From: a virus
Virus record (IMG/VR): IMGVR_UViG_3300035670_011224
Span: 88,430-152,429 of that record
Length of the DNA stretch: 64,000 nucleotides
Strand: one strand, 5' to 3'
Part shown: one piece after another, positions 1-64,000 of the stretch
Layout: each line of letters starts with the position of its first letter
Position numbering within the stretch: the stretch's first letter is position 1
Notes under the pieces: generated by a model
What the model was told of the DNA's origin: nothing
Database searches by the model: none
What the model saw: only the letters and a program-made list of their open reading frames with translations
Made by a program: the position numbers and the translations under genes

Positions 1-865
1 GGGTCTTTGTTTGGGTGGGCGTTTTTGTAGGAGTTCTTGTTTGTGTTGGTGTTTTTGTTGGTGTTTTTGTTGGTGTTCTGGTTGGCGTTTTTGTAGGTGT
101 TCTGGTTGGATTCGGAGTTTTAGTGGGAGTTCGTGTTTGTGTTGGTGTTGGTGTGCTAGTTTTTGTTGGTGTTGGAGTAATAGTAGGTGTTAGAGTATTG
201 GTAGGAGTATTTGTTGGAGTTGGAGTTGGTGTTTTTGATGGTAAAATAATAGGACTAGTACTACTACAATTAATAAATAAATTACTAATAATATTAACTA
301 AATCACCATTTGTTTGTATCGGATCACTAGTATACAAAGGATTTGTCACACCTTTTTTATATAGTTTTATTATGTGATAATTATTTTCTTTACTATTTTT
401 ACTAGTATTATAATTTTTGAAATCTAATGATAAATTACAAGAACAAGGCCGAATTATTTCGGCAGATGCGCAAAAATTGCCAATATTATCAAACCATGTT
501 CCAGTATCAAAGATACCCAAATAAAGATATCCTGTTGTTGATGCTGTAAATATATGATTAGTTCCTATTGTAATACTATTATTTGTAGTAAAAGGTATTG
601 TGCTACTATTTATATTAGATATAACACCAAAAGCAGTATTATAGTACAGTCCATTGAATCCATTTGCGTCGCTATTACAAAAAGTTCCATAATAACATGA
701 TACGCATCCTCTAACATTCACAGAAACTATATCTCCAGCATTTACAAACAATGATGTGTTTTTTAAGGTTGAGCCATCATTATAGTTTAATCTGGTTTCA
801 TTATTATTACAAATTGTTTCAATAATATTAGAACAATTATTTTGTATATTATTAGTATTATTCAT
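1..865 (-). CDS. Putative virion fibre/adhesin, N-terminal part (runs off the window): lectin-like beta-sandwich followed by a Thr-Pro linker
   Basis: Not in the ORF track because it has no stop in the window. Translated by hand from ATG at 865: MNNTNNIQNNCSNIIETICNNNETRLNYNDGSTLKNTSLFVNAGDIVSVNVRGCVSC...GYLYLGIFDTGTWFDNIGNFCAS..., then TPTPTPTNTPT...KTPTRTPTKTPT to the window edge; the frame stays open throughout. Confidence 0.8.
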   Translation of the reverse strand, partial: MNNTNNIQNNCSNIIETICNNNETRLNYNDGSTLKNTSLFVNAGDIVSVNVRGCVSCYYGTFCNSDANGFNGLYYNTAFGVISNINSSTIPFTTNNSITIGTNHIFTASTTGYLYLGIFDTGTWFDNIGNFCASAEIIRPCSCNLSLDFKNYNTSKNSKENNYHIIKLYKKGVTNPLYTSDPIQTNGDLVNIISNLFINCSSTSPIILPSKTPTPTPTNTPTNTLTPTITPTPTKTSTPTPTQTRTPTKTPNPTRTPTKTPTRTPTKTPTKTPTQTRTPTKTPTQTKT

Positions 866-883
866 AATGTATTACTTAAAATT

Positions 884-3800
884 TTATGTTGTAATTATTC
901 TTTCTGTCCAAGAAATTCCACTATCAGTACTGGTATAAATATGTCCGACATATACAGTGGAAACTAGTTTGGTTCCATCGGCACTACTAGTAATACGATA
1001 CCAGTTTCGATTATTTTCTCTCGCTATCCAAGACACCCCACTATCAATACTTGTATAAATTTGTCCATTTTCTACAACAGCAGCAAGTTTAGTTCCATCA
1101 CTACTACTGGTTATATCTATCCATTGTCTTTGTCCTGATGCAAATCGTGCAATCCAAGTTGCGCCACTATCGGAACTAGTATAAATATATCCATTATATA
1201 CAGTTGCTGCTAATTTAGTTCCATCACTGCTGCTGGTTATAGCAGTCCAAGCATGAACCATATTAGAAATAGATCTGACTGTCCAATTTACTCCGCTATC
1301 AGAACTAGTGTAAATATCTCCATTATTAATTGATACTGCTAATTTTACACCATCACTACTACTAGTAACTCTAATTAAACCAGCAGAAATTGTGGTTATT
1401 CTGTTCGTCCAATTAGCTCCACTATCAATACTAGTCGAGACTCCACCGCTATTACTTGCAACTAGCTTAACCCCATTAGAATTACTAGCTATATCAATCC
1501 AAAATATATAATTATTATTTTTTAGTGTCCAATTGATTCCACTATCGGAACTAGTATAAACATCACCATTACCTATAATTGCTACAAGATTATTTCCATC
1601 GTCACTACTAGCAATAGCTTTCCATTGTCGATTACTTTGTGTTGCTAGTCTTGCTATCCAGTTGGTCCCACTGTCACTACTTGTATAAATTTGTCCATTC
1701 CAAGCAACAGCAGCAAGTTTAGTTCCATCACTACTACTGGTAATATCGCTCCATGGTTTGCTATAGTTTGTTGGAGTAACTGTTGGCGTGACTGTTGGTG
1801 TAGTGTTTGGTGTTGTCGCGGGAGTAGATGTTAGCGTAATAGTTGGCGTTGGAGTAGTTGTTTGGGTTACTGTATTTGTGGGAGTAACTGTTGGTGTTAC
1901 TGTTGGAGTAAGAGTATTAGTCTGGGTGGTTGTTGGTGTAACTGTGTTAGATGGAGTAACTGTTGGAGACACTGTTGGTGTTGCCGTATTGGTAGGAGTA
2001 ACTGTCGGTGTTACTGTGTTCGATGTAGTAACAGCTGGTGTTGCTGTAACTGTTGGCGTTGTCGTATTGGATGGAGTAACTGTTGGGGTTACAGTATTAC
2101 TCGGAGTAACTGTTGGGGTTGCAGTATTACTCGGAGTAACTGTTGGGGTTGCAGTATTACTCGGAGTAACTGTTGGGGTCGCAGTATTACTCGGAGTAAC
2201 TGTTGGAGTAACTGTGTTGGATGGAGACACCGTCGGCGTTACTGTTGGAGTAACTGTGTTAGATGGAGACACCGTTGGCGTTGCTGTTGGAGTAATACTA
2301 CTTGTAGGAGTAACTGTCGAAGTGGCTGTTGGTGTGGTGGTTGGTGTTGTTGTTGGAGTAGATGTTGGCGTAATAGTTGGTGTTGGAGTAGGCTTGGGAG
2401 TATTTAGTATAATTTTAATAGATTGATTTTTAATATCACAATAATTATTTTTAATATGAGGATTATAAGAATTTATAGTTGGTTGAATATATGATTGATT
2501 ATTACTAATAATTTTAATATGATTGCTACAAGAGATGTTATTGGATTGTACAACGTGAGGATTAATATGATTAATAGTTGGTGGAGTATACAGCATATTA
2601 TTTCCAATAATTTTTATAGAAGAGTTATTTGAACATTGTTTTTGATATGTTATTGGTTCAACATAAGGATTGTCGCATCCGTAGCATCTAGACTCTTTTG
2701 TTGATGCTTTGATAGTGCTTCCATTGGAACTAGCACAATTACCATAAATTATTATTTGATATTTATCAGTATAAAAATTAGTTATTTCAATAGGATCGAA
2801 TGTGATATTTGTAGAATTAATAACGCAATTATTTTTTTCAACATATTCTTCTACACATATATAATAACAGCATTCTCCAACACAAGACGATGGAAGCGGC
2901 GTAGATGCTGGTGTTGGCGTTGGCGTGAGTGTGGGAGTTGCTGATGGTGGTGGTCGCGGACTTGGGGACGAAGATGGTAATGGCGGAGACGGTGGACTCG
3001 GAGGACTAGGTGGCGATGGTGGACTTGGTGGACTTGGTGGACTTGGAGGCGATGGAGGACTTGGTGGGCTTGGAGGTGATGGAGGACTTGGTGGCGATGG
3101 TGGACTCGGTGGACTTGGAGGTGATGGTGGACTTGGTGGACTTGGTGGCGACGGAGGACTTGGCGGCGATGGTGGACTTGGTGGCGAAGGCGGCGATGGT
3201 GGACTTGGTGGCGAAGGCGGCGATGGTGGACTTGGTGGCGAAGGCGGCGACGGTGGACTTGGAGGCGATGGTGGACTTGGTGGACTTGGTGGACTTGGTG
3301 GACTTGGCGGCGAAGGCGGACTTGGTGGACTTGGTGGCGACGGAGGACTTGGCGGCGAAGGCGGACTTGGTGGACTTGGTGGCGAAGGCGGCGATGGTGG
3401 ACTTGGCGGCGATGGTGGACTTGGCGGTGAAGGAGGACTTGGTGGCGAAGGCGGCGATGGTGGACTCGGTGGACTCGGAGGACTAGGTGGCGACGGAGGA
3501 CCGGGTGGCGGTGGCGGTGGTGGCGGCGAACAACCCTCGCTACTACAAGAAGGACACTGAGGACAAGCAGATGCTCCGCCGCCTTCTTCTATACATTGAC
3601 CACACGTTGGACTAGAAGGATTGGTATCGCAAAATAGAAATTTAGTACAGCACGGATCTTGTTCTGGACAAGGATCCTCTGGTGTGCAGACTTTAACTAG
3701 GTTGTTCGGGCTGTTTGGGCAACAACGACTCTCAGGATTTACTCCATCAGTTTCTTGATTAAAAATTATATTACAATCGTTTTCATCTTTACCCATATAA

Positions 3801-4033
3801 CAACTACCTTGTACTAATCCTGTAAAAACTCCATTCTGATCTGCACAAGCTTCAAAACTTGTAGTATAGAACGGAGCACCTTGACAAGTTCTAAGACCAT
3901 TATTACAATCAACAATTTGCTCAACTGGACATTGTTGATCGCATGGTATCTGTGAAACTATTTTACAAGTGCCACATATACCTCCTTCATATTCTAAACT
4001 ATTAATAGTATCTTGTAATTGTAATTTTTTCAT
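884..4033 (-). CDS. Large modular fibre/adhesin-like protein: Cys-rich N-terminus, (Pro-Pro-Ser)n rod, Thr-Pro linker, C-terminal BNR/Asp-box beta-propeller
   Basis: 1049 aa. The C-terminal ~290 aa has about 7 blades of [13 protein letters not shown]....GxIYTSxDSGxxW (Asp-box SxDxGxTW). Long PPS and TPTVTPSN tracts. No signal peptide. Confidence 0.85.
1770..2400 (-). repeat. Thr/Pro-rich coding tandem repeat (30-nt unit, [10 protein letters not shown])
   Basis: Near-identical 30-nt units gcagtattactcggagtaactgttggggtt at about 2090-2200, with degenerate copies either side. Confidence 0.85.
2984..3527 (-). repeat. (Pro-Pro-Ser)n coding repeat, roughly 55-60 units; GC-rich island
   Basis: 9-nt units (ggtggactt / ggcggcgat / ggtggcgaa) with synonymous variation; encodes PPSPPSPPS... 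Confidence 0.95.
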
Positions 4034-4087
4034 TTTATTTTTTAAAAATAAGAATTCTTTTTAATTAACTGTGATAATATACAGTGA

Positions 4088-5548
4088 TTATGCTCCAGGA
4101 ACATCAATACATATTCCATTTCTACAAATTTGTCGATCAGTACAGCAATTACGTCCACAACAAGGATTATGATCTGGACCGGCGATAGGACACGCCATAA
4201 AATCACAACATACGTATTCACTTTTCTTTAGACATTGTAAATTAGCAATATTAGTAATATCTCCACAACAAACTTCATTGTCTTCACAACAATTTGCGCT
4301 TCCACAACAAAATTTATTATCAGGACATATATGAGCCAACGGCGTACCAGCAAAACAACATTTGCTTCCTCTTTGCTGATAGCAACCACCACCCGGACAA
4401 CAAGTTTCACCAGGATTGCAGCTTTCGATGTCCGATCCTCCTTTATCGGGACAATTTTTACATACTCTTCTACATTTTCCATCTCCGCATACTTTTTCGC
4501 CTTGTTCGCAGCATCTAGGCTGTCCACTCCCATCTTTTCCGGCTCTACGCTCTGAACAACACTGGCCGGCATGCCATTTGTGTCCTTTAGCACAACATAC
4601 TTCTGTATTGCGCTCGGGAGCAGGAAAACACCTTTCTCCTGCTTTTGTGTTGCAGTAAGAACCTGTATCGCAATTACATCGTATAAATCCTGGATATTCG
4701 CAAAATACATTATTACACACTGGATCCCATTGGGCAGTGCCTTTTTTTCCAGATTGTGGAGGGCATGTAAAACAAGTTGGACCCTGAGGTGTGTTCTTGC
4801 AGTCTTCCCTGACACAGCATTTTCCACCACAAGAAATCTCTCTATTACTACAACACTGTTTTGTTCCATCATTTTTCTGTATAATTTTATCAGTCCTACA
4901 ACATGTTCCATTAGATAAACATGAATGTGTAGCCATATTACACGGTTTTTTATTACAGCATACAAATCCGTCCTTGAGCAATATTCCATTACAACATTGC
5001 TCTTCATCTACACAATTATCTTCGCAACATATTTGCCCACTATCAGTATCACAGCCACATCGTTGCTCTCCACACGGTCCTGCGCAATTTGCATCAGCTT
5101 GAGTTGAGAATTCTTCATTATTTACTATAAATCTATCACATTTAGTTTTTATAATTTTACCATCACAACATTCTTCGTCCAGAGCTAAAATCTTTCCGCC
5201 ACAACAGGCTGTTGATAATACGCATTGTCCATTACAACAAGTTTTTATACTATTAGTAGTATCACAACATGAGTCTCCGCAAGTTGTTAATGGAGGTTTT
5301 TGATCTTCACAAGTATGATATTCTGTTGTGCTCCACGATGTATAATGCACACATTCTCCATACTTAATATCTCCATCATTGCAACTATCTCCTAAATTAT
5401 CATTTGTGGAACAATAACAATTATCATCACAATCTTGCTCTAAAAACCACATAGGTTTGGAAAAAATTTCATTTTGAACTTCTATACTAATATGTTCTAA
5501 TGAAGGAATTCCACATCTCCACCAGCAAGAAGAATTACAATTATTCAT
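4088..5548 (-). CDS. Cysteine-rich repeat protein with CC doublets (galaxin/Stig1-like spacing)
   Basis: 486 aa; repeated CC..G..CC / CCNG / CCGG / CCDG units; no signal peptide; co-oriented with its neighbours. Confidence 0.75.
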   Translation of the reverse strand: MNNCNSSCWWRCGIPSLEHISIEVQNEIFSKPMWFLEQDCDDNCYCSTNDNLGDSCNDGDIKYGECVHYTSWSTTEYHTCEDQKPPLTTCGDSCCDTTNSIKTCCNGQCVLSTACCGGKILALDEECCDGKIIKTKCDRFIVNNEEFSTQADANCAGPCGEQRCGCDTDSGQICCEDNCVDEEQCCNGILLKDGFVCCNKKPCNMATHSCLSNGTCCRTDKIIQKNDGTKQCCSNREISCGGKCCVREDCKNTPQGPTCFTCPPQSGKKGTAQWDPVCNNVFCEYPGFIRCNCDTGSYCNTKAGERCFPAPERNTEVCCAKGHKWHAGQCCSERRAGKDGSGQPRCCEQGEKVCGDGKCRRVCKNCPDKGGSDIESCNPGETCCPGGGCYQQRGSKCCFAGTPLAHICPDNKFCCGSANCCEDNEVCCGDITNIANLQCLKKSEYVCCDFMACPIAGPDHNPCCGRNCCTDRQICRNGICIDVPGA

Positions 5549-5578
5549 TTTGATAATCCTTTGAAGTTTTATTTAAAT

Positions 5579-8374
5579 TTAGCACCATTTAATACATTCG
5601 GTATAAGTATCACTATCTTCGTCAATATCACATTTCATACACCTATCTCCAAAACTACAGCCAACACAAGATCCATCAACGCATTTTCTACATAATTTTT
5701 GACTACATTGATTAATACAAACAGCAGAACCTGGAAAAATTGATGAGCTACATATCTCACATTTTGTAGTGTCGCACTTTAGTACACACTCTCCATTTTG
5801 ACACTCTTCGCATTTTTTAGGATCGCACTTAGTGACACATTGTCCATTTATACATACTTCACATTTATTTTTATCACATTTGTTAACACATCCACCTTTA
5901 TTATCACACTCTTCGCATTTTTTACTATCGCAATTGATTATACAATTACCTCTAGAGTCGCATGTTTCGCATTTAGCAGCGTCGCATTTTGCAACACATT
6001 TATTATTTTCGCACTTTTCACATAATATGCTACAATTAGGTACACAATTTCCACGTTCGCATCTTTCGCATTCGTTACATTTTGATTCGCATTTTCCTTT
6101 TCCATCACATATTTCACAATTATTGCGATTACAAACAACAACACAACCGATTGGGCCACATACTTCACATTTGTCTGGATTACATATATATATACAGTTT
6201 TTATTTATACAACTTACGCAAGGATTGTTTTTACATTGCGAAACACAATTTCCACCAATACATTCTTCACATAAAAATTCGTTACATGATGATTTACATA
6301 CTCCTTGATCGCAATATTCACATTCTTTACAAGTAGACACACAATTTCCTTTGCCATCACATTGTAAACATTGTTTTGAGTCACATCCACCATCTACACA
6401 TTGATTATTAACACAAATTTGACAGTCATTACATATGTTGGTACATTTTCCACTAAGATCACAATCCGAACAATCTCCACACTTAGGAACACACTCTCCT
6501 TTTGCATTATCGCATTTTAAACACGGAGATGCTTCCGAACATGATTTATATCCCTTATCGGTACAAACCGTACATGGTGGACCTGATTCTACACAACTTC
6601 TACTACCATTTATCATTACACATTTTCTACCGGAACATTGTGGAGTAGAACATGGATCAACACACTTTCCATTTACACAATCTAAACAAGGATCATCACA
6701 AAAACATTTTTCGTCTTTACATTTGCAAGATCCACATTCACAACAAGGGTCTTTTACACATTTTCCATCTTCACAAATTTCGCATAATAATTCATTGCAT
6801 GACGATTTACAATGTCCATTTTTACATATTTCGCAATTATCTGGTTTACAAAATATTTTACAATCACCGAATTCTTTATCGCACTCTTCACATTGTTCGG
6901 CTCTGCAAGTATATACGCATCTTCCTTGACCATCACACTCTAAACATTTTTTTGGATCACATGATGATACACACTGTCCATTTTCACATATTTCGCAATT
7001 TAGATAATCACAACTATCTTTACAAAAAGATCCAGTACATCTCAAACAATTATTACTATCGCAACTATCTACACATTTTCCATTTTCACAGTCGTAGCAG
7101 CCGTTACATTTGGGTGTACACCATCCACCAGAACAAATTTCACATTCATTGCATTGATTTTTACATACTCCGTTGTCACAAATTTCGCATTTACTTTTGT
7201 CACATTTAGAATAACATCTTCCAGATAAACATTCTAAGCAGCTTTTGGGATCGCAAGGATCTACGCATTTAGAATTACCGTCACAAACTAAACATGAATT
7301 TTTACCACCACAAGCACTTACACATTGGTCATTTTCGCACACCATACAATTTTTACCGTCACAACCATCCACGCACTGATCGTCGATACATCTTTGACAA
7401 CCACTACACGAATTGTAACATGTGCCATCGCAACGCAAACAATTACCACTACATTTTGGAACACATTCACCTGTTTGATAATTACATACTAAACACGAAG
7501 ACGCTTGAGAACATGGTAGATAACCCTGTTGTGTACAAGCTCTACAAAATCCTCCATTATCAACACACGAAGGTTCTCCATCTACTAAAACACATTTTCT
7601 ACCAGGACACTCTGGTGTAGTACATCGATCAACACACTCTCCGTCTTTACAAACTTCACAAGCACTATCACAAACACATGTTTCGTTTTCGCATTTACAA
7701 GATCCACATTCGCAGCAAGGATCTTTTACACATTCACCGTCTTCGCAAATTTCACATTCTTTACAAATTGATTCACAAACATCTCCTGCGCAACGTTGAC
7801 AATTTTCTTTCTTACAAGGATTAATGCATTTACCATTTTCACAAACATTACATCCTTTACAGATTATACCACAACATTTATCTCTATTTCCACAACAAGG
7901 ATCATTTGATCCGCAACATGGATCGGTGTTATTGCAGCATGGTCCACGACAATTTTTATATCCGCCGGGAGACGGCGGGCTTGGTGGACTTGGTGGACTA
8001 GGAGGAGACGGCGGGCTCGGAGGAGGCGGTGAAGGAGGAGGAGGTGGTGGTGGTGGTGGTGGTGGTGGTGGTGGTGGTGGTGGTGGTGGTGGTGGAGGTG
8101 GCGGGGGAGGAGGTGGAGGAGATGGCGGTGGCGGGGGTGGAGGCGAAGGAGGTGGCGACGATGAACATATTCCTCCATAAACCTGGCCATTTGTTGGGTT
8201 GGCTACTGGAGGAGGTGGACAAAAAGGTTCACATCCATCGGGACAAGGTATAGATATCATCCATGTACAAGATTGAGATCCATCATCATTGGCCACACAA
8301 ACAGCAGTGTATTGACAGTCACATCCTGGTGTGCTGGCTAGTGGTTCTATATTAAAAATATTTTTTATTTTCAT
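5579..8374 (-). CDS. Very Cys-rich repeat protein with a poly-Pro/PPS linker and >30 CxxCxxGxC-type repeats
   Basis: 931 aa; ~20-aa unit C(D)PxxCExCxNGxCVxx; poly-Pro tract near the N-terminus; ~100-aa internal duplication. Confidence 0.85.
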   Translation of the reverse strand: MKIKNIFNIEPLASTPGCDCQYTAVCVANDDGSQSCTWMISIPCPDGCEPFCPPPPVANPTNGQVYGGICSSSPPPSPPPPPPPSPPPPPPPPPPPPPPPPPPPPPPPPPPPPPSPPPPSPPSPPSPPSPPSPPSPGGYKNCRGPCCNNTDPCCGSNDPCCGNRDKCCGIICKGCNVCENGKCINPCKKENCQRCAGDVCESICKECEICEDGECVKDPCCECGSCKCENETCVCDSACEVCKDGECVDRCTTPECPGRKCVLVDGEPSCVDNGGFCRACTQQGYLPCSQASSCLVCNYQTGECVPKCSGNCLRCDGTCYNSCSGCQRCIDDQCVDGCDGKNCMVCENDQCVSACGGKNSCLVCDGNSKCVDPCDPKSCLECLSGRCYSKCDKSKCEICDNGVCKNQCNECEICSGGWCTPKCNGCYDCENGKCVDSCDSNNCLRCTGSFCKDSCDYLNCEICENGQCVSSCDPKKCLECDGQGRCVYTCRAEQCEECDKEFGDCKIFCKPDNCEICKNGHCKSSCNELLCEICEDGKCVKDPCCECGSCKCKDEKCFCDDPCLDCVNGKCVDPCSTPQCSGRKCVMINGSRSCVESGPPCTVCTDKGYKSCSEASPCLKCDNAKGECVPKCGDCSDCDLSGKCTNICNDCQICVNNQCVDGGCDSKQCLQCDGKGNCVSTCKECEYCDQGVCKSSCNEFLCEECIGGNCVSQCKNNPCVSCINKNCIYICNPDKCEVCGPIGCVVVCNRNNCEICDGKGKCESKCNECERCERGNCVPNCSILCEKCENNKCVAKCDAAKCETCDSRGNCIINCDSKKCEECDNKGGCVNKCDKNKCEVCINGQCVTKCDPKKCEECQNGECVLKCDTTKCEICSSSIFPGSAVCINQCSQKLCRKCVDGSCVGCSFGDRCMKCDIDEDSDTYTECIKWC
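8043..8093. repeat. Pure (GGT)17 trinucleotide run encoding poly-proline
   Basis: Uninterrupted ggt repeats on the + strand within the 931-aa gene. Confidence 0.9.
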
Positions 8375-8793
8375 AGTATATTATTTTTATTCATATTAAT
8401 TGTTTCTATAAGTTTAGTTTTAGAAATAATTTTTAATTTTAGATCAAAAAAATAATCGATAATATAATTATTAGTATCAGTTAAATTAGTATAATTAATA
8501 TCTATACTTTTTTTAGAATACTTAAACATATCTATATATTCATTTGAGTCTAAAATTTTTGTTCTAATTCCATGACTACTTAGAATACTATTAGCTTCTA
8601 GTGCTCGATCATATCTATAAAGAGTATTAAATATATTTAGTAAATTATTGATACTATCTTCTATTATAAAATCCATATCGTTTGATTTACTCATTATTTT
8701 ATATCCATAATAATTAGCTGCAACACTTCCTGTTAGTATCATATTAACGTTATTATTTAATAATTCTTGTATTAATTTTAATCTTGGCGTCAT
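8371..8793 (-). CDS. Pol-beta-fold nucleotidyltransferase-like protein
   Basis: LTGSVAANYYG...NDMDFII matches the GS...DxD nucleotidyltransferase signature. Confidence 0.65.
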   Translation of the reverse strand: MTPRLKLIQELLNNNVNMILTGSVAANYYGYKIMSKSNDMDFIIEDSINNLLNIFNTLYRYDRALEANSILSSHGIRTKILDSNEYIDMFKYSKKSIDINYTNLTDTNNYIIDYFFDLKLKIISKTKLIETINMNKNNIL

Positions 8794-8830
8794 AAAAAAT
8801 AAGCCAAGGTTATTAGCCCTGGCTTATTAT
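8794..8830 (-). terminator. Rho-independent terminator
   Basis: Minus strand AATAAGCCAGGG-CTAATAA-CCTTGGCTTATT-TTTT, just downstream of 8857..9384. Confidence 0.75.
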
Positions 8831-8856
8831 AAACAAACTATTAGTTAAAATTATAA

Positions 8857-9384
8857 TCAGCCGGTTTTGGCTTTATAATTATCTTGAACCGGAACCTTGG
8901 CTCCTGTTTTGTATACCAATTCACCAGGAACGCTACGGGTTGGTGTTGCTGCTTCGTCTGTGCCTGGACTTTCTGTTGTGGCTGTTGGAGGAGTAGTCCA
9001 AGTGCCAGTATAGATATTCCAGTAACCAGCTCTTATAGCAGTAGCAATTTTATTAACTTTGTAACTTTCTCTTTTGTGAAGTAGTCTTAAATTACCAGGA
9101 ACAAGAGCACCACTTTGTAGAAATGGCTTACTAACTGTAGCAAGGGTTGTTGTTACTCTTTTTGCTACTGGTCTTTGATTGTCATATTTGAATGTGCCAG
9201 CGCTTAAAGATTTGTCTGTGTCTGCTCCGTCTACCACAGTAGAACCAAAAACACTAACATTTTGATCGCCTAAAGCCACATTATCAACTAGTGTTGATGA
9301 ACCAGCATTTTTCACAGCACCGCCAACATTTTTGGTGCTAGTTGCTGTTACAGCAGATGTACCATCGCTTTGAACTGTTGCCAT
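8857..9384 (-). CDS. Probable abundant virion structural protein
   Basis: 175 aa, Thr/Ala/Val/Gly-rich, starts MAT; GGAGA SD, upstream GGTGTATAAT motif and downstream terminator. Confidence 0.55.
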   Translation of the reverse strand: MATVQSDGTSAVTATSTKNVGGAVKNAGSSTLVDNVALGDQNVSVFGSTVVDGADTDKSLSAGTFKYDNQRPVAKRVTTTLATVSKPFLQSGALVPGNLRLLHKRESYKVNKIATAIRAGYWNIYTGTWTTPPTATTESPGTDEAATPTRSVPGELVYKTGAKVPVQDNYKAKTG

Positions 9385-9417
9385 AATAAAATCTCCATTA
9401 TGTTAGGAATGCAACAG

Positions 9418-9427
9418 ATTATACACC
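9418..9427 (-). promoter_or_regulatory. GGTGTAW recurrent motif (putative phage-sigma promoter)
   Basis: GGTGTATAAT about 37 nt upstream of ATG 9384; the motif recurs upstream of at least 7 other genes. Confidence 0.6.
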
Positions 9428-9433
9428 AAAAAA

Positions 9434-10084
9434 TTATATTGATGAAATATTTTGATTAAATAATTTTAATCCATTAATATTACTAACTCTGATGCCGGCC
9501 ATACCAGACTTGATAATATTATCTATATGTTCTTTTGTCCAAATATTTCCAGTAAGAATAATATTTATATTTACATTTTTTTTACTAATCATACTAGCAG
9601 CAATAATATTATCATTAATATCGTCTAAAAAGTATCCTGTTGATAAAAGAATAGTAGAAATACCAAAATCTAGCAAAATTTGTGTTAACTTATATAATAA
9701 TTCATAAGAATATTTCCTATATTCTAATATATATCGTATATCAATATTATGCTCTATTCCTAGATTATTAAAATTTCTAATATCCTCTCTAAATTTATCA
9801 TATTTCCTATTTCCAATAAGTTGAGCAGGAAATGTGACGTCTAGCACTCTAGCGCCATTTTTTATGGCAAATTCTCCCATAGTTAATCTTGTTTTACCAT
9901 CGTTAATACCAATGGGAAAATCTATTGGACAAATTATTGGAATATTAGTTAATTGAGCAACATTTTTTGCATAATAAGAAAAAACTGAAATATAATCGGG
10001 TTTATATTTAATAGCTTCTAGAATAATTTCTTTGTTCTCATGTTCATTGAGAGTATAATCATGTTGACAAAACTCTAGAAGCAT
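9434..10084 (-). CDS. deoC: DeoC (deoxyribose-phosphate aldolase)-like TIM barrel, apparently lacking the catalytic lysines
   Basis: IDFPIG, AIKNGARVLDV; RYILE corresponds to KVIIE, LLSTG to KTSTG, GNIWT to GGIRT. Confidence 0.75.
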   Translation of the reverse strand: MLLEFCQHDYTLNEHENKEIILEAIKYKPDYISVFSYYAKNVAQLTNIPIICPIDFPIGINDGKTRLTMGEFAIKNGARVLDVTFPAQLIGNRKYDKFREDIRNFNNLGIEHNIDIRYILEYRKYSYELLYKLTQILLDFGISTILLSTGYFLDDINDNIIAASMISKKNVNINIILTGNIWTKEHIDNIIKSGMAGIRVSNINGLKLFNQNISSI

Positions 10085-10760
10085 TATTTTTATTCCTTTT
10101 TAAGGATTTTATACTGTCTATTGTTGTATAAGGTTTATGACCCAAAATACCATCTGCAAAATTATATTGTACCGCTTCTGTTGCTGTTAATATCCAGTCA
10201 CATTGGTTTGCTAGTTGTGACTGAATATGTTTTTTTGCCATTAACTTTTTCCAATTTTTACTCTTTGCCATCTCACCTTGAATACACCGTTCAGTAAATA
10301 TATCTATCATCTTATCGCATTCTCGCTCGTTCCATTTTAGACTACTTGCTGCTGCTTTACTATGTTCGCTGTCAAGACTTATACTTCCATAATGAATCAT
10401 CATTGTAACATTAGGCATAAGTATTCTAACATTAGGAGCCTGTAATATAACACTACTAGCAGACTGTACTTTTCCATAAGCTAAAATAATAGTTTTAGAT
10501 TTACTATGCTTAATTGTATCATAAATACCTAAACAGTCTTCCCAGTCACCACCGGGCATATGCATATGAATAAGAATAGGTTCGTTAGATATAAGATTTA
10601 AGTATCTCATATTTTTTTCGAATACTACAGCGCCCCTATAATCAACTCCCGGTTCTTCGTCTCCTTCACTAATATAAGAATGTAAAAAAATTTCTCTATT
10701 TTTAGCATCTAGATTATATGCGTGTATTGATAGAAGATCAGAGTCGTTATTGATGGGCAT
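10059..10760 (-). CDS. clpP: ClpP-family serine protease
   Basis: REIFL, MPGG, GKVQSASS (Ser), MMIHY (His), DWILTATEAVQYNFADGI (Asp region). Confidence 0.85.
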   Translation of the reverse strand: MPINNDSDLLSIHAYNLDAKNREIFLHSYISEGDEEPGVDYRGAVVFEKNMRYLNLISNEPILIHMHMPGGDWEDCLGIYDTIKHSKSKTIILAYGKVQSASSVILQAPNVRILMPNVTMMIHYGSISLDSEHSKAAASSLKWNERECDKMIDIFTERCIQGEMAKSKNWKKLMAKKHIQSQLANQCDWILTATEAVQYNFADGILGHKPYTTIDSIKSLKRNKNNASRVLST

Positions 10761-11193
10761 TGGTCAATTCCTTATAAACATTTTTATTAATAGTCCTCAT
10801 AACCATAGAGTCTTCAAAAGCTTTGCCAACACTAATTCTAAATCTATATCTTGTATATATATCTAATGTTTCTACACCTTCGGTAATCTCGATGGTTTCG
10901 GCAACTCTTCTAGTTATATCGAAATTGGTGTGTCCCATCCAAAAATTAAAAATTTTACTGCTAGATGTATGATCATTAACTGGAATTATTCCCATGGGTG
11001 TTGTGATAACCTTGACTCCGTAACGAATTCTTTTATCTGCTAAAAATTCTTCGATTTTACTTTTATCTTGAGTATCATCTTCGGGGTCCTCATTCTCTTC
11101 TATTGTATAATTATCAAACTCTTCTTTGATTTCCTCATCTCTACCAAAAGGATCTACCCATTTTTGCCATACAATTATATTATCATTTTGCAT
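10747..11193 (-). CDS. Hypothetical phage protein
   Basis: 148 aa; AAGGA SD; stop overlaps the clpP start. Confidence 0.7.
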   Translation of the reverse strand: MQNDNIIVWQKWVDPFGRDEEIKEEFDNYTIEENEDPEDDTQDKSKIEEFLADKRIRYGVKVITTPMGIIPVNDHTSSSKIFNFWMGHTNFDITRRVAETIEITEGVETLDIYTRYRFRISVGKAFEDSMVMRTINKNVYKELTNAHQ

Positions 11194-11227
11194 AGTATGT
11201 TCCTTATTTGGTATATTAGCTCCATAC

Positions 11228-11237
11228 TAATACACCC
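11228..11237 (-). promoter_or_regulatory. GGTGTAW motif
   Basis: GGGTGTATTA about 37 nt upstream of ATG 11193. Confidence 0.55.
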
Positions 11238-11281
11238 TTTATAGTAGGCTGAAAAAATACAGAAAAAAGCCTATTTTCTTG

Positions 11282-11713
11282 TTAAATAGATTTAAAAACA
11301 GAGGATGGTTTAATTAAAGGACCATTATCTTTTTTAGATGATTTAAATTCTTCTTGCAGTAGATTATGAAAAAATAAAATATTGTCTAATAATAAGGTTT
11401 TTTTATCATTATTCATATTGATTTTCTTAAGATCCTTGATAACTCGTAATAATTCTTTTTTCATCAAACCATTATTGATCAGCACTATAAGATTTGCTGC
11501 GTTTTCGGCTAACTGGGAGATATCTTCTACTATATCGTCTTTTACTTCTTTAGTAACAAAGACTATATCAATATTATTTTCATTAGTTAGTTTAAAACTA
11601 ACTTCGCAAACATAAGACTCTGTTTCTGTAATATTTTTAATATCTTCTGGTCTTGGAATAATAATTTTATTTTTGTAGAATAGTTTCTTAAGTAAAGTAT
11701 ATAATAATTTCAT
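11282..11713 (-). CDS. Hypothetical protein
   Basis: 143 aa; TAATG coupling with the sigma gene. Confidence 0.65.
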   Translation of the reverse strand: MKLLYTLLKKLFYKNKIIIPRPEDIKNITETESYVCEVSFKLTNENNIDIVFVTKEVKDDIVEDISQLAENAANLIVLINNGLMKKELLRVIKDLKKINMNNDKKTLLLDNILFFHNLLQEEFKSSKKDNGPLIKPSSVFKSI

Positions 11714-12285
11714 TATGCTAATGCTCTTATTGATCCTATGGCTCTTTTAATACTTTGTCTTATTGCTTCTCTAGTTACTCCATAACACTTACCTATTTCT
11801 GCCAAGCTCATATTTTCGAAATAGTATTTGTATATTTGATCTTTTTGTTTATCACTTAGTATAGAAGAATTAAGAATAAAAGATATATCATTATGGGTGT
11901 TAGACTCTTGCTCATTCTCTATAATAATATCTAGTGGGTCTCTACTATTTTTATCGGAGATAGTAGAGTACATAGTGTTGCTATTATCGTCTAATACAAA
12001 ATCTAAACTGCTCAACTTTTTACTTTTGTATTGTTTGGTTACATATGTTTTAATCGCCCAAAGACCACACTGATTTCTGTAAGAGTACAAAGTTTTCTTT
12101 CCGTGACCGGAGCCTTCTCTATTTGGATCAAAATTTTTGTCAGCATTCATTAATGCCACAGCCACATCGCTTATAGCATCTTCATCGTTAAGCATATGCT
12201 TAACAATAAATTTTGGTGCAAACTTATTGATAATCTTTTTAGATAGCATTAAGTATGTAGATAGGCTCTCGTATTTTTTTTCCAT
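11713..12285 (-). CDS. Phage RNA polymerase sigma-70-like factor (regions 2 and 4)
   Basis: Region 2-like DAISDVAVALMNADKNFDPNR...LYSY; region 4 HTH LSDKQK...MSLAEIGKCYGVTREAIRQSIKRA. Confidence 0.85.
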   Translation of the reverse strand: MEKKYESLSTYLMLSKKIINKFAPKFIVKHMLNDEDAISDVAVALMNADKNFDPNREGSGHGKKTLYSYRNQCGLWAIKTYVTKQYKSKKLSSLDFVLDDNSNTMYSTISDKNSRDPLDIIIENEQESNTHNDISFILNSSILSDKQKDQIYKYYFENMSLAEIGKCYGVTREAIRQSIKRAIGSIRALA

Positions 12286-12325
12286 AATCTTTTTCCTTTA
12301 AAGTATTTTCGTCTTAAAAACTAAT

Positions 12326-12817
12326 TTATTTCTTTTTTGAGTCTTTGGTTAAATTTTTCCAAGCTTCTGGATCTGGTCTATCAGGGTCTCCTTTTTTAGC
12401 GGGCTTGTACTTTTTACCTTCTCTTTCTTTTTTCTTTCGTATATTTTCCCATAGACCAGGAAGATTCTTTGCCGCTTCGGCTCCTTCTGTATCGGTTTCT
12501 GTTTCTCCGAACATGAGAAAATTGTGTATCGTTAACATATAATCTTCTGTAACAGCAATTTTACCCTGTAGCCAGCTTTCTGTCAAGCCATCTTTTATGA
12601 TCCCGTTCTCAACAGCATCAACAATAACCTGTGCATGTTTTGCAATAGATTTGATCGAACCAAGGCTCATTTGATAAAAATCATACTTGTATTCCATAAG
12701 TTCCATTTCTGGACTTTCAACTTCCATTTCTTCAACTCTTGTAAAATCATTTTCTGCTTGAGTTTTATCTTTTAAATTTTGTTGAATTTGATTTAGAATA
12801 TCATGATGTCTATTCAT
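12326..12817 (-). CDS. Conserved phage protein (acidic core, basic GLWENIR tail), possibly head-internal
   Basis: SWLQGKI and PGLWENIRKKKER...KKGDPDRP modules resemble ones seen in large-phage proteins. Confidence 0.5.
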   Translation of the reverse strand: MNRHHDILNQIQQNLKDKTQAENDFTRVEEMEVESPEMELMEYKYDFYQMSLGSIKSIAKHAQVIVDAVENGIIKDGLTESWLQGKIAVTEDYMLTIHNFLMFGETETDTEGAEAAKNLPGLWENIRKKKEREGKKYKPAKKGDPDRPDPEAWKNLTKDSKKK

Positions 12818-13457
12818 TGAAAATTCCTTTTAGTTTATTGAATAAGATTGTTGAGAAGATTAATGATGCGTCACAGTCACTAGGATAGTGTACTCCTTGT
12901 AACATACGAGCTTGAGTTGTTTGACTAACAATATTATCTAATTTAGTTTGATCTATTTGATTATACTTATCTTTGAGAATCAAACTTACCAATTTACTAT
13001 ACACCGTATGTCCAGAAGGATAAGCTGCTGTATGATGTGTTTTGGTAACTATTACATCTATATTCAGATTAAAATAAGATGCTAATTGATTTGGTCGTGG
13101 TCTATTATAATAGCCTTTAGTGTTTTGTAAAATAGGTCTAATAATATGATAAAATTCTTCTATGTGTGTTTTGGGATACTCTACTCCATAACTCGAGCAT
13201 AATAATTCAAATGGAGTATCCAAATCTTGATCAATATTATATACTAACTCTATTTCTTTTGGTGTTCTATTTTTTGTAAGACTAGCTAGTAACTCAAGTT
13301 CTTTTAGTGTAACTTTACTAGTATTATTCGGAGGATTACTTAGTATTTGTTTCCAGTTTATATCTTTCACTATATCAGATACTGGTTGTTCTAGATATAC
13401 GGTATCATATCCTAAAGAATCTAATTTATCTTTATGAAGATAATAGAGAAGATTCAT
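12810..13457 (-). CDS. PAP2-superfamily phosphatase
   Basis: KGYYNRPRP, AYPSGHT and ARMLQGVHYPSD: the three PAP2 motifs. Confidence 0.9.
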   Translation of the reverse strand: MNLLYYLHKDKLDSLGYDTVYLEQPVSDIVKDINWKQILSNPPNNTSKVTLKELELLASLTKNRTPKEIELVYNIDQDLDTPFELLCSSYGVEYPKTHIEEFYHIIRPILQNTKGYYNRPRPNQLASYFNLNIDVIVTKTHHTAAYPSGHTVYSKLVSLILKDKYNQIDQTKLDNIVSQTTQARMLQGVHYPSDCDASLIFSTILFNKLKGIFNE

Positions 13458-13460
13458 GGG

Positions 13461-14123
13461 TCACCAAGCTTTGCATGACCAATATCTGGCTTTCCATTTT
13501 GGGCCAGGATTATCACAATTGTGTCTTGCTCTAAAGCTTTTTCGTCGTTCCGGAATATTTTTCTTAATTTTCATATTTGGATCACCAAAATTGACCTTCA
13601 CCACATTTCCTTTTTCGTTCTTAACATAAACGCTAAATTTTTTAGGACCATCGGATGTTCTAAACGGTTTATTAAGAGTAACTTTTCTACCTTGATATTC
13701 TGATCCTTTGCCGACATATACCAAAGGACGACCATTCTTTTTATAAGTATTCATTCTATCGAAGTAGAATATTTCGTTAGTAGTTGGATCTGTATATTTA
13801 TACTTAGCTAGTGCGGATAGATCAAACTCTTCTGTTGTTTCTCCAAAATCAACATAATCTTCATTTGAAGGTATAAATAAATTAGATATTGTTAGTTCTT
13901 CTTCGTCTTCGTCATCGTCTTCCTCATACTCTTCATCTTCGCACTCTGATGAGTATTGAAGATATGCGCAAGTTTGCTGTAGCAGAAATCCTTTTGTTTG
14001 TCCAATACATATGGCATATCTTTGAGAAGAATTTTCATAATCCTTAACCATAGTATCATTGCCCATACATCTTGATAAAAAGTCTTTTTTGGATTCGTCT
14101 TTATTTGGTTTTGGTATAGGCAT
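13461..14123 (-). CDS. Conserved viral protein with basic C-terminal RRKSFRARHNC...ARYWSC domain (DUF5754/DUF6321-like)
   Basis: KVNFGDPNM...RRKSFRARHNC...KARYWSCKAW; N-terminal MPIPKP...FLSRCM...QRYAIC module; AGGAGA SD. Confidence 0.6.
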   Translation of the reverse strand: MPIPKPNKDESKKDFLSRCMGNDTMVKDYENSSQRYAICIGQTKGFLLQQTCAYLQYSSECEDEEYEEDDDEDEEELTISNLFIPSNEDYVDFGETTEEFDLSALAKYKYTDPTTNEIFYFDRMNTYKKNGRPLVYVGKGSEYQGRKVTLNKPFRTSDGPKKFSVYVKNEKGNVVKVNFGDPNMKIKKNIPERRKSFRARHNCDNPGPKWKARYWSCKAW

Positions 14124-14133
14124 ATATTATCTC

Positions 14134-15201
14134 CTATGTATTTATACACCCAAAAAGAGTTTTTGCAGAATTTAACCAACTAAATTTTTTAGCTGTTTCT
14201 ACACCATTAATATTAGTAACAATTTTATTGTTATATACATATCTCATATAATCAATTATTTCGTCTTTTTGTTTATTATCAATCTTTGCCCAATTACCTT
14301 GTCCTACAAACGCTTTGCCATCGTAAGCTTTTTCTGTTTCGTTTATATTTACAAGATAAGAGTTGTCTTCGTTACAAAACTCTGTATGAGCAGAATACTT
14401 TGTTGCTATTACTGGTTTATTCATACTCATCATTTCTAGTAGTTCTAAATTCCATCCCTCCGCTCTAGAAGGAAATAAGCCACAATCGGCATAATTAATA
14501 ACTTCGGCTATTTCTGTATGAAATTTTGTTCCATTTAGTAGCTTTACTCTTTTATCGCTAGAATACATATTTTTCCATTGTTGTAATTCTTGTTCTGATG
14601 AATAGTTATTAGTATTTTCTGATGCTAATAAACAAAGTTCAACATCTGTTTCGTCAGGAAAAGCTTTCTGAAATAATTCTAATAATATATCGTGTCCTTT
14701 TCTAATTTCCCATTTACCTATATTCATAAAAGTATATTTTTGTTTATTTGGTTTTGTATACTTTGTATCATCAAATATGTTTCTATCAACACCCAATGGT
14801 ACCACTTTAATAGGCGTATCAATACCATTTTTTTGTATAATATCCTTAGCCCAATTGCACGTTACCAATATTGTATCCGGTACTTTTAGGTGAGACAGCT
14901 CCAAACTATTAAAGGTGTCTAATTCAAAAAAAGATAGGGCATAGTAATGTCCTTTGCCAGTATGGTTGGCTAAATCGAATTGGTGCCAAATTTTTATAAA
15001 CGGAGCAAACGGATCAAAATTTGTATGACTATTCCTGTATAATTTTACTATCAGTTCATGATCATTTTTATCGTCTGCGCTTGGTTGTCCTATTGGAAAA
15101 TAGGATATATTTTCATTGATAGAATATAAATTCTTAAGAATATTCCATGAAGCTATACCATATCCAGTAGAATTTATAGCACAAGAAAAGTTTATGTTCA
15201 T
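14134..15201 (-). CDS. GT4 (GT-B) glycosyltransferase
   Basis: VVPLGVD, IGKWEIRKG, PSRAEGWNLELLEMM (EX7E). Confidence 0.9.
   Translation of the reverse strand: MNINFSCAINSTGYGIASWNILKNLYSINENISYFPIGQPSADDKNDHELIVKLYRNSHTNFDPFAPFIKIWHQFDLANHTGKGHYYALSFFELDTFNSLELSHLKVPDTILVTCNWAKDIIQKNGIDTPIKVVPLGVDRNIFDDTKYTKPNKQKYTFMNIGKWEIRKGHDILLELFQKAFPDETDVELCLLASENTNNYSSEQELQQWKNMYSSDKRVKLLNGTKFHTEIAEVINYADCGLFPSRAEGWNLELLEMMSMNKPVIATKYSAHTEFCNEDNSYLVNINETEKAYDGKAFVGQGNWAKIDNKQKDEIIDYMRYVYNNKIVTNINGVETAKKFSWLNSAKTLFGCINT
14141..14151 (-). promoter_or_regulatory. GGTGTAW motif
   Basis: GGGTGTATAAA 21 nt upstream of ATG 14123, embedded in the end of the GT4 gene. Confidence 0.5.
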
Positions 15202-16313
15202 TTACGATTTATCCTTACAAATTTAGCGCATTTATTAAAATCTTTTAGATATTTAGCTCCAATATATGTTCCACAACTTCTCAAACCACCAAGTATTTCT
15301 TGCACAATATCTTCGACTGGTCCTTTATACGGAACTTTTTCTACTTTTCCTTCACTCGCTCTGTATGTTTTTTTTCCCTCTCCGTGTTTTTGTTGAGCAT
15401 AATGACTACTCATTCCATAAAACTTTAAAGATTTTTTTCTTTTTTCTGGTGGATCATAACCAGGATCATTTGGTTGCCACCATTCGTCAACTACTTCTCT
15501 GTCGTTATTTACTATTGCGCATCTGTATTCGTACTCCCATTCTCCTTCACAAGGATCTGTTCCAGAAAATAATGTTCCTAGCATTAGAAAATCAGCACCT
15601 CCACAAATGGCTTTGCATACATCTCCGCTGGTTCTACAACCGCCGTCGCTCATGATTAAACCTAGCCTACCGGTCTCTGTTTTAAGTCCATGTGCAGCAT
15701 GACCACATTCATTAACACAGCTGAATGTGCCGTAGCCAACGCCAGTAACCATTCTGGTTTGACAAAACTGGCCGGGACCGATCTGTATTTTACAAATATC
15801 TACTCCGCCATGAATAATTAGTTCTTCACAAATTTCTGGAGTTGTTACATTGCCAGCACAAATAATACTATCATTAAAAGTATTTCTGACATCTTTGCAA
15901 AATTTAACAAAACTTTCCATATATCCATTAGGTACATCGATTACTATGTTTGGATTTTTTCCTAGTTTTTCTGATACAATTTTTAATTTTTCTATATCAT
16001 CATAGGATTTTCCTATACTAATCCAAGCATAGTCTACCCCAGCCTCATTAACAATATTAACTAGCTCGTTAGCATCATAATATTTATGTAAGGCTGTGAT
16101 CATTTTGAATTTTGATAATCTTAAAGCCATATCTTTGGTGGTAAGAGGAACCATATTGGAGCATACTATGGGGATACCTGTCCATATTCTTGGACTGTGA
16201 TAAAATTTAAAATTCCTTTCAAGCACAACTTCTTTTCTACTCTCAAGTGTTGTTCGTTGTGGCACAATAAGAACATCATCAAAATCTAACTTAATATCTT
16301 GACTAATTAGCAT
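15198..16313 (-). CDS. guaC: GMP reductase
   Basis: KLDFDDVLIVP, IDVPNGY, AGNVTT, IGPGQFCQTR (catalytic Cys), SDGGC, FYGMSS, YRASEGK, GGLRSCGTYIGA. Confidence 0.92.
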   Translation of the reverse strand: MLISQDIKLDFDDVLIVPQRTTLESRKEVVLERNFKFYHSPRIWTGIPIVCSNMVPLTTKDMALRLSKFKMITALHKYYDANELVNIVNEAGVDYAWISIGKSYDDIEKLKIVSEKLGKNPNIVIDVPNGYMESFVKFCKDVRNTFNDSIICAGNVTTPEICEELIIHGGVDICKIQIGPGQFCQTRMVTGVGYGTFSCVNECGHAAHGLKTETGRLGLIMSDGGCRTSGDVCKAICGGADFLMLGTLFSGTDPCEGEWEYEYRCAIVNNDREVVDEWWQPNDPGYDPPEKRKKSLKFYGMSSHYAQQKHGEGKKTYRASEGKVEKVPYKGPVEDIVQEILGGLRSCGTYIGAKYLKDFNKCAKFVRINRK

Positions 16314-16518
16314 CTTTTATATACTCCATGAAATCACTAATATCGTAACAAAACCATTCTTTAAAAGAATCAAAGCCTTTTTCTGTTACACAAATTTTTG
16401 AACCAACTAATAAGCCTCTGTGTTTGTAATATTTTAATGTCGCAACTATCGCGTCTTTGTAGTTATCTCTATCTATAATATATCTAATATGACCAGATTT
16501 AATATAGTATTTAGGCAT
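16303..16518 (-). CDS. Hypothetical protein
   Basis: Start more likely ATG 16518 (MPKYYIKSG), overlapping the upstream stop. Confidence 0.6.
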   Translation of the reverse strand: MPKYYIKSGHIRYIIDRDNYKDAIVATLKYYKHRGLLVGSKICVTEKGFDSFKEWFCYDISDFMEYIKDAN

Positions 16519-17044
16519 TATTAAAAAATTGCCATCTATTATGAGTTTGTATTTTTTCTGAAGAGTCAATATGATTCAAGTAATTTTTAACTTCGTCCCA
16601 TGAAGATAATATCATCTCGTGTGGTATCGTTCCAAACAACCAATCTGGAGCATTGTTTTTTCCTTGTTCCATATGAATAATTACAGGTTTTTTACTTCTA
16701 TTAGCTAAAAAAATCTCCTCATAAGTACCACAAGGATGCACATCTATATCAAGATTAACTATTAAAAAATCACTAATATCAACAAGTCTTAAGTCAACGC
16801 AACGAATATTTTTCATTATTTTTTTAAGCTCATCATACTTTTCTTGTTGTTTTAATTTTGTTTTGTATGCATGAACAGTGTGATCTTCGTTACCATCTAA
16901 ACATGGTTTCTTTATTGGATTAAATACCGTAATGCCTAGATTCATAAGAAAAGGAGTTATATTGTCTCTCCATGTTGAGCCCCTATCTGGTACTCGATCC
17001 ATAGCCCCTGCTAGATATACTCTCTGATTATATAGTCTATTCAT
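16511..17044 (-). CDS. Nucleoside 2-deoxyribosyltransferase-like protein
   Basis: VYLAG, VFNP, DLRLVDISDFLIV, GTYEE (catalytic Glu), KPVII. Confidence 0.8.
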   Translation of the reverse strand: MNRLYNQRVYLAGAMDRVPDRGSTWRDNITPFLMNLGITVFNPIKKPCLDGNEDHTVHAYKTKLKQQEKYDELKKIMKNIRCVDLRLVDISDFLIVNLDIDVHPCGTYEEIFLANRSKKPVIIHMEQGKNNAPDWLFGTIPHEMILSSWDEVKNYLNHIDSSEKIQTHNRWQFFNNA

Positions 17045-17045
17045 T

Positions 17046-17192
17046 TTAGTCTATAAATAAATAAGTAAAAATATTCTTTGATGGTTTTACTCCAAGGCTT
17101 GGATTTCTTTTGACCTGTTGCATATCGTTTAGTCCTTGGAATATACCACAAATTCCAGATATAATTATTCCAACTAATATAATATAATTCAT
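17046..17192 (-). CDS. Small membrane protein (48 aa)
   Basis: Hand-translated MNYIILVGIIISGICGIFQGLNDMQQVKRNPSLGVKPSKNIFTYLFID; fills the gap, with ATGA coupling. Confidence 0.6.
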   Translation of the reverse strand: MNYIILVGIIISGICGIFQGLNDMQQVKRNPSLGVKPSKNIFTYLFID

Positions 17193-17953
17193 AATATTTT
17201 TCCTAAATATCCAAAATATTGACTTCTCATAGAGTTTACTTCACCAACCATCTCTTTTAATGTTTCCGGATTAGTTGAGCGACCAGTTGGATTTTCATAG
17301 TATAGACCAACCGGATGGTTGACCATCTTTATTGTAGCACCGCCAACGGCACAACGCAACCAAAAATCTCCGTCCGCTGCTGTTTTGTAGTTTTCATCAA
17401 AGTATCCAAATCTATCGTGAAGACTTTTTTTCCATAACGGCATACAATGAGGACTATTATTTCTTAAAAGATTCTCGAAACTATGTGGAAGATAAGGATA
17501 AATTTGAGTATAATTATTATCTATGTATTTTTCATTAGCTTTGTGGGAAACGTATGTAAATCCATATATTAAATCTAGTTCTGGATCTTTGTCGAATTGA
17601 TACAATAAGATCTCCAGTCCTTCTTTATTTTTACGATCATCAATGTTCCAGTTGCCAATAATAGGCGACGAACATTTTTTTATCGCTATATTCCAACCAG
17701 CGTATAGTCCAGGATCATTGTTTAATTTAAAATATTTAATATTAGAATATTCTTGTATTAATGGTAATATATATTGTTCTTCATTTTCTGGAGAGTTACA
17801 ATTTAAAAAAATAAATTCTATATTTTTAAACACCGTTTGTTCTATCAGATTATCTAAATAAGATTCTATAAATTTTTCTCCGCGATAGAAAGAGCAAAAT
17901 AGAGAACAATAATAGTTATATATTTTTTTTTGAGTTATAAAACCATTTTTCAT
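17189..17953 (-). CDS. GT2 (GT-A) glycosyltransferase
   Basis: GLYAGWNIAI, NIDD, GYFDENYKTAADGDFWLR. Confidence 0.9.
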   Translation of the reverse strand: MKNGFITQKKIYNYYCSLFCSFYRGEKFIESYLDNLIEQTVFKNIEFIFLNCNSPENEEQYILPLIQEYSNIKYFKLNNDPGLYAGWNIAIKKCSSPIIGNWNIDDRKNKEGLEILLYQFDKDPELDLIYGFTYVSHKANEKYIDNNYTQIYPYLPHSFENLLRNNSPHCMPLWKKSLHDRFGYFDENYKTAADGDFWLRCAVGGATIKMVNHPVGLYYENPTGRSTNPETLKEMVGEVNSMRSQYFGYLGKIL

Positions 17954-18105
17954 ATTAGATATATTTCATTTTCAAAATTAGTAATAAATAAAAAATCACC
18001 ATTGTACCCAGCATTATAAAGACTTGATATGCATAATTTAGCCAATTTGATATAGTTGATATTATTATTTAAAGTAAAATATATTAAATGTTTATTTATG
18101 TTCAT
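17950..18105 (-). pseudogene. 51-codon remnant resembling the N-terminus of a GT-A (GT8-like) glycosyltransferase
   Basis: MNINKHLIYFTLNNNINYIKLAKLCISSLYNAGYNGDFLFITNFENEIYLI*; stops before any DxD motif; overlaps both neighbours. Confidence 0.45.
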
Positions 18106-18715
18106 AATTTTTATTTTCAGCTATAATAAAACCATTTCTATCATCAGAATCTATAAGTATGTTATAATTATTTATGTTATGTAGTATTTCTTCTCTAATT
18201 AGTTGACATTTATTAGTTTTTGTATCATCCAATGCTACTATATGTATCCTATTTTTTAATAGAATCCATTCAGGATATGTAGAATATTCTCCCCCATCAA
18301 ATAAGCAAAAATCTATATTAGTAGGTAATATACTAACTACATTAGTATTGTTGTTTATATCATTTAAATCAGATATGAGCCATGATTTATTTGATAATAT
18401 TTGTTTTTGATTAATATATTCAAAAATATCTTTGGCTTCTATAATTCTACCATGAATTAAATTTACATAAGTTAAGTATTCATTTAGATTGTGCTTGGCT
18501 TCTGTATAAAACTTTAGATTGGATTCTAAGCTAAGAAAATTACAATTTAAATTATTATATATAATAGCATCTATAATACATTTAGTTGAACCAAGACCTC
18601 TCCATGTTCCTATTTCTAGAATATTTTTGGGTTTATATTTAGATATAACTAAATGAATATTGTTACAAAAATTTGTATTAGGTAATATTTGTCCATTAAT
18701 TTGATTTGGTATCAT
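18092..18715 (-). CDS. Class I SAM-dependent methyltransferase (Methyltransf_24-like)
   Basis: ILEIGTWRGLGST, SLES, DFCLFDGG, ALDD. Confidence 0.8.
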   Translation of the reverse strand: MIPNQINGQILPNTNFCNNIHLVISKYKPKNILEIGTWRGLGSTKCIIDAIIYNNLNCNFLSLESNLKFYTEAKHNLNEYLTYVNLIHGRIIEAKDIFEYINQKQILSNKSWLISDLNDINNNTNVVSILPTNIDFCLFDGGEYSTYPEWILLKNRIHIVALDDTKTNKCQLIREEILHNINNYNILIDSDDRNGFIIAENKNYEHK

Positions 18716-19508
18716 ATAGAATTTTTTCTTTCCAGTAAAAAGAATTTAAGATTTCTAAATTATATTGTCTATTAATAATATTATCGTATTTATTTTTAAT
18801 TAGATCATAATTTAATAAATTTTCTATGTTATCTAGTATAATAATTGGCAATTCTTTATATAGTTTATATATTTTATAATCTCCAGTTTTTATAGTTACT
18901 GGTATTTTATGACTATATAACACCTCCCATAATCTGTGGGTATCAATCCCATTACCAGCTGGACAAAGAACCATTTTATGGTCTTGTATTTTTTGAAACA
19001 TATCATATAGACTCAATGTTGGATTATCCAATGTAATATATTTCGATTGTTTGGCCATATCGTATATTTTTTGTCTGTATGCCGGATTTGTTGTAATATT
19101 AAAATTACAATATAAGAATTGAGTTGGTATATAGTCTTTGTCTAGATTTTGTAGTATAGATTCTTTTAGACTAGCCCTATCTGGATATCCTATTCCATGA
19201 CCATCTCTTGTTGAAAAATATTGATTTTCTAACCCAAGAGGAATGGGCTCTACCATATTGCTATGGGTAAGAGCATTAACAGCATACCATTTTTTAATAT
19301 TTTTTGGAGCTAAAGATACTATTTGGTCCGTTATGGGATAATCAGAGTTACCTGTGATCAAAACAACTTCGTTATCTAACTTAGTAATAGTTTCAAAATC
19401 TTGTAAAAGATAATCTGTTTTACAAAAAAATACAGTTTTTCCATCATGTAAACTGGAAAGTTTATTATGTTCTAAAAAATCAGTATGGTTCATAAGATTT
19501 TTCTTCAA
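18696..19508 (-). CDS. Exostosin/GT47-like glycosyltransferase
   Basis: MVLCPAGNGIDTHRLWEVLY..IPV. Confidence 0.75.
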   Translation of the reverse strand: MKKNLMNHTDFLEHNKLSSLHDGKTVFFCKTDYLLQDFETITKLDNEVVLITGNSDYPITDQIVSLAPKNIKKWYAVNALTHSNMVEPIPLGLENQYFSTRDGHGIGYPDRASLKESILQNLDKDYIPTQFLYCNFNITTNPAYRQKIYDMAKQSKYITLDNPTLSLYDMFQKIQDHKMVLCPAGNGIDTHRLWEVLYSHKIPVTIKTGDYKIYKLYKELPIIILDNIENLLNYDLIKNKYDNIINRQYNLEILNSFYWKEKILYDTKSN

Positions 19509-19857
19509 TAAAACTAGATTCGCTCAGAATATTAATATCTTTTTTTATAGCAGCTCTTTTATCGTTTGTTATATAAACAGACCTAGCCAACTCTATAAAT
19601 TCTTTATCAAATATTTTTTGTTTTTCTTTTAGTCTTATATGATCTTCAATATTCCATAGTTCTTTATTTATAGTTTTTAAAGTGAAATAAAGCTGTTTAA
19701 TTTGAATATTATCTAATAGATGTAAGCATTGTTGTTTTATGTATTCTAGTTCTTTAGTAATATTAGATAATTTATCTGTTTCTTTAATGCAGTCGCTCTT
19801 GATCTCTAGTATTGTTAATTTATCTAAAATTTCGCCATTTGATATTTGTATATTCAT
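19480..19857 (-). CDS. DUF6165 family protein
   Basis: ISNGEILDKLTILEIK, LWNIEDHIR, FIELARSVYITNDKRAAIK, EEKSY; start likely ATG 19857 (ATGA overlap). Confidence 0.8.
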   Translation of the reverse strand: MNIQISNGEILDKLTILEIKSDCIKETDKLSNITKELEYIKQQCLHLLDNIQIKQLYFTLKTINKELWNIEDHIRLKEKQKIFDKEFIELARSVYITNDKRAAIKKDINILSESSFIEEKSYEPY

Positions 19858-20498
19858 ATTATGATCCAATTTTTTTTCAAAATAAAATTGCTATGATTTT
19901 TAGATATAAAATTTTTATGATATACTAATTTGGTTTTTTTAGATGTTTCTATTCTATCTATTAGATGTATATAAGAAGAATTAATACAATGTATTTCTGT
20001 TGCATTCTGTATAAGATCTATATTATCAAAAAAATTACCATTATTACTATAAATTTTTTGTAAAGTATGATCTATTTTTGTATAATCAAGCCTATCTATG
20101 CCATCCGAGCCCATATGACATAGAAAACCATAAGGTTCATTTGGTACAGGATTTTGCGATTTCGGTTTGTTTATGAAAAAATTATTCCAAGATAATTCGT
20201 ATGAAAGACCAATTTGATAATAAAATACTTCGTCCCACATCAAATTTGAAGGAAAATTGGAATTTAATGATATTCCTAATCTAATATAGTTTGAATTTTG
20301 TAATCCAATATCGGTGGCCTCATTATCATTCTCTACACACAATATTTGTATATTAGAATTATTTTTATACATATAAGATACGTTTTGATAATTCTTATGT
20401 TTACAAAATAGTTTTATATTTTCTTTTGCTGCAATGGTTCTTATTAGTCCGTTGCATATAATATGATCTCCTAATCCTAGATGGTGATGAATTATCAT
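19854..20498 (-). CDS. GT9/GT-B-like glycosyltransferase
   Basis: HHLGLGDHII; IQNATEIHCINSSYIHL resembles the GT9 DSGxxH region. Confidence 0.6.
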   Translation of the reverse strand: MIIHHHLGLGDHIICNGLIRTIAAKENIKLFCKHKNYQNVSYMYKNNSNIQILCVENDNEATDIGLQNSNYIRLGISLNSNFPSNLMWDEVFYYQIGLSYELSWNNFFINKPKSQNPVPNEPYGFLCHMGSDGIDRLDYTKIDHTLQKIYSNNGNFFDNIDLIQNATEIHCINSSYIHLIDRIETSKKTKLVYHKNFISKNHSNFILKKNWIII

Positions 20499-21277
20499 AT
20501 TTTATTTTTGATATTTTCTAGAATATTCTTTGCTTCATTTGGGTCTTTGCATCCATGAAAACAATAAAATTTAACAGGGCAATTCAACTTTAAATACGAT
20601 TCGTAGAGTTCAAAGCTGTTGTCTATATTATTAGATATATAATCTTTATATATAGTGCTGTTTGGAAAAAAATTATATCCTAGATCATAATTAACTTGGT
20701 ATTTAGCCAATAAGCAGTTGAGTATTCCTTCGTCTTCTATGTATGGGATAGAATTATTCTTATGGAATAGATCAATAGAATCTATGATTTCTTGTATGAA
20801 AGATTTATGATTTTTTATCACTAACCCACAAGCATATACATACTTCATGCTGGGCTGATTGGATGTAAACATATCAAGCATGTTTTTTAAATGATATTTA
20901 TGTATAGGATTTTCAAAAGGATTGTGTGGATGTTTTGCAAATAGTGGGAACTGACATGAAGCTATACGATTAACATTTTCATAGAATAATTTGTCTACTT
21001 CTGGTAGAGCAATCATATCTGCGTCTAACATTACTGTTAAGTCATAAGTACTATCTAATAGTGTTAACCATTTGTATTTATAAAGATGGCTGTTTGTTAT
21101 GATTCCAGTTTCTCTAATTTTTTTAGAAATAACTTGAGTGTTTTTAAAATCATAATCAAAATTTATACAGTTAACAGTTATCGGATATTCGCTAAACGAG
21201 CAGATAGAGTCTATTAGAATCTCAACTAGCGGCAGCCAATTCCTGGTGCAAAAAGTGTTGAACCCAAAATTGTTCAT
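20495..21277 (-). CDS. GT8-like (GT-A) glycosyltransferase
   Basis: YKYKW, MLDADMI (DxD), EDEGILN, FHG. Confidence 0.7.
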   Translation of the reverse strand: MNNFGFNTFCTRNWLPLVEILIDSICSFSEYPITVNCINFDYDFKNTQVISKKIRETGIITNSHLYKYKWLTLLDSTYDLTVMLDADMIALPEVDKLFYENVNRIASCQFPLFAKHPHNPFENPIHKYHLKNMLDMFTSNQPSMKYVYACGLVIKNHKSFIQEIIDSIDLFHKNNSIPYIEDEGILNCLLAKYQVNYDLGYNFFPNSTIYKDYISNNIDNSFELYESYLKLNCPVKFYCFHGCKDPNEAKNILENIKNKI

Positions 21278-21924
21278 GATGTTATGTATTTCTGGTATTC
21301 TGGATGTCTATTATTGAACTCATCAAATACGTCTCCAACAAATTCTGTATTTTGTCTTGCTGTTGGAAATGGTTGTTTATCAAAAAATTCATCATGTACT
21401 AATTTATCATCACCTATTAAAGGATACAATTCTTCTGTAAAAAATTTATAATCAGTACCATAGTTATTTGTTTTATTGAAAGATTCTAATAATATTTGCA
21501 TAGGATATTTATTGTTATTTTTATATCCCCACATACCTCCAAGAATAGGAAATTTGTGATATGGATGATCTCTCATAATATGAAAGGTTTTATTAGACTG
21601 TAACCATTCATCTACTGCATATTTTTCTCTTAGCGACAATCTACTATCGGTATCTCTAAAAATACTTACATTCACATCAATATCATACGATGCTTCGAAT
21701 CTCCAAAACATACTTCTCCAATCACCTTTGATGTTTTTTTTAATAATTTGTGTATTGGAAAAAGATTCTAGTTTTTGTATTGTTTCAATTGGAACTTCCG
21801 AATCTATATAAAATCTACACACCCAATCAGAGTATATATCTTTAGCAAGTTCTGCATTTTTTATACTACCAAAAGTATATTTTGGATTATTGCCCCAAAG
21901 ACTAAAGCTAATAATTTTATTCAT
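21274..21924 (-). CDS. Putative GT-A glycosyltransferase of the viral 'SFSLWG' type
   Basis: IISFSLWGNNPKY, MFWRF, RDTDSR, MRDHPYH, ILGGMWG. Confidence 0.65.
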   Translation of the reverse strand: MNKIISFSLWGNNPKYTFGSIKNAELAKDIYSDWVCRFYIDSEVPIETIQKLESFSNTQIIKKNIKGDWRSMFWRFEASYDIDVNVSIFRDTDSRLSLREKYAVDEWLQSNKTFHIMRDHPYHKFPILGGMWGYKNNNKYPMQILLESFNKTNNYGTDYKFFTEELYPLIGDDKLVHDEFFDKQPFPTARQNTEFVGDVFDEFNNRHPEYQKYITS

Positions 21925-22484
21925 TTTACTGGATTATATACAGTAACAAAAAATTTGCCCCATATATCGTTAATTAGTTCGCTTATAAAGTTCCAATTAC
22001 CACCAGCTAGTCCACTACCGAATTTAGGACAATGAATTTCTATTTTTTCATTTTTGTTTACGAAACCAGTATTCATATGAATATATTGAGAAACCTTATA
22101 CATGCTTTGTCCAAGAGCAAAATAATTCAATGGTCTGCTATTGTTGAAGTTCTTAACACCATTTTGAGCAATCATATTAACAAAAATTAATTTATGTCTA
22201 TATTGAGGTTCCTCATAAACTTTTATAATTTGAGAATAACCTAGATTAGCAGATAAAAAGTTTCTACCAAGAAGATGATAGTCGGCCTTGACTACCGGAT
22301 ATTTTTGACCAACTTGGTATGCGAATCCAGCATCAAATAGGTCGATATTATTACATACATGAGGAACAAAAACTGTTGCTCCATTTTCTTTTGAATGAAC
22401 TCTTTGTTCGATTATGTCGAATATATTTTTATTTGAAAGAACATATGGTTCTTTTTTTAGCACTTTTTGATTAGGCATTTTCAT
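21921..22484 (-). CDS. Macro-domain protein (Poa1p/DarG/TARG1-like ADP-ribose hydrolase)
   Basis: HVCNNIDLFDAGFA, FVNMIAQ, PKFGSGLAGGNW. Confidence 0.85.
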   Translation of the reverse strand: MKMPNQKVLKKEPYVLSNKNIFDIIEQRVHSKENGATVFVPHVCNNIDLFDAGFAYQVGQKYPVVKADYHLLGRNFLSANLGYSQIIKVYEEPQYRHKLIFVNMIAQNGVKNFNNSRPLNYFALGQSMYKVSQYIHMNTGFVNKNEKIEIHCPKFGSGLAGGNWNFISELINDIWGKFFVTVYNPVK

Positions 22485-22713
22485 TATCCTTTTTTCTTTC
22501 TTTTATCGCTAGTATATTACTATCTTTGTCAAAAGTAAAAAGATCAATAGGATCTATTATTTCTTCCGGGCTTAACCATCTTCCATGTCCGGTTCTGAGA
22601 TTAATACAAAGTTTTTTACCGTCTTTTTTAAAGTCGCTAGTTGTTATAAAGTATTCATTACCTATAACAAAACATTCTCCTGTTGATATTTCCTCTAAAT
22701 ATTTCATGATCAA
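22471..22713 (-). CDS. Hypothetical protein
   Basis: 80 aa; overlaps both neighbours. Confidence 0.6.
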   Translation of the reverse strand: MIMKYLEEISTGECFVIGNEYFITTSDFKKDGKKLCINLRTGHGRWLSPEEIIDPIDLFTFDKDSNILAIKERKKDNENA

Positions 22714-22913
22714 TGATTATAATATCTGTCCCAATCTTCCCATTCTTCTTCCTGATAACTTTCTTTTATTTTTTTTAGTTCTTTTTTTGATATATTTTTT
22801 CTTTTGTTTATATCATCTTCCTCAAAATAATTATCACCATTTTGGTGTTTTTTCTTAAATTTTTCTCGTCTTTTTTCTTTTTCGTTTGAAAAATCGTTAT
22901 CGAAGTTATTCAT
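22710..22913 (-). CDS. Small charged hypothetical protein
   Basis: Start more likely ATG 22913 (MNNFDND...), downstream of a promoter motif. Confidence 0.6.
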   Translation of the reverse strand: MNNFDNDFSNEKEKRREKFKKKHQNGDNYFEEDDINKRKNISKKELKKIKESYQEEEWEDWDRYYNH

Positions 22914-22945
22914 AGTATTGTTTGTTTGACCGCTTGAACAGATGT

Positions 22946-22973
22946 ATAATACACCCAATCTCTGGTTTGTCAA
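22946..22973 (-). promoter_or_regulatory. Leftward promoter TTGACA-16-TATTAT containing the GGTGTAT motif
   Basis: TTGACAAACCAGAGATTGGGTGTATTAT. Confidence 0.55.
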
Positions 22974-22996
22974 CACTAAAATTAGCATTTCGTGTC

Positions 22997-23024
22997 TTGA
23001 CAAAGATTCACATAGTACTATTAT
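22997..23024 (+). promoter_or_regulatory. Rightward sigma-70-like promoter for the + strand glycosylation cassette
   Basis: TTGACA-aagattcacatagtac(16)-TATTAT, back to back with the leftward promoter. Confidence 0.5.
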
Positions 23025-23065
23025 TGGTGCAGCTGGGTGGTATTATATTTCTTAGGTCTACAATA

Positions 23066-24721
23066 GTGATAAATTCTACTATAGTAACTGGTATATGGGA
23101 TCTTAGTAGAGATTCTTTGTCTGAAGGATGGGGTAGAAATTATCAGCATTATATTGATAATTTTTCTAAATTATTATCTTCTTTACCAGATGACACACCT
23201 TTGATGGTTTTTGGAGATCAAGAATTAGAAGATCTTGTCTTTAGGCATAGAAATAAAGAAAATACAAGATTCTATATACATAAAAAAGTTGATTTTGATG
23301 GAAATTTCTTTCCTTTTTTTAAACAAGTACAGCAAATAAGACAAAGCGATAATTGGTTAAATCAAGTTGGATGGTTAAGAGATAGTACTCAAGCAAAACT
23401 AGATTACTATAACCCTATGGTAATGAGCAAAATGTTTCTTTTGCATAATGCCAAGATATTTAATCCATTTAGTACAGAGTATATATTTTGGTTGGATGGT
23501 GGAATAACTAATACTGTTCATCCTGGATATTTTAGCCATGATAAAGTTCTAAATAAATTAGAGCATATTGTTAAAAAATTTCTATTCATATGTTTTCCAT
23601 ATGAAACCACAACAGAAATTCATGGGTTCGATATCGATCAAATGAATCAAATTTGTGATGCTAGTGTTAACAGGGTAGCTAGGGGCGGATTTTTTGGTGG
23701 TCATATAGACTATATTTCTCAAGCTAGCAGTCTATACTATAGTTTATTGAGTCAAACTTTGAATAATAATCTTATGGGAACTGAAGAGAGTATATTTACA
23801 ATAATGACCTATAAAGATCCAGACACTTATACTTATGAACCTATTGAGTCAAATGGATTAATAAATACATTTTTTGAAAAACTTAAAAATAGCCAAACAT
23901 TAATAGAAACTAAAGTTCAAAGTACCAGAAAACCTTTTAAAAATAATGATACGGTTTTATATATTAATGCTTTTAATTCTCCAGACCAATTACAAATGGT
24001 ATTAGATAGTTTTGAAAAATATGATAATAATTTTATTAAACAAACTAGTAAAATATTATTAAATAATTCGACTAAAGAAGAATTATTACCTATATATGAT
24101 ATAATATGCGATAAATATAATTTTAAAGAACATCTAAAATATGGAAATAAAGGAGTTTGTGGATCTCGACAGTTTGCAGCGGAACATTTTTCCGATTCTG
24201 GATCCAGATATATGATATTTTTTGAAGATGATATGCTTTTAGATTTTAATGGATTTTGTAATTTTGGTTTTAATAAAAATATTCATAATTTATTTAATCG
24301 CATTGTTAAAATAATGAAAAATGAAGAATATGATTTTCTTAAATTTACTTTTAGTGAATTCTATGGCCATAATGGAGAACAATGGAGTTGGCATAATGTT
24401 CCTGGAGAAAAAAGATTAAAATATTTTGGTCGTACTCAAAAAAAACCAAACACAAAATTCTCTTGCATAAAATCTATAGATGGTCTTCCTTATGCCGAGG
24501 GAGAGGTTTACTACAGTAATTGGCCTCATATTATAGATCAAGAAGGTAATCAAAAGTGTTTTCTTGATACAAAATGGGATCATCCTTTCGAGCAAACATG
24601 GATGAGTCACATATACACTTTAACAATCGAGAATAAAGTAAAACCAGCAATTCTATTAGCTAGTCCAATAACACATAATAGAGTCCATTTTTATGAATCA
24701 AATGAAAGAAGAGAAAATTGA
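23066..24721 (+). CDS. HtrL/YibB(WlaTC)-like domain fused to a GT-A glycosyltransferase domain
   Basis: TIVTGIWDL, SKMFLL..A..NPF, FWLDGG, GGFFGG, GTEESI; second domain GVCGSRQ...FFEDD. Start probably GTG 23066, since the longer ORF crosses the promoters. Confidence 0.75.
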   Translation: MINSTIVTGIWDLSRDSLSEGWGRNYQHYIDNFSKLLSSLPDDTPLMVFGDQELEDLVFRHRNKENTRFYIHKKVDFDGNFFPFFKQVQQIRQSDNWLNQVGWLRDSTQAKLDYYNPMVMSKMFLLHNAKIFNPFSTEYIFWLDGGITNTVHPGYFSHDKVLNKLEHIVKKFLFICFPYETTTEIHGFDIDQMNQICDASVNRVARGGFFGGHIDYISQASSLYYSLLSQTLNNNLMGTEESIFTIMTYKDPDTYTYEPIESNGLINTFFEKLKNSQTLIETKVQSTRKPFKNNDTVLYINAFNSPDQLQMVLDSFEKYDNNFIKQTSKILLNNSTKEELLPIYDIICDKYNFKEHLKYGNKGVCGSRQFAAEHFSDSGSRYMIFFEDDMLLDFNGFCNFGFNKNIHNLFNRIVKIMKNEEYDFLKFTFSEFYGHNGEQWSWHNVPGEKRLKYFGRTQKKPNTKFSCIKSIDGLPYAEGEVYYSNWPHIIDQEGNQKCFLDTKWDHPFEQTWMSHIYTLTIENKVKPAILLASPITHNRVHFYESNERREN

Positions 24722-25368
24722 TAAATAACGAAGAACTAATTAATATATTTACAAAAAATAAGTCTGTTACTTATTTTAATAAAAAATCTTCTGATAATGA
24801 TCTTTTTCCATATTTAAATTATTGTTTAGATCATTCTTTAAAATCAAAAGACTATTTATTTATGGAATTAGGAGTGTTCACAGGAAATACATTTAGTTGT
24901 ATAAGATCCTCACTACCAGAAGATATTAATCTATATGGTTTTGATACATTTACTGGACTACCAGAGGACTGGATGATAAATGAAAAAGATGTTCTATATG
25001 CAAAAGGTACATTTGCTCTAGACTATATTCCGCATAGCACCCATAATACAGAATTTATAGTTGGAAATATAGAAAATACAATGACTCCATTTCTTCAAAA
25101 ACATGACAAAAAAATTTCTTTTGTACATTTTGATATGGATCTATATAATCCAACATTTTTTGCTTTAAAAGAAATGCATAATTATTTTTTAAATGGTACT
25201 GTTTTAGTATTTGATGATTTTTACAATTTACCTGGATGGGAAAATTATTCATTTAAAGCACTTTTAGACTATGTTAATTTTTATAATGTTGAATTCGAAC
25301 CATTATCAACAGTAGGCTGGTACGACGGATGGGCTTCTGCTGCTATTAAAATAATAAATAGGATATAA
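24718..25368 (+). CDS. TylF/MycF-like sugar O-methyltransferase
   Basis: MELGVFTG, YGFDTFTGLPEDW, VHFDMDLY, LVFDDF. Confidence 0.85.
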   Translation: MINNEELINIFTKNKSVTYFNKKSSDNDLFPYLNYCLDHSLKSKDYLFMELGVFTGNTFSCIRSSLPEDINLYGFDTFTGLPEDWMINEKDVLYAKGTFALDYIPHSTHNTEFIVGNIENTMTPFLQKHDKKISFVHFDMDLYNPTFFALKEMHNYFLNGTVLVFDDFYNLPGWENYSFKALLDYVNFYNVEFEPLSTVGWYDGWASAAIKIINRI

Positions 25369-25369
25369 T

Positions 25370-26644
25370 ATGAAAAAGACAAAATTAAAAAACAATACTA
25401 TATTTATACAAATAGCCTCTTATAGGGATCCTCAATTATTACCGACCCTTAAAGATATGCTAGAAAAAGCTAAGTATGCAGAAAATCTAAGAATAGGAAT
25501 ATGTTGGCAACACTCTTCTCAAGATGAATGGGATAAACTAGATGATTATAAAAATGATTCTAGATTTAGAATTATCGATGTTCCACACACGGATAGTCAA
25601 GGTGTATGTTGGGCAAGAAATAAGGTTCAATCCCTGTACCAAAACGAAAAATATACTTTACAACTCGATAGTCACCATAGATTTGTACAAAATTGGGATT
25701 CTGAACTAATAGATATGCTAAAAAATCTTCAGAAAAAAGGACATAAAAAACCACTAATAACTTCTTATATTCCCAGTTTCGATCCTGACAATGATCCAGC
25801 AGCAAGAGTAAACGAACCTTGGAAAATGAATTTTGACAGATTTATACCAGAGGGAGCAGTATTCTTTCTTCCTGCTTCATTTGATAGTTCAGAAGATAAA
25901 ACTAGTCCATTACCAGGTAGATTTTATAGTGCTCATTTTGCTTTTACAGTAGGAGATTTTTGTAAAGAAGTTCCTCATGATCCCAATTACTATTTTCATG
26001 GAGAAGAAATCAGTATCGCTGTTAGAGCATTTACGCACGGATACGATATTTTTCATCCTCATAAAGTACTTGTTTGGCACGAATATACAAGAAAAGGCAG
26101 AACCAAACAGTGGGACGATGATAAAATTTGGGGAGACAGAAATAGCAAGAGTCATCTAAGAAATAGAAAACTTTTTGAAATGGATGGAGAAAAAAGAGAT
26201 ATTGATTTTGGTCCTTATGGTTTTGGAAATGTAAGATCATTAAAAGATTATGAGTTGTATTCTGGTCTATGTTTTTCAAGAAGAGCAATTACAAAAAGAG
26301 TACAAGAACATAAACCACCACCAGATCCTGAAACAACTGATTTGGACTATGACTCTTTTCAATCTCATTTAATGAGTATATTTAAACATTGTATAGATAT
26401 TCAATATGGACAAGTACCCGAGAACGATTATGATTTTTGGGCAGTCGCTTTTAAGAACGACAAGGGAGAAGACCTTTATAGAAAAGATGCAGATAAAGAA
26501 GAAATAGATAGAGTAAAAAACGATCCTGATGGATACTGTAAAATATGGAGAGAATTTCAAACTAATATTAAGCCTGTTAGCTGGATAGTTTGGCCGCATA
26601 GCATTAGTAAGGGCTGGGCTGATCCTATAATAGGATATCTATGA
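25370..26644 (+). CDS. GT60-family GlcNAc-transferase (Gnt1/Gnt2-like; hydroxyproline or Ser/Thr acceptor)
   Basis: IFIQIASYRDPQL, GVCWAR, LQLDSHHRF..WD, VPHDP..YFHGEEI...RAFTHGYDIFHP. Confidence 0.85.
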   Translation: MKKTKLKNNTIFIQIASYRDPQLLPTLKDMLEKAKYAENLRIGICWQHSSQDEWDKLDDYKNDSRFRIIDVPHTDSQGVCWARNKVQSLYQNEKYTLQLDSHHRFVQNWDSELIDMLKNLQKKGHKKPLITSYIPSFDPDNDPAARVNEPWKMNFDRFIPEGAVFFLPASFDSSEDKTSPLPGRFYSAHFAFTVGDFCKEVPHDPNYYFHGEEISIAVRAFTHGYDIFHPHKVLVWHEYTRKGRTKQWDDDKIWGDRNSKSHLRNRKLFEMDGEKRDIDFGPYGFGNVRSLKDYELYSGLCFSRRAITKRVQEHKPPPDPETTDLDYDSFQSHLMSIFKHCIDIQYGQVPENDYDFWAVAFKNDKGEDLYRKDADKEEIDRVKNDPDGYCKIWREFQTNIKPVSWIVWPHSISKGWADPIIGYL

Positions 26645-27486
26645 TTAATTTAATATGGCAAACAAAAGATGGCGATGAAACACAATTTGAATACCAGTAT
26701 ATTACAGAATATATATTTAAAGATATACAATATAATAAATATTTTGATAATAAATCTTATTCTACTGTATTAGATAATTCTGTTATTATATATTCTAATA
26801 ATACAAATATAATAGAAAAAAATTTTAATGATTATCTATCAAGATTTGATTCATTAAAATTCAGATATTATCTTTTACATCTCTCCAACGAAAATTTAAA
26901 CCATGAAGCAGAGTATTACTCCAAAGCTCATAGAGTTTATCGTCAATATTATGACTCTACTCTTAATAAAGACAACGTAGTTTTTATACCACTAGGATTT
27001 AAATCGGGTTATTTAAATAAAAATATTAATAATAGTTTTGTTAAACTTTATGATTTTATTTTTGTTGGACAAATTAAATCTGACAGAGAAGAACTTTGTA
27101 ATATACTAAAAAATTATAAATCTTTTATTCATAATACGTATTCATGGAATTGTATATCTTCATTATCACCAGATAATTGTTCAAAAGTTTACTCTGAAAC
27201 AAAATTTGCTCCTTGTCCAATGGGATGGGTAAATCCTGACTCTTTCAGAATTATGGAATCTTTAGAACATAATTGTATTCCAATACTTAAATCTTATTAC
27301 AATAATTTTGATTATCATACAAAAGTTTGGGGAGATACTCCTATTCCACGAGTAGAATCATGGCAAGAACTAGAAAAATTTAATAAACTTTCTGATATAG
27401 AATATCAAAAGTTACATAAGTCTGTTTTTGATTGGTACACAGAGTACAAAAGTAACTTTAGCAAACTAATAAAATCAACATTATGA
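26641..27486 (+). CDS. Exostosin/GT47-like glycosyltransferase
   Basis: IPLGF, FIFVG, KFAPCPMGWVNPDSFRIMESLEHNCIP. Confidence 0.7.
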   Translation: MINLIWQTKDGDETQFEYQYITEYIFKDIQYNKYFDNKSYSTVLDNSVIIYSNNTNIIEKNFNDYLSRFDSLKFRYYLLHLSNENLNHEAEYYSKAHRVYRQYYDSTLNKDNVVFIPLGFKSGYLNKNINNSFVKLYDFIFVGQIKSDREELCNILKNYKSFIHNTYSWNCISSLSPDNCSKVYSETKFAPCPMGWVNPDSFRIMESLEHNCIPILKSYYNNFDYHTKVWGDTPIPRVESWQELEKFNKLSDIEYQKLHKSVFDWYTEYKSNFSKLIKSTL

Positions 27487-28241
27487 ATAAAAATTATAGT
27501 TTTGATATAGGAATTACCACATTTAGTTTAAGACTAGATATGCTTAAAAATCTAATAAAAGATATAAGATCTTTTACTGATAATAATATTCTTTTATGCG
27601 TTAATGGAGAAAAATATGGTAATTTCGACGATATGTATAGAAATTCAATATTAGATTTATCAAAAACATATAAAAATATTTTTCCTATTTTTTTTATAGA
27701 CCTAAGAGGTTTAGCAAAAATGTGGAATACAATCATAGTTCACGCTCTAAAAGACAATATTTTATTATTAAATGATGATATAATTATACAAAGCAGCAAT
27801 ATATTCGAAGTCGTAGAACAACATATCTCTGATAAAGAGTATAATGGACTTAGCATAATAAATGAAACTTTTTCATTTTTTGTAGTTAATAAATATTTTA
27901 TTCATGATCTAGGTTATTTCGATGAAAGACTTCTTGGTTTCGGAGAAGAAGATGGAGATATCAAGTATAGAATCAAACAAAAATATAATAAAAATATTGG
28001 TAAAATAAATTGTTCTGGTATAAATAATATTATTTCTGATATTAGGCATCCTGGTGTAAAAAACGGTATTGGTAAATATTCTTTATTTAATAGAACCTAT
28101 ATATTTAATGAAAAATATAATTGTAATGGAAATATTTATTATTTTCCAGATAATATAGAGTGTGAGAAAAAAATAGAAGATTATAACTGTTATCCATATG
28201 AAAATTTTTATCTAACAAACAAACATAAATTATTTGAATGA
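27483..28241 (+). CDS. GT2-family glycosyltransferase
   Basis: GLAKMWN, LLNDDI, GYFDERLLGFGEEDGD. Confidence 0.85.
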   Translation: MNKNYSFDIGITTFSLRLDMLKNLIKDIRSFTDNNILLCVNGEKYGNFDDMYRNSILDLSKTYKNIFPIFFIDLRGLAKMWNTIIVHALKDNILLLNDDIIIQSSNIFEVVEQHISDKEYNGLSIINETFSFFVVNKYFIHDLGYFDERLLGFGEEDGDIKYRIKQKYNKNIGKINCSGINNIISDIRHPGVKNGIGKYSLFNRTYIFNEKYNCNGNIYYFPDNIECEKKIEDYNCYPYENFYLTNKHKLFE

Positions 28242-28974
28242 TAATATGTCTAAAAAAATATCTTTAAATATGAAATTTTGGCATGATGGTCAACCTAATT
28301 CTACTAGACTAAGGAATGTTATATATTGTTGGAATGAACTAAAAAAATTATCAAGATTTTTATTAGAAAATAATATAGATATTAAAACAAATATTTATGA
28401 TTTTTCAGAACATAAAATTCTAGAAGAAGCTATTCATATTTCATATCCTGTTGGAGAATATAAAAAATCTGAAAAAACTAATATTATTCTAAAAGATGAG
28501 TCTGCTTCTGATTTTTTTATGATGTTTGATAGTGATGCTTTTTTTGACGTAAAGGACTATCAAAAATTATTAAATCTAATAGAATCATTAGAGCCTGGAG
28601 ATGTTATTACTTTTGATTTAGGTAGATTGGATACTAATATAGAAAATTATTTAGTAAATAATATTTTTTATCCTGATAAAGCTGATTGGAATTTTGCTTA
28701 TTCTGGTGAAAAAATTCATGGACCTTTAGGAAGAGGCCACATAGGAGGTCTTGGTGGAGTATATTTATGTGACACTAAGCTTTTGCTAAGTCTTGGTGGA
28801 TTTGATGAAAAATATATAGGATGGGGAGGAGAAGATGGCGATATGTTAGGAAGAATTATGTATAGTAATATTCCTCATAAAATAAAACCAGAAAGAAATT
28901 TTTTTCCTTTTCATTTGCCTCATTTTATTGATTATGGTAATCCTAAATTTAGTAAAAGATTTGCTGATGAATAA
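28234..28974 (+). CDS. GT2/GT7 (galactosyltransferase-like) glycosyltransferase
   Basis: FDSD; GGFDEKYIGWGGEDGD; FHLPH. Confidence 0.8.
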   Translation: MNDNMSKKISLNMKFWHDGQPNSTRLRNVIYCWNELKKLSRFLLENNIDIKTNIYDFSEHKILEEAIHISYPVGEYKKSEKTNIILKDESASDFFMMFDSDAFFDVKDYQKLLNLIESLEPGDVITFDLGRLDTNIENYLVNNIFYPDKADWNFAYSGEKIHGPLGRGHIGGLGGVYLCDTKLLLSLGGFDEKYIGWGGEDGDMLGRIMYSNIPHKIKPERNFFPFHLPHFIDYGNPKFSKRFADE

Positions 28975-29875
28975 AAAAGTACAAATAGAATGCTGGTGGG
29001 CATCTTCAAAAGATATAACACAAAGAACACTCGATCAGTTCTCTTTTAATAACAATACTTCTGATATAGATTTTGTTACAGATAATAACTATGATTGGCT
29101 TGTTGTATGTGGAAAATTACCTCAAAATTTTAATTCTACAAATATAAATAAATCTAGAACTATCTTTTTTGTTATGGAACCAAGTTGGTCACCAAATACA
29201 GATAAGGATGCGGCCAACTATAGCAAATATATTTGTACACATAATAAAAATATTTTTAACGATAAAAGTGCTATATTTTTTGAAGAACCTAATTATATGT
29301 TTTATGGAGGAAGAGGAGATAGCGGATGGAATATTGATACAATCACTAAATCAATATTTAATAAAACCAAAAATATTAGTTGTATTGTGACAAAAAGAGG
29401 TAATAGTTGGGGAACAAAAAATATTTACGATGAAAGGGTTGCTTTAGCTGATCTACTAAGTATAGATGATCATATAGATATCTATGGTACTTTTTGGCCA
29501 AACAATGGTAAAAATATCCACGGAGAAATATGGAATAAATTTGTAGCTTTAAACGATTATATGTTTTCTATTGGTATAGAAAATACATCAGAAAATAATT
29601 ATATTACAGAAAAATTTTATGATTGCATATTAACAGACACAATACCAATATATTTTGGGGCTCCAAATATTTCTGACTACTTCGATATGAATGGTATGGT
29701 ATATTTAGATAACATATTCGATACTAATAGATGTGCAACTAAAATCAATAATATTTATGAAAATATTTATAATGAATATAATTCTAAAATAGAATCATGT
29801 AAAAAAAATAAACTTACTTTTTTAACAAATCATAATATCATAAATAAAATTAAAGAAATAATTTATAATGAGTAA
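28967..29875 (+). CDS. GT10 alpha-1,3/4-fucosyltransferase-like protein
   Basis: MEP; YMFSIGIENTSENNYITEKFYDCILTDTIPIYFGAPN (GT10 motif). Start likely ATG 28967. Confidence 0.88.
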   Translation: MNKKVQIECWWASSKDITQRTLDQFSFNNNTSDIDFVTDNNYDWLVVCGKLPQNFNSTNINKSRTIFFVMEPSWSPNTDKDAANYSKYICTHNKNIFNDKSAIFFEEPNYMFYGGRGDSGWNIDTITKSIFNKTKNISCIVTKRGNSWGTKNIYDERVALADLLSIDDHIDIYGTFWPNNGKNIHGEIWNKFVALNDYMFSIGIENTSENNYITEKFYDCILTDTIPIYFGAPNISDYFDMNGMVYLDNIFDTNRCATKINNIYENIYNEYNSKIESCKKNKLTFLTNHNIINKIKEIIYNE

Positions 29876-30761
29876 TTATATCGTTACGGCAATTTATGAT
29901 AATTTATTTGGAACAGATCTTGGTGGTCGTCCAGCAAGAGGAGATCACTATCGACATAGTTTGAAATCTATTGCAAAAATTAATAATGCAAAATTCAAAA
30001 TTTTTACAGATGATGTTGATGGTATCAAAAATTTTATAGATACTAATATTACTAATATCACATATGATATATACAACTTTGATCTAAGAACCACAGAGTT
30101 TTCTGATAAAATTAACAAGATTAAAAATATAGAAGAAACTAAAAAATCTGTTAGATGTATAGAATTACAATATTCTAAATTATTATGGTTAGAATTAATT
30201 GCTAAAAATATAGATGATAATGATTATATTTTTTGGTTTGATGCTGGCTTATCTTATAGTGGTTTAATACCAGAAAAATATTTAGGAAAAAATACAGAAG
30301 GATATCATAGTTTTTATTATTATTCTAATTTATTTAATAATACTTTATTAGACAATATTATATCTTTCGCAGACGATAGCATCTTTTGTGTTGCTAAAGA
30401 CAATCTAAGATTTTTTTGGGACAATGGATTACCAGAAAAATGGTTTATTAATCATAAAAAAATAATAGATTATCATATAATAGGCGGTTTATTTGGAGGT
30501 AAATGTAAAAATGTTAAAATTTTATGTGAATATTTTCGTGATTTAGCTAATAAATTATTAGACAATGAAAATATATTATATAGTGAAGAAAATATATTAA
30601 CTACAATTTATTTTAATTATACTTATCTTTTTAAACCAAAATTTTTTGATATATGGTGGCATGAAAATAATATTTCTGGAGTAATGCCAAAAGAAGAAGG
30701 TTTGGAGCTTCTAAAAAGAGTTAGAAGTTTTTATAGAGTTTTAGAGGATTTTATAGAATAG
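29868..30761 (+). CDS. HtrL/YibB(WlaTC)-like putative glycosyltransferase
   Basis: IVTAIYD, YSKLLWL, FWFDAG, IGGLFGG, SEENIL. Confidence 0.7.
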   Translation: MSNYIVTAIYDNLFGTDLGGRPARGDHYRHSLKSIAKINNAKFKIFTDDVDGIKNFIDTNITNITYDIYNFDLRTTEFSDKINKIKNIEETKKSVRCIELQYSKLLWLELIAKNIDDNDYIFWFDAGLSYSGLIPEKYLGKNTEGYHSFYYYSNLFNNTLLDNIISFADDSIFCVAKDNLRFFWDNGLPEKWFINHKKIIDYHIIGGLFGGKCKNVKILCEYFRDLANKLLDNENILYSEENILTTIYFNYTYLFKPKFFDIWWHENNISGVMPKEEGLELLKRVRSFYRVLEDFIE

Positions 30762-31683
30762 GATATACTATACCGTATCCTTGGTATTTTTTTATAGACT
30801 CAAATCTATGGTCACGCAACGGTTTGCATGACTGCCTAAAGACCTGTATGTAGTCTTTACTAGTATTTAAAACATATTTTTTATTTACATTATTATAACT
30901 TAATAGTAATGAAGCTAATCCAACCACAAATGGATTGCTCATACTAGTTCCACTCATTTTAGCATATTTATTTCCTGGAATACATCCCATGATATTATGG
31001 CCTGGAGCTAAAAAATCTAAACTATCACCACTACAAGAAAAAGGTGTTCTTTGTAAGTTCTCATCAATTGCTCCTATAGCTATTGTATTTTCATATTTAG
31101 CCGGATACATAATATCAGCATCTGGACCACTATTTCCAGCAGCACAAAATATTATTTTACCTTTATTACTAGCATAATTTATAGCTTTTTCTATTTCTTT
31201 ATTTGGTCCAGACGATCCTAGGCTCATAGTTAAAAAATTAACTTGTGGCTGATCAGATACCCAATATATTCCTTCCACAATAGATCCAACGCCACCGTTT
31301 CCGTTGTCGCCCAATACTTTTACTGGCATAATTTTAGTTTTTGGAGCCACACCAACCATACCATATCCATTATTCGATGCTGCTATTGTTGATGAAACAT
31401 GGGTTCCATGACCATTACGATCAATAGGAAGATTATTTTTTTCAACAAAATTTTTACCTTCTATTAAATTTGATTTTATATCTGGGTGTTCCAAATCACA
31501 ACCCGTATCTAAAACAGCACACACAACTCCATCTCCTTCGCTTAATTTCCATGCATTTATAATATCAAATTTTTTAATTTCCCAACCCATTGTTTGTGGA
31601 TCAGTTGGAGATAATCCAAATAATGGCTCCGATACATATGGTAATAAACCTATTTTATTTTTTGAAAACCATTTTTTAAACAT
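30751..31683 (-). CDS. Subtilisin-like S8 serine protease
   Basis: VLDTG, NGHGTHV, AAGN, SGTSMS: full catalytic triad. Confidence 0.95.
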   Translation of the reverse strand: MFKKWFSKNKIGLLPYVSEPLFGLSPTDPQTMGWEIKKFDIINAWKLSEGDGVVCAVLDTGCDLEHPDIKSNLIEGKNFVEKNNLPIDRNGHGTHVSSTIAASNNGYGMVGVAPKTKIMPVKVLGDNGNGGVGSIVEGIYWVSDQPQVNFLTMSLGSSGPNKEIEKAINYASNKGKIIFCAAGNSGPDADIMYPAKYENTIAIGAIDENLQRTPFSCSGDSLDFLAPGHNIMGCIPGNKYAKMSGTSMSNPFVVGLASLLLSYNNVNKKYVLNTSKDYIQVFRQSCKPLRDHRFESIKKYQGYGIVYPIL

Positions 31684-31684
31684 T

Positions 31685-32443
31685 TTATTCTTTCATTAAT
31701 TCTTGTGTAGTATTTTCTATCCAGTCTTTATATACACTAACCCTTGTATGAGCGCTGACTGCTCCGTATTTTGATTTTCCTTTATTGATTTTGTCTTCTA
31801 TAACACCAGAATGTATACCGGCAAGATCATTTCCTATAAATAATCCACCACCACTATCTCCTGGAGCAATGATGAATTCTAATTCTGTTTTATCTGTTTT
31901 TACCGATGGCGAACAAAATAGCAAATACTCATTTACTGCATCAATTATATTTGATCCTGCTCTTTTTTTACTTTCTTTACTAGGTAATATTCCGGTAATA
32001 AATGTTCCTGTAGAACCATATCCGGCTAAAGAACATATTGATCCATTTTCTTTGTCATCTTTATATATATTCGGATACCAATCTAACCCTATATCTCCAG
32101 AAACCAAACAAATTGCTATATCATGTCTTCCAAATTTTTCGTAATCATAATCTTTATGAACTACTATTTTTTTAATTGGTAATAATTTTGTACTAAAAAT
32201 TACAACAGCGGTTTTATTGTTATGAAATATATGAGCAGCTGTTACAACTATATTATTTTTGTATGCTACTACGGATCCAGAGTACGGCGTGTCGTCTTGT
32301 TTCCTGCCTATTATCTGGCCAATATATGGAAATTTTGATCCATAATTTATGTATTTTTCATCTGGAGTATTAGGATCTATTGTGCCAGAAAAAGATAATG
32401 TTCCGTATACTATCGCTAATAATACCAAAAATATTTTTATCAT
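31685..32443 (-). CDS. Trypsin-like S1 serine protease with signal peptide
   Basis: TAAH, DIAI, GDSGG; hydrophobic N-terminus. Confidence 0.9.
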   Translation of the reverse strand: MIKIFLVLLAIVYGTLSFSGTIDPNTPDEKYINYGSKFPYIGQIIGRKQDDTPYSGSVVAYKNNIVVTAAHIFHNNKTAVVIFSTKLLPIKKIVVHKDYDYEKFGRHDIAICLVSGDIGLDWYPNIYKDDKENGSICSLAGYGSTGTFITGILPSKESKKRAGSNIIDAVNEYLLFCSPSVKTDKTELEFIIAPGDSGGGLFIGNDLAGIHSGVIEDKINKGKSKYGAVSAHTRVSVYKDWIENTTQELMKE

Positions 32444-32753
32444 AAAACTGACCCTTTAAGTTATAGGGTTTGTTAAGTACTTTTCTATAATACACCTCAC
32501 TATCCTCTATAACATTCTTATTCCAACTATTCCAATCCATAAAATGCCCAAATACAAAGTGGCATGTTTTACAAAGAGTTATTAAATTATTATAATCTAA
32601 TTCTTTTGTTTTATCTATACTTACTGGTATTATATGATGAACTTGTAAATTTTTATGTGTTCCACATGCCTGACAATGAGTTTGTTTATTTAGATGATTA
32701 TTTCTAACTGTTTTCCATTTTGATGATCTTGTAGATAATAGACTATATATCAT
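32370..32753 (-). CDS. HNH endonuclease
   Basis: CQACG..KNLQVHHI...NLITLCKTCH. Confidence 0.85.
   Translation of the reverse strand: MIYSLLSTRSSKWKTVRNNHLNKQTHCQACGTHKNLQVHHIIPVSIDKTKELDYNNLITLCKTCHFVFGHFMDWNSWNKNVIEDSEVYYRKVLNKPYNLKGQFYDKNIFGIISDSIRNIIFFWHNRS
32486..32496 (-). promoter_or_regulatory. GGTGTAW motif
   Basis: GGTGTATTATA 47 nt upstream of the trypsin-like ATG 32443. Confidence 0.45.
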
Positions 32754-32763
32754 CTTTATTGTG

Positions 32764-33771
32764 CTATAATACTTGAGAAGCTATTAGACACCCTTTTGCA
32801 ACAGCATGAAGAGGATCATCAGCATGGACCACTTCTTTTATTGGTAGTGGAAAATTATTTTCTATTAATTTTTTATGAAAAGTTTCTACATATCCTTTTG
32901 CTAGTGATGTTCCACCAGCTATAACTATTTTGAGAGGTTCTTTAAATTTTGGTAATGCTTTATGATTACTTAAAGCAACACTTAAATATTTTGTAGTATA
33001 ATCTATTAATCTATCATAATAAGAGCATACTGCTTCTAAAACAGGACTCTCATTAGTTTGACCAATTACATAATCCCCTTGTTCTTTTTCTGCCTGAACA
33101 ACACTATCTGGTTCTCCCATAGCAACAGATACCATACGATCTATCCAATCTCCTGATTTTGTTGTACTAAAAGTTACCGTTGGTTCTCCATTGAGCATAA
33201 CACAAACATTCGTCATACCGGCACCACAACTCACGCCTATTCCCGTATAATCACTGTCCTCCAACCCAGCATAACACAATGCTTCTGCTTCATTAATTGC
33301 TCTAGCATCATAACCCTGTTCTGCCAAAATACTTTTTACAACATCTTCGTGATATCCAACATCAAAATCATCATCCTCTTGATCTACTGGCTGTGCTGGT
33401 TTGCAGAATATTAGTTTTTCACCTGGCTTTGATGCTGTCCCGACTACTTCTTTTAGTATAAAAGCCAATACTTTTTTTGCTTCTTTTTCTTTTGATGAAA
33501 CAACACCTTTATACATTGGTCTTTTTGCGCTATCGTTTCTTTCAATAGCTTTTTCTATAGCATCTTTTCCTAATAGTATAAATGAATTATCACTATCTTT
33601 AATAAATATTTTACCGCTTAATCCTTTTTCGATCATTTTTGTTGCAACAGGAGTTGATGGTCTTATAACATAAAAAGCATCTCTAAACTCTTTATACTCT
33701 ATATTTTCGTTTGTATGTTTAGCGAGAACTATGTAACTTGTTCCCACATCTAACCCAACTCCATCACTCAT
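32764..33771 (-). CDS. Actin-like ATPase (MreB/MamK/ParM superfamily)
   Basis: GLDVGTS (phosphate 1), INEAEA (connect 1), SCGAGMTN (phosphate 2), GDWID, IAGGTS (adenosine), DPLHAVAKG. Confidence 0.88.
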   Translation of the reverse strand: MSDGVGLDVGTSYIVLAKHTNENIEYKEFRDAFYVIRPSTPVATKMIEKGLSGKIFIKDSDNSFILLGKDAIEKAIERNDSAKRPMYKGVVSSKEKEAKKVLAFILKEVVGTASKPGEKLIFCKPAQPVDQEDDDFDVGYHEDVVKSILAEQGYDARAINEAEALCYAGLEDSDYTGIGVSCGAGMTNVCVMLNGEPTVTFSTTKSGDWIDRMVSVAMGEPDSVVQAEKEQGDYVIGQTNESPVLEAVCSYYDRLIDYTTKYLSVALSNHKALPKFKEPLKIVIAGGTSLAKGYVETFHKKLIENNFPLPIKEVVHADDPLHAVAKGCLIASQVL

Positions 33772-33810
33772 AACAATCTCCTTTTAATAATTTATTTTTT
33801 ATGACCAATA

Positions 33811-33820
33811 TAAATACACC
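33811..33820 (-). promoter_or_regulatory. GGTGTAW motif
   Basis: GGTGTATTTA 43 nt upstream of ATG 33771. Confidence 0.55.
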
Positions 33821-33833
33821 TTAAATTATATCA

Positions 33834-34145
33834 TTATTCTTTTAGTTTTTTTAACTTACTTATAGAATTACTAATATTAGTGTCAGAAACAATAGTATTT
33901 CCTAAGTTATCATATTTTTTCTCTAAACTATTAGTATCAATTTTGCTAACAATTTTTTTCTCATCTATCTCAATTTTTTGAATAATATTTTTTTGTATAT
34001 CTTTTTGAGCTATATCGCCAGTATTTTTTGTGTCATATACTATATTAATCTTAGATATTTTTCCGATAAAATATCCTAATATAAAAGTTAAGATATTTAA
34101 TGTTAAAAATATTATTGTAATAATATAACTAATATCTAAATTCAT
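33834..34145 (-). CDS. Single-pass membrane protein
   Basis: N-terminal hydrophobic helix YIITIIFLTLNILTFILGYFIG. Confidence 0.65.
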   Translation of the reverse strand: MNLDISYIITIIFLTLNILTFILGYFIGKISKINIVYDTKNTGDIAQKDIQKNIIQKIEIDEKKIVSKIDTNSLEKKYDNLGNTIVSDTNISNSISKLKKLKE

Positions 34146-34993
34146 AATAATTCTTTTAATGGTCTAGAAAAATAAAGACTATAATCTGGATCATTCTCTA
34201 TACTCCAATATTCATTTTCTTGTCTTTGTATCCATCTTTCTAGATATTTAGGATTTTTACGAAAATGTTTCCAATTTCTATTTATTATGTATGCTGGTGA
34301 CGAATGAAACCAACTAACTATTGCTGCTCTATCAAAATTTGCTCCTATAAAACCATGAAAACTATTATGACTAATCTCAAACATGAATAATCTATTATTT
34401 TTAGGTTCTATTGTTTTTATAAGCTTTCCACCATAACCATCGTATATCCCGGTTCCTCCACCATTAGTACCAATATCATCATTATTGTTTAAATAATATA
34501 GCAATGCTATGCTTCTTATCATTTTAATACTATTGGTATTAACTATCGAATCATCGGTATATACGACACCGCCAGTTGTAATAAAAGAATCGTCTGTTGG
34601 CTTATTAGAAAAAGAACATATATTCATATCTCTATGTATGAATCCGTTTTTAGATGGAGCCTTATGAAAATGAGCAGAAGGTGAGATGAATTTAGATGTT
34701 TTTATATCAAATGTTTTTTCAATAAAATCTTGTAGTTGTTGAGAAGCAAAAAAATCATAACCATTTTTTAAATCTTGTAGACCTAGTCCGGATATATAAC
34801 CCTCGTAATCGCTTGTTGCCCCAGGCTGATCCTTATAAGGCTTGGTTCTTGCTATAAACTCTGGAAATTTTTTGCATAAAGATTCGTATATTTGTTTATT
34901 AAATAAATTGTCTATTATAACATAATTAAATGGATCATTGAATTTAGATATAGAAACATATTTAGATTCATAATGGTGTATATTATATTGCAT
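34142..34993 (-). CDS. 2OG-Fe(II) oxygenase (prolyl-hydroxylase-like)
   Basis: IHRD (HxD), RSIALLYYLN, GGGT, IEPKNNRLFMF, SFHG (distal His), R of DRAAI. Confidence 0.85.
   Translation of the reverse strand: MQYNIHHYESKYVSISKFNDPFNYVIIDNLFNKQIYESLCKKFPEFIARTKPYKDQPGATSDYEGYISGLGLQDLKNGYDFFASQQLQDFIEKTFDIKTSKFISPSAHFHKAPSKNGFIHRDMNICSFSNKPTDDSFITTGGVVYTDDSIVNTNSIKMIRSIALLYYLNNNDDIGTNGGGTGIYDGYGGKLIKTIEPKNNRLFMFEISHNSFHGFIGANFDRAAIVSWFHSSPAYIINRNWKHFRKNPKYLERWIQRQENEYWSIENDPDYSLYFSRPLKELL
34975..34986 (+). promoter_or_regulatory. GGTGTAW motif on the + strand
   Basis: GGTGTATATTAT about 32 nt upstream of ATG 35013, followed by an AGGAGAGG SD. Confidence 0.55.
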
Positions 34994-35012
34994 ATATTTA
35001 TTAGGAGAGGAT

Positions 35013-35342
35013 ATGGATAAGTTAGGTAAAATTTGGGGTTTTATCTCAAAAATTTTTTCTAATGATAATCTATCTATAGATCGTATAGAAATAATTAATA
35101 ATCAAAAATGCTCTAAACATCTTCACGAATATAAATATAATATGTTTTTTGTTGAATCTGGCAAGATAGTTGTTCATAGATGGGAGAACAATAATCTTAT
35201 TTCTACTGTACTAAATCAATACGATACAATCATAATATCTCCTAATATCTATCATCAATTTGAAGCTTTAGAAAATAGTATAGTCTATGAGATATATTAT
35301 ACTAAATTAAATGATAATGATATAATTAGAGATATAAAATAG
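35013..35342 (+). CDS. Cupin-domain protein (mannose-6-phosphate isomerase-like)
   Basis: KIWG, CSKHLH, FFVESG, IYHQF, YEI. Confidence 0.8.
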   Translation: MDKLGKIWGFISKIFSNDNLSIDRIEIINNQKCSKHLHEYKYNMFFVESGKIVVHRWENNNLISTVLNQYDTIIISPNIYHQFEALENSIVYEIYYTKLNDNDIIRDIK

Positions 35343-35351
35343 TTTATAAAA

Positions 35352-36257
35352 CTACAATGGTTTAATATGAAATCTATCAAGAATAGATTTTAGATTTCCT
35401 GTTCTTCTATCTATATTCAGTACCAATGCGCCAGCCAAAACTTTATCTATATTATTTTTTGTTGTATTTAGAGGATGCTTTCCGATAGATATTATCTTTT
35501 TTCCTAAAATTCCAGCTTCATATAAAGTAGTTGACGTTAGACCAATCACCAAGGAAGATGAGGCTGCTAACTCCATAAAAGATATTGACTTATCATTTAC
35601 TATTGAAATCCTGTCGGATGATACTAGTTTCGTATAATTATCATTCCATGATATAAAATATTTATTAAAATTATTTTTTGGATGTGTTTTAATTATAATT
35701 TTATATTTTGGATATTCTTTTATAACATCAACAATAAACTCATACATATTTTTATATTTGGTATAGTATAATATTTGACTATCATTTTCTATTTGTAAAG
35801 GTATAAGTATATAATTTTTATCGTCTATAGTATATTTTGATTGTAACAACGATCTTTGATAGTATAAATACTCTATATCAGAATTATTGATCCAAGATAA
35901 ATCATAATTTAAGATAGAATCTCCACAAAATCCCAAAGGATCAATAAAAAAATTATCAGATTGAGGAAGCATACCCCATTCTATGTAGCACTTAGGAATA
36001 TTTTTTTCATTACATAATTTAGTAATTAACGGACCATAGCATTGCATACCATTCCAAATCACTACAAAATTAGCATATTTTATTTGATTAACAAAATCCC
36101 AAAATACTGCTATTGGATATTTAATATTTTTTTGACTTAATTCCGATATGCCTTCATGTCTATACTCCAGTTCATATTCTAAAGCAAAGTTTTTTACTAA
36201 ATCTAACTCATAAGGCTGCTCATGTCCATGACCATAATGAATTAAAGTTTTTATCAT
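35352..36257 (-). CDS. KpsS/KpsC-like capsule polysaccharide glycosyltransferase
   Basis: VVIWNG, IEWGMLP, IDPLGF, IPLQIENDSQI, KTHP, STTLYEA. Confidence 0.75.
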   Translation of the reverse strand: MIKTLIHYGHGHEQPYELDLVKNFALEYELEYRHEGISELSQKNIKYPIAVFWDFVNQIKYANFVVIWNGMQCYGPLITKLCNEKNIPKCYIEWGMLPQSDNFFIDPLGFCGDSILNYDLSWINNSDIEYLYYQRSLLQSKYTIDDKNYILIPLQIENDSQILYYTKYKNMYEFIVDVIKEYPKYKIIIKTHPKNNFNKYFISWNDNYTKLVSSDRISIVNDKSISFMELAASSSLVIGLTSTTLYEAGILGKKIISIGKHPLNTTKNNIDKVLAGALVLNIDRRTGNLKSILDRFHIKPL

Positions 36258-36883
36258 GGTATCTGTAATATTTGATACTTATAGCAATTATTAATATTTA
36301 ATATTATGCCTAATAAGTATAAACTAAATTCTTTTACATATACACATCCATTACTTTGTGATGGTATATTATTGGTATTTTTCCAGTAAAAATTATTATC
36401 TCTATATTCGAACCTATTTGTATAGTCGTTGTGTCCGTAGATTGCACCCGGTCTAATTATGATAGAATCAATACTTAGTGATAGTACATATTTTTCTAAT
36501 TCTTTTTTATTGTAACAATACCAGTAGTAAGGATCATTCACATCTTGTTTGTTTAAAACATTATCATCTAGTACACTTTGAGTAGATATTAAAAGATATT
36601 TTTTACAGTTAATATACTGTATTGTGTTTTTATACTGTTCAACATTATAACATGAAAAATCTACCACTATATCAAAAAATTTATTCATAAGATTTGAACA
36701 AGACAATCCGTTGTTCCTATCGATATAGATATGTTCTAAATCTTTAAATATTGTTTTATTGGTTACTCCTCTATTTGCTAGTGATATATTAATATTAGTA
36801 TTTTGTATTGTTGTTTCCACAAAGTCTTTACCAACCATTTGTGTTCCGCCAAGAACTAGAATTTTTAAATTGCTATTATCCAA
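36254..36883 (-). CDS. NAD-dependent epimerase/dehydratase (SDR)
   Basis: ILVLGGTQMVG, NRG, YCYNK (YxxxK), IRPGAIYG. Confidence 0.8.
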   Translation of the reverse strand: MDNSNLKILVLGGTQMVGKDFVETTIQNTNINISLANRGVTNKTIFKDLEHIYIDRNNGLSCSNLMNKFFDIVVDFSCYNVEQYKNTIQYINCKKYLLISTQSVLDDNVLNKQDVNDPYYWYCYNKKELEKYVLSLSIDSIIIRPGAIYGHNDYTNRFEYRDNNFYWKNTNNIPSQSNGCVYVKEFSLYLLGIILNINNCYKYQILQIP

Positions 36884-38150
36884 TTATATCTCCTAAAATT
36901 TTACCATTATCAATAATTTTAACAGGTCTATTTCCTGGAGCTATTAGATGTTTATTATGATCAATACCTAATAGATTATATAGTGTGGCGCCCCAGTCCT
37001 CTACACTCACCGGATCGTCCTGTGGTTCGCTTGCTGTGTCGTTGCTGGAGCCGTATACCAGCCCTTTTTTAATTCCTCCCCCTGCCATGACTATAGAAAA
37101 AACACGCGGCCAATGATCTCGTCCAGCGGTTGGATTTATTTTTGGAGTACGACCAAATTCTGTGGCAACACAAACTAGTGTTGAATCTAATAGACCTTTT
37201 TCATCTAAATCGTTTATTAATGCAGAAAAAGCTTTGTCAAAAGATGGCAATTGACTGCCTATATTTAGCGCTATATTATCGTGATGATCCCATCCGCCAT
37301 AAGTTACATTCACGAATCTGACCCCGGCTTCTACCAATCTTCTGCTTAGTAGTAGCCTCATTCCCGCCGCAGTTTTACCATAAATTTCTTTGGTCTTATC
37401 GTCTTCTTTGTTAATATCGAATGCTTGTATAGCCTGAGACGAATTCATAATATTATAAGCATTTTGATAAAAAGAATTCATAGAATCCAAAGAGTCGGAC
37501 TTTTGCCTAACATTGAACTCTTTGTTGACTATTTCTAGCATCGCTTTTCTTTTATCAAATCTATTTACAGATATTCCATCTGGTAATGTTAAATCTCTAA
37601 CTTTAAAGTTTGGATCTTCTGGATTTCCACCAAGACTAAATGATGAATAACTATGACTAAGATATCCGGCACCAGCAAATTCATTAGGTACATTTGGTAC
37701 TGTTATATACGGAGGTAAATTATTCCTGACTCCTAATTGTTGACTGACTACTGATCCTAAACTTGGATACTGAATGGCTGGACTAGGACGATATCCAGTA
37801 AACATATTATTAGTTCCACGCTCATGTGCTGTTTCACTATGAGTCATGGATCTGATAATGCTAATTTTGTTCGCTATTTTTGCAGTTTCTGTTAAGTATT
37901 GACTAAAAAATATTCCAGGAATACTAGTTGATATACTATTTAAAGGACCCCTATAATCAACTGGACTATTCGGTTTTGGATCAAATGTTTCTTGATGAGC
38001 ATATCCACCAGGTAGATAAATATAAATCACTGACTGTGCTTTTGCTTCCTTCACAGAAGGTTCTTCTGCTCTTAATTTTAGGTAGTCTCCAAGATTTAGT
38101 CCTAGATATCCTAAAACACCCGTATTTACAAAGCCTCTTCTGTTAAACAT
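36876..38150 (-). CDS. DUF1501 family protein, Tat-exported (copy 1)
   Basis: MFNRRGFV; LPGGYAHQETFDPKP; RRLVEAGVRFV; GGWDHH; EFGRTP; GRDHWP. Confidence 0.92.
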   Translation of the reverse strand: MFNRRGFVNTGVLGYLGLNLGDYLKLRAEEPSVKEAKAQSVIYIYLPGGYAHQETFDPKPNSPVDYRGPLNSISTSIPGIFFSQYLTETAKIANKISIIRSMTHSETAHERGTNNMFTGYRPSPAIQYPSLGSVVSQQLGVRNNLPPYITVPNVPNEFAGAGYLSHSYSSFSLGGNPEDPNFKVRDLTLPDGISVNRFDKRKAMLEIVNKEFNVRQKSDSLDSMNSFYQNAYNIMNSSQAIQAFDINKEDDKTKEIYGKTAAGMRLLLSRRLVEAGVRFVNVTYGGWDHHDNIALNIGSQLPSFDKAFSALINDLDEKGLLDSTLVCVATEFGRTPKINPTAGRDHWPRVFSIVMAGGGIKKGLVYGSSNDTASEPQDDPVSVEDWGATLYNLLGIDHNKHLIAPGNRPVKIIDNGKILGDIIG

Positions 38151-38183
38151 AAATATCCTTTTCTAAGTAAAATTATTATCTCA

Positions 38184-38915
38184 CTAATTATTATAGAGAA
38201 AATCTCTAGCCAAACAATCTTCTTCTTGGTTTAAATTAAGATATATCTTATGTTCTTCAAATTTTCTATAATTATTAGCTATATCTGCTCTTCCACGAAG
38301 ACATTTAGCGTATAGTTCTTGCTCCGTTCTTGAAAAATAATGATTTAATTGAGCAATAGACCAGTTTGCGCTTTTTGTATATGCTCCGTGACACTTTTCT
38401 TTATCTAGATTACACCAAGTATTCAGAATATTATGAATACTAACACAGTTGTCAATTGGTAATTTGACTATTGATTTTATGTGTTTATTTGGAATAAAAT
38501 CTACTGAACTTTTTTTAATGAATCTTTTTAAGGTACTATATTCATTAGCAATAATTTTTTTAAGATTATTATCTCCAAAAAAAGCCCAGTTTATACCCAG
38601 AGCATCACATTCGGTATAATCTTTTAAAAACGAATTGATATTATTATGTTTTTTAAGGACTAAATATTCGTCTATATCAAAAAATGCAGCCCAATCATAT
38701 CCACTGGATTTATTTTTTACAAAATCGTTGTATGCATATAGTTGTTTACCGGAACCATTTACTGAAAAAATGGAAACTTTTTCATTGTCGGATTCATACA
38801 GCCAATCATTAGTATATATAAATATATGATCAAATCCTAGCTTAGTATGATATTTTATCCATTCATCAATATAATGGTCTTCATTTTTTGCTATGCATAC
38901 AATACAAGTATTCAT
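38184..38915 (-). CDS. GT92/GT2_4-like glycosyltransferase
   Basis: CIAKNE..YIDEWIKYH..LGFDHIFIY, FDIDEY, KSIV, LNHY. Confidence 0.85.
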   Translation of the reverse strand: MNTCIVCIAKNEDHYIDEWIKYHTKLGFDHIFIYTNDWLYESDNEKVSIFSVNGSGKQLYAYNDFVKNKSSGYDWAAFFDIDEYLVLKKHNNINSFLKDYTECDALGINWAFFGDNNLKKIIANEYSTLKRFIKKSSVDFIPNKHIKSIVKLPIDNCVSIHNILNTWCNLDKEKCHGAYTKSANWSIAQLNHYFSRTEQELYAKCLRGRADIANNYRKFEEHKIYLNLNQEEDCLARDFLYNN

Positions 38916-38916
38916 G

Positions 38917-39819
38917 TCATGTTTTTATATAGTTTCCTATCACTCTACCCTTTTGGGTTCGTGATATAAACTTTTTTCTAACCAAATATGGCTCTATGCT
39001 ATTTTCAATAGTTTCTACAGCAATACCAGTAAGAGAAGATATTGCTTTTAAGCCTAATGGATTACCTTTATTGCTTAGTAGTAGATTCAAATACATTCTA
39101 TCATAAGCATCCAATCCGTCTTTATCAATACCTTGAATACTAAAAATCTCATCTATAGATTCTGTAGAATTTGGATGACAGGTCTTGTAATTTTTATACC
39201 ATTGTAATCTAGAGTTTAGAATTCTAGGAGTTCCTTTGCTTCTTTTAGCAATCTCAACAAGATCAGTCTCATCAATAGAAATAGAGAGTTTATCACAGTT
39301 CGATCTTGCTAGTTTAGCTAAATCAGTATCGTTATAAAAACTAAGATGTTCTTTGATGCTGAATCTATCATAAAATGGTTGACTTAAACTACCGCCGCTA
39401 GTTGTTGCTCCTACCAAAGTAAAAGCTGGAAGATCAATAGTTTCTGGTTTTTTCTCTAGAGTAATAGTTAATACAAAGTCTTCCATAACAGGATACAAAA
39501 ATTCTTCGACCAGTTTAGGTAATCTATGAATTTCATCAATAAATAGAACTGATCGTGGTGCAATTCCCATAAGATACGGAATAATATTTTTAACACTTCT
39601 GAGATTTGCCGCGTTGGTTGTATACAGATTCACGTTCAATTCGTTGGCGATAGCACTCGCTATGGTAGTTTTGCCAAGGCCCGGTGGCCCATCTATTAAA
39701 GTATGTGGCATCACGGTTGATGTTTTTAAACAGCCCGTCACGCTGACTTTTAGCCTGTTAATCACATCATCTTGCCCAAGAATTTCGCTAAATTTAGTTG
39801 GCCTTATACCTTTAGACAT
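38917..39819 (-). CDS. ruvB: Holliday junction branch-migration ATPase RuvB
   Basis: RP..F.E..GQ, GPPGLGKTT, FIDEIHRL, LYPVMED, GATT, GTPR, IEPYL, RTQKGR. Confidence 0.96.
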   Translation of the reverse strand: MSKGIRPTKFSEILGQDDVINRLKVSVTGCLKTSTVMPHTLIDGPPGLGKTTIASAIANELNVNLYTTNAANLRSVKNIIPYLMGIAPRSVLFIDEIHRLPKLVEEFLYPVMEDFVLTITLEKKPETIDLPAFTLVGATTSGGSLSQPFYDRFSIKEHLSFYNDTDLAKLARSNCDKLSISIDETDLVEIAKRSKGTPRILNSRLQWYKNYKTCHPNSTESIDEIFSIQGIDKDGLDAYDRMYLNLLLSNKGNPLGLKAISSLTGIAVETIENSIEPYLVRKKFISRTQKGRVIGNYIKT

Positions 39820-40234
39820 TTTTTATCTCCAATGATTTTAATGATAACTCAATAAGTTGTACGGCATTATCGGTTTGATTAATTAGATACGTTTTAGTTA
39901 GTATGTCTTTAGCCTCTTGGTCTTCAAAGCCATACTGAACCAGTATTTTAACACATTTGTTTAACAAGTCAACCGGAATTCTTAATTCAGATTTATTGTG
40001 TTCTATTGCATCCTCGTTTGCGTTGGGTTTTTGCTTTACTTTAGATTGATTGCTATATTTGATTTTTATGTTGTCTATTGTTTTTGGCCTAAACACTGTT
40101 CCACAATCACAAACAATCTTGAAATTTTTGGTCTTGACTTCTCGTAAAAATAACCAATGATTAGCACCACAATTTTCAGACGGACATCTATATAGAAAAG
40201 AAGCATCAACCTCAATCGGTTTCAGGTGTTTCAT
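39812..40234 (-). CDS. Zinc-ribbon protein with a RuvA domain III-like C-terminus
   Basis: N-terminal CPSENC...CDC; C-terminal ILVQYGFEDQEAKDIL...QLIELSLKSL resembles RuvA-III ALxxLGyxxxeA...lIrxaLk; stop overlaps the ruvB start. Confidence 0.65.
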   Translation of the reverse strand: MKHLKPIEVDASFLYRCPSENCGANHWLFLREVKTKNFKIVCDCGTVFRPKTIDNIKIKYSNQSKVKQKPNANEDAIEHNKSELRIPVDLLNKCVKILVQYGFEDQEAKDILTKTYLINQTDNAVQLIELSLKSLEIKNV

Positions 40235-40628
40235 CGTCTTTTATCCAGAAAACAAAATCATTGATTTGTTCATCATAAGCGGACTCTATCATACCCTTGC
40301 TTGCTAATGATGATAGCATATTACTAACTAGTCGTCCATTCATTTCTTCTATAATTTGTGAAAATATTTTCTCATCAATTAAGTATCTTGACTCATTTGT
40401 GATTTTATGTTTTTGTTCTTTAGCCAGACTCTTAACTATCACCAGAGATTCTTGCTGAGTTAAAATTTGATCCATCTCCTCCAAATCATCTTGACTAATT
40501 TCTGTAATAAGTTTTGTAAACTCGTCAGGATCATCTCCTATGCTTTTATCGAAACCATTGAATACAAGTTTTCTGGCCGACCTTGTAAACTCTTCTAAAT
40601 CATCTATAATATAGTTTTGTTTACCCAT
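40212..40628 (-). CDS. Hypothetical protein
   Basis: 138 aa; GGAGA SD. Confidence 0.7.
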   Translation of the reverse strand: MGKQNYIIDDLEEFTRSARKLVFNGFDKSIGDDPDEFTKLITEISQDDLEEMDQILTQQESLVIVKSLAKEQKHKITNESRYLIDEKIFSQIIEEMNGRLVSNMLSSLASKGMIESAYDEQINDFVFWIKDDETPETD

Positions 40629-40642
40629 ATATTTCTCCGTAT

Positions 40643-41038
40643 TTAATTTAGGATATCAAATAATCCTTTGTAGTAATGTGGTTGTAATACAAAATGAACA
40701 GCATGACTTTGAATGTGGTTTAAGTACTCTCTGGCTAATCCAGCGTTAGCAAAGTACTCTTTTTTCCATATGGGTTGTTTCTGATAGTTAATCCCCAAAT
40801 ACTGGAAGTTTTTAGACTTCTCAGTATTGGAGAAATAACTATTCACAGGAAACGACTTTTTGGGAAAATTAACATACCACACATTTGATGATCCTTCGAC
40901 TATATCATTTAGAGCATCATATAGCATTTTACCCCAAGCGTCCCAAGCGGCGGGATCAAACTTGAAATAGTGCTTATATTTATCTTGAGCATCATCATAA
41001 TCATACTCATCGTTGTAGTTGTCATCGTCTTGGTGCAT
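40643..41038 (-). CDS. Hypothetical protein
   Basis: 131 aa with an acidic N-terminus. Confidence 0.65.
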   Translation of the reverse strand: MHQDDDNYNDEYDYDDAQDKYKHYFKFDPAAWDAWGKMLYDALNDIVEGSSNVWYVNFPKKSFPVNSYFSNTEKSKNFQYLGINYQKQPIWKKEYFANAGLAREYLNHIQSHAVHFVLQPHYYKGLFDILN

Positions 41039-41043
41039 AGTAT

Positions 41044-41301
41044 TTATCTATCACTATATCTGTGTTGATAGGCTACGTTTTTACGATTTCGTCCTCTACG
41101 ACCCTTAAAACCTAATCTTCTTATGATATTATTAATTGTTTGCCAACTAAGATAATACTTATTGCCATAAAAAGTATTCTTTTGAAAATAATAGTAAAGA
41201 TCTCTTGCTGATCCCGACTCATTCATTAGTTCAATAAATTTCTTTTTAGCTTCTTCATCAGTCAATAAAAGCTGTAAAAGAGGATTAATATGTCTACCCA
41301 T
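41044..41301 (-). CDS. Small basic, possibly HTH, protein
   Basis: 85 aa; LSWQTINNIIRRLGF; AAGGAGA SD. Confidence 0.6.
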   Translation of the reverse strand: MGRHINPLLQLLLTDEEAKKKFIELMNESGSARDLYYYFQKNTFYGNKYYLSWQTINNIIRRLGFKGRRGRNRKNVAYQHRYSDR

Positions 41302-41322
41302 TTGTTTTCTCCTTATATGGTT

Positions 41323-41359
41323 GTGTCAAAGGGTATAGAGTCTCCTATACCCCTGACAC
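41323..41359. other. Intergenic hairpin without a U-tract
   Basis: GTGTCA-aa-GGGTATAG-agtctc-CTATACCC-c-TGACAC. Confidence 0.65.
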
Positions 41360-41366
41360 GGAACCC

Positions 41367-42509
41367 TCATCCAATACAAAACTTGTCACTAAGTTGATTA
41401 GCCAAATCTTTTGCAGCACTACTAAGGAAACGATTATTACTAAAGTAGAGAGGCGTTGAGACTTGATTAAGGAACTCTACAACGGTCTTTAAAAGTTTGG
41501 TCTGCTGACCATCAAGGTTTATATCCTCGTCAGGCAGAACGTCCTTTGACTCCGTAGACCCATTCTCATCGTCCATCAGAGTATCGTCATCATTCGGATG
41601 GACCGGCACTGGATCGCCATAAGTCTTATACATTTTAGTTTTCTGGAAATAAACAGCCTTCTGATTATTAAGATCCTCTGTGCTGTTTGTATAAGTCATC
41701 TGGTTGAGAATATCAGCAGCAACATTAACTGATACTGGAACACCAGTAATATCAGACTGCTTATAAGCCTTAGCATAACCCTTATACCATTCGTCGCTAC
41801 ATTTCTCAGGAATTATCTGTAGAGTAGCGGGTTGACCAGTAAGAGCAGACTTTAGATCGGCAACATTAATTGGTTGACCAGTACTACCATAAAGAATACT
41901 GGTAAAATAAGGAGCCTTCTTTTCCCATTCCTTACGCCACCAAGTATATGGTACACGATAAATCTGATTGGGCTTAATCGCCCTTGGATCGCCATCAAAA
42001 TAGTTTACCAACTTCTTTTGAAGGCCATTCCAGAAAGTTTTGTTGCTTCCAACAATTTTACGACTAGCATCATCAAAAATCCAGTAACACTGATAGCCAT
42101 TACGAGTATCAACTACCCAACTAGGCTTAACTGGAAAATCATTGATCTTTTTGAGGAATTGCTTTTTCTTAGTCATAACAACGCTGGGCTTAAAATACTT
42201 TCCGTCGCTATCACGACCAGCGTCCATATCACAAAAACAGCAAGTAAATTGGTTGATAGCATATAGTTTACGTCCACCATTTACATAAAAATAAACATCT
42301 GAGTGGTTTGAGATATTAGCCTGTAGAGCATATTCAAGATTACTAGTATGATTCATACTGCTAATCTTCTTACGAGGATTGCCATTATAAACAAAGATGT
42401 TGTTCTGTCTAAAAGAACTCAAAAACCTATGCTGTTCTGCTGCGTATCCATTAGCATGAGGATTATTATTCTTATCGAAAGGATTAAACCCAATATTATC
42501 GCTAAACAT
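41367..42509 (-). CDS. RepB'/AEP-type primase-like protein
   Basis: VYFYVN, FCDMD, PSWVVDTRNGYQCYW, GDP, YRVP; start likely ATG 42509. Confidence 0.7.
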   Translation of the reverse strand: MFSDNIGFNPFDKNNNPHANGYAAEQHRFLSSFRQNNIFVYNGNPRKKISSMNHTSNLEYALQANISNHSDVYFYVNGGRKLYAINQFTCCFCDMDAGRDSDGKYFKPSVVMTKKKQFLKKINDFPVKPSWVVDTRNGYQCYWIFDDASRKIVGSNKTFWNGLQKKLVNYFDGDPRAIKPNQIYRVPYTWWRKEWEKKAPYFTSILYGSTGQPINVADLKSALTGQPATLQIIPEKCSDEWYKGYAKAYKQSDITGVPVSVNVAADILNQMTYTNSTEDLNNQKAVYFQKTKMYKTYGDPVPVHPNDDDTLMDDENGSTESKDVLPDEDINLDGQQTKLLKTVVEFLNQVSTPLYFSNNRFLSSAAKDLANQLSDKFCIG

Positions 42510-42573
42510 TTTAGTATTCCTTATTTCCTTAAAATTTGTTGGGAAAGGCACCACACCTATCATAGTCAACAAA

Positions 42574-42625
42574 AGAGTGTTGGCGGGATCGAACCGCCAT
42601 AGCCCATATTTCTATTGCTCACTCC
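42574..42625 (-). ncRNA. Minimal tRNA-like element (acceptor-like stem + T arm, no D arm)
   Basis: GGAGTG AGCAATA-GAAA-TATGGGCT AT GGCGG-TTCGATC-CCGCC AA CACTCT. Confidence 0.5.
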
Positions 42626-42632
42626 GTTTTTA

Positions 42633-43496
42633 TCAAACATAATCCTGATCAGGATCATAGTCTTCATCTTCATCTTCATCTTCATCTTCGTACTGATTCC
42701 AGTAATCATCATCATACTCATCGTATAACTGCTCTTCATCGTCATCATAAGAGTCTTCGCTAAACTCAGCCTTGTAAAGAGGCTTTAGGAGTTCACCTTG
42801 ATATTCACCAACAACTTCATATCGACAAGTACGAAGTTTTTCATGATTACAATCACTAGGAACACTGACTACATCCTTGGGATTGATCTTAACGATCATA
42901 ATATGATCGCCACTATCAGCACTACCATAATTAGCCACATAGTTCAAAGCACCAGCATGAAGTCCCTGAGAGCAACCAACACTACGATTATCGTCAACCT
43001 TAGCCCTATTCATTTGGCAAACTTTGCCAACATGGTTGTCAAATGTACCAGCATACTTATCCATATAATCGCTACGAACAGCCTTATATGCTAGAAAATG
43101 ACCATCCTCAGTTATTGGCAGATGTTCATGCTCCAAGAAATCATACAGTTCCTTTTGGCTCTGCATACTAGGATTTTCCATAAGATTATTCAAGAAGTTT
43201 ACAAGAGGCTGAAACGGTAATCCCTTACTCATAAACTCTAGAATACGCTTACTAATGCTACCATGAACTTCTTCGCCATCAAAAAGCACCTTGCCGTTCT
43301 TGACTTCAACCAGACCATCACTAAATGATGATACTGCCTTTTCAATATCCACCAGATCTAGCAACTCATCATTTGTTGCTGTTGGTAGAGCCTCAAGAAT
43401 CAACTTGTAATTAATATGATCTGGAATAACTTGATAAGCCTTATTATTCAAGATCAGTGTCAAATTACCATCAACCCACATAAACGGAACGCTCAT
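42633..43496 (-). CDS. rIIB: rIIB-like protein
   Basis: FLNNLMENPS, ELYDFL, PITEDGHFLAYKAV, CSQGLHAG, INPKDVVSVP, KLRTCRYEV. Confidence 0.9.
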   Translation of the reverse strand: MSVPFMWVDGNLTLILNNKAYQVIPDHINYKLILEALPTATNDELLDLVDIEKAVSSFSDGLVEVKNGKVLFDGEEVHGSISKRILEFMSKGLPFQPLVNFLNNLMENPSMQSQKELYDFLEHEHLPITEDGHFLAYKAVRSDYMDKYAGTFDNHVGKVCQMNRAKVDDNRSVGCSQGLHAGALNYVANYGSADSGDHIMIVKINPKDVVSVPSDCNHEKLRTCRYEVVGEYQGELLKPLYKAEFSEDSYDDDEEQLYDEYDDDYWNQYEDEDEDEDEDYDPDQDYV

Positions 43497-43524
43497 TTTA
43501 ATTTCTCCTCTTTTCCTGTGAAAT

Positions 43525-46179
43525 TTATTTGATCAAAACACCTAGACTATTTCGTAACTGTTCAATACCGTTGTCATCAATAGTTATAAACCATGCTGGC
43601 GGACTATAGTAACGATTATGATGTACTCTAAGTGGATTAGAGGAACCAATTCCGTTTAATCCCGCATCAGCACCGTTTGATTCCAACGTACTGCTCACAA
43701 TATACTTGAGCATCGGCACCTTGTCAACCTCCGCTTTAAACTTTTTTCTAAGATCACTACTTTTCGTTATCGACTCACAAAAATCTTTGGATTCTTGAGA
43801 AATTGATACTATCTTAGATGTATAATCTTCGCTATACATAGTATTGATCTCGCTCTTTAAGATATTAAACTCTTGAGTTTGTTTACGAATCTTCTCAGGA
43901 TCAATACCATTCATATTATGCTTTGCTAATATTTTTGCCATAGCAGCAAAGTATTCTGACTTCTTACAAAACTTCATATCAAAACTATTATGGATAACAT
44001 GAGCAAAAAAGTAATGAATCATCCATTGATCGACCAGATTACAAAGTTCCGATCCGTCAATATACTTATGATAATCAATACCAAAAATGTTTAGAATAGC
44101 AACCGCTACTTGTCTATCTGTACGAATTCTGTAATAACCATAAGTATCATTCTTCTCGTCTGTATTATACTGTTCAGTACAGTAGTCTACAATATTCTTA
44201 TATGAACCAACTTCTCCGCAGAGTTTACTCATCATACTCTTTAATTTAGGCTTGATCCAAGCATTGAAATCAATAAGATTCAAATCTTTGATCTTACTAA
44301 CAGCACTCTGCTTGATAGCAAGAATATTCTTGTCTTTCAATAGATTGTGAAGAGTATGATTTTTATCTTTAATGATTTTGTTAAGATAAGCGATAGATGG
44401 AAATCCTTCCACCGAAGCATATCTAATAATAGGAATATAAATTGTTTCGTCTTGATCCTCAATAGTTTCGTAGGTATCTTCGTCTACTTCTCTAAGAAGA
44501 TCAGAATCATTTATTCCATTACCAGATAGCACTAGTTTATCGTTAGCGTCTGGACAATCACGAATAATAAAAACCTCACCAGCACTAATCTTACCAAAAG
44601 AAACACTGCTCTTGCGTGGTCCCTTGCTAAGTAGACTACGATAATCAGAAACATTAACTATATTGGTTTCTCCACCAATATCACTAATGATATCATCAAA
44701 ACCCTCTGTAGAATCTTCTGGATGATCACTATCCACCATAAGATAAGCAAAGCAATCATTCTGATTACAATATTTTGTCACAATCTTTTTGGCGGTTTCA
44801 GCACCCTTAATATCGCAGCGGAAAAAGATCATTTTACCACTCTTTTTAGTTCCGCTCCAATAGTATTGAGGAACTCCCTTGAGTGTTTCGTTATGAATTT
44901 TATCTGTTAGATAAACCATACGACGAGAGCGATATCCGGCTGTTCTAAAATTAAAAACATATAACTGCTTATTTTTCTTGAACTTGTATTCAAGATCTTT
45001 GCCACTAGTTAATTCGTGGGTCTTTCCAGACTGATCAGTCCATGATGCACCAGCGGTCCACCCACCGGCAAGATCGCTCAGATTATAATAAGTCTGATAA
45101 GCATCTACCAGATTAGTACACTGAGTAATCTTTTGAGTCATATCTTCTTTGAGTTGAAGATAAATATCTTGAGTTCTTTCACGCAAAACTTTAAGAACAT
45201 TCTTTGTATACTGTAAGCCTTCACGACTCACATCCATTTCCAATTCACCAATATCAAAATTGATTTCAAGATACAAGCCGGACCCTAGAACCTCCTTGAC
45301 TAGATTCTTCCAGTTATCCACATCCACCTTTTTAAAGGTACGATTCCATCTCTGGATAGCGTCATTGGAAGCATCTTTTTCTGCTTCTCCAATAATCTTT
45401 GAACTATCAACAGGATAAGCAATATTACCCATGATAGCAATAATACCACTATCAGCATTGTTGTATGCTGAAGGATATTGATCATTATTATTTGCTAGTC
45501 TACCAATCCTCCAGCCCTTACCATCAATAACAAAATTGGTATAAGAGTACGAATGATCGGACAGATTCTCCCCAAAACCACCCTCAATAATGGGCTTCAT
45601 CTTGAAGTAATGGAAAATTCTTTTTGCTTTGGTAGTAAACTCGCCAAAATCACACTGTTTAACAGCAAAACTAATTTCAAGACCATTGGCTTCCTTAGTT
45701 GGACTAATATCGAAAAGATTAAGACTAGGAACTCCGTTCTCGTCCATAGCCGCAATATAAGAATACTTAGTTCCGTTGTAATAAGATACTGTGCTAAAAC
45801 TCTTGGTATAAGCAAACGGACTCTTACTGCCTAATCCAAGACAACCAACAAAATCATTACTATCGTTCTTGTTGCTTGCACCATAAGTGGTATACAGTTC
45901 CTCCATATCTTGCTGACTAAGACCCGTACCATAATCACGCACAGTAAAAGATGGAACCGCTTGTGTTGGCAGAATAACTTTAAAAGGATTCTTGTTGCCA
46001 GCAGCAACGTGAGCATCATAAGCATTTGTGCTTAGTTCACGAATAACCGCCATAACCTTATCGGAATATAGAGAGTCCGACAGGATTTTAAACATTTTGC
46101 TCGTTTGAGCAATAGTAAATTGATTACTGCTTTCCAAACCCCTACTATGAATTTCAACCGTTCGATCTGCAAGTTTCAT
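43525..46179 (-). CDS. rIIA: rIIA-like protein (GHKL/HSP90-type ATPase)
   Basis: ILSDSLYSDKVMAVIRELSTNAYDAH, VRDYGTGLS, YGASNK, GCLGLGSKSPFAY, SREGLQY. Confidence 0.92.
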   Translation of the reverse strand: MKLADRTVEIHSRGLESSNQFTIAQTSKMFKILSDSLYSDKVMAVIRELSTNAYDAHVAAGNKNPFKVILPTQAVPSFTVRDYGTGLSQQDMEELYTTYGASNKNDSNDFVGCLGLGSKSPFAYTKSFSTVSYYNGTKYSYIAAMDENGVPSLNLFDISPTKEANGLEISFAVKQCDFGEFTTKAKRIFHYFKMKPIIEGGFGENLSDHSYSYTNFVIDGKGWRIGRLANNNDQYPSAYNNADSGIIAIMGNIAYPVDSSKIIGEAEKDASNDAIQRWNRTFKKVDVDNWKNLVKEVLGSGLYLEINFDIGELEMDVSREGLQYTKNVLKVLRERTQDIYLQLKEDMTQKITQCTNLVDAYQTYYNLSDLAGGWTAGASWTDQSGKTHELTSGKDLEYKFKKNKQLYVFNFRTAGYRSRRMVYLTDKIHNETLKGVPQYYWSGTKKSGKMIFFRCDIKGAETAKKIVTKYCNQNDCFAYLMVDSDHPEDSTEGFDDIISDIGGETNIVNVSDYRSLLSKGPRKSSVSFGKISAGEVFIIRDCPDANDKLVLSGNGINDSDLLREVDEDTYETIEDQDETIYIPIIRYASVEGFPSIAYLNKIIKDKNHTLHNLLKDKNILAIKQSAVSKIKDLNLIDFNAWIKPKLKSMMSKLCGEVGSYKNIVDYCTEQYNTDEKNDTYGYYRIRTDRQVAVAILNIFGIDYHKYIDGSELCNLVDQWMIHYFFAHVIHNSFDMKFCKKSEYFAAMAKILAKHNMNGIDPEKIRKQTQEFNILKSEINTMYSEDYTSKIVSISQESKDFCESITKSSDLRKKFKAEVDKVPMLKYIVSSTLESNGADAGLNGIGSSNPLRVHHNRYYSPPAWFITIDDNGIEQLRNSLGVLIK

Positions 46180-46214
46180 CGTTTAAGTCTCCAAGTTTCC
46201 TGTGTGATACGCCA

Positions 46215-46243
46215 AGTATATCATCGACAATCGTCGTTGTCAA
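46215..46243 (-). promoter_or_regulatory. Consensus sigma-70 (early) promoter of rIIA
   Basis: TTGACA-ACGACGATTGTCGATGA(17)-TATACT. Confidence 0.85.
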
Positions 46244-46250
46244 GCGTTAA

Positions 46251-46556
46251 TCAAAAAGTTTCGTCATTGTCGTTATTTTCTTCTCCATAAGACTCATAAT
46301 CCTCTGAGATGTAATTATTTTCGTCATATGGCATCCACTCATCAGTATCATCATATTCTATTTCTTCATCGTCTGGTTCATCCAAAATAATTTCAAATTC
46401 TTTTACCTTTTCTGCTATCTCATCCAATCTTCTATTAATAAATTTAACAATCTTTTTTAGTTCCGATAAGTCTCTGCTATTAGCTTCCTCTATTTTTAGA
46501 ATTTCTTTATCTAGTTGTAGGATTTCTTTTAGCATTCTTTCTATATCTTTTGACAT
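46251..46556 (-). CDS. Coiled-coil/acidic hypothetical protein
   Basis: 101 aa. Confidence 0.65.
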   Translation of the reverse strand: MSKDIERMLKEILQLDKEILKIEEANSRDLSELKKIVKFINRRLDEIAEKVKEFEIILDEPDDEEIEYDDTDEWMPYDENNYISEDYESYGEENNDNDETF

Positions 46557-46586
46557 AATCTTTTCCTATTAGATAGTTATAATATC

Positions 46587-46595
46587 TAATACACC
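46587..46595 (-). promoter_or_regulatory. GGTGTAW motif
   Basis: GGTGTATTA 33 nt upstream of ATG 46556. Confidence 0.5.
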
Positions 46596-46605
46596 ATTCT
46601 GATTG

Positions 46606-46935
46606 TCAAAAATACCTTTTGTTAATGTTAGAATATTCTTTTATGTCGCCATATTCCCTAATTTTTGTATCCTCGTAAGGAGAGGCTATTCTTCTGTAGA
46701 ATTCTTGCTTTATATTCTCTAGAACACCAGTGATCATTGCTATTTTTGCATATGATTCTCTGCCCATCAAAGATGCAATGATTCTGGAAAATGAATAATT
46801 AATATCTCCAAGTATAGATGAAAAATCTTCGTTAGTCATATTTCCATTTGTAGATTTTGGGATACCCAAACAAGTAATCATTTTATCTATACAAATATCT
46901 AACTCTTTTCTAATATCTTCTTTAATGTATGGCAT
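46606..46935 (-). CDS. DUF6899-like phage protein
   Basis: MPYIK...R, GDINY, GVLENIKQEFYRR...PYED.K...GD. Confidence 0.7.
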   Translation of the reverse strand: MPYIKEDIRKELDICIDKMITCLGIPKSTNGNMTNEDFSSILGDINYSFSRIIASLMGRESYAKIAMITGVLENIKQEFYRRIASPYEDTKIREYGDIKEYSNINKRYF

Positions 46936-47455
46936 CTGGTTCCTCACATTTACAAAAATACTCGTAACAATAATAACACTGTGGACCCGGTTTTCCTAAT
47001 CCCCAAGCATCACTAGAAGGATCAAAACTTTCTAGTCCAGTATCAATACAAACTAATTTATCATCAATTAATCCAATATTATATTGATGACAATCCCAAA
47101 AGTCTAAATTAGTATGATACTTAATATCCTCAACTAAATCTTGTATCTTTTCTAATAGATGTGTATATTTTTTACTCCATCTTGTGATTGGTTCTGTGGC
47201 AAAATACCCAGCCATCTCTGTTACAAAACCATATGAACTATATAAGGATATGTCTTTAATTGGTAATTTAATCACATCGGTATATGCTATTGGAGATAAT
47301 CCATGCTTACTAAGTAGTTGTTGAAAAAATAATGCGGCCTTAGCATCTTTTTCGGATTTAAATTCTTTGAATCCTTTATTGGTTTCGTCAACCAAAGGAT
47401 AAAAGTTGCAATATCCTCCCTCATCAAACCATTCAATATCAATCGTGTAATTCAT
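46922..47455 (-). CDS. Protein-kinase-like fold protein with a C-terminal Cys cluster
   Basis: EGGYC (Gly loop), K, VTE, DCHQYNIG (DxHxxN), CIDTG (DxG); CYYCYEYFCKC tail. Confidence 0.7.
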   Translation of the reverse strand: MNYTIDIEWFDEGGYCNFYPLVDETNKGFKEFKSEKDAKAALFFQQLLSKHGLSPIAYTDVIKLPIKDISLYSSYGFVTEMAGYFATEPITRWSKKYTHLLEKIQDLVEDIKYHTNLDFWDCHQYNIGLIDDKLVCIDTGLESFDPSSDAWGLGKPGPQCYYCYEYFCKCEEPDAIH

Positions 47456-47456
47456 T

Positions 47457-47774
47457 TTAGTAAGAAATTACTATGGGATATTCTCCAGTAATATTATACA
47501 AAAAATCTTTTGCCTTTTTAAGATCAAAAAACTCCGCAATAAATACTAGAGAAGGACTAGGATTATTTTCTCTTTTTTCGCCATATATTCTATAAAACGG
47601 ATCATCAATAGCCTTATACGAATTATCCACAAAATCATTAATATTTTTTATTTCATCAATATATGTGCCACCATCATAATCATTATATTCTCGCACTGTC
47701 ATTAAAATAAAATGACTAATTGGAGATTTTGGATTATGGTTAGGAACTCTTGCATTGCATAATGTCTGAGTCAT
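47457..47774 (-). CDS. Hypothetical protein
   Basis: 105 aa; ATGA coupling. Confidence 0.65.
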   Translation of the reverse strand: MTQTLCNARVPNHNPKSPISHFILMTVREYNDYDGGTYIDEIKNINDFVDNSYKAIDDPFYRIYGEKRENNPSPSLVFIAEFFDLKKAKDFLYNITGEYPIVISY

Positions 47775-48481
47775 TTCTCATTATTTCTATTAAAGAATAG
47801 TTCATGATAATTTTTGGCTAAGTTATGATTTATAAAAACAACATCTGCGCGAGATATAAATGCAGCACCATCAGATGCTTGGTTAATAAAACGAAAATGT
47901 TTGTATCCCTTGGGGATAAGAATTTTCTCAAATAACTCCATTGGTTTTTGAATTCCGATACGATCACCAATACAGACCTCAACCTGTATAAAGTCTATTT
48001 TAGAAGACGATATCATCTCAGAGAATCCATGTAATACCCGGATATCTTCTCCTTCGCAATCAATTTTTAAATAATTGATTCTTTCTATTTTATTTTGTAT
48101 ACAAAAATCATCTCCAGTAATTATTGGCACAATAATACTTTGATCTATTGGCGTGTTTATTATTCTATTAATTGTCACATCGGGTTGGTTTGTTATTATA
48201 GCACTTCCACTATAATCGGAGATAGCAGTTTGATGCACAAACACCCTCGAGTCTATATCTAGATCTGGAAAACCAGATAGATTTTTTTTTAATGCATTTG
48301 CTATACTAGGCACTGGTTCTAAACAATATGATTTTACTGAAGAATAAACTCGAAGAAACTGATATGTAAACCACCCAGCATTCGCACCACAATCAACCAA
48401 TACATCCATTTGATATGCTGGCATACGTTCGTGTATATACTCAGCAATATTATCTTCCAGATCGCTTTTATGAAGTTGCAT
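47771..48481 (-). CDS. FkbM-family methyltransferase
   Basis: VDCGANAG, LEP, AISD, LKIDCEG, IQVE. Confidence 0.9.
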   Translation of the reverse strand: MQLHKSDLEDNIAEYIHERMPAYQMDVLVDCGANAGWFTYQFLRVYSSVKSYCLEPVPSIANALKKNLSGFPDLDIDSRVFVHQTAISDYSGSAIITNQPDVTINRIINTPIDQSIIVPIITGDDFCIQNKIERINYLKIDCEGEDIRVLHGFSEMISSSKIDFIQVEVCIGDRIGIQKPMELFEKILIPKGYKHFRFINQASDGAAFISRADVVFINHNLAKNYHELFFNRNNEK

Positions 48482-48514
48482 AGTTTATATAGTTTTATTT
48501 TATTACAAGTTAGA

Positions 48515-48597
48515 TGGGACTGGTGGGAGTCGAACCCACACTCCTAGTCGGAAATGGATTTTGAGTCCATCGCGTATGCCAATTCCGCCACAGTCCC
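48515..48597 (-). tRNA. tRNA-Leu(CAA)
   Basis: GGGACTG...TGGCATAC...ATGGA-CTCAAAA-TCCAT, long variable arm, GTGGG-TTCGACT-CCCAC, CAGTCCC-A; CCA not encoded. Confidence 0.95.
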
Positions 48598-48636
48598 GTT
48601 CCAACAAAATAGATTATATCTTGTTGGATTTAAACA

Positions 48637-48918
48637 TCACGAATTATGAGCAGCCTTGAGCCTTTGAAATGTCTCGACCATAGCCTCAACATTATCAACC
48701 TTGCGAACGGGCTTAGACCTTTCCATCTCAGGAAGAACCTGTCCTCTTTCCGCAAGAGTTTTCTTGGTACGAGCATAACGACTCATAGTACTGTTCAACT
48801 TTTGACCAGTCTTAGCAGCAATTTCAGCATATGTCTTGCTCGAAAAAACTGCTTCAAGAAACATCTCGTCACTGCAACGAACGCGAGTCTGCTTAACGGA
48901 AGTAGTAACCTCTGCCAT
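48637..48918 (-). CDS. Small early protein, possibly HTH
   Basis: 93 aa; GGAGG SD; KTYAEIAAKTG; downstream of a consensus promoter. Confidence 0.7.
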   Translation of the reverse strand: MAEVTTSVKQTRVRCSDEMFLEAVFSSKTYAEIAAKTGQKLNSTMSRYARTKKTLAERGQVLPEMERSKPVRKVDNVEAMVETFQRLKAAHNS

Positions 48919-49001
48919 AATTATCCTCCAAATATTCTTTAGTAACTCAAACGAACTTGGGCTTAGTCACCTGACCAATACAACCCTTGCTCGTTCCTAT
49001 C

Positions 49002-49030
49002 ATTCTACTCTCTAGTATCGGCTCTGTCAA
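49002..49030 (-). promoter_or_regulatory. Consensus sigma-70 promoter
   Basis: TTGACA-GAGCCGATACTAGAGAG(17)-TAGAAT. Confidence 0.8.
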
Positions 49031-49075
49031 TGGCTCGACTTGAAAAATTCTTTTTTACGAGACATCGCCGTAATC

Positions 49076-49954
49076 CTATTTATCGATAAAAATATTATCG
49101 AATTCTTCCTTCAAAAATGCTCTTATTTTTGCTGCGTTTGGGCTACTTTTTAGATTTTCATATAGTTTTTCTTGACTAGAATTTCTAAAATTTTCTATCT
49201 CCATTCCTTCACCGAAAGTTTTTTCCGCTTCTATCAAAAGAAATTTAATAGTATTTTTAAATTGAGGATATGTTTTCCAATACTCGTTATCATGTTCCTT
49301 AACGGCCATAGCAAAACAAATAGCATAAATACTAAAATCCAAACACCCGCTAACAGCATCAACTCTTTCATTTAGAATACCATTATTATAATCTTCAACC
49401 GCACTTTTACTTCCTAATATATAAGAATTCCATTCGTCAATAATATATGATGGCATATCATTCCAATCCACAATATTTTTAACAAAGTAGAGATTATATC
49501 TGTATGATCTTAAGTCTGGTGGAATATATTTAGTAACTAAATGCATACTAATATTAGATTCTTCCAATACTATACAGCGAGAATTTAAAACATAAAAAAC
49601 ATTTAATTTTTTACTCAATGCTTTACTATATAAATTTCTAAGATGAGATGTTATACCATGAGAAGTTTCATGTACATTGATTCTTCTACTATCTTGATCA
49701 CCGTATGGTTTTTCAAAACTATGTGTTAATACATCTCCGTATATTGTATTTTCTTCAATTTTACGATACTTATCAACCTCCGTAAATACTAATCCGCTTT
49801 TTTCTTTTGGTTTTGGTTTATTTTCTGGAATAGTTTTAGGTTTATCATCCGGCATAATAACCACAATAGTATTGTCTGGTTGATTATTTTCATAGTAGTA
49901 ATAACCCAGTGCCGAACTTATAACTATTAGGGATAATATTTGTTTAGTTGTCAT
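49076..49954 (-). CDS. Membrane-anchored HExxH (zincin-like) protein
   Basis: N-terminal anchor ILSLIVISSALG; VHETSHG; downstream DEWNSY. Start likely ATG 49954. Confidence 0.55.
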   Translation of the reverse strand: MTTKQILSLIVISSALGYYYYENNQPDNTIVVIMPDDKPKTIPENKPKPKEKSGLVFTEVDKYRKIEENTIYGDVLTHSFEKPYGDQDSRRINVHETSHGITSHLRNLYSKALSKKLNVFYVLNSRCIVLEESNISMHLVTKYIPPDLRSYRYNLYFVKNIVDWNDMPSYIIDEWNSYILGSKSAVEDYNNGILNERVDAVSGCLDFSIYAICFAMAVKEHDNEYWKTYPQFKNTIKFLLIEAEKTFGEGMEIENFRNSSQEKLYENLKSSPNAAKIRAFLKEEFDNIFIDK

Positions 49955-50399
49955 GATTAATAGATTGTAGCCAATCCATGTAGTTATCATATATGTATCC
50001 TGCCTTTCTTGATTTCTCTATGTTCCTAGTCCCTGAACAATCTATAACCACAGATGTTGGTATAACATTGTACTTAAATTCTTTTGCTAATTTTTTATTA
50101 TCGTCTATATCTAGGAGACAAATAACAAACTTGTCTTTAATTTTTAGTTTATCAAAATCATTTTCTAAAATTGTACAATACTTGCACCATATACTTTTTA
50201 ATATAACTAATAATAATCTTTTTTCTTTTTTTGCAATCTCTAGCGCCTCCTTATAGTCTATATAAACTATTGATTCCTTTGGAGTATTAACTACTGGTAC
50301 TACTATAGATACTGGAATATCTTTCCTAGTAGTATGTTTTGATGTATAAAAAAACACAAAACCTAAAATTAGAATTGCTACTAAATATTTATTAATCAT
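49944..50399 (-). CDS. Exported thioredoxin-fold protein
   Basis: Signal anchor; WCKYC; IPT (cis-Pro); GY. Confidence 0.85.
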   Translation of the reverse strand: MINKYLVAILILGFVFFYTSKHTTRKDIPVSIVVPVVNTPKESIVYIDYKEALEIAKKEKRLLLVILKSIWCKYCTILENDFDKLKIKDKFVICLLDIDDNKKLAKEFKYNVIPTSVVIDCSGTRNIEKSRKAGYIYDNYMDWLQSINHDN

Positions 50400-50400
50400 T

Positions 50401-50580
50401 TTATTCTTTCGGCATTATAATAGCTAGTATTAAATAAATCCATAATAATAAAGTTCCTGTTGCAAAAGTTCCTAAAAAGAAAAGCAATCGTACTATTGAT
50501 GTATCCCAACCTAAATATTCCGCAATTCCAGCACAAACACCAAAAATAAATTTATTGGATGATTTTTTAAGTTTTGACAT
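50401..50580 (-). CDS. pspC: PspC-domain membrane protein (59 aa)
   Basis: Below the ORF-track cutoff; hand-translated MSKLKKSSNKFIFGVCAGIAEYLGWDTSIVRLLF...IYLILAIIMPKE, the classic PspC GVCxGxAxY...R...Y...P pattern. Confidence 0.9.
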   Translation of the reverse strand: MSKLKKSSNKFIFGVCAGIAEYLGWDTSIVRLLFFLGTFATGTLLLWIYLILAIIMPKE

Positions 50581-51896
50581 TATGCTATAACTCCTTGATG
50601 AACATTACCGTAAACGTCTGTTAATCTAAAATCTCTACCACTATATCTATAGGTGAGTTTGGTATGATCAATTCCCATCAGATGTAGTATAGTAGCGTGT
50701 AAATCATGAATAGTCATTTGATTTGTTTCTAAAGAGGTATGACCAAAATCATCAGTACTACCATATCTTATACCCCCCTTTACTCCACCTCCACACAGCC
50801 ATAAACTATATCCTAAATGATTATGATCTCTACCAGTTGCTTTGTCTTGAAATCCGGGAGTTCGTCCAAATTCTCCGCCCCATATAATTAATGTATCTTC
50901 TAACATACCTCGATCTTTTAGATCACTAATTAGTGCAGATATTGGTTTGTCAACCTCTGAGCATTTGGTTATCATATTCTTTTCTATATCTGTATGAAAA
51001 TCCCAAGTTCCAATTCCTATCTCAATAAATCTCACACCCGCTTCCGCAAACTTTCTTGCTAGTAAACATTGTTTACCAAAAGCATCTGTTGGTTTTTGAC
51101 CTATACCATAATTATCTAATACTATTTTATTTTCTTTTTGTATATCTAATATTTTAGGAACCTCTGTTTGCATTTTAAATGCTAACTCATAACTATTTAT
51201 TAGTGCTTCTAATTCTGTATTCACAATATCATTGTTTAGTTGTAGCCTACCAATTTTTTGTAAAGTATCTAAATTTTTTCTTTGAACATCAGAAGAAAAC
51301 TTACCAGATAAATTAGGAATAGCATTTTTTATATTACCAGCATTTATGGAAGTTCCTTGATATGTTGCTGGTAGAAATGCACTACTATAATCACTGGCTG
51401 GTATTGTAGCATTAATAGTAATAAAGCCAGGTAGTTCTTGGTTCTCTGTTCCAAGACCATATAACATCCAAGACCCAATACTTGGTCTAACAAACTGAAA
51501 ACTTCCAGTGTGCAACAATGTTCTAGCCTGTTCATGATTTCCGGTATCTGCTTTCATACCATTAATTAAACATAAATCGTCCGCGTGTTTTTGAAGTTGT
51601 GGAAATAAATCACTAATCATAAGACCACTTTTGCCACACGGACTAAATTTGCTAATTGGCTTATATAACTTTCTATTCTTTTCTTTGGGGTCTTGTTCAC
51701 CATGTTTCTTTTCTAATTCTGGTTTATGATCAAAAGTATCCACATGCGAAACACCACCGTTCATATAAAGAAAGATTATTCTTTTAGCTTTTGGAGTATG
51801 ATGAACAACATTCTCTCCCAATAACATACTATTAAAGGCTAATCCTCCAATCCCACAGGATGCTGATTCTAGTATTTTTCTTCTAGAAAGTAACAT
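50580..51896 (-). CDS. DUF1501 family protein, Tat-exported (copy 2)
   Basis: MLLSRRKIL; PKAKRIIFLYMNGGVSHVDTFDHKP; GEFGRTP; GRDHN; RDFRLTDVYG. Confidence 0.92.
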   Translation of the reverse strand: MLLSRRKILESASCGIGGLAFNSMLLGENVVHHTPKAKRIIFLYMNGGVSHVDTFDHKPELEKKHGEQDPKEKNRKLYKPISKFSPCGKSGLMISDLFPQLQKHADDLCLINGMKADTGNHEQARTLLHTGSFQFVRPSIGSWMLYGLGTENQELPGFITINATIPASDYSSAFLPATYQGTSINAGNIKNAIPNLSGKFSSDVQRKNLDTLQKIGRLQLNNDIVNTELEALINSYELAFKMQTEVPKILDIQKENKIVLDNYGIGQKPTDAFGKQCLLARKFAEAGVRFIEIGIGTWDFHTDIEKNMITKCSEVDKPISALISDLKDRGMLEDTLIIWGGEFGRTPGFQDKATGRDHNHLGYSLWLCGGGVKGGIRYGSTDDFGHTSLETNQMTIHDLHATILHLMGIDHTKLTYRYSGRDFRLTDVYGNVHQGVIA

Positions 51897-52437
51897 ATTT
51901 AGCTCCTTTTCTAAGATTATCTTTAGCCCATAAGGGTTGAAGATTAGTATAGTGAAAACATAATTTTTGTTCTTTTTTGAGTTTTAGATTAAAAGCAGCA
52001 CAAGGTCTAATATGGTCTATATGCCATTGTCCATAATTTTCCCAACTCATACCATCTAGAAATTTTTGTTCTATATATTGCTTAAAAGACTCCAAATCAC
52101 ATCCTAATAATTTTAGTGTACTAGCAGATTTAGTTGATCCTCTAACAATATGTCCTATTCTAACCCTAATATTACTGATTAATTTATATGTAATATTTGT
52201 TTTTCTAGTTTTTCTTTCCCATTCTCTCTTATACTTTTTTCTTTGTTCTCTTGTTCTATCAGCATATTCTTTAATTTTATCTAAATTTTTAAGTCTATAT
52301 TTTTGTTTATCTAAGTTTCTACATTTTTTACACGAACTTTTAAAAGAGTTACCTCTTTTATGAAAAAATTCATGTGTTTTAGGGAAAGTTTTTTTACAAG
52401 TTCCACATTTTTTAGTTAGACTTTTCTTTGTATTCAT
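51883..52437 (-). CDS. Free-standing HNH-type (homing) endonuclease
   Basis: CxxC...CxxC; MSWENYGQWHIDHIRPC...CFHYTNLQPLWAKDNLRKG. Confidence 0.85.
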   Translation of the reverse strand: MNTKKSLTKKCGTCKKTFPKTHEFFHKRGNSFKSSCKKCRNLDKQKYRLKNLDKIKEYADRTREQRKKYKREWERKTRKTNITYKLISNIRVRIGHIVRGSTKSASTLKLLGCDLESFKQYIEQKFLDGMSWENYGQWHIDHIRPCAAFNLKLKKEQKLCFHYTNLQPLWAKDNLRKGAKYVTF

Positions 52438-54821
52438 TATGGGACGCTTCTAAATTCTAAAGTGGATACTAATATTTGAATAAAACCTACCATAGCAACG
52501 TCTTCTTTTTCAGCACTTTTAAAGTATTCTTCAATAATAGTTAACTCTTGTTGTGAGGGTGGTCTTGATAAACATTTAAGATAACCATATTCTATTTTAT
52601 CTTTAATAGGCTTATCTTTTAACGAGTCTATTTGTTTAGCAATTTTTTCACAATATCCTATAACTACATTATTATTCATCATATAAAGAGCTTGCGTAGT
52701 AACTATAGTTTCATTTCTATCAGCATTTAATAAATTATTGTCTGGTCTATCAAAAATATCTAAAAACTCTATAGCATAATCTCTTGGCAATGGTAGATAA
52801 ATACTTCTATATTTAGCATTAAATATTTCTTTATTAATTTCTCCAGTAATTTTTCTTTTAGAATTACCTGTCATTAAATTAGTATTATCTGGATGAGTTG
52901 GCGTTAGTTCTCCGACGAGAAATAGAAAACTATCTCTTATATTGTCAGCAATCAAAGGCTTAGTATTCATTCTCCAAAAATAAATATTATCGGAATCTTT
53001 TTCATAATTTTGTTGATTAAACTCTGTCGATTGTTTATATGCGTTGCTTGTCACAATATCTTTTATAATGAACTTAATATTAAAATCGCTATTAATAAAT
53101 TTATTAGCTAAATAATCTAGAAGTTCTGGATTAGATGGTTCTCCACCAAGATTTCCAAAGTTATCGAAACTTTCTACCAAACCTCTACCAAAAAGATAAT
53201 TCCACACCCTATTACAAAATACTCTATAGGTCAGAGGATTATTCTTATCTGCGATCCAGTTTGCTAGTTCTATTCTTCCACTACTTTTAGATACTGATGG
53301 ATTGGTTTCTGGAGAATCATTATGAAAAATTTGAGGAACATTTTTTATTGTTTCCTCACCCAAACTATTAACATTTCCTCTAATATGAACTTTGGTTTTT
53401 TCTGTAATGCTTTTATTATCTCGTAAACTCATAACAGGTTCTAAAGGACTGTCTGTGAGTATTTTTAGCAAAAGAATTTTGTTCTCGTCATCTGGAATTT
53501 TTGCTATTGCTTCCGACAATTCTTTCTCAACTTTTTCTGCTTCTTTGATCGCTTGTTTTTTATCGTTCTCATTTAGATTGGGATTATATACATGAATAGT
53601 TCTGAGTCTCTGAAACTTGTTATTTATGTCACTAAACAACTCTATAAGATCATATCTATTTGTATCAAAATATTTTCGTAAGTCATCATTAATTAGATAA
53701 TCATAATCTCCTTCGTATCCTATATTATTATTACCCCTATAAACACCATCTTTGGTTTGACAATTACTCAATATACCATACATAGAATAGTAGTCTTTTT
53801 GACTAAATGGATCAAACTTATGATCATGACATCTAGCACATGATAATGTTATTCCTAAAAATCCTCTGGAGATAACATCTATCTGTTCATCAATCGTTTC
53901 TGCCAAGTATTCTTTCGGACCTATGTTTAGGCTTTTAGTTCCAATAGACAAAAAACCAACAGCAATTAAATGATTATTGTATTCTTGAATAGATTTTGCT
54001 GGTATTAGATCACCAGCAATTTGTTCTTTAATAAAAATATTGTATGGTTTGTTACTATTAAAACAATCAATAATATAATCTCTATATCTCCAAGCATATG
54101 GATATAATACATTTTGGTCTTTACCCGTGGATTCTCCGTATCTAGCAATATCAAGCCAATATCTTGCCCATTTTTCTCCAAAACGCTTATCGTCCAAAAG
54201 ACGATCAACTAATTTAGTATATTTATCTGAAGAAGAATCGCTAACATATGATATTATTTCTTCAACAGTCGGAGGAACGCCTATTAAATCAAAGTATAGT
54301 CTCCTAATCAATACATAATCATTAGCGGGACTAGAATTGGTTAATTGTTTAGTTGTTATTTTTGATTGTATAAGACTATCTATTGAGGATCCATTATTTT
54401 CTATTAGAGGTTGTAGTGACCACAAATCATCTTTCATATCAAGTATTGATTGTGGTTGATCCCTAGGATCTATTGCCCCATTATTTATCCATATTTTAAA
54501 ATTATTTATAACTTGATCGGATAATTTTTCGTCAGGAGGCATGGAAATATCAGAATGATTTAAAGCCTGTAATAGCAGGCTATCATCTGCATTTTTGGGT
54601 ATTATTACCTGACCACTATCACCACCCTTCATCCATGCTTCTTTATGGTCTAGGGATAATCCACCTTTTGGTTCGTTTAGCGTGGAAGAATGACAAGAGT
54701 AACATTTTTCTGCTAATATTGGTCTGATATTAGTTTCAAAAAAGATTATATTCTCATCAGCATTTGTTGTGTAACAAATAAAAAGCTGTAGAATTAATAG
54801 TAATAGAAAAGAAAGTCTCAT
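52437..54821 (-). CDS. Planctomycete cytochrome c + DUF1549 (PSCyt2) + DUF1553 (PSD1) protein
   Basis: Signal peptide; FFETNIRPIL..KCYSCH...MPP...WINNGA; IRRLYFDLIGVPPT, GEKWARYWLDIARY, WRYRDY, CARCHDHKFDP; SGRIELANWI, NRVW..LFGRG, PSNPELLDYLA, QALYMMN. Confidence 0.95.
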   Translation of the reverse strand: MRLSFLLLLILQLFICYTTNADENIIFFETNIRPILAEKCYSCHSSTLNEPKGGLSLDHKEAWMKGGDSGQVIIPKNADDSLLLQALNHSDISMPPDEKLSDQVINNFKIWINNGAIDPRDQPQSILDMKDDLWSLQPLIENNGSSIDSLIQSKITTKQLTNSSPANDYVLIRRLYFDLIGVPPTVEEIISYVSDSSSDKYTKLVDRLLDDKRFGEKWARYWLDIARYGESTGKDQNVLYPYAWRYRDYIIDCFNSNKPYNIFIKEQIAGDLIPAKSIQEYNNHLIAVGFLSIGTKSLNIGPKEYLAETIDEQIDVISRGFLGITLSCARCHDHKFDPFSQKDYYSMYGILSNCQTKDGVYRGNNNIGYEGDYDYLINDDLRKYFDTNRYDLIELFSDINNKFQRLRTIHVYNPNLNENDKKQAIKEAEKVEKELSEAIAKIPDDENKILLLKILTDSPLEPVMSLRDNKSITEKTKVHIRGNVNSLGEETIKNVPQIFHNDSPETNPSVSKSSGRIELANWIADKNNPLTYRVFCNRVWNYLFGRGLVESFDNFGNLGGEPSNPELLDYLANKFINSDFNIKFIIKDIVTSNAYKQSTEFNQQNYEKDSDNIYFWRMNTKPLIADNIRDSFLFLVGELTPTHPDNTNLMTGNSKRKITGEINKEIFNAKYRSIYLPLPRDYAIEFLDIFDRPDNNLLNADRNETIVTTQALYMMNNNVVIGYCEKIAKQIDSLKDKPIKDKIEYGYLKCLSRPPSQQELTIIEEYFKSAEKEDVAMVGFIQILVSTLEFRSVP

Positions 54822-54846
54822 TGTTATTATTCCTATTGACCACTAT

Positions 54847-54856
54847 AATTTACACC
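54847..54856 (-). promoter_or_regulatory. GGTGTAW motif
   Basis: GGTGTAAATT about 29 nt upstream of ATG 54821. Confidence 0.45.
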
Positions 54857-54866
54857 TTTTAAGAGA

Positions 54867-56741
54867 TTATATCTTATCAATTTTACGTTGTGGTTTTAAC
54901 TCTATTTTTCTTTTAATATCATCTTTTGGTAAAGGATTATTGTTATTATTAGATCCATCATTCATCTTAGGTTGCTCTTTATATGAATCAATCCATTTGT
55001 ATCCCATTGGCGTGTCCAGTTCATTTTGTGCAACTAAAGCCCAAGGGGTATCTGGAAAATCGCTAACTATTGATTGGAGATATTTAATTGCTGTGGCATA
55101 ACTCTTTTGTAACTGACTAGATTTTGTTGTAAATTCAGCATCAAACTCTAAATTCCATAAATTATTTTTTGGATCATTTTTTTGTAAACCAGTTTTTGCT
55201 TCGGCCAACATAGCATTGTATAATTCTATTCTACATTTAGTTGCCAGAATACGACCCATAGCCAAATTATAACTAGCAAGCCATCGTTTTTCATCTAACG
55301 ATTTAGATTGTGATTCTACTTCCTTGAGTATAGTATATATTCTATCTATCTGAGGCTCTATTTTTGCAGAATATTTTTGTGCTTCATTGAGTTGTTCTAC
55401 AAATTCACCCTCTGTGTATGCTGTAAAATTAATCTTTTGATTATTATTAATTTGTATAGGTATCTTACAAGCATTCAATAAAGCAGTTTTAATTTTATGT
55501 GTTTGATTCTCTTTAGTTTGTAGTAAAATACTTCGATAATCTGGTGAATATTTTTTCATCACAGCGTTATCAAAAAATACCGAGATATATGATGATAGTG
55601 GAGATATTTCTTTTTTAGATACTTGGTTTTCGTTCCTATTAGGATGAACAGCAAAATAAATTCCACCAGTATCAACACATATTTTACTTAAAGCATACGG
55701 ACCAAAACCACTATCTAGTCCAGATTCATCAATAGGTAAACTGTGAAGATCAAGAGTCATCTTAAATAATGTTTCCGGCCCTTGATTTATCTCAACCCAC
55801 TTTTCATTCTGATCAAATTTAGGATCTGGATCAACATATTTAAATTGTATAGATGATAATCCGAATGGCGCTGGAGGCCCAACAACATAAATCCTAGTTC
55901 CTTTTCTTCTTGCTTCTACAACAGTTTTGTCCAATAAATTAAGATCGTCTCCGACCTCATCTGTAAATACTACAATCATATTTCTTTTAGTTTTATATTG
56001 TTTACATAGTTGTTCTATTGATCCAAAAATATTCTCAATACCAGTTTCATCTAGGACTATGCTATCTATTGATCTATAAAGTATGTCCTTGTCATTTGTT
56101 GGATCCGAATTAATAATTGATAATGATGAGCCGAATGAACAGATAGTGTGTTTGATTGAGTGACTAGAACTATTCATCCCTATTTCTTGTATTATCTTCT
56201 CAAATCTATCTCTAATATCTTCTCTCTGTTTCGATAAACTAATTGATGCGTCAAATAACCATATTACATTAAGATCATTATTTTTAGCATTGTTTGCTAT
56301 CTCAATAGTCAATCTGTCTAAGACTCCTCCAACACTAGTATCTTGGCTTATTGATGTACCAATATTAATGTTTTGAACAACGTCGGTTTCGGATACTACG
56401 GAAAAATCTTGTACTTTTTCTAAGGAAACATCTGAAATAATATCAAGTTGAGGCATAGTGTTCAATATTTCGTTTGATACAGATAGTGGTGCTTGTGACT
56501 CTGGTTTTAATACTGTTACTTTTTGATCAAATGTTGTCATATTAATTAGTTCAACAGGCTCTTCATAATGCTCATATTCAACTGGGCTTGACTCTAAAAC
56601 TATGAGAGATTCTCTTTTATTTTCTAGCACAACAGTAATCAGAGACAATACCATAAATAGTATAACATTAACTAAGAATGATATACTAATGGATTCTAGT
56701 AGATCGGATGATAATATCTTTTTGATATTACTCATACTCAA
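54867..56741 (-). CDS. Membrane-anchored vWA-domain protein (planctomycete type)
   Basis: N-terminal TM helix; WLFDASIS (DxSxS MIDAS), VFTDEVGDD, GFGPYAL...TGGIYF, PDTPWA. Confidence 0.85.
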   Translation of the reverse strand: MSMSNIKKILSSDLLESISISFLVNVILFMVLSLITVVLENKRESLIVLESSPVEYEHYEEPVELINMTTFDQKVTVLKPESQAPLSVSNEILNTMPQLDIISDVSLEKVQDFSVVSETDVVQNINIGTSISQDTSVGGVLDRLTIEIANNAKNNDLNVIWLFDASISLSKQREDIRDRFEKIIQEIGMNSSSHSIKHTICSFGSSLSIINSDPTNDKDILYRSIDSIVLDETGIENIFGSIEQLCKQYKTKRNMIVVFTDEVGDDLNLLDKTVVEARRKGTRIYVVGPPAPFGLSSIQFKYVDPDPKFDQNEKWVEINQGPETLFKMTLDLHSLPIDESGLDSGFGPYALSKICVDTGGIYFAVHPNRNENQVSKKEISPLSSYISVFFDNAVMKKYSPDYRSILLQTKENQTHKIKTALLNACKIPIQINNNQKINFTAYTEGEFVEQLNEAQKYSAKIEPQIDRIYTILKEVESQSKSLDEKRWLASYNLAMGRILATKCRIELYNAMLAEAKTGLQKNDPKNNLWNLEFDAEFTTKSSQLQKSYATAIKYLQSIVSDFPDTPWALVAQNELDTPMGYKWIDSYKEQPKMNDGSNNNNNPLPKDDIKRKIELKPQRKIDKI

Positions 56742-56743
56742 CC

Positions 56744-57988
56744 TCAGAACAGTTCTTTAATTACTCGTCCAGAATTAGCAATCTTCATTGGACGACCATT
56801 TTTAGATGTGAATGTTGTTTCTAATGAAATACCAACAGACTTTAGTATACTAGCCATTAAATCTTCAGAACTATATGATTCTGATACTACCTCTTTACCG
56901 TCCTGACTAGTTTCACCAACAACTACTCCACGCTTAAAACCAGCACCACCAACAACGGCACTCCAACTTCTAGCCCAATGATCTCTACCACTATTACCAT
57001 TGATATTTGGGGTACGACCAAATTCGCCCATCCATACTATGGCAGTAGTATCTAATAAACCTCTATTATTGAGATCATCAATCAAAGCACTCATTGATTT
57101 ATCTAGTTCTGGAAGTTTTTGATTTTGCAGAGTTGGAAAAATATCGCTATGATTATCCCATCCACCCAAATCAACTTCGATAAACGGGACTCCTGTTTCT
57201 ACTAATCTACGAGCCATTAAACAGCCGCGACCAAATCCAGTATTACCATATTTATCTCTAATTTCTTGAGGCTCTTTTGATACCTTAAAAGCATCCATTT
57301 GTTGGCTAGTCATAAGTTTTACTGTTTTATCGACAACTTTTTTATGCTCAATAGCAATATTCCCTCTCTTTTGAGAGATAAAATTATCTTCTATAGCCTC
57401 CAACATCTGTAATCTTTCCATTACTCTATTTTGATCAATACTACCATTTAAATCACGAATATTTCCATTACTATCAACAACAAACGGAGCATAAGTCATT
57501 CCTAAAAACCCCGGACCAATACTGCTTCCTCCAACACTAACAAATGCTGGAATTTCTAATTCTGGCACAAACTTTGAAAGTTCATGAGATACTACGCTAC
57601 CATAACTTGGATGCTCAATACTTGGGTTTGGAACAAAACCCGTATGCATATAGTATCGTCCTCTTGTGTGATCTGCTTCTCTGGTACTCATACTACGAAC
57701 AATACTCATATGGTGCATTTGCTTAGACAATAATGGTAGATGCTCACATATTTGTATACCATCAGCACTTGTGCTAATTGGCTTAAAAGGACCGCCAGTA
57801 GGAGTATCCGGTTTTAAATCCCAAAGATCAATAGTGCTGGGACCACCACCCATCCATAAAAGAATCACAGATTTCGTATTCTTTTTCATATCGGCCGCAT
57901 TAGCCAGAATAGAATCTGTAAAATTAATTGCTGGTAAAACTAATGGAGCCGCACCTACGGTATGAGATATAAAATGTCTTCTATTCAT
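56744..57988 (-). CDS. DUF1501 family protein, Tat-exported (copy 3)
   Basis: MNRRHFI; LWMGGGPSTIDLWDLKP; ARRLVETGVPFIEV; GGWDNH; GEFGRTP; GRDHW. Confidence 0.92.
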   Translation of the reverse strand: MNRRHFISHTVGAAPLVLPAINFTDSILANAADMKKNTKSVILLWMGGGPSTIDLWDLKPDTPTGGPFKPISTSADGIQICEHLPLLSKQMHHMSIVRSMSTREADHTRGRYYMHTGFVPNPSIEHPSYGSVVSHELSKFVPELEIPAFVSVGGSSIGPGFLGMTYAPFVVDSNGNIRDLNGSIDQNRVMERLQMLEAIEDNFISQKRGNIAIEHKKVVDKTVKLMTSQQMDAFKVSKEPQEIRDKYGNTGFGRGCLMARRLVETGVPFIEVDLGGWDNHSDIFPTLQNQKLPELDKSMSALIDDLNNRGLLDTTAIVWMGEFGRTPNINGNSGRDHWARSWSAVVGGAGFKRGVVVGETSQDGKEVVSESYSSEDLMASILKSVGISLETTFTSKNGRPMKIANSGRVIKELF

Positions 57989-57997
57989 AGAACATCC

Positions 57998-58102
57998 TTA
58001 AATTGTTATATTACTAATCAATTCTCCTATTTCTATTGTACTAAATCCCATAACCAGCATTGTTTGTTCTAGACCTATTAACATTTGTAATTCTTGAAAC
58101 AT
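57998..58102 (-). CDS. Possible 34-aa peptide
   Basis: MFQELQMLIGLEQTMLVMGFSTIEIGELISNITI fills the gap; preceded by GGAG. Confidence 0.4.
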   Translation of the reverse strand: MFQELQMLIGLEQTMLVMGFSTIEIGELISNITI

Positions 58103-58104
58103 TT

Positions 58105-58368
58105 TTACTCCAGTATTATTTTTAGCATAATATAGTTTGGCTTATCGTTGTCTATCAACTGTAGAGTTTTAACCTTTCCCTTGCCAAAAAAATCAAGACC
58201 AACGTGTATAAAAGGACCGCCTTCTAAATCTATATGATATGGAAAGCCATCATCAAATTCTGAACAAATTTTTGTTTTCTTACTTATGCCCTCTAATATA
58301 AATTCTTTATCATTAATCTGCGTAACTACTCTATTTGGAAAACATCCTTGTGTAGAATTATTTGACAC
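58105..58368 (-). CDS. Hypothetical protein
   Basis: 87 aa; IDLEGGPFI. Confidence 0.65.
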   Translation of the reverse strand: MSNNSTQGCFPNRVVTQINDKEFILEGISKKTKICSEFDDGFPYHIDLEGGPFIHVGLDFFGKGKVKTLQLIDNDKPNYIMLKIILE

Positions 58369-58558
58369 TTACTACCTCATACTCATAATCACAATCTTCT
58401 TTATTTATAGATGTTAGATTGTTAAGAACATCTTTTAGATTCTGATTTTCTTTTTCCAAAACCATAACCATATTTTGTGCCTGCGATAAAGCAGAAGATA
58501 GCACTTTTACTTTATTTGCTAGTTCATCCCCAATAAAACTATTTACATTTGATTTCAT
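58358..58558 (-). CDS. Small coiled-coil protein
   Basis: 66 aa; AAGGAGA SD. Confidence 0.65.
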   Translation of the reverse strand: MKSNVNSFIGDELANKVKVLSSALSQAQNMVMVLEKENQNLKDVLNNLTSINKEDCDYEYEVVSVK

Positions 58559-58591
58559 AATTAGTCTCCTTAAAGGATGTATTAGTATACA

Positions 58592-58873
58592 CTATTTAGT
58601 TATCAATTCGCACAGAAATTTACTAATATCTTTGATTTGTTGATGATTAATAACAATCTGATCCGTATATGGGTGCCTGTCTGTTAAAATCTTCCATATA
58701 TAGCGTATTTTCTGAAACCAACTAGAATTATTCTTATAGGCTGCATAACTTTCATACATGGCTAAGTCCAGTGTCTTAGTCTTTTCGTCATAATTTAATA
58801 CCAAAACCTCTTGATTACAATCACATAATACGCAAATAATATGATCTTTTGAGAAGTTGGTGACTGTTCCCAT
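58592..58873 (-). CDS. Hypothetical protein
   Basis: 93 aa; TAATG coupling. Confidence 0.65.
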   Translation of the reverse strand: MGTVTNFSKDHIICVLCDCNQEVLVLNYDEKTKTLDLAMYESYAAYKNNSSWFQKIRYIWKILTDRHPYTDQIVINHQQIKDISKFLCELITK

Positions 58874-59421
58874 TATTTTTTCCTAAGTAACCAACTAGAA
58901 TCCTCAAACAAAATTAAATCTTTTTGACTATAGTTTGAGTTTGAGATAAAAAAGTTAACAGCATCAATAACGCCCGGCCAAGACTTATTATAATCGTGTC
59001 CACATAAAAAACCACCAACCATCAACTTACTAATAGATAATTCTATATCCTGTTTTACTGAATCATAATTATGATTACCATCTATGTAAACACAATCTAT
59101 ACTATTATCTAAAAAGGATGGAAGAATTTTTTCTGAAAGATCGTTATAGATAACGCATTGATGAGTATTAATTTTACTCTCAAATTTTTTACTAAGTAAT
59201 TTACAAGAATATTCTGATTGTTCAATTATATGTATTTTTTTAATCTGAGGAAAACCCAATAATAAAGTTGATGATTCTCCTAGATGAGATCCAATTTCTA
59301 TCCAATTATTGATTGGTGATTGATGATTGATAATATAATTAATTAGATGTAAAAATCCAGTAACTTGTAATATACTAGTTTCATCCCAATCAGGAAAGAA
59401 TCTAACAGACTTGAGACTCAT
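58873..59421 (-). CDS. Methyltransf_24 class I methyltransferase
   Basis: IEIGSHLGES, YIDGNHNYDSVKQD, GGFLCGHDY, WPGV. Confidence 0.9.
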   Translation of the reverse strand: MSLKSVRFFPDWDETSILQVTGFLHLINYIINHQSPINNWIEIGSHLGESSTLLLGFPQIKKIHIIEQSEYSCKLLSKKFESKINTHQCVIYNDLSEKILPSFLDNSIDCVYIDGNHNYDSVKQDIELSISKLMVGGFLCGHDYNKSWPGVIDAVNFFISNSNYSQKDLILFEDSSWLLRKK

Positions 59422-60112
59422 TTATATCCTCAAATACCCATGACCAATACCTACTATCGTCTTTTTGTTGAACACTATCCCAATATAAACAACGAGCAAT
59501 ATAGGATGGAACTTTTAGTTTACCACAATTAATACTCCAGTGGCGCTCCATTTGTTTGTACATTTTAAGTCCAGCACCACTCTTGTACTTTAAATGTTCC
59601 ATACCATACAAGCGTAAAATATGAACATCTCCACAAAGAACTCGACACTCATTGGGATGAATAGTTTCTAGGGCGAAAGAAACTTTGGCCTGAGAGATAC
59701 CCTTAATTTTGTCAACAATATTATCTCGTTTCTTAACGTGATACTTTTTGGTTGTAAAATAAAAGTCTTTCGGATTGCTCCAAAACTTATTCTGAAAGTC
59801 CCAAATATATTCTGTACGATTATTATGAAGTCCAACACCGGACTTATGCAATTTGGTTCTTAGAGTTTCTTTGTCCGATATCCATTCATTAAAGTTCTTA
59901 ATAGCATTATAGCCCTTCACATTTCCTTGCCAAGTGGTATGTACAGAGCAGTATGCAAACAGATATCGTCTAAAGATTTCATCATTATTTTGAGGCTTAA
60001 CACTTTCCCAATAATCCTTATACGACACGATCTTATCTTTTGGAAAATTGGCAAAAAATTCATCAACTTTGCTAGTGGTATACTCAATCTTTTTTTCTGT
60101 TGCGTTTTCCAT
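59402..60112 (-). CDS. HhH-GPD/OGG-like DNA glycosylase
   Basis: IKGISQAKVSFAL (HhH), LCGDVHILR; start likely ATG 60112 after a GGAGA SD. Confidence 0.7.
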   Translation of the reverse strand: MENATEKKIEYTTSKVDEFFANFPKDKIVSYKDYWESVKPQNNDEIFRRYLFAYCSVHTTWQGNVKGYNAIKNFNEWISDKETLRTKLHKSGVGLHNNRTEYIWDFQNKFWSNPKDFYFTTKKYHVKKRDNIVDKIKGISQAKVSFALETIHPNECRVLCGDVHILRLYGMEHLKYKSGAGLKMYKQMERHWSINCGKLKVPSYIARCLYWDSVQQKDDSRYWSWVFEDINESQVC

Positions 60113-60146
60113 ATTGTCTCCAAATGCTGTAATGCTCATACTACTG

Positions 60147-60175
60147 ATTGTATACTACAGTTATCGGCTTGTCAA
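60147..60175 (-). promoter_or_regulatory. Consensus sigma-70 promoter
   Basis: TTGACA-AGCCGATAACTGTAGTA(17)-TACAAT. Confidence 0.8.
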
Positions 60176-60185
60176 GTGTGTTTCT

Positions 60186-61517
60186 TTAAACTGTTCTAGC
60201 CTCGCCATGTAGAATTTTAAATGTTGGAAATCTTAGACTGATACCGCCATCTTGATTCTTGGTTTCTTCAAAATATTGAACGGTAATAACTTTGCCAAGA
60301 ATTTTCTTAGGATTATGAAAAAACTCTTGTCGTTGTTCAATAGTGAAACCACTACCAACTCTCACAAGATAATCTTTATGCTTAATAGTAACACAACTTA
60401 GCATAGTTTCTTCACACTCAGCACCATTCTTTACATAACGGAATGGTCCCATTTCGGTATCAATTACTTCATACTCATCATCAAAAAACTTCTTGACTTT
60501 GAGAAGGTCTTTACTTCGCTTACCTTTATATGGTTCATCTGCTCGTAGCATAACTCCTTCCCAACCATGATCAGCGGCTTCTTTAACCCATTCTTGAAAA
60601 TGTTCATCATTGTGAATCAATTCTTGCTCAAGCAGAGTAAGGCATGGACATTCATTTTTAGTCATAATCTCTGTCAGATTTGCCAATCTAGTAGAATACG
60701 GACGATTCTTTTCTCCGATTTTGCTATAAAATTCATCATGACTAATCATATCAAAAATCTTATATGAAGGATTGGGAATAGTATGATCCTTCTTTTTTAG
60801 TTGCTTCATAACTCCTTGGAAATCTTCATTACCATCATCATCCACAAGACAAAGTTCACCATCAAATACTACATTAGTAACATCAAGAGCCTTAATACCG
60901 CCCCTAACGATAGCAAGAGTATCAAATTCCTTTCCTGTGCGGGAGTAGAAGGTAGTATCGCCATTACTATCAACAATAGCAATACATCTAGCACCATCAA
61001 TCTTTCTGCTAACATACCATCCATCCTTCCAATCTACAATATTTGGATCATACTTATCGGCCAGAGCAACACTAAACTCTGGAATATGATCTGGAATAGC
61101 CTTGTTGATAATCTTATCACCAGCACGGGTTTTCAAATCCTTATCAATGATACAGTGAATAAGCTCCTCGTATTCTTTATTAGGAGTTTCTCCTTGCGAA
61201 GTGTCTTTGTGTATAAAAGTATTAATTGCTCCGATAGCATCATGACCTGTAATCTTACGATTTTTCAGATCATCCAACAACTCAAAAATAGAGTCATACA
61301 CAAGGCCACGAAGTTGATTCTTTTTCTTTAGATTATCGCTGGTTACGTTATATTGCCACAAGGGATGGTAAGTATAAAGTAGAATTTTCTTAGCAAAATT
61401 TGCAGCCTCAGAATTATGATTACAATAGTCCTCAATAATTCCTTGCTTGTCGATGGTGCTGCTTGTGGCCCTAAGATCACGAACCATTCCCCAAACATAA
61501 TTAAAATCGTGAGTCAT
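60186..61517 (-). CDS. lig: ATP-dependent DNA ligase
   Basis: KIDGAR (motif I), SRTG, FDGE, IFD, EGVMLR, KRSKDLLKVK, VGSG, SLRFP. Start ATG 61517, downstream of the promoter and AGGAGA SD. Confidence 0.95.
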   Translation of the reverse strand: MTHDFNYVWGMVRDLRATSSTIDKQGIIEDYCNHNSEAANFAKKILLYTYHPLWQYNVTSDNLKKKNQLRGLVYDSIFELLDDLKNRKITGHDAIGAINTFIHKDTSQGETPNKEYEELIHCIIDKDLKTRAGDKIINKAIPDHIPEFSVALADKYDPNIVDWKDGWYVSRKIDGARCIAIVDSNGDTTFYSRTGKEFDTLAIVRGGIKALDVTNVVFDGELCLVDDDGNEDFQGVMKQLKKKDHTIPNPSYKIFDMISHDEFYSKIGEKNRPYSTRLANLTEIMTKNECPCLTLLEQELIHNDEHFQEWVKEAADHGWEGVMLRADEPYKGKRSKDLLKVKKFFDDEYEVIDTEMGPFRYVKNGAECEETMLSCVTIKHKDYLVRVGSGFTIEQRQEFFHNPKKILGKVITVQYFEETKNQDGGISLRFPTFKILHGEARTV

Positions 61518-61543
61518 CCAAATAGTCTCCTGTGTGTATGTCA

Positions 61544-61572
61544 AGTATACCACAACGCTCAAACACTGTCAA
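61544..61572 (-). promoter_or_regulatory. Consensus sigma-70 promoter of the ligase
   Basis: TTGACA-GTGTTTGAGCGTTGTGG(17)-TATACT. Confidence 0.85.
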
Positions 61573-62530
61573 CCTCTATATCGTCATCCTCTCTGCGAAA
61601 CTCAAGATATTGTTTTAAATCTTTGACGATAGGATGTATAATTTTCATCTCAATAACACCATCAGAGTTTTTAGAAAATTTTATTGGACCAGGAATAAAT
61701 CTATCTTGATTACCATATTCTCTATTTTTTGGATTACCATGAAATAGATGTAAACCACAATTATCTTTTAAATAATTAACATCTTTTATTGGATCGCATA
61801 TTTTTAAAACATTATTTTTATATTCAATATATCTTTCTTTTATTTCTTTAAATCTTGGAGCACAAAATAACGCACAGCAATATGGTTTGTAATCCTTGAT
61901 AAAAGAAGCCCAAAATAAAGTATCTCCTGCCGTACCGTGAGAATACTCAAAAAATCCATTAATTTTGTGATAAAAATTTCTATCAATACAGATATTATAT
62001 CCTGGACTAATAGAACTGAATTCAAAAGGAGTTTGATCTTTTATATGTTTTACAACAGTATATTTTGTATTGGTTTCGTCTAAGTTTAATATTTTGTATA
62101 AATCATCGTGATATAAATCACGATATAAATATTCGCATCCGTGAACTACCTTGTGTGTATTTAATAAATCTGATATTTTGTCTACCCAAGAAGAATCAGA
62201 ATATAGTATATCTGCATCGGTAAATATTAATTTAGTATATTTGTCTGGAATTTTAGATTCGATTATATTCCATAGATTCTCTTTTGAAAAGAAAAAAGAA
62301 TCTGCTCTTACAACATAATTTGCTTGTGGAATAGATTGTTTTTGTTGTGGATAAAGCAGTTCTATAATATAGAATGAAATATTTGTTTTTTTAAGTTCTT
62401 GAATAATTAGTTGTATATTTTTTACAATGGACTTATAGTTTAGAGCATTATAAAAACTCATTACAATACAAATATCTTCTGATTCTATATTAGAGTATCC
62501 AGTATAATTATACGATTGTTTTATTGTCAT
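61559..62530 (-). CDS. GT-A glycosyltransferase-like protein
   Basis: KENLWN, FTDADI, GTAGD, HLFHG...R.Y. Confidence 0.7.
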   Translation of the reverse strand: MTIKQSYNYTGYSNIESEDICIVMSFYNALNYKSIVKNIQLIIQELKKTNISFYIIELLYPQQKQSIPQANYVVRADSFFFSKENLWNIIESKIPDKYTKLIFTDADILYSDSSWVDKISDLLNTHKVVHGCEYLYRDLYHDDLYKILNLDETNTKYTVVKHIKDQTPFEFSSISPGYNICIDRNFYHKINGFFEYSHGTAGDTLFWASFIKDYKPYCCALFCAPRFKEIKERYIEYKNNVLKICDPIKDVNYLKDNCGLHLFHGNPKNREYGNQDRFIPGPIKFSKNSDGVIEMKIIHPIVKDLKQYLEFRREDDDIEVDSV

Positions 62531-63323
62531 GTGGAAAAATATCTATTTTAAAATGTATACCTTTATATTTTAAAAATGTGAATAATTTTTCTGATGGATC
62601 TTTTTCAATATCGAATACTAGTAGTCTATGTACGGATCTACAGAAATAGTCCATAATATTTTTATGGTGTTCTATCCAATCATTTTTCCAAATTTTTATT
62701 ATTTCAGAAATTTTATTTGTATTATAAACCTTTTTGAAAAGATCTATATACTTAATTTCATCATAAATTGGTTGTAAAAAATTATGATTAAGTCTACTTC
62801 TAATCCAATTGTCGATATTTCTAGTATTAAGAATAAATAAACTTTCAGGGTAGTTGATATCAAGAATATCAAAAAAATCCTTATATATTTGTATATATTT
62901 TATACGATTATCTTCTTGGATAAAGCATTCCATATCTCCAAAATAGATATAGTCTTTATAAGAATCTAAAGGTAGATTAGTATCAGAATAAATATTCTTA
63001 TATATTTTTGCTGCTAATGAACCATTGTCCCAATGTATAGCATTTATGCGGCTGTAATTATGAAATAAATTCCATAATGATACTGTCCCACATTTATTAA
63101 ATCCTATTTGAAATATCCTATTACAACCTGTTAAAATTTTAGAATAGCAATAATCACGGCCTTCTTTTCTTCCCCAGTTTATATAGTGATATTTTGCGAG
63201 TTTTTCAGTATCTAAGCCCGCACTTCGTATATCTGAATAATGATTGATATAGAATTCCCAATCAAAATTTTGTGGGATAAATTCTTTATATTTTTCTAAA
63301 AAATCATCTAGTGTTTTGTCCAT
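62508..63323 (-). CDS. Sulfotransferase-family protein with an N-terminal 'FDW..Y...HY...G..EGR' module
   Basis: IFQIGFNKCGTVSL (5'-PSB loop), FILNTRNIDNWIRSR (3'-PB), LLVFDI. Confidence 0.8.
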   Translation of the reverse strand: MDKTLDDFLEKYKEFIPQNFDWEFYINHYSDIRSAGLDTEKLAKYHYINWGRKEGRDYCYSKILTGCNRIFQIGFNKCGTVSLWNLFHNYSRINAIHWDNGSLAAKIYKNIYSDTNLPLDSYKDYIYFGDMECFIQEDNRIKYIQIYKDFFDILDINYPESLFILNTRNIDNWIRSRLNHNFLQPIYDEIKYIDLFKKVYNTNKISEIIKIWKNDWIEHHKNIMDYFCRSVHRLLVFDIEKDPSEKLFTFLKYKGIHFKIDIFPHDNKTIV

Positions 63324-63519
63324 TAGAGAATCTTTTATTCAGTTTTTTAACTAGATCACTACCTGTTGTTTGTAGTATACAAGGAAATATGGAATGTATA
63401 ATTAGAGAAATTCCTGCTAGGACACATAGATATCCATAAAATAAAGCAAAAAACATATGTTGACAATATGTCATTTTATTTTCTTTTAGATGCTCATTCC
63501 ATCTGTTTATTAATCTCAT
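63304..63519 (-). CDS. DUF6356-like small membrane protein
   Basis: HL....MTYCQHMFFA...LIIHSIFP...TGS. Confidence 0.7.
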   Translation of the reverse strand: MRLINRWNEHLKENKMTYCQHMFFALFYGYLCVLAGISLIIHSIFPCILQTTGSDLVKKLNKRFSNGQNTR

Positions 63520-63865
63520 TTTGTTTTCTATTTTTAGACATTATCAAATAGTTGGCAGCCTTAATAATACCTTCTAGGTTATCTCCTAGTTTTCCTATTC
63601 CAGTATTACACCTATCGCATGTCCAACCCCTAAAACTATCATCATCATGATCATGGTCTAATCTCCATTCTGATGGAATTTTACCACAACATTCACAATG
63701 TAATGGTTTCGGTGGTGCTAATTTATGTAATTTATGTCTAATTTTAGCGTGTTTTTTGATACAAGATCGACATCTCTTGTCTAGATTATCTTTAAAGTGA
63801 CAATGTTTCGGGAAAGATTTTGGATTCTTTCTTTTGCCACAATATGTACAAATTTTTCTACTCAT
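63494..63865 (-). CDS. Endonuclease VII-domain protein
   Basis: CxxC...CxxC; CECCG...LDHDH...RGWTCDRCNTGIG. Start ATG 63865; the longer ORF overlaps the tmRNA. Confidence 0.85.
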   Translation of the reverse strand: MSRKICTYCGKRKNPKSFPKHCHFKDNLDKRCRSCIKKHAKIRHKLHKLAPPKPLHCECCGKIPSEWRLDHDHDDDSFRGWTCDRCNTGIGKLGDNLEGIIKAANYLIMSKNRKQNEINKQME

Positions 63866-63873
63866 AATTTTAT

Positions 63874-64000
63874 TGGACCGGATGGGAGTCGAACCCATGT
63901 CTTGTGATACTATTACTATAATCTCTACAAGTTTATTTTGTTCATAAGTTTTAAGAAAGACTAAAGAACAAACAACATTCATCTTTCCATACCAACTAGT
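63874..64000 (-). ncRNA. ssrA: tmRNA, 3' portion (truncated by the window end)
   Basis: AAACTTGTAGA...GAC-ATGGG-TTCGACT-CCCAT-CCGGTCC-A: U70 and A73 alanine identity elements; upstream interleaved stems GAAAGA/TCTTTC and TTTGTTC/GAACAAA (pseudoknot); no anticodon arm next to the T arm. Confidence 0.8.

Follow-up and report, generated by a model that had tools for sequence, protein, structure and literature searches.

We propose that two separately inherited modules tailor different stretches of a phage's own repeat proteins, a reading to which we assign a probability of about 0.45. Both modules would act in the host cytoplasm. In the first arm, a GT60 glycosyltransferase would place an alpha-linked HexNAc, probably GlcNAc, on the Thr residues of Thr-Pro repeats, and an HtrL-like partner together with a changing set of downstream transferases would extend and cap the sugar; taken alone, this Thr O-HexNAc glycosylation is likely. 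In the second arm, a 2OG-Fe(II) oxygenase would oxidize proline in long poly-Pro, PPS, PPG, or SP tracts, and an SDR would then act on the oxidized product in an NAD(P)-dependent step; the odds for this oxygenase-SDR proline oxidation by itself are about even. The outcome would be stiff decorated stalks, probably located on the particle and ending in heads of the Cys-rich or propeller kind. The acceptor residues, donors, SDR chemistry, and virion location given here are those we infer. Gene families, folds, motifs, and co-occurrence were observed, and their comparison assigns each phage enzyme its own candidate substrate and separates the two arms.

The window, the whole 64,000-nucleotide stretch that was analyzed, comes from a large lake bacteriophage. 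The repeat proteins discussed here are all encoded on its minus strand. The open reading frame at 2 to 865 contains a Thr-Pro tract and encodes a candidate GT60 substrate; the gene continues past the window edge, with the N-terminal 288 of its 434 residues inside. A 1,049-residue stalk protein (884 to 4033) combines a Cys-rich head, a PPS rod, a Thr-Pro linker, and C-terminal BNR repeats (propeller), bringing both repeat types together in one protein. Its rod consists of 57 perfect Pro-Pro-Ser units (171 residues; 2987 to 3499) set in a 183-residue P/S/G tract (2981 to 3529), and its linker spans 212 residues, including 97 Thr and 43 Pro (1766 to 2401). Two Cys-rich proteins follow: one of 486 residues (4088 to 5548), 17% Cys and with no family match, and one of 931 residues (5579 to 8374), in which a poly-Pro/PPS tract (7967 to 8164) has 54 Pro in 66 residues and the remainder is 21% Cys. 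The (PPS)n rod of about 170 residues, the poly-Pro/PPS tract near 7970 to 8160, and the mucin-like Thr-Pro linkers reported in a preliminary description were all recovered. That description had also placed the modification in the host cytoplasm, which requires soluble proteins; all of the proteins are indeed soluble, and no signal or membrane segments were found. One Thr-Pro protein lies within a long co-oriented block of large genes (genome positions 168 to 41358), and none of the Pro-rich proteins has a PHROG match. An assembly artifact was ruled out as the origin of the PPS rod because its codons are diverse (four Pro/Ser choices, each at high counts), its TRF identity is only 77 to 78%, and the same rod occurs in relatives.

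The predicted polypeptide HexNAc transferase of the first arm (25370 to 26644, plus strand; 424 residues) matches the GT60 profile PF11397 with an E value of 5e-72 and 243.7 bits, well over the curated cutoff of 21. D100 and H102 of its D100-S-H102 metal motif (D-x-H) are invariant. The structural model has a GT-A fold close to that of ppGalNAc-T, with ppGalNAc-T1 as best match (8v9q; Z 20.4, rmsd 3.9, 286 residues aligned), Toxoplasma GalNAc-T3 second (Z 18.9), and the next match at Z 15.6. As described previously, the gene sits inside a glycosyltransferase cassette, with further GT-like genes on both sides. Its usual partner, an HtrL/YibB-family gene (22922 to 24721, plus strand; true start probably near 23070), accompanies GT60 in 63 of 80 loci and is fused to it elsewhere. 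A PF13578/TylF-like methyltransferase gene (24718 to 25368, plus strand) lies between the two. The RXYLT1/GT47-like, GT2-like, GT7-like, GT10-like, and second HtrL-like genes 3' of GT60 (26641 to 30761, plus strand) are variable, each being kept in only 2 to 9 of the 80 loci, and a divergent variable block on the minus strand (17189 to 21924) holds GT2, methyltransferase-like, and other glycan-type genes. Besides the Hyp-specific Gnt1, the GT60 family includes the Trypanosoma cruzi polypeptide GlcNAc transferase (PMC6939170). The phage protein shares PF11397, the D-x-H motif, and the ppGalNAc-T-like fold with Dictyostelium and Toxoplasma Gnt1 and with the T. cruzi polypeptide alpha-GlcNAc transferase, and solubility with Gnt1; it differs in being phage encoded, in its extra C-terminal beta domain (approximately residues 334 to 424), in its constant HtrL-like partner, and in following Thr-Pro repeats, not Skp1 or a hydroxylase.

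Across 29 informative related phages, GT60 and Thr-Pro repeats were both present in 16 and both missing from 13. A loose 7-residue motif, matched 45 times in a GT60 carrier, had 0 matches in eight genomes lacking GT60 and in another whose GT60 is truncated. On a ClpP tree each trait changes four times, and all 3 independent pairs are concordant; tree-corrected tests for the two arms, underpowered and based on this single gene, were not significant (P = 0.25 and 0.5). Thr-Pro runs without GT60 were seen in G097 (82% complete) and G143 (70% complete).

The oxygenase of the second arm (34142 to 34993, minus strand) is a single 283-residue domain of the OGFOD1/PHD-like type that matches PF13640 (E value, 4e-7). 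The intact HxD...H...R signature reported earlier is present as H119-x-D121, H212, and R221, invariant in 69 homologs, and the DSBH fold with this metal triad and a basic 2OG ligand places the protein among 2OG-Fe(II) oxygenases. The closest fold is that of OGFOD1, a prolyl 3-hydroxylase (Z 18.1, rmsd 2.4, 191 residues aligned). Invariant R159 aligns with OGFOD1 R162 (PHD2 R322), the prolyl-carbonyl Arg common to all P3Hs and P4Hs, and P4Hs of all types have a Tyr at the position of PHD2 Tyr310 (PMC4396695). By sequence register from His119, the phage enzyme has an invariant Gly116 at this P4H Tyr310/P3H Leu152 position, and thus neither the Tyr of P4Hs nor the Leu of OGFOD1-type P3Hs; it also lacks the second, C-terminal domain of OGFOD1. 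With OGFOD1/Tpa1 and the PHD/PhyA/PPHD hydroxylases it shares the fold (Z 15 to 18), the metal triad, the Arg-type 2OG site, Tyr and Trp equivalents, and the prolyl-binding Arg; besides the Gly, it is set apart by an insert of about 35 residues after the H-x-D motif and by its SDR partner. HRGP- and collagen-type prolyl 4-hydroxylases use Lys as the 2OG ligand, and PPS and SP repeats are the substrate type of algal and plant HRGP P4Hs and of PBCV-1 vCPH. The earlier likening of the oxygenase to these chlorovirus and algal enzymes did not survive: they share with the phage case a virus that encodes enzyme and repeat together, but they are Lys type and Tyr bearing and are weaker fold matches (Z 13.6 and 13.4). 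The oxygenase matched none of the cultured phages searched.

A long proline tract occurs in 7 of 8 oxygenase carriers and in 0 of 24 noncarriers covering the oxygenase slot. G010, G017, G114, and G131, which lack the ruvB-volactin region, were excluded as uninformative; the oxygenase of G010 may lie on the same-sample contig L088. The PF13640 profile alone misses the oxygenase in G015 and G016, and a strict PPS pattern misses PPG, poly-Pro, and SP tracts, which were counted as proline tracts. A collection-wide PPS scan was discarded as evidence, most of its matches being antisense to Gly-rich genes, and short poly-Pro matches in G109, G122, G123, G125, G138, and L601 were rejected as antisense. 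Among the PPS, PPG, SP, and Val-containing poly-Pro tracts of carriers, proline alone is common to all. Because the distance between oxygenase and tract is 30 to 130 kb in several genomes, linkage alone does not account for the association. A run of about 19 Pro without any oxygenase match was seen in G141 (86% complete).

The oxygenase keeps company with a 209-residue NAD-epimerase-like SDR (36254 to 36883, minus strand; Gly-rich N terminus and Tyr-x3-Lys motif), which lies beyond the span of the preliminary description (884 to 34993) and was not in it. In a phmmer search the SDR matched no PDB entry. Between the two genes lie a cupin gene (plus strand) and a PF05159 capsule-synthesis gene (minus strand) (35013 to 36257), whose place is taken by other glycan-type genes in relatives. 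The comparison flags the oxygenase-SDR pair as a module, and no prolyl hydroxylase is known to need an SDR. With the first arm left intact, the pair could instead tailor a sugar or small molecule for the glycan coat by oxidation and then reduction, as KanJ and KanK do on kanamycin, with proline not its target; we hold this possible but doubtful. It would fit an SDR within about 4 kb of the oxygenase in 34 of 41 phage-type loci, frequent oxygenase-SDR fusions, with either domain first and the SDR belonging to one of two unrelated types, fusions to Stf0 sulfotransferases in the wider family, a pattern resembling small-molecule or sugar chemistry, and cupin, capsule-synthesis, methyltransferase, and nucleotide-sugar neighbors. 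(Sulfotransferase-like neighbors in L088, L095, and L084 have no Pfam match.) The nucleoside-sugar oxygenases PolD and PasI are the second and third fold matches (Z 16.4 and 15.8, nearly as good as OGFOD1), at 13 to 18% identity and in a phage without nucleoside antibiotic genes; invariant H107, H109, and K156 could bind an anionic substrate; and the complete genome G084 has oxygenase and SDR yet only three short Pro-rich repeats. What this alternative leaves unexplained, unless the host hydroxylates, is that within the clade long proline tracts, some with no hydroxyl residue (Ser/Thr), occur only in oxygenase carriers; nor does it account for the retained prolyl-binding Arg.

The preliminary description had instead joined everything into one serial hydroxyproline-rich glycoprotein (HRGP) pathway, the oxygenase making hydroxyproline on PPS rods and GT60 adding GlcNAc to it, the way PhyA and Gnt1 modify Skp1. 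Pro-rich repeats of the HRGP kind are present, Gnt1 is Hyp specific (PMC6939170), Dictyostelium PhyA is among the oxygenase fold matches (Z 15.0), and there are bacterial proteins that join a GT60 domain to a PF13640 oxygenase; moreover, GT60 is present in most of the clade's genomes that have long proline tracts, and it therefore could take both acceptors. The serial order is nonetheless improbable. This oxygenase is missing from 38 of 43 GT60 records and from 11 of 11 full-length-GT60 records of an unbiased set, most GT60 records also lacking a PF13640 match, and the oxygenase occurs without GT60 in G084 and G095 (both terminal-repeat-complete), G088, and G097. A tblastn search using the window's protein as query puts the two genes ≤10 kb apart at only 4 of 80 loci, GT60 tracks Thr-Pro repeats and not PPS, and the oxygenase has an SDR partner and is not of the chlorovirus/algal type. 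Across records the phage GT60 does not show Gnt1-type dependence on an upstream prolyl hydroxylase; a host hydroxylase may take that place. Of the co-occurrence proposed earlier as a check, the GT60/Thr-Pro and oxygenase/proline-tract pairings held, and that of GT60 with the oxygenase did not. BLAST with one phage domain as sole query, which we take to be HPAT-like from its motifs, found no HPAT-like gene in this genome, a weak search.

Eukaryotes and their giant viruses are regarded as the owners of mucin-type O-glycosylation and of proline hydroxylation along whole repeats. The two associations suggest that the phage chemically coats its own stalk-like proteins. More tentatively, bacteriophages might make an extensin/mucin-like coat themselves, by GT60 Thr glycosylation plus an undescribed SDR-coupled prolyl oxygenase on poly-Pro/PPS rods, with classical P4H interchangeable in other phages; in the distant phage G140, which has an SP/GP repeat without this oxygenase, a classical P4H adjoins a GT60 fusion. 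If true, phage enzymes that are soluble and initiate mucin-type glycans or oxidize polyproline in the bacterial cytoplasm would be useful for glyco-engineering and recombinant collagen/extensin. In the literature, incompletely covered, neither GT60 nor prolyl hydroxylation was described as acting on phage proteins. Mycobacteriophage capsid and tail glycosylation (Freeman 2023, as cited in PMC12619734) likewise involves phage-encoded transferases working on phage proteins, with glycans, as far as that citation goes, at capsid and tail-tube C termini and not on mucin-like repeats.

A quite unlikely alternative to both arms is that the glycan genes have the host surface or the phage's DNA as their target, the repeats being simple linkers that carry no modification. 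This is the published view of jumbo-phage GT clusters (PMC7824862), and several of the genes resemble capsule/LPS enzymes in a phage with many host-type genes; however, it does not predict the 29/29 match of GT60 with Thr-Pro repeats, and the closest solved folds to GT60 are polypeptide transferases. Schiff-stained, and hence glycoprotein, virion bands in phage XacN1 (PMC5852040) also speak against it. In favor of the first arm, XacN1 encodes GT60, as ORF334, together with HtrL, and a protein with 48 Thr-Pro pairs adjoining a structural gene; its oxygenase-like ORF345 was ruled out as an oxygenase, since it lacks the H-x-D motif and matches nothing in Pfam. Phage-encoded transferases working on phage proteins would be common to XacN1 and the phage studied here, with neither enzyme nor acceptor assigned in XacN1 (PMC5852040), and XacN1 is a cultured phage in which the GT60 arm is testable now.

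The features named in the preliminary description were all found. ORF 884-4033 encodes a PPS rod of 57 units and a Thr-Pro linker of 212 aa, and the Cys-rich ORF 5579-8374 carries a P/S tract of 66 aa; a GT60 gene (25370-26644, +) and a 2OG-Fe(II) oxygenase gene with an intact triad (34142-34993, -) are also present. Four further Thr-Pro proteins are encoded beyond the window, and no signal or membrane segments were detected in any protein tested. The two proteins encoded at 4088-8374 (-) have 17-21% Cys and no family match, which poses a folding puzzle for a cytoplasmically assembled phage.

The source is a large tailed phage. Its record (152 kb, 32% GC, with the window as its final 64 kb) contains an rIIA-like gene and may be incomplete, since relatives with terminal repeats span 138-244 kb. 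DUF1501-type genes suggest a planctomycete host; three of them, with a cytochrome-c-type gene, form a planctomycete-typical set (36876-38150 and 50580-57988, -) that several clade members have. Volactin-family actin-like protein (32764-33771, -; PF25216, E 2e-61) is a core gene product of the clade, and genes for a subtilisin-like and a signal-bearing trypsin-like protease (30751-32443, -) are kept beside the repeat-protein slot in many relatives.

GT60 matches PF11397 (E 5e-72). Viral contigs yielded at least 113 close relatives of it, and cultured jumbo phages of Xanthomonas and Stenotrophomonas a further four (46-48% identity). Its constant partner is an HtrL-like gene, found at 63 of 80 loci, in 12/12 whole genomes with GT60 and in 0/4 without it. 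GT60-HtrL-like fusions exist, and the transferases downstream vary, each occurring at 2-9 of the 80 loci. The folds nearest to the predicted model (pLDDT 85) are mucin-type ppGalNAc transferases (Z 20.4 and 18.9; next, 15.6), a predicted likeness that is expected of any GT60 and does not discriminate between Thr and Hyp acceptors.

The clade was sampled by its core ClpP-like gene, so that genomes were not selected by trait. Among sampled records at least 80% complete, 7 have full-length GT60 with Thr-Pro repeats, 12 have neither, 2 have GT60 in truncated form and lack the repeats, and one has repeats but lacks the relevant region. With fetched whole genomes included, both traits occur in 16 and neither in 13, and the zero Thr-Pro counts were upheld with a looser motif. 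For GT60 and Thr-Pro repeats, the co-occurrence proposed as a test in the preliminary description is borne out, short of significance after tree correction: each trait undergoes four changes on the ClpP tree, where 3/3 independent pairs are concordant, too few for significance. The exceptions are partial records, namely G128 and G129 (67-68% complete), with GT60 and no strict Thr-Pro match, and G097 and G143, from another lineage. The truncated genes (G126:C1:107857-108261 and G127:C1:63090-63494) look as if the enzyme decays after substrate loss. The cultured phage XacN1 carries GT60 and HtrL as a cassette, and one of its proteins, containing 48 Thr-Pro pairs, is encoded next to a structural gene; XacN1 virion bands, not assigned to proteins, are Schiff positive (PMC5852040).

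By sequence and fold, the oxygenase belongs to the Arg-type OGFOD1/PHD group (OGFOD1, Z 18.1; PolD, 16.4; PasI and Tpa1, 15.8; PPHD, 15.6; PhyA, 15.0). The algal and chlorovirus P4Hs cited in the preliminary description are poorer matches (Z 13.6 and 13.4). The oxygenase retains the Arg common to all prolyl hydroxylases but has Gly at the position of the P4H Tyr and P3H Leu (PMC4396695). In many homologues an SDR is fused to the oxygenase; in the window it is a separate protein (ORF 36254-36883). An SDR lies within ∼4 kb of the oxygenase at 34/41 phage-type loci and is the sole family tracking it over whole genomes (7/9 with oxygenase versus 0/6 without). From these fusions, proximity and co-occurrence, we conclude that oxygenase and SDR form a unit, which moves between phage lineages (at least two) and among several loci. 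In distant members of the family, the fusion partner is an extended or classical SDR, on either side, or a Stf0 sulfotransferase. Three short contigs assigned to bacterial or archaeal MAGs (L597, L598, and L599) also carry the oxygenase; the first two, at least, look like mis-binned phage DNA.

A strict PPS pattern was too narrow for the tract search. Whole-genome oxygenase carriers have PPS, PPG, poly-Pro or SP tracts, and GT60-only genomes have Thr-Pro only, except for one 8-Pro run in G003. Within the clade, a true long proline tract occurs in 7/8 carriers and in 0/24 non-carriers covering the slot (Fisher p 2e-6, uncorrected for kinship); the tree-corrected test gave two concordant pairs, none discordant and one tie (p 0.5). 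Carriers came from enzyme searches and most non-carriers from the core gene; the tract played no part in the choice. Several partial carrier records (19-65% complete) without a tract are uninformative, and G084 is a genuine exception. One carrier encodes collagen-like Gly-Pro-Pro runs and poly-Pro (G085:C1:72848-78349). Proline tracts are often contig break points (contig ends in G002, G010, G015, G016, G099, and G102), and such repeats are therefore under-counted in public assemblies.

A second lineage is mixed: oxygenase carriers have SP or poly-Pro tracts, and G141 has a tract and no oxygenase match. In G140, a 172-kb phage (L596:1-2676, G140:C1 ∼38800-42800; also L584), a classical double-domain P4H (E 3e-28 to a Bacillus enzyme) directly precedes a 1032-aa fusion of an N-terminal domain with putative plant HPAT motifs, an O-FucT-like part and GT60; the phage also encodes an SP/GP repeat protein. 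By its sequence, this locus comes nearer to a genuine HRGP pathway than the window does.

Two parallel arms fit the data better than one serial chain. GT60 would act on Thr-Pro and the oxygenase-SDR unit on proline tracts, converging on proteins with both repeat types, such as that of ORF 884-4033; the SDR could oxidize or invert the newly made hydroxyl. Of the pathway originally proposed, the repeats and both enzymes stand. Its serial order, in which Hyp is formed and then glycosylated by GT60, is improbable: the oxygenase is absent from all 32 ClpP-sampled records, so GT60 does not depend on it. The serial order retains some probability because GT60-oxygenase fusions exist in bacteria and dual GT60 specificity is possible. 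Less improbable, yet still doubtful, is that the oxygenase-SDR pair tailors a sugar instead of proline; the apparent exchange of oxygenase for P4H in G140, a single case, would fit a proline substrate.

Virus-encoded protein glycosylation is already known from chloroviruses and mycobacteriophages, and we count the stained XacN1 bands among the examples. In the papers searched, neither GT60 nor mucin-like acceptors nor proline oxidation was attributed to a phage. Proteins of 1000-2000 aa (P0273, P0303, P0309, P0313, and P0330; loci L469 and L471) join several GT60, GT2, AhpC-like and PF13640 oxygenase domains; both inspected loci are bacterial chromosome, and one adjoins a sulfotransferase-like gene.

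What the first reader, a model, noticed from the sequence alone, without database searches (positions are those of the whole stretch)
49076..57988. Phage-borne planctomycete periplasmic module: DUF1501 - vWA - cytochrome c/DUF1549/DUF1553 - DUF1501 - PspC - thioredoxin - HExxH protein
Seen: a tightly packed co-oriented block in which every protein except the inserted HNH gene has a Tat motif (RRxF/RRxI), Sec signal or TM anchor; the large protein has two CxxCH haem motifs (CYSCH, CARCH); codon usage is AT-rich like the rest of the phage. Established: DUF1501 (sulfatase/alkaline-phosphatase-like fold) and DUF1549/DUF1553 proteins are greatly expanded, adjacent gene pairs of unknown function in Planctomycetota and Verrucomicrobiota. 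Inference: the phage has long kept a complete, ameliorated copy of this system with a redox partner and an envelope-stress sensor. It may remodel the host periplasm or surface during infection, and offers a minimal gene set for working out what the system does.
Basis: partly seen in the sequence, partly recalled or inferred. Interest (0 to 1): 0.85.

Follow-up and report, generated by a model that had tools for sequence, protein, structure and literature searches.

The report
Phage island of exported planctomycete enzymes
A large uncultured lake phage, probably of planctomycete bacteria, keeps an island of host-type exported proteins. It holds the unexplained DUF1501/cytochrome gene pair and a phage-made pairing of a second DUF1501 enzyme with a membrane vWA protein, so it is a compact system for testing what these enzymes do.

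Summary
On the minus strand at 49076-57988 lie DUF1501-A, a TM-anchored vWA/MIDAS protein (p624), a PSCyt1-PSCyt2-PSD1 protein with CYSCH and CARCH, an HNH endonuclease, DUF1501-B, a PspC mini-protein, an anchored thioredoxin (WCKYC) and an HExxH protein. All but the HNH carry an N-terminal export or anchor signal. GC is about 0.31.

The block is not a chimera or a recent host fragment. Contigs from five other samples share its junctions, the best cellular identities are 54-63% aa, and dN/dS is 0.03-0.24.

It is not one system. It is a variable island between ligase and rIIA, made of separately inherited units:
- PSCyt+DUF1501-B is the known PVC pair, here in an old phage-only clade.
- DUF1501-A+p624 are adjacent in every phage locus where both sides could be read, in either order. 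They were adjacent in none of 11 planctomycete loci. They occur in complete phage genomes that lack PSD1.
- PspC, thioredoxin and HExxH are phage-lineage genes not linked to the pair in cells.

A near-identical phage carries a swapped cassette.

The DUF1501-B model resembles NPP/PafA phosphoesterases (Z about 20). Its chemistry is unknown. The likely donor or host is Planctomycetia.

This scan has already noted phage PSCyt-DUF1501 pairs in at least 19 other genomes. I found no paper describing them.

The parts
56744..57988 (-). DUF1501-A: a Tat-signal (MNRRHF) enzyme of the alkaline-phosphatase superfamily, 414 aa
   Evidence: PF07394, 353.6 bits. R3 and R4 are invariant. Phage relatives are 76-100% identical and nearly all 413-414 aa. 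The best cellular match is 63% identity, in a Mariniblastus MAG. dN/dS is 0.03-0.13.
54867..56741 (-). p624: a protein with an N-terminal TM anchor, a vWA/MIDAS domain (about residues 155-290) and a conserved C-terminal region. It is the phage-specific neighbour of DUF1501.
   Evidence: MIDAS residues D164xS166xS168, T260 and D261 are conserved. A relative passes PF00092. The family profile hits the integrin I-domain at E 6e-4. It lies next to a DUF1501 in every phage locus where both sides could be read, in either order. The family was found in 32 of 301 Planctomycetota genomes and 0 of 251 Verrucomicrobiota genomes. The K+R bias across the TM is 72 against 39, which suggests N-in, C-out.
52437..54821 (-). 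PSCyt1-PSCyt2-PSD1 protein, 794 aa, with a Sec-type signal and two CxxCH motifs
   Evidence: Pfam. C40xxC43H44, M94 and C328ARCHDHKxDP338 are invariant in 27 homologues. A gene of this kind directly precedes DUF1501-B in phage and cellular loci.
51883..52437 (-). HNH homing endonuclease (184 aa) inserted between PSCyt and DUF1501-B
   Evidence: phrog_1035, E 2e-19. It is absent at this site in L004. Copies 42-44% identical sit at another site in L005 and L086. It overlaps the PSCyt stop (TAATG), and its 3' end carries AAGGAG ahead of the DUF1501-B start. The first ~35 aa of DUF1501-B differ from L004, which suggests co-conversion.
50580..51896 (-). DUF1501-B: a Tat-signal (SRRKIL) enzyme, 438 aa, the catalytic partner of PSCyt
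   Evidence: PF07394, 443.7 bits. AF2 model with pLDDT 89.6. VIA Z 20.4-19.6 to NPP, ENPP and PafA, and about 18 to sulfatases. Phage clade with SH-aLRT 100.
50401..50580 (-). PspC-domain membrane mini-protein, 59 aa
   Evidence: PF04024, 73.5 bits. It scores below the PspC equivalog cut-off (47.7 against 104). It is conserved in relatives independently of PSCyt.
49944..50399 (-). Signal-anchored thioredoxin-fold protein, 151 aa, with a WCKYC motif
   Evidence: PF13899, 35.5 bits. It lies beside PspC in L127. An unrelated-position WCSPC thioredoxin sits 3 nt upstream of PSCyt in L103.
49076..49990 (-). p304: a protein with an N-terminal helix anchor and an HExxH...E domain, from a large unnamed, mostly viral family
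   Evidence: 880 clusters in the representative search. Invariant H107, E108, H111, E186 and Y190. The nearest three Atlas clusters are 66-98% viral. AF2 pLDDT 91.3. No clear fold match.
36876..38150 (-). DUF1501-C: a third Tat-signal DUF1501, outside the block, downstream of RuvB and a glycosyltransferase
   Evidence: PF07394, 368.9 bits. 58% identical to a Mariniblastus copy. The readable 5' part (214 aa, cut by the locus end) of the copy in L005 is 96% identical.
60186..61562 (-). ATP-dependent DNA ligase: the upstream phage boundary of the variable slot
   Evidence: phrog_114, E 1e-82. The slot is syntenic in L004, L092, L122-L127 and L130.
42633..46179 (-). rIIA and rIIB: the downstream phage boundary of the variable slot
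   Evidence: phrog_612 at E 2.5e-112 and phrog_609 at E 1.3e-72.

Best explanation
The block is a hypervariable accessory island in the ligase-rIIA slot of an uncultured 152-kb tailed phage. The gene donor, and probably the host, is a Planctomycetia (Pirellulales-like) bacterium. Every product except the HNH endonuclease is sent to the host envelope.

The island is a composite of three units.
1. The canonical PVC two-gene module: a Sec-exported PSCyt1-PSCyt2-PSD1 haem-motif protein plus Tat-exported DUF1501-B. It has been inherited for a long time within a phage-only clade.
2. A phage-made pair: Tat-exported DUF1501-A plus a membrane-anchored vWA/MIDAS protein. Both genes are of planctomycete origin but are not neighbours in cells.
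3. Phage-lineage envelope genes: a PspC mini-protein, an anchored thioredoxin and an HExxH protein.

Proposed mechanism (inferred, not shown). Each DUF1501 is a metal-dependent hydrolase of the alkaline-phosphatase superfamily, NPP/PafA-like. It is folded and metal-loaded in the cytoplasm and exported by Tat. In the periplasm a non-catalytic partner (PSCyt or the vWA anchor) docks, tethers or targets it. During infection the phage adds these enzymes to the host's periplasm to cleave phosphate- or sulfate-ester substrates and so feed replication. The thioredoxin may keep exported cysteines, such as those of CxxCH, reduced.

An HNH homing endonuclease has inserted between PSCyt and DUF1501-B without breaking translation.

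My confidence is about 0.85 in the anatomy and evolutionary history, and about 0.3 in the nutrient-release function. The single figure given is a compromise between the two.
For: Phage context and completeness.

Domains and motifs.

Seven of seven non-HNH products have N-terminal export or anchor features, against none of about 20 flanking proteins.

The same junctions occur in contigs from other samples, at 93-96% nt identity for L004, L122 and L123.

dN/dS is 0.03-0.24, like rIIA and ligase.

PSCyt+DUF1501-B is conserved across about 20 viral loci with an 11-nt overlap, and sits in the ligase...rIIA slot in L092 and L102. The phage clade has SH-aLRT 100. It nests with 88-90 support among Planctomycetaceae and Pirellulaceae copies.

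DUF1501-A+p624 are adjacent in five phage lineages in both orders, with 4-nt overlaps. They are not adjacent in 11 planctomycete loci.

Complete phage genomes carry DUF1501 but no PSD1, and the positive control for that search worked.

The cellular A-type orthologue is instead paired with a PSCyt2-PSD1 gene.

Fold: Z 20.4-19.6 to NPP, ENPP and PafA, and about 18 to sulfatases. D56, H121, S139, D299, H301 and H358 are invariant and D357 nearly so.

Host: p624 family found in 32 of 301 Planctomycetota and 0 of 251 Verrucomicrobiota genomes. A-type is 63% and C-type 58% identical to Mariniblastus copies.
Against: No substrate, metal or activity is known for any DUF1501, and no structure is solved.

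A simple esterase would not obviously need a two-CxxCH partner.

The fold cannot separate phosphatase from sulfatase or transferase. The Z difference is about 2.

Binding of p624 to DUF1501-A rests on gene adjacency alone.

The host is inferred only from gene donors. Phage GC (0.31) is far below planctomycete GC (0.45-0.72). The Mariniblastus match comes from only five named genomes.

The B-clade sister position is not strongly supported.

No expression data could be obtained.
Confidence: 0.5

Rival explanations
1. Envelope remodelling or superinfection exclusion. The exported enzymes and the vWA anchor alter phosphorylated or sulfated envelope or surface polymers of the infected cell. Together with PspC, thioredoxin and the HExxH protein they block further phage adsorption or prepare the envelope for lysis.
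For: All products are envelope-targeted. The island abuts rIIA/rIIB, which are membrane-linked lysis and exclusion genes. The alkaline-phosphatase superfamily also includes envelope transferases such as LtaS, which appear among the fold matches. The island is hypervariable and its cassettes are swapped between near-identical phages, as is typical of host-interaction loci. The phage encodes many glycosylation genes.
Against: DUF1501 lacks the TM domain of LtaS- and EptA-type transferases. DUF1501-A is very strongly conserved (76-100% identity), which is unlike arms-race genes. The cellular pairs are abundant housekeeping-like paralogues (PMC3542564).
Confidence: 0.25
2. Redox module. PSCyt is a genuine c-type cytochrome that passes electrons to or from a reaction completed by DUF1501-B, comparable to SoxAX cytochrome plus SoxB hydrolase. 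The phage uses the pair to tap an extra periplasmic electron or sulfur/phosphorus source. The thioredoxin serves haem attachment.
For: CxxCH plus the distal M94 in PSCyt1, and CARCHDHK in PSCyt2, are invariant. An exported thioredoxin lies near PSCyt in two different arrangements (window; L103). Marine relatives carry a ferredoxin directly after DUF1501-B. Kamneva et al. proposed electron transport (PMC3542564).
Against: Haem binding has never been shown. DUF1501 occurs in complete phage genomes with no PSD1. The thioredoxin-PspC pair occurs in L127, a locus with no PSCyt in view. No thioredoxin neighbours the pair in 80 cellular loci. The Sox analogy comes from my own knowledge and was not tested.
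Confidence: 0.15
3. One co-evolved eight-gene system. DUF1501 x2, vWA, PSCyt, PspC, thioredoxin and HExxH act together as a complete imported planctomycete machine.
For: The genes are tightly packed and co-oriented, with overlaps or gaps of 47 nt or less. All are envelope-targeted. The whole block is kept in L004.
Against: The units separate freely among relatives. The cellular pair has no PspC, thioredoxin or vWA neighbours. p304 belongs to a mostly viral family.
Confidence: 0.08
4. Artefact: a chimeric assembly, host contamination or a recently captured host fragment.
For: The domains are typical of PVC bacteria and are absent from PHROGs and from 50,697 GenBank phage records.
Against: The same junctions occur in contigs from five other samples. 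Best cellular identity is 54-63% aa. GC equals the phage's own. Phage genes lie on both sides. Selection is purifying.
Confidence: 0.02

Closest known systems
DUF1501 + PSCyt1/PSCyt2/PSD1 'conserved genetic module' of Planctomycetes, Verrucomicrobia and Lentisphaerae (Kamneva et al. 2012, PMC3542564; He et al. 2017, PMC5615132)
   Same: The domain architecture is the same. The gene order (PSCyt, then DUF1501) is the same. Signals match: Sec on PSCyt and twin-arginine on DUF1501. Both CxxCH motifs and the DUF1501 core residues are invariant.
   Different: The module is encoded by a phage and ameliorated to 0.31 GC. It belongs to a phage-only clade that is at most 54% identical to cellular copies. 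It is split by an HNH gene. It is joined to a second DUF1501 whose neighbour is a vWA protein rather than a PSCyt/PSD protein.
NPP/ENPP phosphodiesterases and the PafA alkaline phosphatase (alkaline-phosphatase superfamily; e.g. PDB 2gsn, 5egh, 5tj3)
   Same: The core fold is shared: Z 20.4-19.6, 237-283 residues aligned, rmsd 3.0-4.2. DUF1501 also has conserved Asp, His and Ser/Thr positions.
   Different: Identity is only 11-14%. Sulfatases score almost as well (Z about 18). The nucleophile and metals are not identified. No NPP or PafA is known to need a cytochrome or vWA partner (my own knowledge).
Phage auxiliary metabolic genes for nutrient acquisition, such as cyanophage pstS and phoA (my own knowledge)
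   Same: These are host-derived genes flanked by phage genes, conserved under purifying selection, and encoding an envelope-located nutrient-related function.
   Different: The function here is unknown. The family is absent from PHROGs and from GenBank phages. It comes as two-subunit modules.
Free-standing HNH homing endonucleases between phage genes, such as T4-type mob genes and Aeh1 mobE
   Same: It is an HNH ORF inserted precisely between two conserved genes and absent from a close relative. The flanking sequence is replaced, as by co-conversion.
   Different: The target here is the junction of an auxiliary gene pair, and the HNH ORF is translationally coupled at both ends.

Membership tests
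DUF1501 (PF07394) | Match to the Pfam model above the gathering score | tested here: met
   353.6, 443.7 and 368.9 bits against a cut-off of 27, for the genes at 56744-57988, 50580-51896 and 36876-38150.
DUF1501 (PF07394) | Twin-arginine signal at the N-terminus | tested here: met
   RR lies at residues 3-6 followed by a hydrophobic stretch. RR is invariant or nearly so in the alignments. No TatP run was available.
DUF1501 (PF07394) | Alkaline-phosphatase-superfamily fold | tested here: met
   AF2 pLDDT 89.6. Z 18-20 to NPP, PafA and sulfatases.
PVC DUF1501 + PSCyt/PSD1 two-gene module | A PSCyt1-PSCyt2-PSD1 protein encoded directly upstream of a DUF1501 gene | tested here: met
   Pfam. The same order holds in most of the 80 cellular loci and about 20 viral loci. 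Here a 184-aa HNH ORF separates the two genes.
PVC DUF1501 + PSCyt/PSD1 two-gene module | Conserved CxxCH in PSCyt1 and in PSCyt2 | tested here: met
   C40xxC43H44 and C328xxC331H332 are invariant in 27 sequences. Haem binding itself cannot be tested here.
von Willebrand factor A domain (PF00092) | Match to the Pfam model above the gathering score | tested here: inconclusive
   The window protein has no hit at E<0.01. The 60%-identical P0160 scores 28.4 against 23.8. The family profile hits the integrin I-domain at E 6e-4. The nearest Atlas clusters are planctomycete VWA proteins.
von Willebrand factor A domain (PF00092) | MIDAS motif DxSxS...T...D | tested here: met
   D164, S166, S168 and D261 are invariant and T260 nearly invariant in 31 sequences.
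PspC (envelope stress response protein; TIGR02978 equivalog) | Full-length equivalog score, and a Psp operon context | tested here: not met
   47.7 bits against a cut-off of 104. Only the 58-residue PspC domain (PF04024, 73.5 bits) is present in a 59-aa protein. No PspA or PspB neighbour was seen. It is a PspC-domain mini-protein, not a shown stress sensor.
Thioredoxin fold | Pfam match plus a CxxC motif | tested here: met
   PF13899, 35.5 bits against 27. WCKYC at the expected place.
CcmG/ResA/TlpA-type cytochrome-maturation thioredoxins | Match to the Redoxin or AhpC-TSA type models | tested here: inconclusive
   No such model was listed at E<0.01. There is only a weak DsbH hit, 25 bits against 190.
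HNH homing endonuclease | HNH-type nuclease motif, and presence/absence polymorphism at the site | tested here: met
   phrog_1035, E 2e-19. HIDH...N...N is in the sequence. The gene is absent in L004 and present elsewhere in L005 and L086. No Pfam HNH hit.
HExxH zinc metallopeptidases (gluzincin-like) | HExxH plus a downstream Glu ligand, and a peptidase fold | tested here: inconclusive
   H107, E108, H111 and E186 are invariant. No peptidase fold match was found. The best VIA Z is 6.1, and an HExxH alpha-KG oxygenase domain scores Z 5.2. No PDB sequence match.
Phage auxiliary (host-derived) gene | Flanked by phage genes, conserved in related phages, and under purifying selection | tested here: met

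The most novel reading that the evidence does not exclude
DUF1501 enzymes are catalytic subunits that work only with an exchangeable periplasmic partner. Phages of planctomycetes have exploited this by inventing a new partner combination, DUF1501 plus a membrane vWA/MIDAS anchor. They shuffle such two-gene cassettes between genomes to reprogramme the host's enlarged, digestive periplasm during infection. This would be the first virus-encoded periplasmic enzyme complexes, and a direct route to the function of one of the largest orphan families of PVC bacteria.
Probability: 0.2. Interest if true: 0.8.

Novelty: new variant of a known kind. Interest (0 to 1): 0.6.

Why it matters
DUF1501 and PSCyt/PSD1 proteins number in the tens per genome in Planctomycetes and Verrucomicrobia. 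They have had no known function since 2004-2012 (PMC3542564, PMC5615132, PMC2754498).

A phage lineage that keeps them under strong selection shows that they give a benefit within a single infection cycle. It also supplies small, AT-rich, single-copy versions for expression.

The recurrent DUF1501+vWA adjacency in phages, and DUF1501-only phage genomes, are natural experiments. They suggest that the catalytic subunit and its partner are separable.

The data also point to a widespread group of 120-240-kb phages that probably infect planctomycetes. Hardly any phages are known for that phylum.

Tried and rejected
- **GenBank phages.** Megablast and tblastn against 50,697 GenBank phage records found nothing for the block, DUF1501-B or p304.
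- **PHROGs and NCBIfam.** Neither has a family for DUF1501, PSCyt, p624 or p304.
- **PDB by sequence.** Nothing for PSCyt or p304.
- **p304 fold.** No Foldseek match in PDB or BFVD. The wide VIA search gave only Z of 6.1 or less.
- **p624 against PSCyt.** hhalign found no relation, probability 0.6%. I therefore rejected the idea that p624 is a diverged PSD-type partner.
- **Promoters and terminators.** The scan was no better than shuffles, 63 against 58.5.
- **Conserved neighbours in cells.** There are none for p624. For the B-type pair there are only common families: kinases, and sulfatases in 8 of about 66 loci.
- **T54 as nucleophile.** I considered T54 of the HxDTFD motif but rejected it because DUF1501-A has Leu at that position. 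The invariant S139 is a candidate only.
- **Literature.** No paper in the searched library links DUF1501 or PSCyt to phages. The one 'DUF1501 and phage' hit is a weak CDD note on a 61-aa protein.

Full report
**Context.** The window is bases 88430-152429 of a 152,429-bp IMG/VR virus record that CheckV rates complete. The finding lies on the minus strand. An ATP-dependent DNA ligase (60186-61562) is upstream, and rIIA (43525-46179) and rIIB (42633-43496) are downstream. No cultured phage is close: rIIA is under 40% identical to anything in GenBank phages. Megablast and tblastn found nothing there for the block.

**Observation.**
- Pfam confirms DUF1501 twice, PSCyt1+PSCyt2+PSD1, PspC and a thioredoxin fold.
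- The 624-aa protein has no Pfam hit of its own. Its 47-62%-identical relatives carry PF00092 or PF13519. DxSxS...TD is conserved in 31 members, and the profile finds integrin I-domains at E 6e-4.
- The 184-aa ORF matches an HNH-type PHROG, E 2e-19.
- The 304-aa protein belongs to a family of 880 clusters with invariant H107, E108, H111, E186 and Y190.
- CYSCH (with distal M94) and CARCHDHKxDP are invariant across 27 phage and cellular homologues.
- All seven non-HNH products have an N-terminal RR-hydrophobic signal, signal peptide or anchor. None of about 20 flanking products has a TM-like segment.
- GC is 0.29-0.35, like the rest of the phage. The cellular loci are 0.46-0.73.
- A third DUF1501 lies at 36876-38150.

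**Not an artefact.**
- Contigs from other samples carry the same junctions. L004, L122 and L123 match at 93-96% nt through ligase...DUF1501-A-p624-PSCyt.
- The closest cellular proteins are only 54% (B), 63% (A) and 58% (C) identical.
- dN/dS for every block gene is 0.03-0.24. The range for rIIA and ligase is 0.09-0.19.

**The island is modular.**
1. PSCyt+DUF1501-B.
   - It is the unit shared most widely. About 20 viral loci, on contigs up to 171 kb, have a ~790-aa PSCyt gene overlapping DUF1501-B by 11 nt. In L092 and L102 it sits in the same ligase...rIIA slot.
   - These phage copies form one clade (SH-aLRT 100). Under the LG+C20 model the clade nests, with 88-90 support, among Planctomycetaceae and Pirellulaceae sequences.
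2. DUF1501-A+p624.
   - DUF1501-A is 76-100% identical across many metagenomic relatives and nearly always 413-414 aa. p624 from the same kinds of contigs is 47-62% identical.
   - In phages p624 lies next to a DUF1501 wherever both sides can be read. The order is A then p624 in the window, L004, L122, L123 and L130. It is p624 then A, with a 4-nt overlap, in L124-L127. In L128 and L129 a different DUF1501 subfamily (D-type) precedes p624.
   - In 11 planctomycete loci the p624 homologue stands alone or as tandem paralogues, never beside a DUF1501.
   - The Mariniblastus orthologue of DUF1501-A is instead preceded by a 565-aa PSCyt2-PSD1 gene.
   - p624 shows no profile similarity to PSCyt.
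   - Five DUF1501-bearing phage records, four of them at least 94% complete and including the records of the p624+DUF1501-A loci L124 and L126, have no PSD1. The same search finds PSD1 in this genome and in three marine relatives.
3. PspC, thioredoxin and p304.
   - PspC recurs in relatives next to the p93a gene whether or not PSCyt is near. Thioredoxin and PspC are adjacent in L127. L005 has the pair and p304 but neither of the other two.
   - None of the 80 cellular loci has a PspC or thioredoxin beside the pair.
   - p304's nearest Atlas clusters are 66-98% viral.

**Cassette exchange and mobile DNA.**
- L086 is 96-100% identical to the window in the flanks. It carries a PSCyt only 52-53% and a DUF1501-B only 69-70% identical, and it has no DUF1501-A or p624. 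Identity jumps from 70-84% to 98-100% at about window position 50616, which is the DUF1501-B stop.
- L004 has an extra, fourth DUF1501 (D-type, 57% identical to a Limnoglobus copy) between PspC and thioredoxin.
- The HNH ORF starts on the PSCyt stop (TAATG). It ends 14 nt inside DUF1501-B and supplies an AAGGAG ribosome-binding site.
- The first ~35 residues of DUF1501-B (the Tat signal) differ from L004, while the rest is about 97% identical. This looks like co-conversion during homing.
- The FastTree run needs at least 7 phage/cell switches across DUF1501 subfamilies. A, B, C and D were therefore acquired separately and did not arise by duplication within the phage.

**Host.**
- The p624 family was found in 32 of 301 sampled Planctomycetota genomes and in none of 251 Verrucomicrobiota genomes.
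- The best A-type, C-type and p624 matches among five named genomes are all in one Mariniblastus MAG.
- This points to a Planctomycetia donor and probably host. It remains an inference: GC differs by 15-40 points, and no direct linkage was available.

**Function.**
- The DUF1501-B model (pLDDT 89.6) aligns best with NPP/ENPP phosphodiesterases and PafA (Z 20.4-19.6). Sulfatases follow at Z about 18.
- D56, K58, H121, P138-S139, D299, H301, E342, R345, R356 and H358 are invariant across subfamilies, and D357 nearly so. This fits a metal-dependent hydrolase.
- No structure or assay exists for DUF1501 or PSCyt.
- The literature offers only hypotheses: electron transport, or carbohydrate and sulfated-glycan metabolism (PMC3542564, PMC5615132).
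- I therefore commit, at about 0.3, to this model: periplasmic ester hydrolysis that releases nutrients, with PSCyt or the vWA protein as a docking or targeting partner.
- The rivals are envelope remodelling or exclusion (0.25) and a redox role (0.15).
- p624's bulk is predicted to face the periplasm, from a K+R bias of 72 against 39 across its single TM.

**Comparison and novelty.**
- The PSCyt+DUF1501-B pair is a member of the module described by Kamneva et al. (2012).
- New relative to the searched literature are its presence in phages and the phage-only clade.
- Specific to this locus are the DUF1501+vWA pairing, the composite island, the cassette swap and the HNH insertion.
- Earlier agents of this scan reported phage PSCyt-DUF1501 pairs in at least 19 other genomes. 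The core is therefore a repeat within the scan.

Noticed in passing
window 36876-38150 (-): A third Tat-signal DUF1501 (C-type) lies outside the block, between a GT2/GT92 glycosyltransferase and a 209-aa protein that overlaps it by 8 nt, downstream of RuvB. The readable 5' part (214 aa, cut by the locus end) of the copy in L005 is 96% identical, although L005's DUF1501-B is only 69% identical.
   Followed up: partly
window 32764-33771 (-): A phage-encoded actin-fold protein matches Pfam Volactin (PF25216) at E 1.7e-61, with weaker MreB and Salactin hits.
   Followed up: no
window 47771-48481 (-): A methyltransferase-like gene (phrog_8156) sits in a ~750-bp segment (47766-48513) that is missing from L004, L086 and L005. 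It is a strain-specific insertion.
   Followed up: partly
L004:10638-11927 (+): A close relative (93-98% nt) carries a fourth DUF1501 (D-type, 429 aa) between PspC and thioredoxin. The same subtype is the one paired with p624 in L128 and L129.
   Followed up: partly
L088:11296-11682, L092:11287-11667: Marine relatives have a 2x[4Fe-4S]-type ferredoxin directly after DUF1501-B. L088 also has a 207-aa ORF inserted between PSCyt and DUF1501-B.
   Followed up: no
L103:586-960 (+): A signal-anchored WCSPC thioredoxin-like gene lies 3 nt upstream of PSCyt in a marine phage contig. This is a second, independent thioredoxin-PSCyt adjacency.
   Followed up: partly
L005:4841-5479, L086:7487-8233: Paralogues of the HNH endonuclease (42-44% identical) sit between p101 and rIIA in relatives. 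The endonuclease family therefore occupies several sites in this phage group.
   Followed up: no
window 38917-39819 (-): A full-length RuvB-like AAA+ protein (RuvB_N at E 1e-45, plus RuvB_C) is encoded by the phage and conserved in relatives.
   Followed up: no
window 2001-4000: A GC-rich stretch (GC 0.455, GC skew +0.35) lies inside the 1049-aa ORF, in a genome of about 0.31 GC.
   Followed up: no
L029:16102-17517 (+): A Prosthecobacter locus near the cellular PSCyt-DUF1501 pair encodes tubulin-family (BtubA/B-type) genes. This is incidental to the finding.
   Followed up: no
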